Positions 1 through 64,000 of a DNA stretch of 64,000 bases are shown here, in pieces. Source of the DNA: Penicillus capitatus (taxonomy: Eukaryota; Plantae; Chlorophyta). A program made the position numbers and the translations under genes. Every line of letters begins with the position of its first letter. Position 1 is the first letter of the stretch. The notes under the pieces were generated by a model. The model was not told the DNA's origin. It worked only from the letters and a program-made list of their open reading frames with translations, and ran no database searches. The stretch covers positions 682,001 through 746,000 of the forward strand of contig OZ287706.1 in NCBI GenBank assembly GCA_965649825.1. Reading direction: 5' to 3'.

Positions 1-2900
<2,900 letters not shown>

Positions 2901-3962
2901 ACAGGATAAGAGTTTGCGCCAATCGATCGAGTAATGACGATTCTAAAAAACTCTTCGCCTTTGAAGCGTCGTCGTCGAACTGCGTCCGAACGCGTTGCTT
3001 AGCAGCCTGATAGCGACATCTGACACAGAGCGAGTGATTACTCTGCGAAGGGATCGTTCATTACTTGGCCATATCCGAGTTTCCCTCGTTGAGATGGCGA
3101 GACATGATCATCAAACAGACCAAAGAAACAAGCAAACAGAGTCGCGCTTCGTCCTGCTGATAAATTCAAAGACGCTATAAAGGTACGTCTTCGCCAAACG
3201 ATATCGACGATGTGACAGATGGACGCGTTTCGTAGTATCCCGGATAGAAAGACTCTCTTACAGACAAGGCAACCCGCTGACTCTGTGTGCTTTCTTCGTG
3301 ATCCCCTGACAACGATTGTCAAAACTGCGAAGAGGCAGTTGTCGAGTCAGGAGATCGTGCAGTTGAGGCATCTTTGTGTCATGTAGAGGATGCAAGCGAA
3401 GAAGCAATAGGACTGCGGATCGTCAAGGCGTCCAAGCTAGTTTCTTCTTGCACGTGTGTGCCGATCCTGATCATTCGGTGCTCGATTGATCGATACACAG
3501 CCATCTTTGTGATAGCATCAGCGACACGATCGATGACGTCTTTCGTCATTGGATCATGGACGATCGATTGTTCTTCGGCAGTTCCAGAGCCGCGAGTCGA
3601 TGACATCCACCGGCAGCTGTGGCCGATCCGTGACGAGTCGTCTCTCGAAACTTTGTCAAAAACGAGTATGGCTTGCGAAGAAACGCCGAAGAGCATCTCT
3701 TCGCGCAGAGAGCTTCGATCGACAATAATTTGTTTCTTTAAACGTTTGAAGCACAAGGATGTCGTTGAATGGTTGATGGTGGGAATGGGATGGGTGTCTT
3801 TATTTGAGCGAATGGAAACCTAACAGGACGTAAAGGACCTCACGGCCTCATGGTCCACGAGAATACACATCCCGGCAAAAACGTTCCCTTCTCGGTGAAC
3901 GCAAGAAGTGAAAAGAATGCAATCCGATGTGGCGTCCTTCGTCTGCGTCGACGCGTCGCATT

Positions 3963-4462
3963 TCATTCCAAAACGGCAATGGCATCGATCTCGACCAGGG
4001 CGCCGATGGGCAGCGCCCCTGCCGCAAAGGCACCGCGAGCCGGAGCATCTTCGGGGAAGAAGTCTCCTGAGAGGCACACCGTCAACCTCCGCTGTCTGCG
4101 AGAAGCGGGACGCACGGTAGGCGCCGTCGATGGCCGAGAAATCATCGATGTTGGCCATCATGACGGTCGTCTTGACCACATTGGACATCGTCGCCCCCGC
4201 AGCCTTGAGGACTTGCTGCATATTCGTCAGCGCCTGTCTCGTCTGCTCGACCGCGCTGGTCTCCGACACGAACTTCGGCTGGGGTTGCTGCCGAGCACAG
4301 ACAGACAGACGTTCAACCGCCGTCGCAGCGGAAAGGGAGGCGGCGTACGTTAGGAAGCAGTCCTAGCTGACCCGACACGAACACGAACCCGTTTGCCACG
4401 ACGGCACGGGAATAGGCGCCGAGTGGAGCAGGGGAGTCTGCCTCCTTTATCGCAACACGCAT
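3963..4462 (-). CDS. ridA: RidA/YjgF/UK114 family reactive-intermediate deaminase
   Basis: [79 protein letters not shown]. Two introns. Confidence 0.93.
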
Positions 4463-4600
4463 CTCTGAAACGCAACGAACGTGTCGCCGGAATTTACCAG
4501 AAGTAACATCACCGAACCGGAGCCGCGGTCACCGTCGCTGTCGACTCCGTTGCCGTAGATTCGCCACCGCGACGCCCTCGGAAGTTGCCCGGGAGACGTG

Positions 4601-5382
4601 ATGGAAGAGGACGACGAATTCGAGACCGAGTGCATGGCCCTCGAGGCGATCTTCTGCGACAGCTTTCGTCGAGAAGACGGCAGGAGAATCTGCGTCACTG
4701 TCGAACCGACGACGCCCGAAGGCGAGACACTGCACGGCACGTCCGCCCACCTCGGCTCCTTCTCGTCCAACCCTATCCTGTCCAGAGTGGATCTTCTCGC
4801 TCATACTTGACGCTCCCCAGAAGTGCGACACACGACCCTCTGCACGATGCAGCCGTGGGCGGTGCCTGGGTGTGTAGTTATCCCGAGGAACTGCCCGTCT
4901 TCACCGTTTCTGCCCTGGAGAATATCGTGTACAGCGCCCAGGCGAAGAGAGAACTGGAGAAGTGCTTGGAACAGGAGGCGGCGGCGATGCAGGGAGAGCA
5001 GATGGTGTACAATCTGGTCGAGTGGCTGAAAGAACACCTCATGCACTACGTCGAGCTCTCCAAACAGAAGACCGGCGATCATGCAAGCACCCATCCAACG
5101 ACGAACGATCCAATCGCGCCTGCACCGTGCGTAGGAGGATCCGAGTCCGCCTGGGAAAGCGCCTCCGCGGGAGTCCTCCTCCAGATCCGAACCGAAGAAG
5201 GAGAAGATGACCAAGGCGCAGAAACGGAGGTTCTATTCGAGGTGACCAGCGCAGCAATGACGCCGTTCCGACTGCCGGCTCGTTCTGGATGCTCTAGGTT
5301 TGGAGCAGTGGACGAGAAGCCGCGTGGATGGAATTGGGTCGACATCGTTGCGCATCTGTCTTCTCGGCCACAGACACAGTAG
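4601..5382 (+). CDS. RWDD4: RWD domain-containing protein 4
   Basis: ECMALEAIF, YPEELP, GEQMVYNLVEWLKE, and the family C-terminus KKEKMTKAQKRR..KPRGWNWVDIVAHLS*. The first intron 4737-4785 is GC-AG. Confidence 0.9.
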
Positions 5383-8300
5383 ATAGAACGGTCGTCACTG
5401 TAGCTTACACGTGCCATCTGTCTGTCTCCTATGTTCCCACGTTCGTCTGTATGATGCATCGGAAAGAAAACGCTCGTCGCCTGCTACCCCCATTTCCATC
5501 CCAGACTCAATGTCGTGAGCAGCTTTCGATTTCATTTCTACGTCACCGATGGCTGATCTCAATTCAAGCTGCACAATAATCGCAAGGGCGAATGAAGAAA
5601 GGGTGAATGGATGATACACACGCGTTTGCAGACGTAAGGTTGAGAGGTGTTGCCACAGAGGCAGAGAGACGAGTTTAAGAAACACATGACGGATTCTCTC
5701 ACGCTCTTAGCTCTGGAAACAATGTGTGAGAAAAACCACATAGTTTGTCTTCTCTGATGCTGTGTACTTATCCATTTGAAGTGACAGGATTCCATCAGAA
5801 AGCCCTGCAAACTTCTCCTAGACATGGTACATGACACACAGTAACCTCCAGCGTCCATTTTCACGATAAGACAGCACCTTGTCTTGTTGCGCCGAAGGGC
5901 ATCTGCACAAAAACACATCATTGCCATATACAGACAATGATGAAGAGTCTTACGCTCGCATCTTCTTCAGAAACTGCATTGCCAAATCCCTTGTTTCTTC
6001 TGATCGAAGCCACGTTGGATGGCAGAGGTGAACTGTATCCTGTCGAATGCGAGCAGCGTCTCTACGATCACCGCGCCACAGATGGTACTCCATTCACATT
6101 CTCCTGTATCGATTTCTAAGTTCTTGCGTAAAAGGCACGGAAATGCAGCTCAATTTGGAAAACAGTGTGCTTTCTGTTCCTTCTACTGAACAGAAATTAT
6201 GCCTAAAACCCCTTGGCGAAGTGACAGCCATCTTATCTCTGCCCTTTTCGGTACCCTCAATGGACGGAATCCGTTTTAAGCAAAACCCGTCATCGATGCT
6301 AGAGGTTTTTGCATTCGCTCGACAAGAAGGTCTCATTGAGACATAATAGACGTCACGCATGGCATTCAAAGCCTCCATGATATCTCACATGCGTTTGTAC
6401 AAACACCGTTTCGTTGCACTTTGTCCATAAGTCCAACGACAACAATTCTTGAAGAGAATACGAATCGGCATCTCGCCCGTCTGACCGATTTCGCAGCATA
6501 CAAGTGCTTATCCATTCGGCACCTCGGAATGTGATGCGTCTTCAGTGTCGAGGACGAGAGTCCGAGGCAAGGACAACGACGCTTTCGGCGGTTTCTGTAC
6601 TATCGGCGAGTCCGAATCCGAGGACAACGACTGCTATGTAAGAGAAGTCGCAGAGGACACCAAAGCGCGCTCGGGGTCGACGACGCGTCACAGTCGGAAG
6701 CATGCGCCGCTTCCGAAGTGGACTTGACGGAGAGCCAGACCCTTCGTGCAAAACACAGAATGCATCATGGCATTCTCACTGTCGGAAAACTTACGGCGAC
6801 TCTTGTGCCTCTAAGTGTTCCCGTCTCGGGAAACATTCCGCCGTTTCAAATTCTCTTGCACCTTGTTGATACGCGCAGAAAAGTATCTGTAAATATGAAC
6901 AGGTTACAAAAAGTGTTTTGTTCTTTTGCGCCGCCCCCTTTTATATTGTTTTTATGCGTGTTTCCTCGCTTTACGTCATGATGTGACGTCTTCTGCTGTG
7001 CTCCTCTTCTACCCTTCTTCTTCATGACACTGTGGATGCGAATCCGCCGACGAGGATTCCGCAAACGGCGTTGATGAGTCGATCTATGGTGTCCCATGTT
7101 CGTCCTGCGATGCCGCCAAGAAGAACGTTCGTGGTGTCGCCAAGATTTCCCTGGCGATGTAGATTGCCTTGCTGTTAATGGGTCCTCTGTTTGGAAGGGT
7201 GCTTGTTGTCACCTCAAAGGAGTTTCTGTTGTGTGAAAAGGTCTTCTTTTATGGTTGTGGCAGCGTGGTGCCTCATCTGCCTAGGGACGTCACGTCACCA
7301 CGCAAGTACCTAATGAATGATCTGGACCTTGTATTACCTTGCTCCGAACAACTTGTAAAGGCTTCCGATCAAATCGTTATCGCTGCACGGCCGACCGGCG
7401 ACATGTGGAGACTCGCAACGGGATCCAAAATTCAAATCCCATTCGATATAATGGCTTCGGAAGCTTCAAGATCCATTGCTGTCACATCACGTCAGCTATC
7501 AACTGCCCCGATGCCACACTGCACCGCTCACACATAAACCGCGACATACCTGATTCTTCCCTCATCGACGAGTTCCTGTCGATTTGTTCTTTCATTCAAA
7601 GAACAATTAAATGACACTTAAGGCTCGTGTGGTGTCTTCGATGATGTTTCGTTCTCGTAACGATGCAGATAATAAAGATCGTTAACGTTCATCTCAGCCG
7701 TAAGTATTATCCCCGGCTGGTCTTTCGGGCGCCAGTCGTTCTGCATCTGACCGTAGTAAAGATATTTCGTCGATCTTGCTTCCTTTCAATGGTACGGATT
7801 GATTTCGCATCATTGCTTTTGGGCTATCAAGACCTGTGTGGGCTCCTGCAAACAATACTAAGACGATGACTGATCGTTGCATTTGTAGTCATCGGATCAA
7901 CGGCGTGTTAGTTGCCCTTCCTGATCAGGAGATATTTAGGGAGGGGCTTAAAAGAAGATACTGACTCTCTCTTTTGTAAGAATCTATTTACAAAACGACT
8001 GCGTAATGACAACTTGCACGGGAGACAAGTTTAAGATCCTCGCGGAAATTGATTCGACACCAAACAGTAAACACGGTTTGCATAAGTAGACAAAGGTATA
8101 AGAAAGAGAGTCGTTTTCCGACAGTGACATCATTAAATGGGGAGTCCATGAGAAAGCCGGAGTCTGCGAACGTCGTGTGCGATGATGAATGGCGACATCA
8201 TCTGGGGACGGGACGCTCGCTATCGCATGCGGCCTTTCATATGCACGAGACTTGACCAACCCATGTCTCATGCTATACATGACGACACCGTTCATGTCGT

Positions 8301-8784
8301 GTCGAAAAGGTGTGTCATACAACGAAGCAGTCCATGCGCCGATCAGTCTCGTCGCTGTCACTGGATTGTACGACAAATAACTTGTTGTCGAGAGGTGGTC
8401 AGTCTGCACACCTGCTGAGAGCAACGGACATTGTTACCTGTCCATGCCTTTTGGAACAATATAAGCTGTCCTGTACAAAACAGGCTATCCATACGGGACG
8501 CTGTGTCCACCCCGACCATCACCTCTCTTCGCGGATCCATCGTGAAGCCACCACACCGAGACCTTCTTTACCAATGAAGCAGTATGAACTTCGCAATGAC
8601 GTTGCCGTTATCCAGCTCGTAGCGTATCCGGTGAGGAATACCGCTCTGCGCGTTAAAGCACGGCCAACCGGGCGGTGTCACGGAGCTGAGAACACTAGTC
8701 CCGCGCTCGTCCACGTTTCGACATATATCCGTTCTTGCAGTAGACAAGACGAAGCCGCATTCTCAAGCCTCCGCTGGCAGGCCA

Positions 8785-10269
8785 ATGATTTTGCTGACGC
8801 TGGTCGTGTCCTTCGGCCATGCGGCCCTCTGGCACAATGCGTGCGACTGCTCGGCCAATGGTCTGAGCAACGGCGTCGAAATCCAGTGGCCGAGATGCGC
8901 CTTACGGTCCGAGTCTCCTGCACAGCCAACCTGCTTCGTCCACAATTCGACAAACTGCAAGAAGGCCGTGAACTCGACCGACTATCCTGGAGCTGCTCTC
9001 GTACCGTGTTCCGTCACGGAGGCTCTGTTCACTTCGGCGGAACTGGATGACGTCGATTCGATTGTCCGATTTCGTGAACTCGGAGCTTCGTTGAAGATCA
9101 AAAAACGCATTCCTTATCCTTTCGCCAGATTTCGCTATCGAATTTTGTCGCTTATCGAGTACGCCGTCATCTGGGGCAGCTTTCATGTCATCGAAGACAT
9201 GCTTCTCCATGATGATTTCGATTGCGACTCCAAGGCCTCCCTCCTCGACACACTTTGCCACGTATCCGGCGAGAGACACTGCCAGGAAGACGATGAAAGA
9301 AGGATAGCGATTCATAGCTTCATCCGTCTCATCTTTACACAAACCTGTAGACAGGCAAGCAGCTGGCAAAACGGGCACAGGTCGTGACGGGATTCTTGTA
9401 GAACGGTGTCGGACTTGTGGAGGAAAGGCGACCGGACGGAGGTTTGCTGGAAAGTGTGCGCGGTGGATACGTGTTGGTTTCTATCGGAGTGGACGCGCAT
9501 TGCAATAACCACACCTATTATGCCTCTCTACACACGTCGCTAGACGGTGGATATCGCCATGTCTGCGGCGGCGTGCTCATTTCAAAGGAGGCGGTGTTAA
9601 CGGCCGCGCATTGCGTGGACGGATCGGGCAGTTTCGCCACTCGGTTTCTGACGTTGAATGCGCGCAACGCCGAGGATGACCAATACAACTGTCCTGCCAA
9701 TGCTCCCGAAGTGCCCCTTCCTTTTGGCCGGCCATAAAAGCGAGCCCTCTTTTTCTCAGGTTCGAGTTGCGGCAGGAATCGAGATACATCCGAAATGGTT
9801 GGCAGGCGAAAAGGCCAGAGTTTTGGGCAATGGACACGACTTGGCGGTCATCAAAATCAATAAACCGTCCGAGAAGACGCCGATCGAGATTCAAAAGAAG
9901 ACGCACAGAATAGTAGATGCCTTGAGCTTCGTTGGACTGGGAAGGCAATCCGAGAACAGCGGTTTTGCATCCAACCTTAAGATAGCCAAGATGTCGGTTC
10001 TCAGTAGAGCACACTGCGGGACAGTATACGATACAACTTTCCACAGAAGTATCCTCTGTACGGATGCTGCATCGGAGTTCTGTGGCGGAGACGAAGGAGG
10101 ACCCCTGATCGATACGACATCCAAAGGCAACAAACTCGTGGCTATTGCCCATCTGAAAGATCCGTCCGATATCTGTGGGAATTCGGATTTCCCGGGACTC
10201 TACGCCGATGTGCGACAGTCGAGGAGGTGGATTATGAAGACAGTGAAGAAGTTCTCCGAGGACTTGTGA
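8785..10269 (+). CDS. Secreted trypsin-like (S1) pseudoprotease: signal peptide, Cys-rich module, ankyrin-like segment, protease domain with catalytic Ser replaced by Glu
   Basis: MILLTLVVSFGHAA leader; CDCSANG..C..CFV..C..YPGAALVPC; CGGVLISKEAVLTAAHC; HDLAVIKI; CGGDEGGPL (GAA at 10093-10095); PGLYADV..RRWI. Confidence 0.85.
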
Positions 10270-10609
10270 AGGTCCTTGAGTTCGATTGCATTTTTGATCC
10301 AAGTGTTGTCCGAGGCGCTTTCTCTTAACGTCACATCTCTTCCGTTATTCATGTGCTCGATGCGTTTTCAGTGTTTACAGAGTGCTCTCTATTTGGTTGA
10401 GTGGAGAAGGCTTGTTTCCTAGCAGGCAGAAATTCGCTAACTGACGAGAGATCATTTTTTTGTCGATCACAAGCAAACTTGTAAATCGCCGGATTGGCAA
10501 GTTTTTGGTCAGGAGCCTTTCGAAAAACAACATCGTCGCGTCGATACGTATATGATATCGTCAAATCACACGTTTGAAGCTATAGGGTCACTCTACACCA
10601 GGTAACGAG

Positions 10610-11100
10610 ACGCCGAGAATCATCACCGTTCGATCAAGTGGCGTAGGTTTTGTCCTCCGCTTTGTTGCAAAAATGAAAAACGCACGGCTCAACACGCATC
10701 GCCGCCGCCTCCAAGTGCATCCTGTGGACGGTATCCATATAAGACAGATGGCAATGCGCATCAGAGTCCGTCCCCGCTACTGACCGCCGATGAGGTAACG
10801 GAAACAACGCATAGGAACTCAAAAACCGACTGGCGGAGCTCACTGAAGACGTTAGTGCGATCGATGGACGCATTCTGCTGAAAGAAGGCATCCGTGTTAA
10901 TCCTCCGATCGATCCTGCACTTCGAACAGACCACAAGCAACGTGACGATGCCTAACCTCTCTTCCGTAATCTCCCCTCTGTTAGACAGCGCTGCATTTGA
11001 ATCTCTTCGAAGGCAAAGGGCAGACACCTCTTAAGCAGATGCAGCCATAAAGGAAAGGATATTCGCTGTAACGGATAGCGACGCGTCCGCATCGAAACGG
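10610..11100 (+). pseudogene. Degraded, internally deleted fragment of gene U
   Basis: ARLNTHRRRLQVHP..IR|ELKNRLAELTEDVSAIDGRILLKEG aligns with gene U. It is followed by an early TAA, lacks the middle of U, and has further stops (LNLFEGKGQTPLKQMQP*). Confidence 0.65.
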
Positions 11101-11171
11101 GGTATTCCGAGAAAAGAGAAATTGCAATAAATTGAGCTCCGCCACCACGTCGTACAGAATCCCATGGTTGT

Positions 11172-13041
<1,870 letters not shown>

Positions 13042-13248
13042 CAACAAAAGCCAAGGGTATTGCGATTATCGTGCTACCCCTTCGGTTGCCTCGTGCAACG
13101 AATCCGTTCGCTTCTCCGAAGCCGACGGAAAGGTACTCGAGGGAAGTGGCGTGTCAAAATCCCCGTCATAGTTTGCAAGTCCGTGACCGACAAGTCAGAA
13201 CAAACACGGCCAACCCCGTCAGAATCTATGTCGTCTGTACGACAGACG

Positions 13249-14007
13249 ATGTCGAAGACGCCTTTGTCCTTCGCAGAATGACGACCTTCCAGAGTCCTGT
13301 CCTGCGGTCGACTTTGTCTCACAACGGATACATGATTCCTTCGAGTAGAAGGCATCTCTCGGATACCGGAGATGTTTCCAGACCTTCATACTCTCTCGAG
13401 GTCCTAAGCTCCGCGTGTACAATAAAGATCAGGATCTCTCGCTGACGTCGTCGGAAGTCGAGGTTCGACAGCCGCGAAAATACGTGTTCGTTTCCGACGA
13501 CGACGAGCGACTCTTCGTCGAATTCGATCGGGAGGAGATGGAAAATGACGCCTTCTGCGAGGCCAGTTCTCAACAAGATATCGTCAACGATGTTCTGTGG
13601 CACTGATCTCGGCGCCGCCATTCGATGCCCTGACGCTTCACACCTTCTGCATCGACGCACGTCGGAGGCAAGTTTGTGTGACGTTGGACAAGTACGTCGA
13701 TCCCTACGGGTCGCCATCCCTCGAGGAGATCTCGAGCTTCACCGAGACACTGTCGGAGAGAATGTGTGAGTCCCTCGGCAATGCCGTCGTGGAGAGTCTG
13801 AAGTTCGAAGTCTCCTCCCCGGGTGCCGAGCGCAGAGTCCGTCTACCCTTTGAGATGTCGCGTTTCGATCATCTCCCGATGAAAGTCTGCCATCGGATGG
13901 AAGATGACAAGGTGTTGCGCAAGGCAGATTTCGCAAAGGAAATCTGCATTCCCATTCTGCGTCTGTCCGTTTCTCCTGATGCCGTGTTCAGCACTTCTCT
14001 TCTGTAA
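13249..14007 (+). pseudogene. rimP: RimP pseudogene
   Basis: Aligns to 20736-21722 but has an early frameshift (MSKTPLSFAE*), a roughly 135-nt deletion at about 13605 giving VLWH*, and a roughly 90-nt deletion at about 13910. Confidence 0.9.
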
Positions 14008-14428
14008 GAAATCGTCGATCGAATCGTAACCGCATCGTGATTCCAAAACATCAAATGCCTTTTTGCACTTTTGAAAACGGCACCATCTCTCTTAACAAAT
14101 AGACCGATTCGATGTATATATAGCATTGGGTCAGTCAGTACTGTATATCGCTCGTTGCGACGCACCACTCGTAGCATGCTTATCCATCACACTCACACAG
14201 TAAAGCCACAAGTGGTACGCCCAATTGTACATAGATTAATTAATCAGGGACCTAACACATCTAGTCCCATCGCACCAGATCATTCACTATTTAGTGTGCC
14301 TCACGAGAAAAACGTCCTTTAGTCGCTTACAACAGCAAAACCAAGTACTCAACATCATTATTCGATCGTCATAACAAGCAAGTCTCTTCGATCCGGGGTT
14401 TGTCAACAGGTAACGTTCACTCGCTCTA

Positions 14429-14842
14429 TCAACTCGTCGCCGAAATTGGAGCCAGAGGCTTGAACAGGTATCCAGTCATGTGCCCACGTCGCCCAAAAGT
14501 CTGACGGGGCACGAGGCGGTCCGTCGTCGTTCTCTTAAAAGTGTGCAGGTTCTTCAATGTCTTCTGCGGTTCCAGTGAATGTGACCGCAACGCAGTTTCG
14601 TCCGAAAAGCTACGTCGTGCAATGCCAATCAGTCTGTCCTCTTCCGTGTTTCGTTTTTTGAACGAGACGGTCGGATTGAGGGAGGCTCGGAATCTCTTGA
14701 CGGCCGTGACGACATACACCACGACGCTGAAACTGCGAGACAAAGGAGGCGGTGCTGCGGCTGGCTCTTCACTTGTTGAAGCTGGCGCTCTGCTCTGAGA
14801 AGCAGATGTGGTGCTGCTTGACCGAAAAAGGCGAAGGCACAT
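14429..14842 (-). CDS. Uncharacterised intronless protein orfX1 (about 137 aa)
   Basis: Intact ORF paralogous to 22015-22443, with conserved blocks RSFSVV.YVVTAVK.F.ASLNPTV.F.KRN and FKRT...RLVPR.T..RRGHMTGYL..PL. Confidence 0.75.
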   Translation of the reverse strand: MCLRLFRSSSTTSASQSRAPASTSEEPAAAPPPLSRSFSVVVYVVTAVKRFRASLNPTVSFKKRNTEEDRLIGIARRSFSDETALRSHSLEPQKTLKNLHTFKRTTTDRLVPRQTFGRRGHMTGYLFKPLAPISATS

Positions 14843-15583
14843 AGCGGCAAGGGTACACGGACTCGGGAATTCAAATGGAACCGTCAAAACGTTCAGTGGT
14901 TCGGCTGGCGAATATCGGACGCGCTGAATGGTGCATGTGCTCCGCCTTATATGGTTAAATGACGCGCGAGATCGGTCGCATCAATGCAGCTTCCAATACT
15001 CGGCTGGAAGGTCCGTGCTCTACCACGTGTCGATCGAGCCGACGTTTCAGACGGGAACGGACGTTGCTGTAGTAGATGGAACGCGCGAAAGATCAAAGAA
15101 GACGATAATGTTCGTTGGCCGTCACGCCACGAGGTTACTCTTCGCGACGTGCCTGCATGGTGACAGTGACGTCTGCGCTTATCTCGGTTCGAAGAGGTGA
15201 GATACGATGACGTGAAAGGAAGAGAAACGTTCAGAATGCATTCATCGAACAGAGCTCAGCACTGAGAGATGCATATCCTGCAGCACCGAAGAGCAAAAAC
15301 GATCTCATCCTACCAGTCCCGACAACAGACACACATGCAGCAGACCACCTGTCCATTTGGAAAAGGTCTGAGCGCTCGAAGCACATTGTATCCTCGACGT
15401 GGTCGTTCAGACGGGTAGATCATATATAGCGTCCCACGACTCCTTTACCATGATGTCCGTTATTTCGTACATAGCTAACGGATCCGTTCAACCATCTCCC
15501 CAATGGTTTTGTAAAGAAAAAAGGTTCATGATGCAATCAATGCATTTCACCGTTTTCACGGTATCATTTCATAATAACTAGAC

Positions 15584-16823
15584 TTAGCATAAGCAGCGAT
15601 CGCCCACGGCAAGGTTGACAGAACTGCGATAGGTTTTCTCGACGACTTTGATGACGAGACCGTGCGGAATATGGGAGTGACGAAGCGGCGTTGCCTTGCA
15701 CCTAGAGGGACAGCGACATGGAACAGTGTTGTGGCGGCGAAGATCGTCTTACCCGACACGGCATGTGCATGCGCTTCTCCCAATTCCAGATCGACAGCAG
15801 GCTTTGAATTCGCTGGGACACTTTGGTAGTGGCGGCTCGACCACCAACGACGGTGCGGGCACCTCTTCTGTGGAGCCTTCGCTCTCCGTGCCGCCCTTGA
15901 CGTCGACTGAAGAATACCGAAATCAGAAACAGAGTCCATAAGCGTTCGACAGACGTACCCTTGCCAACGACGTCGGCGAGAGTGCTTCCATCCGAATAGC
16001 TAGCCTCGAGAACGCCAGACGAGACGTCCAGAACGATCTTGGCCACGGGAAGGTTTGCCGCTACGGCTGCGTAAGCGGCACCGAAAACGATGGAGTATGG
16101 CTCGACAATCGCTTCTCCAAACGAACTTGCGACGACCTTCGCATCGAAGATACCTTCGCCACAGGATTCGGCCTCTGCCTTCGCAAATGCCTTCGCCGTG
16201 GCTGCCGCGATAGCGTCGGCTGCACCTCTGGCGCTGGCGAAAGCAATCTTATTAGACGCCCTGGCCAGCACCTAAACAGAACGGCATTCACTGCGGCCCG
16301 TCAATGGACGTGTAGAAGACACACATCGATGACAACGCGGGCAAAGGCAGTGGCTGTAGCGGAAGCGTCGGAGAAGGCACTGCCGCATCCTTTTCCGTTT
16401 TTCGACGTCGACGCAAGTTTGACGATGACGTCGGCGTATGCCTCGGCAATCGCAAAGCCGTAGGCCGATGCGCACGTCTCGGCAAGCGCCATAGCGTCTT
16501 CTCCTTTTTCGACGCTGGAGATGGCATCGTTCACAACATGGATGATGGAATTGGCGACTTCTCTCGTCGCTTCTCCCGTCGACACGACGTGAACCTCAAC
16601 CCTCCCAGTGCCTTCGACAAATGCAGAAGCGCAGGCGTGTGCCGCAATCTTCGTTCCTTCGGTTCCGGATAGCTTCAGTTTCGTCGAAGCCTTCGAACTG
16701 GAATGGAGCACCTCTCGCGTCTAGAAACGCGCATGAGAGGATTCGTATCCGACAAGGGAACCGTACCGCCAAAGCCTCGGCAAGGAGGAGAGCGCAGAGA
16801 ACTGCTGTCCATTTGGATATCAT
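15584..16823 (-). CDS. Secreted Ala-rich protein with Pro linker and C-terminal Cys-rich module; about 4 introns
   Basis: Leader MISKWTAVLCALLLAEALA; AHACASAF, CASAYGFAIAEAYA, DASATATAFA, AAATAKAFAKAEAESC; spliced tail PPLPKCPSEFKACCRSGIGRSACTCRVGCKATP..GDRCLC* ending at TAA 15586-15584. Confidence 0.8.
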
Positions 16824-19323
16824 TTTGCAAAGTGCTTCGAGGTAGATAGTTAGACGTCACGTGCGAATACTTTCGCAGGTATTGCTTGCAGAGGAAAAGG
16901 ATTTCGATAAGGTGTTAGTTAACACAGGCTGAAATCAATTGGAGGACGAAGAGCTCGGGCCGAATTTATAGTCATTCGCTTCGGCAACCGTTCGGACGGT
17001 CTGTTCGTGAATTGCTATAAACGTCTGCCCGTCGGGAGGTGAATCTGAACTCCCGGAGACGCGGGAGAATTCCTCGCGAGGAGTTCGAAGAATCTTCCGA
17101 CGGCATGTGAACGGTTTGTCTCCTCCAAGAAGCTAATAGATGAAGATATCCAGCTGTCTGTCTCTGTCTCCTTGGCCAAAGGGTATGCGTCACCGTACTG
17201 TGAGGAATCGTCGTACGACGTCATTTCGACGATAGCTGCTTGCGTCGTTCAAAGACATGCACGAACACTGTATAGGCACGAATGCGATTCTTCTGTCCTT
17301 CTCTCTCTTTGAACGTCGCGATTCGAAAGAGTTTGCGAAGTGATTGGGAGACCTGTCAGATTTCTGATTGTTTGATTGTTCTGGTTGAAACGAGGTAGAG
17401 ATGACTGCTAAAGCCAGTACGTAACGTCGAGTGTGTAATTCACTGGACTGCATAGTGTCGATCGTCGCCACTGGCAGAAAGCTTTTCCTTCTTCAACGGT
17501 TTATATCACGGGTGAAGCGGACCGCGTCGTTAAGTGCTGTGTGTTGCATTCTGCGTGGTCCTGTTGATGTGGATCAATATCCGGTATGCTTTTTCTCTGC
17601 GTCTTTTACTCGATCGCAATACCTGCATGAAGTAAAGATGCTGATAACATACATGTTTTGTTGGGAATCTTACTCTTCTGACAAACATCGTGTTTGGAGG
17701 GAGCAACGATCAAGTACCTGCGTCATCGATTGTTAGTAAGCCCTTTGCTGCCCATCCTCAGATCTCGCATGGTTACATCCGATATGGAGTTGTTGATATC
17801 AAGAACGGATAAAAAAGGTTTGGAAAAGATGGACAGTATCGAGCCTCTGGCGATGTCCGCTCTGGAGTGGTATTCCGTCTGGAACGAGGAATTGTTTTTG
17901 TTCAACTGCTTCGAACGATATCGGATTTCTCAGAGAAATCCTTTCTCTCTAGCAGCACGGGATCTATTCATCTTGTAGGTGCCATCTATTTATCATACCT
18001 TTCCTGTCCTGATCCTCTGTGGTGTCAAGCGCTGAAACTGTGTTATGAACTCGACTCTCACGGATTCATTATTCTCAAGAAGTCCTGGACGACGTTGAAA
18101 AAGGGGAAAGCTTGCCTTGTGTACTTCTTCCCGATGTGCAGAAGCTGCTCTGTGCTGTGACATATAGTTTGCTGTTGCGCGTGCGATAGAAAGCACCGAA
18201 GAATCTGGTTGCCGAACGGGCATTGGCATTTGCTGCGGCTTTAGGTGATAGTAAAAGAAAATGTGAAAGCCATCTACTGGTGAAAGATCTTAACTCCGCG
18301 TCTCCGCAGTATTGAATGTGGAGAGCCTACGTTGAGTAAGAGTGACCATTCTATAGTCTCCAGTCAAGCACTTTTTTAGAGACATGACTGCATGCTACTA
18401 AGCGAGACGCAACTTTTTGAATAGTTGAACCAAAAGGAGGCTCAATGAAGAAAGTGTAGAAATGGCTGTTGCGATTCCCCCCGTTCGACACAACCTGCAC
18501 ACCTATGTGATCTAAATAGTGATTAAATGGCAACGCGCTCGATCGCTGAGTTAAACTGAGATTAGGGTGCACGCTGCTCTCACCCACCGTCGGACAAAAA
18601 GACAAAGGGCACATCTTCTGCGACGCTGTCGTCGTTTTTGTACAAGAAAAAGTGTCATCTGTTTGTGGTAGATGTCACGGCTGAAAGAAATTGGCCACTC
18701 GATACTCCAGAGTGAATTGCGATAGCGGCTTGGACAATGGTTGACTACTTATTTGAAAGATTTCTGTAAATGCTATGCAGAAGGAACGCCTGCATGAGTC
18801 AGAACGAAGTTCGTGCCTCATGTCAAAGGAATCCGCTTTCCTATTGAAATATTAATTATAGACGAGATTGATCCAATCCCAAAAATGTTCTCGATACAAA
18901 AACCAAACGGTCAACGATACAAAGTTCAACACTGAAGTCACCGAGGATACGCTCCATGATCTTTCTCCAAAGACAGTCAGAATTGCTCGAACATGAGACA
19001 TCTAACGAAGACTCTTCGGAGATTCCGCCATTCGGCCATTTTCTGTCGAGGTGCTAGACAAAATCGCAAAGCAAAAGAAAAAGCGGAATGGGACCTATAT
19101 AGTCGACTTTGTAGCGTGTGCTCAAGAGACAACTCTAAACGTAGAATGGTGTGGTTTGTTTAACAAATTTTGCTTTTCGCGATACGCAACGACGACTCTG
19201 TTCAGAGGTAGGCAGTAGAATTCCTTGCAAATCTGTTTTCAGATGCCAAAGTAATAAAAAGTCGAGTAGATAATGTTTTTTAAAATGTACATAGTCTCTT
19301 CAACAGCGAACGACCCTAGGCGT

Positions 19324-20400
19324 CTACAATCTTTGATCTGCCACTGACCCGCTCCTGGCTTCCTTCCAGGTCTGGTACTCTGTGATGGCATCGATGACAA
19401 AGATCGTTCTCCCCATGACATCGATCCCTGCTACTGCCGGGGATTTCACACAACCACTAACAAAAGGGTCGCAACGGTTTCCGCCCCGCGGACCGGAGGC
19501 ATTATAGCTTCGCGATGTGACGTCCTTTCGCGGGTGCTGACGGGTATAACGACTGTACGCGTACCTACCTGTACACTTTGCTTTGGCTCAATGCCTATTC
19601 CTCCGTCCGTCCTCGCGCGTCTGCGACCGCGACCGCGACCGCGACTCGGACTCTTCATGCGATTCCTAACTGTCACTTTCTGTTAGAATGAGAGTGCAGT
19701 CTGACCATTGCCGCGCCCCAACAAGTTTCGCATCGTCGAGTTCTTGACTCGAGAACTCGACGACATCGTCTTCGTCGATGTGCGAGGCCAACTTTAGATG
19801 AGCCTTTGCCGTCTCGGTTACCCGCGCTCTCTCTCTATCTGCCCGCAGGCTTGATATTCCTAACCTCTCAAAGAAGAGCTGCTTCAGTGGATCTGCCGAA
19901 AAAGCTAGACGCATGAATCCATCCGAAGGCAGGTAGTCTAAATCTAACTCGCATGAGTGCGACCGAGTAGTGGGCCGTGGCCAATGATATTTAGTCGGCT
20001 GCTCGTTTTGATCGAGCATGACCCGCTGCGGCAATTCTAAGGCGTCTACTTGTCCTCCAATGAAGTCGTAGTAGGCGCCGTTTGGACTCCACCAGCTTTG
20101 GGCTTCGCGTCTCCCTGAATTGGCGGTGGGACGCGGATAGGTGAGTTAAAAGATCGACTTGCAATGAACAACAAGAGCCGCCGATCGTCGAAGTCTTCGA
20201 GATATTCGATCAACAGAGCGTCCTTCGTCGAGTTCCAAGGAAATGGAACACCTTCGTGATCATTTAAGGCCAAAAACATCAATGCATGTAGAGGATGTTG
20301 CAGTTCTATCGCCTGCCGTAGCCATCGAGGACGGGGTGTAAGTGGAAGTTCCAGTCGTTATAGCGGCGAGGATAATGTCACCCCCAATCAAGCACGCGCC
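19324..20400 (-). pseudogene. Decayed intronless ORF of unknown family
   Basis: One frame runs from about 20140 to 19324 (about 270 codons), interrupted only by TAG 19668-19666 and one TGA. A further frameshifted segment lies upstream (PFPWNSTKDALLIEYLEDFDDRRLLLF). Confidence 0.4.
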
Positions 20401-20474
20401 GTCACAAGAGCGAATGAAGTAACCCTCTGTCCACCTGTTAGGAATCAAACCCGACCATCTCGACAAAGTCGAAT

Positions 20475-20610
20475 GTGCTTTGCGCTACACGACCACCGAG
20501 ACTGACACAGACGATGCCTCTTTTTCCGATCGACTTCACTAAAAAGTCATATCGCCAAACAAAAGTTAAAAAGTATCCATGTCGCATTACATCTTCGCCT
20601 GCCTCGTGCA
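20475..20610 (-). pseudogene. Remnant of a third LysRS 5' end, head-to-head with RimP
   Basis: acgacc..atgcctcttt..atcgacttcact..aacaaaag..aa..gtat aligns with 12969-13060. Confidence 0.6.
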
Positions 20611-20735
20611 ACGAACCCGTCTGATTCGTCGAAGCTGATGCAAGGGCACTTGAGAGTAGTTTGTTGGAGTCGTCATCGAAAACAATCACGACCGACCCAT
20701 CCGCCGAAAACAATCTGTCGTCTGTACGACAGACG

Positions 20736-21722
20736 ATGTTGAAAACCGCATTTGTCCTTCGCCGCATGGCAACCTGTTTCAGTCCTGTCCTGCGTTCGGC
20801 TTTTGCCTCGCAACAGATACGCGATTCCTTCAAGCAGAGGGCATCTCTCGGATCCCAGAGATGTTTCCAGACAACGCCTTTGATGCAGTTTCGAGGCCCT
20901 AAGTTCCGCGTTTACAATGAAGATCAGGATCTCCCACTGACGTCCTCAGACGACGAGGATCGACAGCCGCGAAAATACGTGTTCGTTTCCGACGACGACG
21001 AGCGACTCTTCGTCGAATTCGATCAGGAGGAGACGGACGATGACGCCTTCTACGAGGCCAGTTCCCAACAAGATCCCGTCAACGATGCTCTATGGGCGCA
21101 GATTGAGGCATCGCCCACGTCTCCGGTCGCCGATCCCGAACGGCACTTTGCCGAATGGCAGAAACGAGCAAAGGCAGAAGAGAACGTCCAGACAGAGGGA
21201 CTCACCTGGGCGAACACGGCACTGGAGATGACACGGGATCTGATCTCGGCGCCGCCATTCGATGCCCTGACGCTCCACACCTTCCGCATCGACGCACGTC
21301 GGCGGCAAATTTGTGTGACGTTGGACAAGTACGTCGATCCCTACGGGTCGCCATCCCTCGAGGAGATCTCGAACTTCACCGAGACACTGTCGGAGAGAAT
21401 GTGTGAGTCCCTCGGCAATGCCGTCGTGGAGAGTCTGAAGTTCGAAGTCTCCTCCCCGGGTGCCGAGCGCAGAGTCCGTTTGCCTTTTGAGCTGTCGCGT
21501 TTCGATCATCTCCCGATGAAAGTCTGCCATCGGATGGAAGATGACAAATCGACAACGAAGGTTCTGGAGTTTCAGCGACAGGATGGCGAGATTTCTGTGT
21601 GGAGGTACTGGAAAGGGAGGTTCAATCGAAAGACGGCAAAGTTGCGCAAGGCAGACTTCGCAAAGGAAATCCGCATTCCTCTTGAGGATCTCCTTCGCGT
21701 TCATCTTTTTCTAGATATCTGA
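20736..21722 (+). CDS. rimP: Ribosome maturation factor RimP (DUF150)-like, organelle-targeted, intronless
   Basis: Transit-peptide-like N-terminus, then ICVTLDKYVDPYGSPSLEEISNFTETL, LKFEVSSPGAERRVRLPFELSRFDHLPMKV and IPLEDLLRVHLFLDI*. Confidence 0.88.
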   Translation: MLKTAFVLRRMATCFSPVLRSAFASQQIRDSFKQRASLGSQRCFQTTPLMQFRGPKFRVYNEDQDLPLTSSDDEDRQPRKYVFVSDDDERLFVEFDQEETDDDAFYEASSQQDPVNDALWAQIEASPTSPVADPERHFAEWQKRAKAEENVQTEGLTWANTALEMTRDLISAPPFDALTLHTFRIDARRRQICVTLDKYVDPYGSPSLEEISNFTETLSERMCESLGNAVVESLKFEVSSPGAERRVRLPFELSRFDHLPMKVCHRMEDDKSTTKVLEFQRQDGEISVWRYWKGRFNRKTAKLRKADFAKEIRIPLEDLLRVHLFLDI

Positions 21723-22014
21723 ACCTCATCGTCACACTACACTCAGAATCCTAGAGCGTCAGATGATAACAAGATTTCCTAGCGTCAAAACGAACAAGGC
21801 AGGCTGTGTCTTTGGTACACTTTAGGATATGGACACCAAACTGCCCGTTTGCAATGAGAACAGATGTGTAACCACAGTGCTTGGCAAAGTATCATCCATC
21901 AAGGTGTACATAGCAGATAATAAAATCCTCCATAGACATAGTTCAGCAACCGCAAACAACGGTTAATTGATCGAACACGAATGCTTTGAGCGGTGGCAGT
22001 GGGACTCAAGTTAT

Positions 22015-22443
22015 TTAGGTCGTCGCTTGCAGCTCAGGTAATGGCATGAGCAGATAACCAGTCATGTGTCCACGTCGCTCGTATGTCATCCGCGGCACAA
22101 GACGACCACTCGCTGTTCTCTTGAACGTTGGAGTGCTTGTGAACGTCCTTTGAGTATACAGCCGAGGCGTATGCAGCGCAGACCCTTCTGAGAGGGCACG
22201 CGGTGGAATACCAGCCACCATTTCATCTTCGTTGTTTCTCTTCCGGAAAGTGACGGTCGGATTGAGCGAGGCTTGAAATTTCTTCACAGCCGTGACCACA
22301 TGGGCTACGACGCTAAAACTGCGCCGTAGACTGGAAGACTCCGTACCGTCCTCCTGGTCGATGAGAGGCTGCCGTCGACCATACTCGGTAGACCCATTGC
22401 GTGGTGATGAAGCGAAGCTCGAACCGAGAATACGAAGGCACAT
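22015..22443 (-). CDS. Uncharacterised intronless protein orfX2 (142 aa)
   Basis: Intact ORF paralogous to orfX1 with the same conserved blocks. Confidence 0.75.
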   Translation of the reverse strand: MCLRILGSSFASSPRNGSTEYGRRQPLIDQEDGTESSSLRRSFSVVAHVVTAVKKFQASLNPTVTFRKRNNEDEMVAGIPPRALSEGSALHTPRLYTQRTFTSTPTFKRTASGRLVPRMTYERRGHMTGYLLMPLPELQATT

Positions 22444-22734
22444 CGCTGAAAGCGCTTAGACACAAGAACTTCAAATGGAAATACAGAGTACGGTCGCTCG
22501 ACGGTCTTCAAATGCACAAATCATTTACGAGAGGATGTCATCATCGTTGAAAGGACCGGACAAACCGGGATCGCGTTATTACCATCGCCACGCAGCATAG
22601 ACGCTAAGTGGAAGGTCATCTGATGCAGGTGTCGATGCTAAGACGTCACGCAGCTTGGTCGCTGAAGACGCGACCAAATGGACAGGTAGGTGTGAATGGT
22701 GGAGATACTCTAGGACGACAGTCTGCTCCAGGAG

Positions 22735-23164
22735 ATGTCGATGCGAAGTGGAGCCTCATCCTTTCTCCGTGGTGCTCGTCCACTGACGGCGACCTTGAGG
22801 CCCGTGCATCATGTCTGCCACGCAGGCTAAGGCGTTTGAGGAGATTGAGCTTTCTCCTAGGGTTTGGATCTTGCCGTGGAGGGTGGCAGTGTGATTGAAT
22901 GCGCTTCAAAGAATAAGTACAAGACGCGAAAGGTCCATCCAAGATCAGTGTAACGCTGAAGATCCAATGTACTGTGCTGTCAAGGCGGCGGCCAAGCGCT
23001 TCAAGGTTACGGGAAATGGCAAAGTCATGCATCGTCATCGAAATAAGCAGCATCTGAACGCGAAGAAGAGGAGAAAACGCCTTGTGCACTTGAAAGGCGA
23101 GTCCGAAGTCTCGTCAAGCGACATGGACACCATTCGAAGATGTTTGCCAAATGCAAAGCTCTGA
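22735..23164 (+). CDS. rpl35: Nuclear-encoded plastid ribosomal protein bL35
   Basis: Transit peptide MSMRSGASSFLRGARPL..VIECAS, then KNKYKTRK|AAAKRFKVTGNGKVMHRHRNKQHLNAKK. Two introns. Confidence 0.85.
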
Positions 23165-23495
23165 TGGAAGGCTCTTCCACAGGAGACAGACGGCATGTTA
23201 TGGACAACGCCTCGTTTTTGTCGGGATCGATCGATGAGGGTCCGCGTCGTACGCATCGCCGGTGTTGGCCGTCGTCATCCAGATGTGCTGCTCTCTCACT
23301 TTCTTACAGCTTTCACAGTCCGCGCCTTAGACATCGATCGGCGGCGCGTGTACGCAAATCAAAATAGCATTGCTCCCACGGTGGATGGATAGGACAGGAA
23401 GATAGAAGAGTCATGCTATAGACATCAATCATATAAAGAGAGCCAGATGTGATGCGTCCCTTCTCTGCCAGAGTGAACGAAGCCAGAAAGGCACG

Positions 23496-24214
<719 letters not shown>

Positions 24215-26668
24215 TCAAAAGACCTGAGACTCCGAATGCGAAAATGCAAATTCGCGATGTGGCTGATGGCGACAGCAAGACGGTGAGATGACCATCAACG
24301 TCATGACGGCTACATGAAAGCGACAGGAAGTAGAAAAGACGTCTCCGTCGCCGACGGCCATTGACTTTGCCGCGTCTTGCCATTCATCGATCACCGTCAC
24401 CGCACAGCACCCTCGTGAACCAAACATGCTTTGAAGATAATCACCATCGTCTGTATGGACGACGCGTCGATGGACGGTGTCGTTTTCTGTTGACTCGAGT
24501 GTGACGGACGTCGACATGGGAATGGATGGCGCCATGGATCTGTGGCATCTGGCCTCGAGCTCGCGACGCGTTCCGCGCGTCTTTTCTCTTTCGTCTTCCG
24601 CCGTTTTGTCTTTGACGGGCGTCCGTGGTCAACGATATGAGCTGACGTTTCTTTTGCCTGGTCAGGGAGATGAGCGATGAGGGACGGAGTCGGTCGCGAG
24701 ATTGTTTGCGCTGACGACGCCAAATGCAAACGCATGGTTCTGCGCGATGTGACGGCCGTTTGCGATTGGCAGGAGTGTCACCGATCTGTCGGAAGTGAAG
24801 GAGTGGAGGCAAAGTGCGACGCAGATCTGGGAGGCGCGTGATCCCCTTCCCTTGGCGATGAGATTTTGTTGCGAAATGCAGCTGCACAGAAGCTGCCGAT
24901 TCCGTTTGTCCGTGTATCATCATCATGTACAGTGATATCCTGATGCGACCAGCCAGCTGCGACAGAGGCAGAACGGATCCTGCCGACATTGATGAGACAG
25001 CAGCATCACACCAGAAAGATGTGTGCCAGTCCTGGCGATCTGTATCCATTTTTTCATTTGATAAACCGGCCGAGTGGTGGCAGATATTCTGAGGGATTGA
25101 ATGTTGGACACAGTTGATTGAGGTGTGTCTCTTTTGAGGAGAGAGGAATAGACTCGAGGCTGGACAGTTGGAATTTTGACATTGTATTTATGACAGACAC
25201 ATTGGGCGGGAGGGTATCGACTGCCCCTCTGTTTTCTGTCCGTGCTCTTCTGGAATGGAATCGAGATGTGGACCATTGTCTGTCTCGATCAGTGGAGGAA
25301 GATGAGGATGCACGACAGAGACAGACCGTTGACAAACGCATGACATGACACTGGATAATAATCTGAGTTGGACAAAGCTATTAGGTGAGGTGAGGTCCGT
25401 CATAAATCTTACACACTTCGTAAAGCGCGATCAATAAGCGAGCTCGAGGCCAATACAAGCTCTTTCAGCAGTCATGTCATCACGGTGCGTCATCCAGGAG
25501 ACGTTCAAGCACCCCAGGGATGGATGGTCTTTATTGAAGGGTAGGTGGGCGGATGCTGCGATTGATGAGTCTAAAATTGATTGTGATGGATGGAACCGTT
25601 TTGATGGATAGCATCGGATAGGGTATGTAAGATGCACAAGCTTTCAGCGGTTTCTGCTCGATTGTGGGCGTTACTTGTTGTTTCTTTTCGAATACGTTGG
25701 ACATGGGATTGTGGAAAGATGCCTCGACGGTGTCTCATTGCGTTTTTCGGTCGGTGGGTTTACTGTTGTTGAAGGAGACATGTCCGTCGAGGTGCGGTAA
25801 GCGTCACCGTAGCCGAGCATCGCTCCCATTGCGCAACCGTTTTGAATAGCACCCAGTCAACATCCGAACACCAGTGGCTGTCGCTTCACGTGGCAAATGA
25901 ATAAGATTCTAAAGCTTTCCGATTTCGCCGCATTGACAATTTTACCACGCGCGTTGTGAAATGGTCGATTCTTCGTCAGAGCGAAGCAAGCTTGTATGGT
26001 CGGATGAGGACCGTAGCGTCCGAGTCCACGTGACTCCCGGCGTCTTCAAAAACGCACAGCGCATTTGCGAACACCTTCGTGGCGATATTCGTATCTCCGG
26101 ACAGTGGTATAGACTCGTGAAAACTACCTACCTAAGCATAGAACACGCTTCTCGCTGTCAACAAATGACGAATACGATGACACACTGCGTGCTTCAGCAG
26201 AGGCTAAACGCTCAGGGTTCTTGCTCACGTCGTTACGCTTCATGTTGCGATCTGCCTCGACGGCGCATCGCAGGGGTCAACAGAAGCGTAGCGCCGGACA
26301 TCTAGCGGCATGAGGAGGGATTGCATTTTTGTGTCTGCAGAAAAACGCCGCCGGTCGACGGGAACGACGGTCGGTGGCACGAAGATCTCCCCCGACGCGA
26401 CAAAGGAACCGGATTCGGCCCGAAACAGCTGACGTTTCAATCTACGTGCAGCACCCCCTGCCGATGCGATGTTTGAGTGATGGATGGCACGTCACGCAGA
26501 CGCATGTGGCTGAATAACGTGTTCTCTTTCGCAGCACGATAGTATAGCACGACGCGTCATCGTGCAAAAACGTTATCCAACGACGTCTGCAGAGACTGAC
26601 GTTCCGTGTGTTGTGTATTAGGCAGAGTCTGAAACTGCCGTCGGTTCTCGTTTTGCATCTCGTATGTA

Positions 26669-29600
26669 ATGGTAAGGCACCATCGTTTCTATGAAAGTCT
26701 CTTACACCTTCCGACGCTCATCCAGGAGCGGGACCCACAGCTGTCATTCGAGCAGAAAAGGATCGAAATTTCGATGTACCCTCCTACAAGTCTGTACACC
26801 TATCTCCCTCTGTAACCATCGCGTCAACGTGGATGCATGTCTGCAGTGATTTTCATGAACTTGCACGCATGCATGCAGCATTTCTGGAAGGCAATCAGTG
26901 CTTCGTTGTCGCCATGGGCGAGGATACCGAAATGTTCTTAGCTCCTGTCAAAAGTAGAGGAGACATGGATGGATGACAGAAGTGAAGTGGGATGTGCGGT
27001 GGGTGCATAGGTGATGTGGCGGATGTTTGTGTGTTCTGGGCATACGCCGCGATGCGGGGAACCGTGACACATGCAACGGAAATGGTGGATATGGGAAAGA
27101 TTCCTCTGATCTTTGATTTGGACGAGACATTGGTATTGGCGCACACTATCTTCTCACTCAAGAACCGCTCACTTCAACTCGCTTCTGAAATGGAAGCCGC
27201 CAAAAAAGAACCCGTTGTTTGTGCAGACACAACCGATAGGTGCGTAGCAAATGTGCTGCGCGCTGTCATTTGGAGTGAGAAGTGTGATGCAGCAGACTCA
27301 AGAAATGGGAGAAGGAGGAAACGATGCTGAATGAAGACATTGCTCAGTTGACATCGTTTATGGAGAGGGATCGGATCGAAGTGAATGGAAACACCATCTA
27401 CGCCACGTACAGCGATGACCTTCCCTTTCTCGAGATGCGATGCCATTCTGTAGGCCGGAGTGCGTGTCGGGTGAGGAAGGACAAGATTTCTTGCGTCCCG
27501 TCGTGCGTTTGCCCGGAAAGATCTTTACTCGGATCGATCCGAAACGCCACGAAACATCGATGGTGATTCGAATCCGTGAGGGCTGGCCGGATCTGAGTGC
27601 GTATCTTCGTGGAGAAGGAACCGTTGAGAAGAGACAGCGTTTCAAGATCTGGGTGTGTACAGCTGCGGAGAGAGGCTATGCCTTAGAAGCATGGCGACTA
27701 CTGGATCCCACATCTGAACTCATTCCTAAAGACGAGGTGAAGAAACGGCTTTTCTGTGCTGGAAAGCAAAAGAAATCGCTTTTTCGCACGTTCTGTCTGG
27801 GGCCCCTACACGAACAGCCCACTCCAAAGGAGATTCTCTCTCCCAAGAAGAAACTGGGACCCCTGTGCGAGGGACATTCAGAGATGTCGATGGCGATCAT
27901 CGTGGACGATCGTATCGATGTGTGGGAGAAGCGAAATCAGGAACAGATTTTGCAGGTCCTGCCGTTTCAGTACCCCTGTATCGAAACGCAGTCCCCCAGC
28001 GAGATTCAAAAAATGCAGACGGTCTTTCAGGCTGTCCGTTCACAGTTCTACTTTGAATTGATGGAGCAGATGGCTCCAGCTGTGCGAGACATGTGGAAGA
28101 TGGGCTTCGAAAATGAAGCCGCTCTGCAGCAACTCCAAGAAAAAATGAAGAGAGCGACGTCCATAGCGCCCTTTCTCAACACATTCTCGCAGCCCACGAT
28201 GGCACCAGCATTTCCGGAGGCACCTGTGCTGACGGAGGCATCTCTCAAGCCGAACGATCGTCGACAGCTCGGGGAGAATCGATCGAACAAGGCAGAAAAT
28301 GGAAGAATCAGTTTGCCAATCATCGTGAAGCGAAAGAAGACTGCGAAGAAACCAAAGCTTCGTCCACGTCATCCCATTCCGCCGCCGCCGGACGATAGCA
28401 GGATGTCACTCGATCCTCCATCCACATCCGATCAGGACTCTATGCAGGCTGAAACGACAACCGTCGATGTTCAAGAGCATCAAGCCCTTCCCGATTTAAA
28501 TCCAGCGCTTCAAGAGATCTGTACAAGAGAGACGGGCGAGGGAACAGCCAGTGAGGCAACTGCGCCGCCAGTGAGCGATCCTTTACCTGTTGAAGAGCCA
28601 GTGGAGGAGCCACAAGAAGTAACGGACACATCGCAACCGTTACCTGCCATGATGGACGTGGATCAGACAGCGGCCATGACTGTTCATACTCCTGGACCTG
28701 CTTCGGCCGATGCAGGATCGCTGATACCAGGTCTTTTCGAGTATGATAAAATGACGTCTCGGCCACCGAGCACAGCCGATGCTGGACTCAGTGTGACATC
28801 GGTGTTAGCTGCTTCGCATCAACTCGAAGCTCTGTCTGTTCAGAACATTCAATCTGTTAGTCCTGCGCAGCCATCTTTTCTCACGCAAAGTAGAGCAACG
28901 CTCTCCGTGGTCGATGTCTTCCGAGAGTGTACGCGTGGTGTAGATGTTCCTGAGCCATCACCGGCTCAAACGCAGTTTCTGGCAGTGCCATCGATCCCAG
29001 ACAGCATACAGAACACCTCGGCAGCTGCACAGCTAAGGTTGATTCCAGGGAAGGTCGTTCTACTGCCTCCGACGCCGGCTCAAGGGGAAGCTTCTCACAG
29101 TCGATATACCATTGTCCAACTCTCGGATGGACGGCTGATTCTGCAGCCTGTTCCGCCAGCGCCACCGAGAGATCCGCTCCCGCCGCCTGTCATGATTCAA
29201 AGTGGCGGCGCACAGCAGTTGGGATATGTCCTGCCAAAGAACTCTGCCATGAATGCTCCTCCTCCGATCATGCCAATAAAACAGTGGAACGGAAACTGGA
29301 CCTCTTCGCAATCGCAAATGATGCCGTTGTCCTCGGAAAGGATTGCGGGAAGCTATTCGAAGCAACTGAATATGCCATGTCAGATCATGGTGCATTCACA
29401 ACCCCCTAATCTCCAGGTTACCGTTTTCTATTAGCGTATGCTCTTGTGTGAACGACGTTTTTAGACGGGATTACTGCCGCATCAGTTGGAAGTGCCGCAG
29501 CAAATGACAATGCCGCAAGGCGGTAATCACGCGACAGCTGAACACGCGCTGCAGACACTCGTCATGATGCCGTCCGCTCCACCATCCGCTCAAGTAACGA

Positions 29601-30170
29601 TGATCGATGTATTTCTGGCCAAACTGATCTTCAGCTGTGCAGAATCTGCAGGTCGAGCCGAAGCTGAACTACACGTCCTTGCCCGTTTCCCAAACACCTC
29701 AGCAACAGCAGCAGATTTTCTATCCTGTTGTTCCTCCGCCGCCGCCACCTCCCCAAACGCACGCCCAAGCAGCACCCCCTCCGCCTCCGCCGCCACCCCC
29801 TCCGCCACTGGAAGTACCGAATCTGCAGCAAGGGACGGTATCTCGACCTGTAAGAGGGAAACAGAGAGCGGGATCTCAACAGCGAGGTATAGGGAAGAGA
29901 GTGAAGCCCCTAGGATTGATGGAGCAGCGTCCGCCGCTTCGCTCAAACCAGGGAACAAGAGGCAAACGAGGACAGCCAGTAAATCGGCGCGTTTCGCAAA
30001 GAAAGCTACAGAATATAAAAAACAAGAACTTTCAAGCGTCAAAAAAACAGAAGCAGCTTTCGACGACCATGGATGAGACACAAGATTTCAACTTCATGGG
30101 ATATATGGCACAGCTGGCAGATGAGTTGGAAGAGCAAGAGGCGTTTGAAGAAGGAGAGATTCGGGAGTAA
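26669..30170 (+). CDS. CPL1: RNA polymerase II CTD phosphatase-like (plant CPL1/CPL2 type) with a long Pro/Gln-rich tail; start approximate
   Basis: CVFWAY..KIPLIFDLDETLVLAHT, RPVVRL..FTRIDP..TSMVIRIR.GW, FKIWVCTAAERGYALEAWRLLDP, IIVDDRIDVW. Ends EEGEIRE*. Confidence 0.88.
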
Positions 30171-31219
30171 ATGTGTCTAGGCAGATAGGTGCGCATTCCT
30201 TCCATGCATCATGTTTCTTTCTTACTTTCACTGTGGACAGCGGTTTTTGTGTAATATAATGGTTGCTCCTTTTCATGGCCTTGATCAGCACATCCGAAAC
30301 TGAGGAGATACCATGAACTGCAAAGACCCTTGATCATTTTCTGTTTCTATGTACAAATGTTGGGTTCTCTTGTTTCAATGTAAACTCGAGCGATTTCTTC
30401 GACAACATTCAATGGAGTGACATGGATGATCGAGCAGAAAATGATGATACAAGGAACAGGAATAGAGATTTTGCATGTAGTGTTGGTATTGGACAACACG
30501 ATTTCGTCAATGACACAAGCAGCAAGCTTTCTGAGCTCGGTATTGTCGATGAGCTCCGGCTGTTTGACGGAGAACTGCTGTTAGAGTGAATCATGAGATT
30601 GTGGAGAATAGCGTGCGGAACTTCAATGGTCATCTCCCAGGAACAGTTAATGGTCTTAAGATGATAGCACTCTTTTTGCAAATGATGAGGATTCTACCTC
30701 TATTGGCGCTTGATTTGTTTTCCTGATCCACTCAGTGAACCATTGTTATAGGAGAAATTAACGGAAGTAAGTATTCAGCTTGTTCTCGATGTAGGAAACG
30801 ACGAACGCTGATATAGCCGTCGTAGCAGACTGATTGCATGTTTTCTGTTTGATATGACATGAGCGGACGAAAACAACAGGATCATCTTCTACTGATTTCT
30901 CATTCATTCGGCTAGTTTGGTGGATTGAGTATTTGCGATTAGATTAATGAAATCCGTTGAGTAAACAAGACCAATTTAATTCAAGGAATAGTGGGTATCG
31001 TAGAGTTGGATCACACTGGGGTCAGATCAATTGGCCCTTGACACAAATTGACGAAACATTCCTCGAGAATACGCAAGTCACATCACAGAATTCGATCGCG
31101 AGACACAGACACTGTCGATCGAGTTCTTATTGACAATTCCCTGGCGGAAATTAAAAGGACAACAAGTATTTAATAAAACAGTTACTTGGTCAGTGTTTTG
31201 GTCTGAATCGATGCTTTAT

Positions 31220-34200
31220 TGCACATAACTTAAATAGTGTACGGTCTAGTCGACGTTCGCTGGCCATTAAGAAGAAAAGGAGTGCTTGTCTTGGTGTCAC
31301 GGATCGTGTAGATTTATGATCGACAGCGATGTCGCTTCCGAACTTCATCGCGATACTCTTTGTCGACAAGTGTCGCATATTCTCGATAACAAGCGACACG
31401 ACAAATGTAATCTTCAGCACCAAAACACAGACTGATCCTTCTTTAAATCTCGGATCGATCAATCGGTGCTAATCGAGATCAAATCGAGAGGCGTCGTTAT
31501 CAAAAGCGAATCGATCGATCGATCGCTGTCACGTGAGTTTTGAATCGATTGTCCAATGCCACCCGAAATCAAGAAGGCCGATCGGTGTCAATCGCAATCG
31601 AATCTCGATAAAAAGCTGGTCAGTTAGGCGTAGGAAGCAAAGATCAATAGAAACGTCTTCTGGTTTTTGCCAATGGTCTGTAATATGAGTCTGACGTCGT
31701 AGATGTCCGACAGAACATTTTTCGTGTCGCCCGATTCTGTCTAAACAAATGCACATTTTGATGTCCGTCAGTCATCCCTAATGCGATCCGGAAAGAGGGG
31801 ACAACCACGTGTTCCCCTTTGCCGTTGTGCAAGCCAAGAACTTACCCTTCTAGATACTGCTGTTAGCTGTTGAAGATACCCCGGTGACTTTTAAAACAAG
31901 TCGCATATGCACAGCACCGGGTCGTCAACCGCTGAATGTCAAATGACTGGCTGTCATTTTTACTAAACGCAACGGATATGGCGGCCGATTTAAGTGTCAA
32001 CGAACGTGATTATCAACAGAGACAACTAACGTTAAAAACTCGCAAGATTGATGCGGTTCCACGCAATTGGTCGACCAATCGCGGCATCGATACAGCGACC
32101 ATCGAGGAAATCGAACGGGTCGATTCCTGATCGTCGTCTATCGCGCTCCGAAGATAGTACCAGGACGCCGGCCTCCGAGATGTCGATTGTGAAAAGATTA
32201 GAGATCAAACGGCAGTCAGATAGTCGTGATCAAGGCACGCGTATTAATGCGAGATCGCCATCGGACCCGATTAGTCGCGTGCTTGTGCAGAAGATCGAGC
32301 TCGATCTCTCCGCCGAACGGCAGTCAAAGCTGTTCTGCGCGTCCGACTGTGTAGCGTGCTGGTCCATGTTATCATATGTTGGAAGAGTGGCTGAAAAATG
32401 TAGTCTTAGGCAGCAAGGAGGCGTCGTGGTGGGACCATCACAGCGTCAGCTCGCCACCGTTACCAGACTTCTGTGTTACTGCAGCCATTCGTGAGTGTTT
32501 GCGCTGTTTCTGGATCGTAGTCCACGCATTGATCCTCCGGACACCAGAAGGAGCGTTCCTTTCATCCGCTTCCGAAGCATCATTTGAGTAGATCATGCTC
32601 TCCTGGTCTGCTTCTGTCAATTCAGCCCCATTCGCTTTTCGTAATGGCTGGCAGAGGAAGTTTTGTTCCGTCTTTCTCGACGACAAGAACGCGAGTAACC
32701 CGAAAGCCTCAACGTCCCGTCGAAGGAACTGAGACTGAGTATGGTTTTTCGACGTCCACTGCCGTTTGGCTAGCATCGCCATAGCAAACTGCTCTTTCGA
32801 TCATTGCAACGACATCTTGAACTGATGCGGCGTATCTCTCGGCAATAACTTATCTCCTCGCCATCATGTGCGAAGAGGCCGACTGGCGTAAACCGAGACA
32901 CGCCTCTCCACAAAACCCTCACGCCAGCTATCGGACGCTTTGAAGTGTCACTCGTGTTTCTGGGCAAGAGCGTCCAGCACAATCCCGAATATCCTAATAG
33001 ATGAAGACCAAGAAGCGTTATCGATTGCACAATGTCACGTCGAAGACTGCGTCTCGAGAGCTGGCGAGGATAGACTTCACTCTCCTGCTTACGAGTCGCA
33101 GTCAAATTCGATCTCGAGCGCGTTCCAGCGACGCCTGTTGGGTGCACAGTCTTCGAATCGCGGGACGATCCGACTGGTATCGCTTGGACGCATCGGAGAA
33201 AGGACAACGCTCAGCGTCGTCGAGATTTTTCACTCTACAGGCTGCGGAATGACATTTTCGATCCTGCGCTGGGCTGTTCGCCGTTTAAGAGTAGATCATC
33301 GAGTTCGAGCAGAGTCTGGAGAGTTCGACAGGTAACTCTTCTGCTGTCGTCAGTGCTGAGTGTACGAGATTTAGGAACGTTTCTCACTGTCAAGTACTTA
33401 CGGATAGGGCTGCTGTCAGCCACGGAAGCCGCGCGGATACCAAAAGCTTCTGAAAGAGGCAGGGCTTGTGATGTGTGACACGATGTACTCGAAAGCAAGC
33501 GGAGAATGCTTACCTCAATAGCTTCGTCAATCGAGTTGCCCCGCATTGCACGTCGGCGACGATTCGACTGTCGGCGATCCTGCCCTTTATTGCACGTAAT
33601 CGAGGAGCAATAATGGCCAGAAGGGTTATGACGGCTGCACAAGTCGAGTACGACAATCCCGCCACCCTGGCGCATGCAGACAGTTATGGCAAGCATCTCG
33701 GTTCTCGAGAATCCCACACCAAACGAAGAATCCGTCAGACGCGTTCTGAAAGCGAACTGTCGCGCGGGGATCAAACAAGTCATACTCGATGAGGAAGTCG
33801 AAAGTTTAGATCGTCAACCTCTCGGTGACCAAGAGGTTAACGAGACGTCGGCTCTCGACAGCACCAAAGGGCTCTTAACGAGATTGAGCTGACCGAGGTG
33901 CTCGCTGTCTTTGCTGCGTGGACGATCGAAATCCCACAAACAAAAAGGGAGCTTCACTCGGGCGTCTCCAGAAAACGAATCGGGACAGGATTCGCGTCAG
34001 TCGGCGTCCATCGATCGCGTGCGATTGGATCGGGACTCCTCGATCGTGCAATCGTCCTACAAGTATCGACCGGTCCTCGGTTGAATGCGCTTCAGCAACT
34101 TCGAATCGTCGACTTTAAACGAAGCCGCCGGAGGCGAGCAGTTCCGCCACAGGCCACAAAGCGTAAGGCTCTTTCCGGCCTTCCGCGTCAATGCACCTGC

Positions 34201-35740
34201 CAGCCGCGCCTCCGTTCCAAGGCGACGATTGGTTCGCGTGACGCGACGTCGACCGAATCTGCGTCCGCGACGTCGCACGCACCATCGTTACCGTACGCGA
34301 AGATGCGAAAGGCGACGAAGATGGCGTCGCCGAGACATCACGCGCCGAGCGTGACGAGCACGAGGGCCGGGCAGATTGCCGGAGACGCGCACGGCCGTCC
34401 GAGCGAGGAGGACCTCCTTCTTCTGCACTCTCTCAGACTGATCGGCTGCGCCGACGCACTGCAGCTTTGGCCGGAGATGGCCGCTGCGAAGGTCGATCTG
34501 GAGCAGAGCATGTTCGCGGCGCCGAACAAGAGCGCGACGGAGGCGCTGCTGTACTTCCTTCTGGCGACGCTGACGGACAGGGAGACGGCGCGGAAGAGGT
34601 TCAAGAACGCGTGGCCCGCTGCGACGCAGACCGAGGCGCGCGAGTTCAGACTGAGGGCGGTGGAGTGGATCAGGGAATGTGCGGAGGACTGGGGGGTCTC
34701 TGCCGACTCTGTCTCCCTGCTGCCGGCGCTGCTTCAGAGGAACGCCGGACAGAAACTGGTGCGGATGCTCTGCGAACTGTGCCACGCCGCCATGAGAGCG
34801 GAGCTGGCAGCCGATCAATCGAACGCGGCCGAAGACGACGCATCGACCGCCGATGAGGCGGAGGCGGAGGCGGAGGAAGCCACTCTTGGGGACGGCCTGG
34901 CGCCCGCGGCTGTCGCGATCGGCCAGGCTAGGATCCGCAGCCTTCAGAGGCATTTCCTTCAGCTGGCGACGAATGGGAGCCACTTCGCGAAGGAGATGCG
35001 ATCGGCCGCCGCCGAGATCATGTCCCGTTACTCGGAGCTGCAGGAAAGGGAGGATTCCATGAAATGCGAACTCCCCGAGATCAGAGAATGCCCTCCGGAG
35101 ACAGAGGACACCAAAGAGGTCGACGACACCTCTACCGGGAGGCTCCTCCTCTCTACCGTCGACGACGTCGAAGTAAGGCTCATCCTCCGATGTTTTGCAG
35201 TCGACAAATCTATGTGTCTCGCAGGAGATGGCCCGTCTAGCAGCGCAGATGACACTGGGAGACCGCCACCCATGCGCCATCTCCGGTGAGGAGTTGCTGA
35301 CCCTGATGACACACTGTTATGGCGAAGAGTACGTCCGAAACAGCTTCGATATCAGTGGACCGAGGACCACCGGCTCCCAATCCGTCTCTTCCTCCGCCAC
35401 CCAAGGCAAAACAGAGGTCGACCTGCTCTCGATGTCGTACAGCTGGGGTCGCTGCGCTATCAAGGATCTGCTCATCGCCCTCGAGCCTTTGAGGCACCCG
35501 CCTCGCCAACTGTTCGCAAGAGAACTTATCGACAACACTGCCTCGTTAGCAGATCTCATCAGTCAGACCCGAGATCTCCAGAATCAGAACGTCGAGCGCC
35601 TCGATGCGATGAAAACTCGATTGGAGCAAGATCTGGATCAGCTGGATATCTCTCTTGACCTCGAGGAAGAGCTCACATCCAAACTCATGGCAAACACAGC
35701 ATCACAGCTGCCATCTCTTTTGTCCATCCTCAAAGGCGAA
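31220..35740. repeat. Left arm of inverted duplication IR-B (about 4.5 kb)
   Basis: Reverse-complement match to 53122-57720 at about 90-98% by eye. Homology stops inside the HAUS6 CDS at caaaggcgaa (35740 / 53122). Confidence 0.95.
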
Positions 35741-35773
35741 GCATATGATGAGCAGGAATGCACTTCGGAATAA
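34303..35773 (+). CDS. HAUS6: Augmin subunit HAUS6/AUG6, copy 1; one intron 35173-35224
   Basis: HAUS6_N-like LLHSLRLIG, MFAAPNKSATEALLYFLL, RFKNAWPAATQTEAREFR..VEWI, NAGQKLVRMLCEL. Ends LKGEAYDEQECTSE*. Confidence 0.85.
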
Positions 35774-35863
35774 AGGCGCAGTGTTGATTGTGTCTTCCAT
35801 AGTCGATGTCCCTACCCATTTAAAATGTGAAAACGCGTTTGATCAATTCCTTTCGGTGCCACT

Positions 35864-37706
35864 ATGTCGACGAGCGTGTTAGACGACCTTGGCAAAGAGG
35901 TCACAGGAATCCTTGCACCGGTTTCGCTCTGCATGGCGTTGACCGTCGCAGTCGTAAAACTGATCGACTCTTCTGACGAGGACACTAGAAACTCCGTTAT
36001 CATCGCCACTGCCTATTATGATGAAGAAGCACGTCACCCTGTTCACTTTCTTCCCTTATTCCTTTCTGCCTTCCACAGGACGAAGACTCTGCAGGGACAA
36101 AGCTCTCGGGGTCCATCATCAACGCCCTCATCTTCGTTGCTTTCATCACCATCATTACCTTCGTCCTTTTCTTCCTCTTTAAACACGGAGTACATAGACA
36201 CGCTTTTGTGGCTCTGATTGAGAAGCAGAGGTTCTGTTTAGTGTGTGAGCTGCATCTATGTCTACATGGGATTCTCGCTGCTTCTTATTTTCTTCTTTAT
36301 GGCGGGCGCCGTCGTCGTCAAACTCCTGCAGCGATTCGATCTGAATTTCGATGCCATCTCTCTCTGTCTACTGCTCTTCAATTTTTCAGTCTCCCTCTCG
36401 TTCCGTGGTCCACCCACAGCTTGGATTGTTGGCAGGTTGTGGGAGCATTGGGTCTGTTCTTCTGGACAATCCCCATGCTCGTCAAGCAAGGATATCTTGT
36501 GGCTGTCGGCGTCATCGTCGCACACATCTTCACATGGATACCGGAATGGTCCACTTGGGTTGTACGTACCATACCAAACCCGATCCCCTCTGTCATTTGA
36601 TCACACTTTTTTCTGTAGTTACTGGTCTTCATGTCCTTCTACGACATCTGTGCGGTTCTCATCCCTGGCGGTCCACTAAAGGTAAACCAGATAGATACTC
36701 TGTGCTTTCGTCATTGTCTCCTTGCAGGCCTTGGTGGAATTAGCTATAGAACGTGGTGAAGAAATCCCGGCCTTAGTGTACGAAGTCCGTCCTACTGTAC
36801 GACCAGAATCTTGCAGAGGACCATGGCTTGATAACGCGATTGTGCGTAGCGAGGTGGAGGAGGTGGTTGGGATGAGCGGTATACTCGACAGAGAGGACGA
36901 TCGCGCGACATGGTCTCTCAGTTTCCAAGCGCATCTCTGACAGCCGTTGTCACTATGGTCAACAGCGAAGATGTCGGAGCTGATGTCTAGCAGCAAAGTG
37001 CCCGAACACTCCTCCTGATCATCGTCTTTGTCTATTAGGATGGACAAGAGCGATCCGACTCCAACAACGAAAGTAACATCGTCAATGAACAGACGGCTTT
37101 AATAACAGTAAACGACCAAGGTCTGCGTATCAAGAGGGAGAAACGAGTCACCCATTTGGGTTCTGCGGTGTAGCGAGCAGCAGCAATGCACCACAAGAAG
37201 TAGTGGACCCCGCGGAAGAAGAACGCCCCAGACGATCTCGGCGACACAGACACAGACGTTCCAGCGAAAGAACAAGGTGTGCGTCTTTTTGCCGATGGCG
37301 ACAGCGCATTTGCCGATGAAGTTTTAGAGTGGCGGCACCTGAACGCAGCCGATCTGCCGAGTCCGCCGAATCGATTGACTTCAGTCTACCAGATTCGCTG
37401 AAACTAGGTCTCGGAGATTTCATCTTCTACAGCCTCCTCGTCGGCCGTGCTGCCCTTTACGATTTCATGACAGGTGTGATCATACATTCTTACAACCGTT
37501 CTCACTCTTTTGATCGCACAGTGTTTGCCGCGTATGTTGGTATCGTTGCCGGTATGGGCATCACACTGTTGTTACTCGCTCTTTATCAAAAAGCTCTACC
37601 GGCGCTTCCTTTTTCCATCGTGTTGGGACTCATCTTCTATTTCTTGACGCGATTAGTTTTGGAGCCCTTTCTGATTTCGCTAGCCACCTCCTTAACATTC
37701 TTCTGA
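35864..37706 (+). CDS. PSEN: Presenilin (gamma-secretase catalytic subunit)
   Basis: PVSLCMALTV, IPEWSTW, catalytic FYDICAVL..GGPLK, LKLGLGDFIFYSLLVGRAA and KALPALPFSI. Confidence 0.96.
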
Positions 37707-37792
37707 TGATGGTTTGCTCTATAAATGCACAAATGCATGCATGACGCAACGAAATCTTCATCGACTCGACAGCGCAACGCGTCGTGCTCGAG

Positions 37793-40058
37793 ATGACGAT
37801 CGAAGACATGCAACTCCGTGGCGTTCTCGGCTTTGAGGGAAGCATTACGGACGGCCTCTTGCTTCTGCCTGATGGGCAGACCTTAGCATATGCGCTCGGT
37901 TCAACGATCGTCCTACGCGACAAGACTTCGGTGGCCTCGCAGCGCTTTCTGCATGGACATACCGACAAAGCACAGCATTCGATATTCACTCTCGTCGTGC
38001 ATGTTACTCACTTCTGTAGATCTCTTGTCTCGCGGCGTCGAAATCGGGAACGTATCTCGCTTCTGGTCAAGTGACGCACATGGGATTCCTTGCCGACGTA
38101 ATTCTGTGGCATCTCGAGGAACAGAAACTCGTCCATCGCATGCAGCTGCACAAAGTACATAGGCATTCACAGAGATATCGACGCTTCCGTCCATCTAGGC
38201 ACGTGTGCAAGCGGTCGATCTATCATTCGACGATCGGTATCTCATCTCTCTCGGCGGAGAAGACGACAACTCGCTGGTTCATCGCGTCGCGATCATTGAT
38301 CTGCGCGTTCTATTCGTTACAGGTGCTTTGGGATGTGGCGACCGGCAACGCGATCTGCGGCAGCCCGACAGACGGAAACTTAATGCAGACGGTTCGATTT
38401 CTTAATCGCAGCGACGCGACGGTCGTTGTCGCTGGTCACTCCTATCTCAGCATATGGGATTACGATCGTCCCAATAACAAACTTCGCTCCACCGAGATTC
38501 AACTCGGGCAGCTACGACGCGTCTTTGCATCGGTGCACATCGACGCTGACGATGCCTATGTCTACGCAGCGACAACATCTGGCGACATTTTCCAGGTGTG
38601 TCTCAGTCTAGGCCACGCTGAACAGTCTCCGATAGGCCGATCTGCAAAAACGCGTATTGATAACATCGGGTCCATCGAAGAAACTCATTCCGGGAGGCGC
38701 AACGTCCGTCTTCGCCACGAACGATGGTCGAATCTTTGTCGGATGCGGTGACGGAAGTGTGAAGCTCTTGATCGTCACACGTCGCGTCACGAGGAGCAAA
38801 AGAGGAATCCAATCGCTCCGAGAACTGTCATCGGTCGATCTTTACAGCGGCATCTCGTCAACAGGCGCCGCCGTGTCGTCCATTCTCTTTGAAAGCGAAG
38901 ACGCATCGACGATCACTCTTCTCGTCGGCACACAACATAGCGACATCTATCGAATCGTACTCAACAAAGCGGACGACAGGTGAGCGATGATCCGAATTCG
39001 ACGATTGCGATCGAAGTCTGTCATGTCGACACGATCAATTCTAGATTCTCTCATGCGCTACTTCAGACATCGCACAACAGTCCAGTCAATGACGTCGCTT
39101 TTCCTAAGGCCGCCGCCGCCATCTTTGCGACATGCGGAATCGGCGACATCCGTCTGTGGCATCTACCGACGTGTCGAGAGCTCCTGCGCATCGTCGTGTC
39201 GAATGTCGAGTGCCACTGTCTGGCCTTTGCCAACGACGGCAGCAATATTTTCAGCGGATGGAGTGATGGCACGTCCCCCTTTCGATAACCGAACGCTATC
39301 ACACACACGATGTCTTCTAGGAGCGATCCGCGTATTTCGTCCTCAAAGCGGCAGACTCGTCTTCAAGCGACCCGACGCACATCATCGGGCGATCCGTTCA
39401 TTGGCGAGCACACATGATGGCCATTGTCTCGTCACGGGCAGCGAAGACGGCACCGTTCGCGTGTGGAGATTACTCGAGGATCGTTGCGATCTCGTTGCCT
39501 CGATGAAGGAGCACAAATCCGCCGTGACATCTATTCGGATCAACCACGCTATGTCTGACGAATTTGCCAGCTGCAGCGAGGACGGCTGCTGTGTCGTCTG
39601 GGATTTTAACACTTTCCATCGTCGCAACAGCTTTGGAGCTTCTACCTGTTTCAAGGCCATCGAATACCATCCGGAAGGCAGCCAGATCGTATCGACAGGC
39701 ACCGATCGAAAAGTCGATCGCCCATCGTCGACCGATCGAGAAAAAACGATGTCGTGTTGTGCAGATCGCCTATTGGGATCCGTTCGATGGCCAAGCCATT
39801 CGCATGATCGACGGATCACCGAACGCTCCGCTTCACGCCTTAGCCGTCGACGATTCAGGCGACAACATTGTCAGCGGTGGACGCGATGCGACGATTCGAC
39901 TGTGGCATTACGACGAAGGAACGTGCTACGCCGAAGGCCGAGGACACAGTGGATGCATTAACAGCATTGCGATCTGTCGGGACAGGACAGCCATCGTTTC
40001 CGTCGGAACAGAAGGAGGCATCTTCATCTGGAATTTCCCACCGGCAACAGACAACTGA
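37793..40058 (+). CDS. CFAP52: Cilia- and flagella-associated WD-repeat protein CFAP52/WDR16
   Basis: LRGVLGFEG, YLASGQVTHMGFLADVILW, LISLGGEDDNS, AICGSP, FSGWSDG.IRVFRPQSG, and multiple WD repeats. Confidence 0.92.
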
Positions 40059-40095
40059 TGAAACGGCCCTCTTCCACTTGCATGCCGATCGACGG

Positions 40096-40344
40096 TTATG
40101 TTTTGCTGTGTGGCTGTTTTTCCGGTGGTCTCGGAACGAAAGGACGTCGAAATTCCTCAGGTTCGCATTTTTCGGCGAGTTTGAGAATGTCGATGTTTCG
40201 AAGGGCGTGCATTTTATTTTTCCGTCGATTCCTCCTTTGCGTTTTCGTGATTATCGGTATTCCCCATGGTTTATTCCAAAGACGTCCGCCTGTCACCTTC
40301 TTCACGGTAAAACGCGCCAGTGCGACAGGGCTGACCCAGATCAT
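40096..40344 (-). CDS. Small basic protein, probable mitochondrial ribosomal protein mL60 (MrpL31)-like
   Basis: MIWVSPVALARFTVKKVTGGRLWNKPWGIPIITKTQRRNRRKN..RNIDIL resembles the GG.LW..PW..S..QK..R...LR.VD pattern of mL60, recalled from memory. Confidence 0.45.
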   Translation of the reverse strand: MIWVSPVALARFTVKKVTGGRLWNKPWGIPIITKTQRRNRRKNKMHALRNIDILKLAEKCEPEEFRRPFVPRPPEKQPHSKT

Positions 40345-40440
40345 CGCGTTCCACAGACAATAGCTATCCACCGAGTGATGTGACCCGTCTGTTATGTCCC
40401 ATCACCGTAGGGTTGTTTTCGCTGCACAGGACGCGTCCCC

Positions 40441-41720
40441 ATGATGCTGCACAGGAGGCTGCTGATACTGGGCAGATGTCCGACGCGCCAAATCTGTCAT
40501 ATCCCACAACTGTCTCTCCAACGCCGTCCGCAAACGCGTCGGGATCAAAATGCCGTTCACTCGAGGTCGGCCATCTGCCGAAACGACGTCCGGCGTCCGA
40601 AGCCGACACCGCGCAAGAACGGTTGTCGATCGGCGGCGACATCCACCTCTTCATCCCGTCATCATGATCACAGACGGGAGAAAGAAGTGGCAGATCTGTT
40701 TGCCTCTCCCCTCGGGGTCGTTCTGAAACTTATGGGAATGGTATGCTTCTCCGTGGCCTGCCTGAATTGCCTGTCGTCCTGCTGTCCACTGGGGAGATTC
40801 GCGAGTGTTGCTGCTCAGAATTCAGGATCCGGTGAGACACGCAGCCTCTGTGTCGGTGCGATCGTGGGTGGATCTTAGGAACTTTGTCCATTCCTGCATG
40901 GACAGGACTCTCTGCCGGTTTCCTGCACACGTTGGCTGGACCGGATCACTTAGCCGGACTAACACCCCTTACCCTGGGACAGTCTCAAGCAGCTGCCGTA
41001 TCGATGGGCGCTCTGTGGGGGTTTGGCCATTCCTCCGGCCAACTGATCCTCGGTATTACGTTCCTCATTCTTAAAGTACTATCCCTTGCAAAGATGCAAG
41101 GAAAGATCCGTCGAGCATTATTCTATAGGAACGCTTTCAAGGCATCGTGCCGATCTTGTCGCGATGGTCCGGTGCCATAGTGGGCTTGACGCTCGTTGCT
41201 ATTGGCTGTATGGGCATTTACGAGAGTCGATTTGCACATCACCACGAGGATACGCACGAATCTGCAACACCAGCCGTCAATCCCAAAGGTCTCCATTTCT
41301 CCCACGCCTGAGCATCATGCATCATGACTGTCTGTGTGCATCTAATAGAGGGCATCGCCAGACGTGGGTTGGGAACGTATGCCATGGGGTTTGTCTACGG
41401 TCTTCAGCCAGATTCCCTCTTTGTCGTTTTGCCGGCTCTGGCATTGCCCTCCGCCCTGGCGACGCTTGCTTATGTCGTGACGTTCGTCGTCGGGACAGTC
41501 TGTGCCATGGCAGGGTACACTTTTGCCATCGGTTCGTCTTGGCCCCCCATCGATGTCTTCGACCATCGTCATGGCTGTAGGGACAGCATCGGATGCGGCA
41601 ACGCAACATCAACCGTGGCTCATGCAACATCTCTCTACCCTTGCTGCATCCGTTGCCCTTGGCATTGGATTGCTCATTCTTCTCCCCAACCTCGGATGTC
41701 CATTACCTTTCTCGCTGTAG
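40441..41720 (+). CDS. Nickel/cobalt transporter-like membrane protein (HupE/UreJ/NiCoT-related), probably plastid-targeted
   Basis: AGFLHTLAGPDHLAGLTPL, GALWGFGHSSGQ, His-rich FAHHHEDTHE, and GFVYGLQPDSLFVVLPAL. Start and end are approximate. Confidence 0.85.
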
Positions 41721-41971
41721 CAATTGGAGAGCATCTCGTAAACAGGACACGAACCGTCGATCGTCATAGCCGTCCACTTGACAGATTCCAGACCCCGAAT
41801 TGGACCCCCTACCTCGGCCCACTTCTCACATGGCGGCGCATCTGAGAGGAGACAAGTGTTATTGAGAGTGCATCATCGTTAGAGGACGGACGTCATTTAA
41901 CGCGCCATCCCGGAATCCATTTGTTCGTCATCCGGTCGCGCCACTGTATCCGTCTCTCTCCGTTCGCGTCG

Positions 41972-44900
41972 ATGGCCTACGTCGACAAAGTGCGTGGCGT
42001 GCGTTGTCAAGGTGCCGATGTCGGCGAGGGTGTTATGGTCTTTAGGTTTTGATCAAAGGGATAAGGAGCTTCGATCCCGAGAACTCCGCTCCAATTGATC
42101 TCTACAAACCGTTGACGCTCATCGTCGGGTCCAATGGCGCCGGCAAGACGGTGCGCTGTGTATTGCTGGCTGACGACTCTTATGGCGCGATGTGTGATCG
42201 TGGATGGCTAGACAATCATCGAAAGTCTGCGCGTCGCCTGTACAGGTACATTGCCGCCCAATGCACGTCTCGGACAGAGCTTCGTCCACGATCCCAAGGT
42301 TCGTACACTCTCATTGCTCAAAGTGTGAGAAAAGAGTGACATAGGTAGCAAAAGAGAGAGAAGTGAAGGCTCAGATTATGGTGCGATTTTGCAATACAGC
42401 CGGCGACCCGTTCGTTGTGATTCGCTCCTACCAAGTCAGTCACCGCTCTCTTCAACTGCCTTCAGTAGCGTGACTGGTGGACGATGGACAGCTGTGCCAA
42501 AAAGCGACATCGATGCAGTTCAAAGCAATCGATCAGACACTCAAGAAAGTGGATCCGAGAACGAACGAGACGATGGTCATTACGCAGACCTGCGCCGACA
42601 TGGATAAGATTGTGCCAACAATGATGGGCGTATCGAGGGTGCATCTTGCCATGTGTTTGAGATCCAGTCGATGCGGGATGCATGTACAGGCGGTGTTAGA
42701 CAATGTGATTTTCGTTCATCAAGATGAATCGAATTGGCCCCTCTCGGAGCCGAAGGTTTTGAAGGAGAAGTTCGATCTTCTGTTCGGTACATCGAAGTAC
42801 ACAAAGGTGAGAGATGTCGGTTGGTGGCCAAGCCGATCGAATGGGCACAAAATGTGACAGTGGTTCGAAGAGATTCGAAAATTGAAGACGGAGAAGACGA
42901 ACGAACTCAAAGTGAAGAAAGTTGATTTGGGGCACCTTCAGACGCACAAGACAAAGGCAACGAAGCTGAGGGAGCAGATCGAGAAGAGAGAGGCCGAGAT
43001 GGTTAAAATGCATGAAGCTATTGCCGAACTGGAAGTGGAGATCGAGGCATAGTCTCGTCTTCTTTCTTCATGGCGTGATCCAAACGATCCGTTTTGGTGA
43101 TGCAGAGGGTCACGGCCGAGAGTCAGACGGTGGAAGCTGCATTGCAGTGCATAGGTGAGAAGGAAACAGAACGTTCTTTGCTGAGCTCGCAGTTGAAGAC
43201 CATGTCTCAAATAAACGAAGAAATGTTGGCGAAGCTCCCAGTGGGTCCTTATCGATATCGGCATGGCGTGATGTGCACGAACAGGATGGTGATTACGAAG
43301 ACGATGAGGATTCTCTGAAAGAGGGTATCGGTGAATGCGATGAGACGGTTGAGCATTTGAAGAGAGAGGTTGATCGATTGGACGATGCCGTTCGTCGAGA
43401 CCAGGAGAAGGCAGTCGTGCACAAGAACGAATACGCCAAAGTGTGTCCTGGAGTGTTGCAGACCGACGAGAGACGTGTCATGTCTGTCAGGCCTGTCAAC
43501 AGCAAGGAATGCTTCAGGCTGAGGTATCAGCTAACGAGCGAAACCGACAGGAACGGGATCGTTACATAGAGCAGTTGAGTGAGCATGCAGGCACGATGGT
43601 GACCGGTGCGGATTTTTTCCAGAGGGACAATGCGAATCTCCGTTTGGTCGCAGAAACGGAGAATCCCGAAGCCTTTGTCGCTGCCTTCGAGAAAAGCGTA
43701 TTGGATGCGGAATCGAGGTTGAGTGACATGAAGATGAAGAATAAAGAGCTGGATGAAAAAATGAGTGAGGAACTGCGAAGCGTCGTCATGCAGATCGAAA
43801 CAGCATCTGAACGTATGCGCTTGCACAAACGCGAGAAAAACCAAAACGATCTGAAGTTGGCACAGCTAAAGAAAAAGGTCACGATTTCGTAAGCAGAGCA
43901 TTCTTTTCCTGAACAGCATCTCTAGGCCGTCGAATTTCTCATTCATGAAACAGATCTGGAAGATCTCGAGTCGAGAGAGAAGGAAGCTTTTGAACAGCTT
44001 GCGGCAAATCGAGAACTCTGTGAGGCGAAGAATTTTGCAGATCAGATCGCTCATGCTGTTACGGAGATCGAGGCGATGCATCTGTCCATACAACAACTCA
44101 AAGAGGCACGTTCTAAGATTGAAGCGTTCGTTCCCTGCGAATGACAGCTCTATTGGTGTGACTCAGGAAAAGAGCCATCTCGATGCGGCATCCGAGACAG
44201 AAACGAAGATCAAATGGAAGAAGCAAGAACTGAAGACGAAGAGGGGACAGTTGACGGAACGCATGGCAGAGCATCGGGCAGAGATTGAAGAACTCCTTGG
44301 CCAAGGTCACACATCTGCTTGCATTCTGGTCACTCCTTCCTGAGTGCTCGCTTTGTGATCTACAGAAGTCGAGGCCTGTCAGCTGAAGGAGCGTTACCGT
44401 GTGATCTTGGAAGCGATACAAAAAGAAACGGCACAATTGGAAGAGAAGCTTAAAGAGGCACAGGCAGCACGTACGCTTGCCGAAGTGAGATGTGTGTGAG
44501 ATCTGGCCCTGCCGTGCGAATCGCTGTCCTTTTTTCCAGCACCGTTTAAGCACGACATCAGCCGATCTTCGCGAAAAAGAAGCAAGACTCGAGCGGTGCA
44601 GAGACGAACTCAGCAAAGGGTTACGGTCTGCGATGGGAAGGGAGATTTCGATCGATGCCTACACATCGGAGTTTGCTGATCTTGAACAGGTGCGATGGAT
44701 ATGCCACAGCAGCTGATAGTGTGACGCTGTTCTTTGACATCATCCAACAGAGATTTGAAGAGCTCAAAGAGAGAAGTTCTATGGGAGAAGCCAGTGTGAA
44801 GCTCATGAAGGGCGTCATCAAGACAGCAGCATCACGCAGTATCTGTCTCGTCTGTTCCAGAGAATTCACCGAAGAAGAAAGGGATGCGTTCATCGACGAA

Positions 44901-47254
44901 AAGGAAGCAGAAGTTCAGGTGTGTTCTCTGGCGTCTGAAGACCATGGGATGCGTGATGTGTCAGAATCTGCCAGAGCGAATGAAAAACGACGAAGTCATG
45001 GTCGAGACCATCGCCTCTCAGTTATCTCAGATGAAGGCGCTCCACTCGGTCTTTCATGAATACGCTTCCCTCAAAGACACCGTGATCCCAGTGTTAAAGA
45101 GCCAACAGATGGATCTTGAATCGGCTCTGACGGCTACAGAGATGCAGGTGTAATGCATAGTTCGATGGTGAGATGATTATCGAAGGGATGTGGCTTTGAG
45201 GTGGCAACGGCGAAGACAGACGACGAGAGACAACGAGAGAAAGCCCGGAATGCCTCAGCATTTGCGGAAACGGTTCTTTGGCCCGTGAACAAGTGACAGA
45301 TATCCGATGTTGTCATTTACGCAATCGATGCATATGTAGCCTTGTGAGCGATATCCAAGCATCGGAGGTATTGCTGGATGAACTGCAACAAAGATGTATG
45401 CAGATCGATGGTCGGCGCAGTCTGTTGGATCTGGAGGCAGAACTGGAAGCTCTGGAACTTGGAAAGAAAGAACAGGAGTCAAAGAAAGATCAGCTGCAAA
45501 AGGAGCAACAGGATTTGAGCAGCGCCTTCGTGACGCTTTCCCAGGAACATCTGGAAATCAAGAACGAAGTGGAGAAGTATCGCACCAACGTCGCCAACAA
45601 AGAACTCCATCGAGAACACGTTTGCGCCAAATTCGAAGCAAGAACGGCGGCTACGTAGGAACTGCTTTCCATAGGCATCGGAACTCGAGCAGAGAAATGC
45701 ATCGATCGAAGCACAGGTGACAGAATTTGAGGAAGAGATCGCATCCTTGCAGCCCAAAAAGGCCACGTTGGACACCCAACGCAAAGAAGAGCGCCTGCGG
45801 AGTGTCCAGACAGAACGCGTGATGGAACAGCAAGTTGTTCGACATCCATCTCGTGTGTTGGGATATGCCTGTTGTGTGATCAGACGAACGAGATGCGGCA
45901 TCAGTTGGATGCTTTGATTCGAAAGAATCGGATGGTTCGGCAGTTTGATGATGCCAATACATTGCAGCGCCTTCAGGACACCCAGCAATGTCTCAAAGAT
46001 ATCGACGAGGCACAGAATCGACTGCAGACGTCGATTGAGGACACGCAAAAGGCACGAAGAGAGCTCGTGGATGACATCCAGCGACATCAGGATATGAAAC
46101 GCAACATCCAAGTGAAACCAAATGTCTCTCCTGGCTCACGTGCCAGACACCGTTCGGCAGCTGTGCCTGGAATGGAGAAAAGGAAAGCGAGAAGAGGATG
46201 AACTGTCTGCCAAGTTGGATGCGATTCAGCAGGAGATCGATCAGGTCGATATAGAGGGACGATGCCAAACATACGAATCGCGATGCCTTGTGCAGATCGA
46301 ATCGAAGCAGATGCTTGTTCGAAAGCTGAAGAAGCTCCAAAGAGAGACTGAGGAATTCAAAGATACACAGAGTCGTTCAACAGGTTCCTTGGGCATGTTA
46401 CAGCGTACCCTTGTGGAGTCTGATCCCCCATCTTCGCTCGCTCGTGCCGACGGCGTTTGACTGTAGGACGAGAGAGGAGCTCAGCTCAGATCTGTACAGA
46501 GACATCGATATGCAGTACAAGAGTGCCTTGGTGGATAAAGTCCTCCTCGAAACAGGCATTGAAGACCTTCAGACATTTCACCAGGTCGACCAGAGGATGC
46601 CATGATAGAGTGAGGTCATTGTGTGAGATGCCTAGGCATGCGAACGCGCATTGCTGTCTTACCACACCATGAAAATGGAGGAGATCAATGCAGCGATGAA
46701 GGAGTTATGGAGGACGATTTATAAAGGATCGGACATTGAATACATCGAAATCAAGGCAGAAGAAGTCAAGGGTCATGCCGGTCGATCCCACAACTACAGG
46801 TGCACATCGACAGCACGTGTCCGGTCTCCCATTCTATGTAGCACAGACTGTCCATGAGTGTGAACGGGAGTCACCTGGAGATGCGAGGACGCTGCAGTGC
46901 AGGACAGAAAGTGTTGGCAGGGATCATCGTACGACTGGCATTGGCAGAGACCTTCTGTGTGAAGTGCGGCATTTTGGCTCTGGATGAGCCGACGACCAAT
47001 TTGGACGAAGCTAACGTCGAGTCTTTGGCCGATGCCCTTCGGGATATCATCGAGAACCGACAACAGCAAGAGAACTTCCAACTCATTGTGCGATTCTGTG
47101 CATCAGACGTGGAGTCCATTGCTTTCTGTTGCAGGTCATCACACATGACGACAATTTTGCCAGAAAGATCCGAACACGAGAACATGCCGAGTACCTCTGG
47201 CGTGTAACGAAAGATAACAAAAATCATTCCACGCTGACAAGAGAGCGCATCTAA
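41972..47254 (+). CDS. RAD50: DNA repair protein RAD50; many introns
   Basis: IKGIRSF, Walker [20 protein letters not shown], zinc hook [32 protein letters not shown]. Stop is TAA 47252-47254. Confidence 0.97.
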
Positions 47255-47675
47255 GATGCCTTTAGCATGTCAAGAACATATCCTGATGCTGACAGTCATG
47301 AAAACGTCTGTTTGTATGCGCCTTGTAAAAGGATTGAGATGTTATGGGATGTTCGTGCGGTGCCGTTGCGAAGGGATGACGTGGCATTGATGTGACGTTC
47401 GCCGCCCACCCATCTAACCGATGGCTCATGACGCTCTTCTTCGTACCATGTCTCTATCCTCGCCATGACGGCATCGTTCATTTCTACCCTGCACCTGGGG
47501 TGATGGCTACTATGTCAAGGGCGTGCCTGGCAGACAGGATAGCATAGAACCAAATGACCATGGGTTGCAATTGAACATGAGCTTGTTCAAAAACTTTATC
47601 GTCAGAAGTACTGGTCAGCGCTTCGTCGAGTCGTATATAATACATGCTAAGTCATAATGTCCGTCGATACTGTGC

Positions 47676-48295
47676 TCAGTAACGTGAGTATCCGCGTCGT
47701 CCTCTGCGTGTCTTTGCCAGCCACACCACAAGTTTATTCAATGTCCATTTCGGTCCATAAGCACGGCGCATTTCGTTCTTGATTTCTGCAAAAGCGTGGT
47801 CGAGCGTGAGACCTTCTTCTATCTTCAGCTCGACGTATTCGCAGATCCATTTGCGTCGAAACACTTGCATCTTGCATTTCTTGTTCGAACGCGGTCGGTA
47901 CATGTAACCCTGTTCTGCTCGGCGCCGTTCAAGATCGCGTAGGGCCGGGTGCGATTTGCCCTGGACTATCACTTCGACGGTCCATTCGTGCCACAGACGT
48001 TCCAGTGAATACTCTGCGCAAAGATGCGTTGTCAGTTTGCGGCACTTCTTTGCATATTCGCAGTGACTGTACCGCTTAGACGGGGAAGATCATCAAACAA
48101 GCAAGGGGAATTTTGCCCACGAGGCGTCATCATCGTATAATGGACTGATACCCTGACGAGGAAGAGAACGCGTTTGGGGTTGTGCTCCCAGTAAAACGAA
48201 ATAACAGGAAGGTACAGTTGAATGCCACGTAAGAAAGGAAGCTGCGCCAACCGACGTTCATCAATTTCATCATCGCCACCTGCGCTACGACGCAT
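47676..48295 (-). CDS. Stand-alone GCR1_C-domain protein (Crypton/Ndc10-associated DNA-binding domain); 5' exon uncertain
   Basis: SLERLWHEW..HPALRDLE..FRRKWICEYVE..AFAEI..WTLNKL matches the GCR1_C pattern TV.DLW.EW..PSIRELE..RRK.II..I..LNKL, recalled from memory. Confidence 0.7.
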
Positions 48296-48364
48296 GGATT
48301 TGACGGCGAAGCTCACGGAACACGGTCCGTTGTTACGGTGCTGTCGCCGAGATCACGATGCTCA

Positions 48365-49034
48365 ATGACAGGCGAGGCGTTTTTGTCTTTGTTTGATGAC
48401 GCGGATCGAAAAAGAGTGAGTGTGAAGAAGAGAGCGCCGCCAGTGAAGTCGGAGAGTCATGAAACACTTCACCCGGTGGACAAAACGCACGGCGAGGCAG
48501 CCAAGAGATCATCTAGGCAGTGCCAACCCATCCCACAGAAAGAGAGACCTACTTTGATGAATGCCAAAGTCACCAATGTTGTCCCTCCTCAGCACAGACA
48601 TGGATAGAATGCCGTGGATGGTAGGCGTCGGAGATGCATGGGCGTAAGAGGTGCCGGATGCACGAGAGGAAAAGTCATGAAGAGATGGCCGATCGCCGCA
48701 ATCGTGAAGAGTTTCTTGCGTTTCGGCGAGATGTGGAGAAGTTAGGTACAGAAGATCGATATCTCGACAGAGCGGATGCAGAGAGATTCTGCCTTCAGGT
48801 ATTAAGGGATTGGACAAGGAGACATCGACGGCGTTCATCGATGACAAGTGGAGAGCATTGGGTGGAAAGAAGCCACCTGGCAAACCCATCCCCAAGAACA
48901 TCGGCATCGAACTCTGGAAACAAAAACAACAAGATCGATGCCTCTCTGAGCACCAGCCGAAACGGAAAAAGACGTCCTTGAAGAACAAACGAACAGGCCA
49001 TAAAATATCCCGTCGATACAAAGGGCATCCCTAA
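48365..49034 (+). CDS. Small basic protein, Faf1/C1orf131-like (40S pre-rRNA processing)
   Basis: FRRDVEKLG|IKGLDK..ALGGKKPPGKPIPKNIG, with a Lys-rich tail. Confidence 0.45.
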
Positions 49035-49196
49035 TGTGCTAAAGTATGAGATGAGAGCTGGTTTGTATGTACTGTTATTTCGTGTAACTCTCGTCTTGCT
49101 CTTCCATCTCGTACGTATCCGTTTCAGCCGCAGCCACTTTTCGTTCGAGCTCTGTCAACAGCTCTTCTCGACTCTTGCTCCCATAACTATCGCCGC

Positions 49197-51754
49197 TCAT
49201 CTTTTTCTACATATCAAATAGATCAGATACAGAGTGAGAAGTGTGAGAAAGTGGCAGACGAGTGCATCTCGAATGAGCTGTTTTTTCTGTTCGGAGATCG
49301 GCGCCGTTAATCGTGCCACCACTTCGGACGCACGGGCCAGTTCTTCTTCCTCTTCTGCCTGACTGGCCGTCTCCTGTGCCACTTTCAGCTGTTGCCGCAG
49401 AATATCGTATCTACAACAGGAGCATATGTACAGAGAATGAGGATTGGACTGATGTGACTTGTTCATGATGTCCTGTCGGCGGTTGGTGAACTGCGACGGG
49501 AAGACTTCGGGAAAGTAACGCTGAAGAAAGCCGAACACGAAGACGTGACCCACAGGCGTGAGCGGAACGACCAGTATTGCGGCGAAAGGAATAAAGGCCA
49601 AGATATCTCTGGCTGTCCGTCTCAGTGCTGCCACTTCTCTTGGTTTTAGCGTCCCACCTGGATCACACATGATGATCATAAAGATCACTTGGCAAAAGGG
49701 CAAACCGAGTGCCGCTTTGGAGAAGAGACGACTGGCGTAGATCATATCGGTGCCCATGAGCCGTACCCCACGGATCAAAAAATTGATGCCCTCTTGGATC
49801 GTCTCGAGTGCCTCTTCCACTTGGAGATTCACTTTGGTCCATGTGAGGCGCGAATCGCCAAACACCACATCGGGATTGATGCCCAACCGACTTCTCAAAT
49901 CCTCGACATCGTCGACAAGATTCTGCAGAATGGTATCCCGGACGAGCACTGTTGGAGATTGCGTGAGTCGTTTCATCAGCGTCTTCAGCTGATCATCCAG
50001 TAGAGCGAACTCTGCTGTCAGAAGCAGAAGCTCTTCTGTCGATCCCTGTCGTCGAATGAAAGCACCGAGTGAAGATCGATCTTCGACAACATCGAGTGCC
50101 TCCTCTTCCAACGTCTGATAGACATACTCCATTTGCAGTTGCAGCGATCTCAAGGCCAGCAACCGCGATAACTGCAGCACTTCATCGTCCATGATCTTTA
50201 GCTGAAATGCTAGAGAGAGACGATCTTTGGCACTGGATTTCTGTAGCTTTGCCTCCCGTGCTTTGCTTGCTTCTTTGACACGCTTCTCGAGCTTCTCCAC
50301 TTCGAGCACCAGCTGAGTCATGTTTGTCTTTGAAGCTTCGGCCGTCGATAGGGGACGGGGAAGACCGGATGGTAAACGGGCGTTCTGTTTTGAACTGCCT
50401 CCTCCGTTTAGTCGATCCCACAGATCTTTTAAATAAACGGCTGTTTCCTGCAATCCGGATAGATAGTCTTCAGGCGGTATCTTCTTAACCTAAGCCGTCA
50501 CATCATTCTCACTCTTCTGAATCATCTCACACAAAAGCACCTGCTGCAGTTTGGATGCGACAAACTTCTCCGCCATCTTCTCCGCCTTGCCCAATCGCTT
50601 GATGGCCCCTCCAGCCCTCGATTCATTCGGTCGACCATACTTGTACTGTTTCTGAATTTCCAGTAGACTCGAGAGCTTCTCCTTGTCGAACACCGTCATC
50701 TTCCTGCGCAGATCCAGTCAACCTCATGTCATGCACACGACACCACTAAGATCGGCGGCCTCACGATGCGATTGGCAGACTCGGGACTTCCGACATCACG
50801 CGATCTAACAACAACTGAGCATATCGATTGACCTTATTCTCAATCTGCGTCTTCACATTCTCGGCCACTTCTTTGGAGAAGAGTGACGAGAAATCGGGTG
50901 ACATGAGTCGCCATCCTGCCTAGACAGCCATTCCTCACACTTCATCGACCATTCTCCCATTTCGCATACTTTCAACTGATCGGATGTCACTTGCATCTCA
51001 GCAATTGTCTCGAGCGTCCTATTCAACACCTGCTTCTCAATTTCTTCGCGTTCTTCTCCGGAGTACAGAGAAAGATTGCACTGGTCTTTGATCTCGTCAT
51101 AGATCGGTGTCTCCAGTCGCAACAGATACTCGGCACGCAGACAATTACGATAGATCTTCCGCAGCTGCAAGAGATCTTCCAGACGCTGCACACGATATCC
51201 AGACGCGTCATCATCAAACGACATCTCTTGCGGGAACAAATCGAGCTGCGAATTCGGTCTGCCATCCATCCTCCGTGAGACAAGACATGCCAAGATCAGA
51301 CGGATCCTTACTCCTGGACGGCGCAGACCACAAGTCTTCTGTGGGACAGTGTTCGCTTCTTGTGGCTTTCTGAGCTGTGTCGGTTTGTTCGGCGTCGGTG
51401 AGGTTTGCTGTTGGGTTGGTGACTGGGACGACGACTAAAGGTCAGCAACGACGACTCACTGTATGGCCCTGGGACACCACTTCGTTTCCAGCACCGTATC
51501 TCTTGACGCATCATCGTTTGTGGACGACGCCTAGGGCGACGAATCTCCTTTCTAAGTCAAGGCTGACGCCCTCTCTGTCCAGAAGAGCGCAGATGACACA
51601 CACGTACGTCGAGTGCCACGTCGTCTCTGTACGACCTCTGCTGTTGCCTCTCATCACATGCGATTCGGTCTTGGACCTTCCGTCGTTCCACCGACACGAC
51701 GCATTCGACGGGACCCGCACCGGATGGGACGATTTGGTGAGACACAGGACGCAT
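49197..51754 (-). CDS. LETM1-like protein (plant/algal organellar type); start approximate
   Basis: GVRLMGTD..ASRLF..G|TLKPREVAALRRTARDILAFIPFAAILVVPLTPVGHVFVFGFLQRYFP..FPSQF, plus coiled-coil regions. Confidence 0.82.
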
Positions 51755-53103
51755 GAGGAATGGGAGAAAGGAATGCGGAATAGGTTTATGGGATTTTTGG
51801 ATCAACACGGAGCCAATGGCGAATCGTCTACGTGGTGGAGCACGTGGAAGCTTTGTCGACAGACTCCTGAACCCCGTGGCAACACTTTCTGCGTTGGGTA
51901 TCTTCAACTGAGAGGAGAAGTGTGAGAAATGTGTATAGAGCGCCGGTGCAGACGCCGATTGAGTATTTTCGTACGCGACGCATCACGGGAGATGGACGTT
52001 GTCTTTTCCGGGCGATCGTAATCTTCGTCTCACGGAAGACAGCAGGTTACATACGGCTGTTGTTTAGGCTCAAGGGATAGCACGATATAAGAGTATTCAT
52101 TTGACGCCGACCAAGGAAGAACGTGAAGCAGGTGTGATGGAGGGGAGCACGTGTGAGATGATGTGACGTGGTCATTGTGCTGAAGATAATTTGAGAATGG
52201 CTGTGCAAGAAGCCTTGTGTACATCTAAGGACATGCAGCATGAGTTCAGAGATGTTATCCAGACTCTAGAATCGCCGCTGCCCAAGTCAGTAGCACAGAT
52301 AAGTAAAATATGTGTGCGCGGTGTGGTGTGGTTAATAGATACTGCAAACAGTTGCGCTCGCCGAAGTTTTGGGGAGGGGAGCCAGAACTCCTCGTCCTTT
52401 CAAAACTGCTGAAAACACCGATCCATGTCTACAAGAGAGAATCGGAGTTTGGCAGGCAAGAGTAGATGTGAAAGGTTCTGATGTGACAGGTGCTTGTGTG
52501 GTGGCGCAGTCAAGGATCGGGATTTGTAAAGATTGTGGAATATGGAAGGGAAGCAAAGAAGATACGATATCCCCCAGTGAAACTGCTGTATTCAGGATCG
52601 AATCATTATGATCTGCTCCTGGATTGATCTCATGCATCAGGGAATGGCTTTAAGCAAGACTGAATGGTTGACGAGAAAAGGGTCGTCCCGCGCTAAGACT
52701 TGTTTTTTCTTTAACGAGATTAGAGATGTCAAGAAGAGTAGTGGATTCTCTCATTGAGCGCGTATTCGTTGGATTGTTGTATTGGGAATGCTGTCACAAC
52801 AAGGAGAGAGATTAGAGGGTCGCCAATTTGTCAGGCAGTTAGTTAACTTAAACAGTCCCCAATAATGTACTGGAAATAGATCGAACTTGCACTGGCAAAA
52901 AATCAAAAGGACACACTGTTTTGCTGTGCGGAGAAGGGGAGAAGATGTTTTAATATGCATACCCTTGACTGACGTACCAAAGTAACAGATACTTTGAAAA
53001 CAAGCCAAAAGCTACACGTACAAACAAGCAAACAAGAAGAGGCAGACGTCTAGAGGTAAGGGACAAGACTATAATACATGCACCACTTTCTCATGATGCT
53101 TTT

Positions 53104-54568
53104 TCATTTTCCCTCTTGTGTTTCGCCTTTGAGGATGGACAAAAGAGATGGCAGCTGTGATGCTGTGTTTGCCATGAGTTTGGATGTGAGCTCTTCCTCG
53201 AGGTCAAGAGAGATATCCAACTGATCCAGATCTTGCTCCAATCGAGTTTTCATCGCATCGAGGCGCTCGACGTTCTGATTCTGGAGATCTCGGGTCTGAC
53301 TGATAAGATCTGCTAACGAGGCAGTGTTGTCGATAAGTTCCCGGACAAATGCTCGGCGAGGGGTGTCTGTCAGTGGCTCGAAAGCATCGACCAACTTCTT
53401 CACTCCGGAGGTTGCCCAGCTGTACGACATCGAGAGTAGGTCGACTTCTGTTTTGCCTTGAGTGACGGGTGAGGAAACGGATTCAGAATCAAGTGCGCCG
53501 GTGGGCCTCGGTCCACTGATATCGAAGCTGTTTCGGACGTACTCTTCGCCATAACAGTGTGTCATCAGGGTCAGCAACTCCTCACCGGAGATGGCGCATG
53601 GGTGGCGGTCTCCCAGTGTCATCTGCGATGCTAGACGGGCCATCTCCTGCGAGACACATAGACCTGTCGACTGCAAAACATCGGAGGATGAGCCTTACTT
53701 CGACGTCGTCGACGGTAGAGAGGATGAGCCTCCCGGTAGAGGCGACGTCGACCTCTTTGGTGTCCTCTGTCTCCGGAGGGCACTCTCTGATCTCGGGGAG
53801 TTCGCATTTCATGGAGTCCTCCCTTTCCTGCAGCTCCGAGTAACGGGACATGATCTCGGCGGCGGCCGATCGCATCTCCTTCGCGAAGTGGCTCCCGTTC
53901 GTCGCCAGCTGAAGGAAATGCCTCTGAAGGCTGCGGATCCTCGCCTGGCCGATCGCGACAGCCGCGGACGCCAGGCCGTCCCCAGGGGTCGCTTCCTCAG
54001 CCTCCGCCTCAGCCTCATCGACGGTCGATGCGTCGTCTTCGGCCGCGTTCGATTGATCGGCTGCCAGCTCCGCTCTCATGGCGGCGTGGCACAGTTCGCA
54101 GAGCATCCGCACCAGTTTCTGTCCGGCGTTCCTCTGAAGCAGCGCCGGCAGCAGGGAGACAGAGTCGGCAGAGACGCCCCAGTCCTCCGCACATTCCCTG
54201 ATCCACTCCACCGCTCTCAGTCTGAACTCGCGCGCCTCGGTCTGCGTCGCAGCGGGCCACGCATTCTTGAATCTCTTCCGCGCCGTCTCCCTGTCCGTCA
54301 GCGTCGCCAGAAGGAAGTACAGCAGCGCCTCCGTCGCGCTCTTGTTCGGCGCCGCGAACATGCTCTGCTCCAGATCGACCTTCGCAGCGGCCATCTCCGG
54401 CCAAAGCTGCAGTGCGTCGGCGCAGCCGATCAGTCTGAGAGAGTGCAGCAGCAGGAGGTCCTCCTCGCTCGGACGGCCGTGCGCGTCTCCGGCAATCTGT
54501 CCGGCCCTCGTGCTCGTCACGCTCGGCGCGTGATGTCTCGGCGACGCCATCTTCGTCGCCTTTCGCAT
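53104..54568 (-). CDS. HAUS6: Augmin subunit HAUS6/AUG6, copy 2
   Basis: Near-identical to copy 1 apart from a divergent internal patch and the C-terminus LKGETQEGK*. Confidence 0.85.
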
Positions 54569-57500
54569 CTTCGCGTACGGTAACGACGGTGCGTGCGACG
54601 TCGCGGACGCAGATCCGGTCGACGTCGCGTCACGCGAACCAATCGTCGCCTTGGAACGGAGGCGCGGCTGGCAGGTGCATTGATGCGGAAGGCCGGAAAG
54701 AGCCTTACGCTCTGCGGACTGTGGCGGACTGCTCGCCTCCGGCGGCTTCGTTTAAAGTCGACGATTCAAAGTTGCCGAAGTGCGTTCAACCGAGGACCGA
54801 TCGATACTTGTAGGACGATTGCACGATCGAGGAGTCCCGATCCAATCGCACGCGATCGATCGAAGTCCGGCGGATCGAATCGCCCCTCGGCAATCGAACA
54901 GATCGGAATCGGAATCGTCGCAGTCGATGGACGCCGACTGACGCGAATCCCCTCCTGATTCGTTTTCCGTCGACGCCCGAGTGAAGCTCCCTTTTTGTTT
55001 GTGGGATTTCGATCGTCCACGCAGCAAAGACAGCGAGCACCTCGGTCAGCTCAATCTCGTTAAGAGCCCTTTGGTGCTGTCGAGAGCCGACGTCTCGTCA
55101 ACCTCTTGGTCACCGAGAGGTTGACGATCTAAACTTTCGACTTCCTCATCGAGGATGACTTGTTTGATCCCCGCGCGACAGTTCGCCTTCAGAACGCGTC
55201 TGACGGGTTCTTCGTTTGGTGTGGGATTCTCGAGAACCGAGATGCTTGCCATAACTGTCTGCATGCGCCAGGGTGGCGGGATTGTCGTACTCGACTTGTG
55301 CAGCCGTCATAACCCTTCTGGCCATTATTGCTCCTCGATTACGTGCAATAAAGGGCAGGATCGCCGACAGTCGAATCGTCGCCGACGTGCAATGCGGGGC
55401 AACTCGATTGACGAAGCTATTGAGGTAAGCATTCTCCGCTTGCTTTCGAGTACATCGTGTCACACATCACAAGCCCTGCCTCTTTCAGAAGCTTTTGGTA
55501 TCCGCGCGGCTTCCGTGGCTGACAGCAGCCCTATCCGTAAGTACTTGACAGTGAGAAACGTTCCTAAATCTCGTATACTTGGCACTGACGACAGCAGAAG
55601 AGTTACCTGTCGAACTCTCCAGACTCTGCTCGAACTCGCTGATCTACTCTTAAATGACGAACAACCCAGCGCAGGATCGAAAATGTCATTCCGCAGCTTG
55701 CAGAGTGAAAAATCTCGACGACGCTGAGCGTTGTCCTTTCTCCGATGCGTCCAAGCGATACCAGTCGGGTCGTCCCGATTCGAAGACTGTGCACCCAACA
55801 GGCGTCGCTGGAACGCGTTCGGGATCGAATTTGACTGCGACTTGTAGGCAGGAGAGTGAAGTCTATCCTCGCCAGCTCTCGAGACGCAGTCTTCGACGTG
55901 ACATTGTGCAATCGATAACGCTTCTTGGTCTTCATCTATTGGGATATTCGGGAATGTGCTGGACGCTCTTGCCCAGAAACACGAGTGACACTTCAAAGCG
56001 TCCGATAGCTGGCGTGAGGGTTTTGTGGAGAGGCGTGTCTCGGTTTACGCCAGTCGGCCTCTACGCACATGATGGCGAGGAGATAAGTTGTTGCCGAGAG
56101 ATGCGCCGCATCAGTTCAAGATGTCGTTGCAATGATCGAAAGAGCAGTTTGCTATGGCGATGCTAGCCAAACGGCAGTGGACTTCGAAAACCCATACTCA
56201 GTCTCAGTTCCTTCGACGGGGGACGTTGAGGCTTTCGGGTAACTCGCGTTCTTGTCGTCGAGAAAGACGGAACAAGACTTCCTCTGCCAGTCATTACGAA
56301 ACGCGAATGGGGCTGAATTGACAGAAGCAGACCAGGAGAGCATGATCTACTCAGATGATGCTTCGGAAGCGGATGAAAGGAACGCTCCTTGTAGTATCCG
56401 GAGGATCAATGCGTGGACTACGATATAGAAACCGCGCAAACACTCACGAATGGCTGCAGTAACACAGAAGTCTGGTAACGGTGGCGAGCTGACGCTGTGA
56501 TGGTCCCACCACGACGCCTCCTTGCTGCCTAAGACTACATTTTTCAGCCACTCTTCCGACATATGACAACATGGACAGCACGCTACACAGTCGGACGCGC
56601 AGAACAGCTTTGACTGCCGTTCGGCGGAGAGATCGAGCTCGATCTTCTGCACAAGCACGCGACTAATCGGGTCCGACGGCGATCTCGCATTAATACGCGT
56701 GCCTTGATCACGACTATCTGACTGCCGTTTGATCTCTAATCTTTTCACAATCGACATCTCGGAGGCCGGCGTCCTGGTACTATCTTCGGAGCGCGATAGA
56801 CGACGATCAGGAATCGACCCGTTCGATTTCCTCGATGGTCGCTGTATCGATGCCGCGATTGATCGACCAATCGAGTGGAACCCGCTTCAATCTTGCGAGT
56901 TTTTAACGTTAGTTGTCTCTGTTGATAATCACGTTCGTTGACACTTAAATCGGCCGCCATATCCGTTGCGTTTAGTAAAAATGACAGCCAGTCAGTTGAC
57001 ACTCAGCGGCTGACGACCCAGTGCTGTGCATATGTGACTTGTTTCAAAAGTCGGCACGGTCTCTTTGACAGCTAAGAGAAGCTTCTCGAAGGGTAAGTTC
57101 TTGTCATGCACAGCAGCAAAGGGGAATACTAACGTGTTGTTCCGTTCTAGGACGCGCTAGCGATGAATGATGCACATCAAGATGTGCTTTTGTTTAGGCT
57201 GCGTCGGCCAACACGAAAAATGTTCTGTTGGACATCTACGACGTCAGACTCATATTACAGACCATTGGCAAAAACCAGAAGACGTTTCTATTGATCTTTG
57301 CTTCCTATGCCTAACTGACCAGCTTTTTATCGAGATTCGAATGCGATTGACACCGATCGGCCTTCTTGATTTCGGGCGGCATTGGACAATCGGTTCGAAA
57401 ATCACGTGACAGTGATCGATCGATTTGATCCGCTTTTGATAACGACGCCTCTCGGTTTGATCTCGATTTGCACCGATTGATCGATCCGAGATTCGGAGAA

Positions 57501-57720
57501 GGATCAGTCTATGTTTTGGTGCTGAAGATTACATTTGTCGTGTTGCTCGTTATCGAGAATATGCGACACTTGTCGACAAAGAGTATCGCAATGAAGCTCG
57601 GAAGCGACATCGCTGTCGATCATAAATCTACACGATCCGTGACACCAAGACAAGCACTCTTTTTCTTCTTAATGGCCGGCGAACGGCGACCTAGAGCAAA
57701 ACACTATCCAAGTTATGTCT
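53122..57720. repeat. Right arm of inverted duplication IR-B
   Basis: Reverse-complement match to 31220-35740. Confidence 0.95.
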
Positions 57721-58435
57721 TGCCAAATTCTCGTCCTCCTCAAATCTCGCCAACGAGAAGCTGGCCAATAAGAACTCGATCGACTTTGGCTGTATCTTGT
57801 TCGAGTTCTGTGATGTGACTAGCGAATCTACAAAAGAAAGGTAGTAAGTGCGTAAGCGTCCCGGTAACACCTTCTCAACAAAGAGTTGCGCTGTTTCCTG
57901 TCTTTGTCGTTATATCGTAAACCCAAGTCGCCACAGGCTCTGGCAACCGAGGAAGAAGACAGATTCCTACCGTGTCCCGAGTATGTGGCCGAACGCCGCG
58001 TCATCGCCCTGTCACATCAAACCATTGTTTCAGACATCCCGATTTCGACACTCGCAGCCCATCATTCACTTTTCGCGTGACGGGGGACGACGTTTCCACT
58101 GCTGTCGCATCAAACTGTCGTTCAGCGCTTCCCATTTTGCATCTCTCAATCCGTCGCTTGCTTTTAGCGATTCAACGGTTGCTTTTCGAATGCTTTCGAA
58201 TTTTTGGAAAAACTCAAACGGGTTAAAGTGAAATTGACGACGGAAGTGCATTACACCTGTTGAAGTACGTACCGGAGACGCCACGCCCTTCTTCTTTAAT
58301 TTTACACGGTCGTCCGCGACGGAAAACTGCACTTCATTTCTTCGACCGTCGTACACTTCTCCTGTCGTTTCACAGTGTCGCCAACAAAGTCGCCTCCTTT
58401 TACGTTTCGTTTCTAAGGTCGCGACGCTGTTAGCC

Positions 58436-59617
58436 ATGCCTGAGGAGCAGCTGCGTCGTGCTGAGGTGTACGGAAGGTGGTGGCCTGGACCGCCACTAAA
58501 CTACAGAGAACTGAAGAAACTTGCATTGCAGCATGCAAGTGGCTTTCGCGACGATATCGACCAGAAGTTCTTCGCCCTGCTCCAAAACGAAATACAACGC
58601 ATCAATAAGTGCCCCTGACAAGTAACGGTTGAAAGCTGTCTAACAGTAGCGGCTTGTCGCAACGCAGAGCATTTCTGAGACTCGCTCACGCCGCACTGAG
58701 AGACGATGAACGTCGGCAGCCGTCGAAGGACCGAGAAACGCAGGAGACAAGCCGAGGAGCCGAGAGGCGGAGTTTCGCCAGTGAGCTGCCCGTGAAGTCA
58801 ACGCACCCCTGTCGGGCGCATATCTGCAACGAATACGCACAGGTTGTCGTTTCAAACATCTCACGGGTCACTCTCTTCTGATGCGCTGGCGTATTAGGTG
58901 AACGCTATGTGCATCCAGGAGATATTGGTGCGATACGACGAGATTTCGCGCACTTCTCGCGGATCGGACTTTATGGAGTCCTTGAGGCAAAACCACAGCG
59001 GCGATGTGTCTTTCCTCCATTCGCCAATGCGTGTCCGAATTGATGCGATGGAGACGATGGCAGCTATGTCCGCCTATCGAGGATCGCGCCAAGACGACGG
59101 CGACGGCGAGTCTCTGTTTCGTCCCCTCGCTCGTCTCTGCAACGCCGATCTGATGTGCCATGCCTGTCTCGTAAGCAACGTCTCCGTTTTACTCTTCGTC
59201 AAAAGCGTCTTGTAGAATGTTCTGCATCGTCCAGTGGCACTCAGCTGCGGACATGTCCTCTGTTTCCCGTGCCTGATAGAAGTCTGCGGCCCGACTTGTG
59301 CGTATGGTATCTTGAATGCATCCATGACCGATGTCGAATCTATTGCGCCCTGCTGCAAATGTCTCGAACGAGATGTTTACCGCAATGCCGCTTATGTACC
59401 CGAACTGGAGAACTTCGTGCGTCTTCGGTTCGTTGTTCGTCTTGCATCCACCTGTCACTGTCAACGTGTGTTCGCCTGTAGATACCCTGCGGAGTGGAAG
59501 GAACGCGATAAGGAAGCGAAAAAAGCGGAAGCTAAACGAAAGACGCTGTTACAGAGACAGCGCAGAAAGCTGGAGGAAGCTGGGGGCCTGATCTACCCCT
59601 TCCAGGTCCTCTGGTGA
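58436..59617 (+). CDS. SPX-RING E3 ligase (NLA/BAH1-like), divergent tandem copy 1
   Basis: LNYRELKK, FFALLQNEIQRINK, FLHSP, and RING CHAC..CGH..CFPC..CCKC. Four introns, at the same positions as in copy 2. Confidence 0.88.
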
Positions 59618-61013
59618 CCGCTGCTTTGCTGGCTGGCATCACGATAATCGACGCGCCTTTTGACTGAACGGGCAAACCACCATCTCGCCGATTTGGCAAA
59701 AGGCGGTGTCGTCTAAAAGATACTCTGTTCACTGAACGATCGTTATGCAAGACGGAAATCTTTTCGTTTCGCTAGGCATGACATTCAAGGCCATTTCGAT
59801 TACTCTTTTTGCATTATAGGTCGAAATTTAATCACAATATGTAGCACACGAAACGCTTCTGCTTCTGTGACGGAGCAATCTGCTAGAGCAATGAAATCGT
59901 CCTAGCTGCATAAATGCATGCGAATTGCATGTTTCCTCCTGTTAGCGCTCACTTTTATCTGAATGCTGACTCTCCATTATTAAACAAAGAGTGTTCCATT
60001 CCTCTATCAATAGAAATCACTCCTTCTCACTTTTGTCTTGTCATCAGAATCGGTTAGTAATTGAGGACATCGGGAGGCAGCTGTCGACGTAATCCGTCAA
60101 TGCTGCAAGCTTTGCGAAAACATGTCGATGTTTCTCGCATTGCAAGGATTGTATGTGAAGCGTATGTCGTCGGTGGCGGCGATCGGACGCTTTCAAGGTG
60201 TCGTTGTTGTGATCCATTTGTTTCTGCAAGATCTGGAATTTGCACAAATTCGACAAACCGCACGACTGACGACGTAATTTCGTCCATCGAGCCTGTCGAT
60301 CGAGAGCGGGCCGAAATGATCGCCGATGAGAAAGCTTCGACGTTCTATCGCGCTTTCAGAATCATCATTGCTAACGACGGTAACGTTCATGCAACGGCAG
60401 CATAGTATCGATACTTGAGATCAGTCAGTGGCCTCCTGCGTAAAACGATCCGCCCCCAAAAGCGACAGATCTGCGATCGGCTGCATTCAAACACATGCGA
60501 GCTATATGAGCACGCTGGATACTATACGTTTCTGCATTTCAATCGACGCTCGTTCGCGAGCGATTCCGATCGAATCGATCGGTTCGAAGCACATTGAGCG
60601 AAATAATCGGCACAGCTGGCGTTGCATTCAATGCACACCGGTGTATAGCCTCTCATACACATGTCACATCATCGTCTCGAAAAACATCACGACGTCGCGT
60701 CAGCCGAAGTTATGCTTCCGTCGGATCCTGCTGTCTTTTCGGTTCATTCCGTCTCTCTGCCCTTTCCTTACCGAATATTCTCGGAATTTTTCAGTATAAC
60801 AAGTGACGTTCCACACTAACGACAAAACGCACGACCGACAAACAGGTACGTCCAACGAGCGGTTCCGCGACCGACGCATGTCGAGCGCTATTATCTCTGT
60901 GAAATTTTCTCCGAAGGTTGTTTATCTTGGCGCTCGGCTGCGGCAAACAGTCGGGGTTCTTTCTGACGCACAGCAAGAGACCACCGACTGAGCATTTGAT
61001 GTCTTGCTTCAGA

Positions 61014-62179
61014 ATGCTGTTCGGAGAAAAGTTGCAAGCCGAAATTGGAAAGTACGGTCATGCATGGCCTGAACCGCCATTGAAGTATACAGAGCTCAAG
61101 GACCTGCTGTACGAGCAAAAACATGGCGAACAAGATGCCGACGCCTTCTTCGTGCTGCTGGAGACCGAGTTGCTACGTATCGACAGGTGAGCATGGCGCT
61201 ACGGTCGACAAGCCGCCACCGGTAGTGTATTGCCTTTAGGGCGTTTGTGAAGTTGGCGAATGCGGCGCTTCGCGACCATGGACGACGCAAATTTGCTACC
61301 GGCTTGCCAGCCACTGGATCGAGCGCAATCTTCTACAGACTGACTCGTTTCATCGGAGGCTTTGGCGCTAAGGAGTCAGACGTCTCTCCGCCTCGCATCT
61401 GTAACGAATACGCGAAGGCGAGTCAAAAGCGCTTTGCCAAACGCATTCGCGCGAAAGTGCTTCTATAGATCAATGTCTGCGCCATCCGCAAGATTTTGAA
61501 GAAGCATGACAAGGTGCGCCATGACACTCGCGGTACTGAATTCTGGAACTCGCTGTGGCGAGACCACAATGGAGACAAGTCTTTTCTGCATTCGCCCCTT
61601 CGAGTTCGGTTGGATGCAGCGGAGACGATGTCGACCATGTTCGCCGATCAGAATTCTTGTCAACACAACGAAGATTCAGGTTTCGAAGCGACCAGTCGAC
61701 TGTGCAAGACCGATCTCATGTGCCCGATCTGTCTGGTAAGTGCGACCGAAAAACGGATTCGCATTCACTGCCTCTGTATAGGATCTTTTGTATCAACCCA
61801 TTGCCCTCAGCTGTGGACATGTCTATTGCTTTCCCTGTCTGATGAAAGCCTGTGGACTTGGACGCTCTGTCGGTACCTTCCGAGCCCTGATGTCCAACAT
61901 CGATCCGAAGAAGCCATGTTGCAAATGTCGCCAATGCGATGTGTATCGACACGCGGCGTGTGTTCCGGAGCTTGAGGCTTTAATTCGCCGACTGTGAGCG
62001 CTCTCCTCGATTGTCTCCCCTCAATGAATGCTCTGGCCGTTGTTAGGTATCCAACAGAATATCACGAACGGGACGAGAGAGAAAGGGCGGTAATGACGCG
62101 GATGTATAACACACTGAGAGAACAAGATCGAACGAAGTTGAGCGTTATAGGAGTCCGTGTTCTGGATCTCCTCCAATGA
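61014..62179 (+). CDS. SPX-RING E3 ligase (NLA/BAH1-like), tandem copy 2
   Basis: MLFGEKL, LKYTELK, FFVLLETEL, INVCAIRKILKKHDK, FLHSP, and RING CPIC..CGH..CFPC..CCKCR. Confidence 0.92.
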
Positions 62180-63044
62180 TCCCCCCAATATTTCATCAAT
62201 ATTCCACGACGGGCTCTTCGTCTCTGACTGACAGGATGCAACAACTATGACATCGTTTTCATTCATAAGCTTAGTTTTGGAATTTGCTATCGCCGCAAGA
62301 GATGTTAACACAGTGAAGGTGATTTGACGGAGGGGGGCTCGACGTATATCAGCTCAGTCAGCCCGTTGTTTGTTGAGCAATTTTGGCAAGACCATGTCAC
62401 GCACAAGATCAACTGTTCATCAACTTTGTTTGCGAGAGGCTTTCCTCGTCGCTTCCTGGGAAAAGGATCTGCCAATTCTTAGGCTTTCCCCAATTTCCTC
62501 GATTGAAATGGTATCGTTGCTTTTTTTCGGTGCTTTCGATTTCGAATATCCATCATTCCTACCCATGCCAGAGTACGATAATCATTTGCGTTGTGGTCAG
62601 TACCAGAGAGAGGGTTTTGTATCTGAGAAACGTGAGACGTTGCAGAAAACGGTTCCCTTGGCGACAACGATCCGATATGGATGAACCGATTTGGTAACTT
62701 CTCAAGACATGTTTTCTGTGTGAGCAGGTATGTGACATAAGTATACTGACCATTCTGTCTTCATAAGTCTCTGCCTATGTAGCACATCTTCATAACAGTC
62801 ATATACTTGATGTAAAAAAAATCGACACTCGGTTAACGATCTCGCACGATCCAGACGTCAACGTCGTCGATCGTCTTCGGTTACGCGATGCTGACGCGGA
62901 AGGCCTCTTTCAATCCGCGGCTGTTTTGAATTCGGCAAGAAATCTTGTCTCTCTCTCTCTGGTTTTTTGCTGTCCACGTTCCGCGTTTTTTGTAGAATCT
63001 AGCGGAAGAATTTTCGACAAGCACCGTCTTAGGGTTTCAGAACA

Positions 63045-64000
63045 ATGGCGCGTCGTTCGGCGAAGTTTTCGGGGAGTACTCTCGTCACTGTGTGGATGTT
63101 GGCTTATTTCAATGCCGTTTGTCTTGCGAGCAAAGGTCGTAGGCTCGACGTTCTCTTCGCTGCACTCCTAACGGTGTGTATTCCTGTAGAATTGAACACA
63201 TCTACAGAGAGCGGAAATTCGACGGCAGAGACGAATGCATCCGGACTGGCTCCTGAATTTCTTCGCCCTTTCGCTACGCCAGAGGCTTCTGAAGCGCCAT
63301 GTAGCGGAGAGAACTGTCGCAAAGTACGTCGAACGGGATAAGACATCGACGGGCGGCACGCTGCGATGGATGGCTTGTCGATGCCTTCATCGCAGGCGAC
63401 GTCAACAGGAGCAGACTTGATGCGCTTTTTTGCGCAGGGCAAAGGCAAAGGCCGCGTCGTACCAGCGACAAAGCATGATGATGACACGTCGTCGACGGGA
63501 CTTTCAGAATACCCGTTGGCTACGCCGTCGAGAGATGCCGAAGGCCCGACAGAAGAATGTTTCCTCAGTCTTTATCCGTATCTGAAACGCCTCCAACACT
63601 TGAAGAAAAAGGCTTTAGCCCACGTGCGTTTCAAACCCTGAAAAAATGAGTGCGTCATGTGTGAGATGTAGGAGATGGTTCAATCCATGAAAGAGAAGAA
63701 CATTGTCAAAGCCATTCTGCTTCCCCTCTACGGTTTGGGCGTGAATGCAGCACACAATGACGGGGACATCGAAGAGGATCCCATGGGCTTAAACTCAACC
63801 TTACTGCATTGGACAGCTTATCACGATGCCATTGAACATACAGAGGTGAGACATCGATCGATCACTGACAGCAGGAGATCGATGGCAGTGTGGACGCAGA
63901 TGTTGATTCTGAAGGGGGCGGATGTGAATTCAGAGAACAGTAGGTTGTTTTCCCCTCTTCATGTCGCAGCGTGGTATGGACGCACCGCTATCGCAGAGGT
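63045..64000 (+). CDS. Ankyrin-repeat protein with a hydrophobic N-terminal segment; continues beyond the window
   Basis: TLLHWTAYHDAIEHTE|MLILKGADVNSENSRLFSPLHVAAWYGRTAIAE. Upstream exons are inferred. Confidence 0.8.

Follow-up and report, generated by a model that had tools for sequence, protein, structure and literature searches.

Palindromes of the primate X chromosome have their spacer inverted between species in about 50% of cases, through NAHR within one chromatid (PMC8327919), and the Y palindrome P6 is characterized by multi-kb conversion tracts and rare inversions (PMC3723533). In primate palindromes a GC enrichment consistent with biased conversion has also been described (PMC8981503). 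The locus reported here, IR-B, is a nuclear inverted repeat of Penicillus capitatus, and its positions are numbered on the window, that is, the whole stretch of 64,000 nt that was analysed. It resembles the primate X and Y palindromes in having inverted arms with a protein-coding gene around a unique spacer, arms in concerted evolution, a structure conserved between species and a spacer found in either orientation. Unlike them, its arms measure 4.5 kb and are 95–97% identical, below the operational thresholds of >8 kb and >99%; at least four genes of essential type lie in the spacer; the boundary of the arms falls inside a coding sequence, leaving a homogenised 5' part and distinct 3' parts; and the host is a green alga, in which nothing linked the repeat to a sex chromosome. 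Since primate palindromes exceed 99% identity and the arms of IR-B fall well short of this, conversion would be slow or of short tract here. Judged from its sequence, IR-B works like a palindrome but stands outside the primate operational class.

Zhao and others, in the part of their paper considered here, described long inverted-repeat gene pairs of Caenorhabditis whose structure is more conserved than their sequence, which was read as active maintenance (Zhao et al., 2007, PMC1803023). There, as in IR-B, homologous genes form inverted repeats: convergent or divergent genes together with intergenic DNA make up near-perfect repeats. According to the same part of that source, however, these repeats comprise whole genes with complete intergenic sequence and a short spacer, or none that bears genes, and it describes neither a flipped spacer, such as the 17-kb one of IR-B, nor a trans-specific unconverted coding island. 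The large inverted repeat of plastids also has two inverted copies homogenised by conversion and a single-copy region in both orientations, but IR-B is nuclear (spliceosomal introns, nuclear gene content, a contig of ~1 Mb) and its arms are much less identical. Partial concerted evolution is known from opsin, globin and RH gene pairs, in which homogenisation covers only part of the paralogs and leaves a segment of distinct function divergent, clustering by paralog across species; these pairs are mostly tandem direct repeats, whereas the copies of IR-B are inverted, so that crossovers would invert instead of deleting or duplicating. No description of nuclear palindromes in siphonous-type green algae was found in the literature. 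IR-B belongs to an already known kind of structure, the inverted segmental duplication with arm-to-arm conversion.

Organisation of the repeat and its conservation

The locus was compared with that of a relative showing ~85% nucleotide identity to the window species, a separate and independently assembled sample (ENA ERZ26696514) represented by two haplotype-like contigs. The main features of the repeat and its spacer are the following.

31223–35743, forward strand: arm A, non-coding upstream region and HAUS6-A to 10 codons short of its stop
53119–57718, reverse strand: arm B, mirror of arm A
35744–53118, no strand: spacer of 17,375 nt, inverted together with the inner arms relative to the flanks in comparison with the relative
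31223–34302, no strand: outer arm, apparently non-coding (mirror 54569–57718)
31745–31945, no strand: outer divergent patch (mirror 56993–57193), 77% identity between the window arms
54861–54928, reverse strand: 68-nt segment in arm B only, opposite 34009 in arm A
35864–37706, forward strand: presenilin gene, several small exons
37766–40383, forward strand: CFAP52/FAP52-like WD40 gene, best PDB match FAP52 (6.8e-42)
42043–47214, forward strand: RAD50 gene, recognised from zinc-hook and Walker B segments
49248–51254, reverse strand: LETM1-like gene, from domain and homologue matches

By global alignment the arms (31223–35743 against 57718–53119) are 95.4% identical around the 17,375-nt spacer, with 4492 aligned columns, 208 mismatches and 110 gap columns. 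The blastn self-comparison gave 95.2% identity for 31223–34014 against 57718–54924 and 94.8% for 34010–35743 against 54860–53119. A HAUS6/AUG6 gene of two exons lies almost entirely within each arm, preceded by ~3 kb of non-coding DNA. Divergence between the arms is strongly non-uniform, with between 0 and 30 mismatches in every 100 nt (chi2 = 387, df 43, p = 7e-57), and has three hot spots, at 31745–31945, at the indel 34009/54861–54928 and at 35374–35565, whose exclusion raises the identity to 97.2%. The alignments thus put the arms of about 4.5 kb and the 17.4-kb spacer where a first-pass annotation of the sequence had put them, and the patchy divergence that it reported stands, uniform divergence being ruled out by the same test.

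The outer arm is homogenised within each genome, and between the species it has 50–77% identity and large indels. The relative’s arms are 98% identical at the place of the window’s outer divergent patch, and a 29-nt tandem array occupies the position matching the 68-nt segment of arm B. In the outer 3 kb of the window arms no gene was detected (no Pfam match, no frame-specific conservation with the relative), no RNA (no Rfam match) and no sign of a transposon (neither tandem nor terminal repeats).

Presenilin, CFAP52 and RAD50, named in the first-pass annotation as spacer genes, were all identified, and LETM1 is present as well; the presenilin ATG lies 90 nt past the HAUS6-A stop. A match of a 115-aa spacer ORF to a conotoxin family of Pfam (E = 0.008, below the cut-off) was dismissed as noise. 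The affinities are those of a green alga, with LETM1 and HAUS6 matches to Caulerpa lentillifera (72%) and Ostreobium (51%) and a HAUS6 homologue in Bryopsis, and the window is nuclear DNA of such an alga, probably of the Bryopsidales.

Inverted repeat, spacer genes and the A and B gene types all recur in the relative; arm ends, spacer gene set, and the islands and tails specific to A and B are common to both species. Its two haplotype-like contigs are 98.9–99.1% identical and collinear over 40 kb, with the spacer in the same orientation. A word-based protein search for HAUS6 homologues returned only the window’s own protein and one relative, and outgroups were reached only by a full HMMER scan. 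In a more distant alga the orthologous locus carries a single HAUS6, whose patch is B-like; the second copy may have been lost there rather than never gained. Known relatives in the JGI metagenome and prokaryote genome collections lie on contigs of 1–3 kb, too short to show the architecture.

The window contains two inverted repeats and one direct repeat within 58 kb. The other inverted repeat, IR-A, consists of two convergent genes for class II aminoacyl-tRNA synthetases. It was considered as a structure shared with the relative and rejected, being absent there: a single counterpart was found, with 20 kb further left walked. IR-A is therefore a younger, lineage-specific duplication, and the duplication behind IR-B is placed before the split from this ~15%-diverged relative. 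The parallel between IR-A and IR-B that had been drawn earlier holds for the architecture but not for the age.

The two HAUS6 copies and the divergence island

The coding features of the arms are as follows.

34303–35172, forward strand: HAUS6-A exon 1, 290 codons, HAUS6_N domain
35173–35224, forward strand: HAUS6-A intron, 52 nt, GTAAGG...CGCAG; its removal restores the reading frame
35225–35773, forward strand: HAUS6-A exon 2, tail ...GEAYDEQECTSE, TAA stop
53699–54568, reverse strand: HAUS6-B exon 1, HAUS6_N domain
53647–53698, reverse strand: HAUS6-B intron, 52 nt
53104–53646, reverse strand: HAUS6-B exon 2, tail ...GETQEGK, then stop
35374–35565, forward strand: divergence island, A version, codons for ...SQSVSSSATQGK...SWGRCAIKDLLIALEPLRHPPRQLFAR; 76.6% identity to B
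53297–53497, reverse strand: divergence island, B version, ALDSESVSSPVTQGK...SWATSGVKKLVDAFEPLTDTPRRAFVR; resembles single-copy outgroups
35566–35743, forward strand: post-island segment, 98.9% identity between the window arms and 83% between the relative’s arms

Once the 52-nt intron is removed both genes are intact, encoding 472 aa (HAUS6-A) and 470 aa (HAUS6-B). The ends of the HAUS6-A intron are conserved and its interior is divergent, with a length of 54 nt in the relative; a 28-nt intron was also considered as the source of the frame break and rejected, as the relative lacks that acceptor and keeps the CGCAG site, which gives 52 and 54 nt. Both copies match HAUS6_N of Pfam (E = 1e-21; 1.3e-21, above the cut-off). 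Against PDB, the HAUS6 family profile found AUGMIN subunit 6 at 6.7e-108 and Xenopus and human HAUS6 at 1e-22 to 1e-30, and the top Foldseek matches were 8at3_F, 8fck_F and 9rpd_J. From the HAUS6_N domain and the predicted overall fold, the genes of both arms are assigned to HAUS6/AUG6. The first-pass annotation had reported two intact HAUS6 ORFs differing in one short patch and in their C-terminal endings, with homology ending inside the coding sequence. Patch sequences and endings match exactly, and the arms stop ~6–10 codons before the stop codons; the term “alleles” used for the two genes has to be replaced by paralogs, because both lie in cis on one contig.

The island has a history of its own. 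The A version groups with the A copy of the relative and not with window B (17 orthology sites against 3; tree support 100/99), and the ~160-nt island and the C-terminal tails both group by paralog, with an A–B dS of 1.0–1.8, larger than the orthologous dS of 0.6–0.7, and a dN/dS of 0.13–0.23. Over all comparisons the dN/dS of the island is 0.13–0.27, and positive selection on the island was accordingly rejected. In the segment that follows, the tree joins window A and window B with the relative’s A copy (100/99), so that both window copies are A-like, and this indicates a putative A-to-B conversion of the post-island segment in the window lineage. In this lineage, sequence was converted on either side of the island and the island was left untouched.

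Exchange between the arms and inversion of the spacer

Among quartet sites at 31220–35390, 740 support the pairing of window A with window B against that of the relative’s left and right arms, and a single site supports orthology; when only the exon part is considered, 161 sites group by species and 1 by orthology. The dS of the N-terminal part is 0.05–0.09 between paralogs and 0.34–0.38 between species, and its tree groups by species (100/100), whereas that of the island groups by paralog (100/99). Purifying selection cannot explain the similarity of the arms, because their non-coding DNA is homogenised too.

Exchange can also be followed within each species. A contig from the same sample as the window, at 7x, is a second haplotype fragment of the window species and carries the B copy. 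Up to ~35370 its arm is a mosaic of 28 A-like and 26 B-like sites, which fall into 16 runs against an expectation of 28 (runs test, p = 0.0005); from 35377 on, 76 of 76 sites are B-like. In the relative a derived tract of 80 nt is present in three of four gene copies, and in the fourth copy 13 of 18 sites still show the state that the window also has. Such variants, common to both arms in tracts, point to ongoing conversion within species. Arm-to-arm conversion, which had been proposed from the window sequence, is thereby borne out by a second species, its two haplotype-like contigs and the second haplotype fragment of the window species. The GC3 of the homogenised coding sequence (0.79, compared with 0.52–0.60 for the genes nearby and 0.44 for the outgroup’s single-copy gene) would fit GC-biased conversion; given that the non-coding arm has a GC of 0.52, equal to the background, it may instead be a matter of codon usage.

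Window positions 34203–54668 align in reverse to 30404–9903 of the relative, and the flanks (25489–31037 and 57564–64000) align forward, an inversion called from a single assembly of each species, that of the relative comprising two contigs. The first-pass annotation had not anticipated this inversion between species. Inside the arms no flank-linked marker survives homogenisation to place the breakpoints, and the outer divergent patch is not alignable between the species for this purpose. When the relative’s haplotypes are compared, the central arm is occupied by 26 crosswise sites, at which the left arm in haplotype 1 agrees with the right arm in haplotype 2, and by 1 haplotype-wise site; paralog-wise sites lie on both sides. 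This pattern suggests that the central-arm segment was reciprocally swapped between the haplotypes by crossover. It could also reflect haplotype-specific homogenisation combined with an assembler phase switch in one arm; arm-to-arm exchange would then still be implied, but as conversion and not crossover.

Competing explanations and significance

IR-B is very probably an old inverted segmental duplication whose arms are kept alike by conversion and flipped by crossovers. In the mechanism proposed, the arms would pair within the chromosome, and non-crossover repair (gene conversion, in tracts of ~50–400 nt) would overwrite one arm with the other; being continual, this overwriting would explain the concerted evolution, seen within each species, of the stretch that runs from the upstream region through exon 1 and the intron into the beginning of exon 2. 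Now and then a crossover between the arms would invert everything between the crossover points, which would account for the opposite spacer orientation in the two species. Conversion would halt at ~35370, where a 9-nt indel precedes a segment with mismatches at 23%, and past this point the 160-nt coding island and the last few codons keep older, paralog-specific sequence under purifying selection. Because island and tail would escape conversion, the two predicted HAUS6 proteins would share the same microtubule-binding N-terminal half and differ in short helices and tails beside the C-terminal coiled coil. Homologous recombination, and not a dedicated enzyme, presumably drives the exchange, and the island would persist through sequence divergence, selection, or both.

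That a collapsed or chimeric haplotype join, or a fold-back read artefact, made a false inverted duplicate deserves mention, as the contigs come from metagenome-style long-read assemblies and arm B and the spacer both overlap with the separate 7-kb contig of the window’s sample. Its probability is nonetheless negligible: three other contigs, from another sample and species, have the same two-copy layout with the A- and B-specific island and tails, 208 mismatched sites in addition to indels separate the arms, the unique sequence that borders one arm differs on either side from that bordering the other and these junctions are conserved, and a mis-join of haplotypes would not yield trans-specific A and B types. 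Hardly any weight can be given either to independent recent duplications in each lineage as the reason why arms are more alike within than between species. The high identity of arms within a genome would be expected from them, and neighbouring IR-A shows that new inverted duplications arise in the region; against this, arm ends, spacer gene set, islands and tails are shared by both species, the A–B dS of the island exceeds the orthologous value, and the variant mosaics among the copies of a species require exchange and not a single duplication event.

The recurrence of flipping, seen in the spacer orientation that differs between species and in the central arm swapped between haplotypes, and the retention of the structure across the species split would also suit a programmed flip-flop switch, comparable to the mating-type inversion of Ogataea or to site-specific invertible segments, in which orientation sets the expressed HAUS6 isoform or the spacer genes, inversion being the function and conversion a by-product. 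We consider such a switch very unlikely, since the scanned ORFs of arms and spacer contain no recombinase or nuclease domain, the homogenised promoter region and 5' coding sequence mean that a flip leaves near-identical upstream sequence and neither protein altered, the spacer genes are housekeeping ones (presenilin, CFAP52, RAD50, LETM1), and the relative’s two haplotypes share one orientation; moreover, about half of primate X palindromes differ in spacer orientation and no switch function has been proposed for them (PMC8327919). The chance is similarly slight that the region is a mating-type, sex-linked or otherwise recombination-suppressed block, whose palindromes would serve intrachromosomal repair without a homologue, as proposed for the Y. 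Two inverted repeats and a direct repeat within 58 kb would agree with this, and palindromes are enriched in sex-limited regions of animals and willow (PMC3403216, PMC7023750), but over 40 kb the relative’s contigs are collinear at 99% identity and give no sign of diverged gametologs, Pfam scans found no sex or mating-type gene families, and the relative lacks IR-A. The recombination-suppressed region put forward in the first-pass annotation is not upheld: nothing points there, the relative’s haplotypes being 99% identical and collinear and the spacer genes housekeeping.

With an old, converting and occasionally flipping duplication as the preferred reading, one small locus covered by four independent contigs displays concerted evolution, short mosaic tracts, island-jumping conversion, reciprocal exchange and spacer inversion. 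The position of the arm boundary inside a gene makes it a natural experiment, in which conversion and selection partition a protein into homogenised and paralog-specific parts. HAUS6 gene trees in these algae would misdate the duplication unless the island is analysed separately, and calls of synteny or inversion near such repeats require spanning reads. A further and tentative proposal, which we regard as possible although doubtful, is that IR-B is kept by selection to hold two isoforms of augmin-6: the N-terminal, partner-binding half would be converted so that both fit the other augmin subunits, and convertants in the 54-codon module and tail would be selected against. If this were true, the unconverted island would be a selected boundary and not merely a passive barrier of homology, the module and tail would give each isoform a different interaction beside the C-terminal coiled coil, and having two isoforms could be of use to a giant, multinucleate (siphonous) cell in which several kinds of microtubule array occur.

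Geometry of the HAUS6 inverted repeat

The large inverted repeat reported by the first-pass annotation around a pair of HAUS6 genes, here IR-B, was borne out by a repeat finder and by a blastn self-comparison. A spacer of 17,375 nt separates its two arms, which in a global alignment are 95.4% identical (208 mismatches over 4492 aligned columns, with 110 gap columns), and the arms terminate in one HAUS6 gene each (HAUS6-A and HAUS6-B).

Features of IR-B (window coordinates)
31223-35743, forward: arm A
57718-53119, reverse: arm B
34303-35172 (exon 1) and 35225-35773 (exon 2), forward: HAUS6-A, 472 aa
54568-53699 (exon 1) and 53646-53104 (exon 2), reverse: HAUS6-B, 470 aa
31745-31945: divergence hot spot 1, 77% identity between arms
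34009 (arm A) and 54861-54928 (arm B): divergence hot spot 2, a 68-nt indel
35374-35565: divergence hot spot 3, 76.6% identity between arms
35566-35743: post-island segment, identity back to 98.9%, followed by abrupt loss of homology

The two alternative patches in exon 2 (the island, of A or B type) and the two C-terminal tails were correct as first quoted. The inner end of the duplication lies 6-10 codons ahead of the HAUS6 stops. Uniform divergence along the arms had been named beforehand as evidence against conversion; divergence is instead patchy, with 0 to 30 mismatches per 100-nt bin (chi2 = 387, df 43, p = 7e-57). At the outer end, identity decays gradually over 31075-31245 with no sharp edge, and the GC minimum of the window (0.43) falls at 30001-32000, where arm A has its outer boundary. 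No coding signal, Rfam family or transposon-like ends were found in the outermost 3 kb of either arm.

Both copies match Pfam HAUS6_N (E = 1e-21), and the family profile matched AUGMIN subunit 6 structures (6.7e-108) and Xenopus and human HAUS6 (1e-22 to 1e-30); the best structural matches of the AlphaFold model were likewise HAUS6 chains. A seeming frame break is accounted for by a 52-nt intron, GTAAGG...CGCAG. In the model the island forms a disordered linker and two short helices (pLDDT ~50-60), directly followed by a long C-terminal helix (pLDDT ~80-87). In augmin this region belongs to the helical stalk common to other subunits, and the two isoforms may plausibly differ in partner binding. 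The spacer carries presenilin, a CFAP52 orthologue (best PDB match FAP52, 6.8e-42), RAD50, LETM1 and some unassigned genes. Spacing is tight in this compact genome: the presenilin ATG lies 90 nt downstream of the HAUS6-A stop. The closest named HAUS6 homologue comes from Bryopsis sp. KO-2023, and the LETM1 ORF is nearest to Caulerpa lentillifera (72%), then Ostreobium quekettii (51%) and other green algae (40-50%). By these two genes the organism is a green alga and probably a member of the Bryopsidales.

Concerted evolution of the arms around a divergent island

The window sequence lies at 699,105-763,104 in ENA assembly ERZ25074695, on a contig of 954,164 bp with 41x coverage. Among 5.8 billion proteins only two close HAUS6 relatives were found, both on one 914,622-bp contig of ERZ26696514, from a related species with ~85% nucleotide identity to the window. 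Another contig of ERZ26696514, which matches the 914,622-bp contig at 99% identity and is a second haplotype or strain, carries two further HAUS6 proteins. In the relative too, a convergent HAUS6 pair ~17.4 kb apart encloses the same spacer genes, and the arms of its inverted repeat share 93-95% identity; the copy with A-type island and tail adjoins presenilin and that with B-type island and tail is on the LETM1 side. Since independent assemblies share these paralog-specific differences, both an assembly artefact and independent recent duplications are ruled out.

Informative sites were counted over four aligned arms, namely window A and B and relative left and right, and substitution rates were estimated by the Nei-Gojobori method.

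Grouping of sites and substitution rates
Arms, 31220-35390: 740 sites by species, 1 by paralog
Exon part of 31220-35390: 161 by species, 1 by paralog
Island, 35391-35541: 3 by species, 17 by paralog
N-terminal part, paralogs: dS 0.05-0.09, dN/dS 0.14-0.24
N-terminal part, between species: dS 0.34-0.38, dN/dS ~0.3
Island, A vs B: dS 1.0-1.8, dN/dS 0.13-0.23 (dN 0.23-0.26)
Island, orthologues: dS 0.6-0.7, dN/dS 0.15-0.27

In maximum-likelihood trees the N-terminal part clusters by species with support of 100/100, and the island clusters by paralog with 100/99. From the paralog grouping of the island, together with dS and the trees, the HAUS6 duplication is clearly older than the split of the two species. 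Selection on the protein cannot explain the similarity of the arms, because homogenisation extends to non-coding arm DNA and to the intron; the relative's intron is 54 nt long, with ends conserved and interior divergent from that of the window. Purifying selection acts on both versions of the island, and the dN/dS comparisons gave no sign of positive selection on the island. Beyond it, the post-island segment is 83% identical between copies in the relative, against 98.9% in the window, and both window copies there resemble the relative's A (90% vs 82%; tree support 100/99). The window lineage therefore overwrote B with A in this segment, and the island was spared by an overwrite on its far side. 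GC3 of the homogenised coding part (34303-35370 and 53500-54568) is 0.79 in both species, compared with 0.52-0.60 for genes nearby and 0.44 for a single-copy outgroup HAUS6; the high GC3 of the coding part would fit GC-biased conversion, but the non-coding arm has no GC enrichment.

Inversion of the spacer and recent exchange

Window segments 25489-31037 and 57564-64000 align forward with the relative whereas 34203-54668 aligns in reverse, and thus the spacer and inner arms are inverted between the two species. The breakpoints lie at some point in the homogenised arm sequence, where a crossover between inverted repeats would put them, and the island and tails move with the spacer, type A adjoining presenilin in both species. 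Orientation is identical in both contigs of the relative. Between these contigs, 26 sites are nevertheless crosswise, haplotype 1 left arm agreeing with haplotype 2 right arm and vice versa; the block holds a single haplotype-wise site and is flanked on both sides by paralog-wise sites. Such a segment swap is not the work of conversion, which is non-reciprocal, and two crossovers at different points would explain it most simply, a flip followed by a flip back. Haplotype-specific homogenisation combined with an assembler phase switch in one arm is the alternative.

Exchange also appears within the window sample. Fragment L005 (ERZ25074695 ctg217477, 7,065 bp, 7x) is 98.7% identical to the LETM1-to-arm-B side, a sign of a second haplotype or strain whose assembly broke off at the arm. 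Island and linkage mark its HAUS6 as a B copy, yet along its arm window-A and window-B variants alternate: A-like sites number 28 and B-like sites 26, and they fall into 16 runs of ~50-400 nt against an expected 28 (p = 0.0005); from 35377 on it is B-like at 76/76 sites. This mosaic is the pattern that short conversion tracts halting hard at the island would give. In the relative, a derived 80-nt tract that runs from the end of exon 1 into the intron (window 35130-35224) is present in three of the four gene copies, and the fourth, the haplotype 2 A copy, has the window-shared state at 13/18 polarisable sites; the tract looks like a variant part-way through its spread. As a separate observation, the arm-B-only 68-nt segment (54861-54928) corresponds in position to a 2.25-kb insert present in one of the relative's four arms only (haplotype 1 left arm, L001 7422-9672), containing a 29-nt tandem array of ~13 copies (9324-9709).

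Origin, mechanism and comparison with other palindromes

A full HMMER scan retrieved distant HAUS6 homologues, including an outgroup contig (Logan SRR33785046_745590; 24,494 bp, GC 43%, ~40% HAUS6 identity) with the order gene Y, LETM1, presenilin, CFAP52, RAD50 and a single convergent HAUS6. The LETM1 and gene-Y block stands upstream of presenilin in an orientation opposite to the window, and HAUS6 directly adjoins the 3' end of RAD50; an inverted repeat of 231 nt, with 77% identity between its copies, forms the two ends of the contig. This contig and two other distant fragments carry B-like islands, with a three-residue insert, a GV..KLV motif and a short tail, which suggests that type B is the ancestral form and type A the derived one. 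No second HAUS6 copy was found upstream of presenilin or of gene Y in the contig; the duplication probably arose after the outgroup lineage branched off, though it is possible that the outgroup lost one copy. Further rearrangements have occurred, since gene order also differs there.

A recurrent mechanism had been proposed from the presence of a second repeat, IR-A.

IR-A and the adjacent direct repeat (window coordinates)
10-1864 and 13041-11178: IR-A, two convergent class II (D/K/N) aminoacyl-tRNA synthetase genes
850-1746 (+) and 11337-12149 (-): the synthetase ORFs
13229-13910 and 20716-21547: direct repeat, 85-97% identity, overlapping the DUF7912 ORF 20661-21722
13910-20693: 6.8-kb segment bounded by the direct repeat

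IR-A is 98% identical over its outer 685 nt and 75-83% in its inner parts; its left arm possibly continues past the window start. Its counterpart in the relative is single-copy, so that only the window lineage has this duplication. The 6.8-kb segment is absent from the relative, either because the window lineage gained it by tandem segmental duplication or insertion, or because the relative lost it in a repeat-mediated deletion. IR-A and this window-specific segment mark the region as prone to segmental duplication, and to that extent the proposal gains partial support, but IR-A and IR-B differ in age. For a recombination-suppressed block, also suggested at first, nothing in support was found.

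The agent would be ordinary homologous recombination in which the two arms of a single chromatid pair, a process described for primate palindromes (PMC8327919, PMC3723533); no recombinase domain was found in the scanned arm and spacer ORFs. The island may be kept by a 9-nt indel and 23% mismatch blocking heteroduplex extension, by selection against convertants, or by both. A flip would swap promoters and 5' halves between the HAUS6 copies, and these are near-identical; inversion would be tolerated because it alters neither protein.

In its behaviour IR-B matches sex-chromosome palindromes and the conserved inverted-repeat gene pairs of Caenorhabditis (PMC1803023), although its size and arm identity fall below the operational thresholds for primate palindromes. 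Three features set it apart: a repeat boundary inside a gene, a gene-rich spacer, and a setting in a compact algal genome where no sex linkage was seen. What IR-B adds most cleanly is a small locus that shows every expected product of recombination, together with a trans-specific unconverted island.
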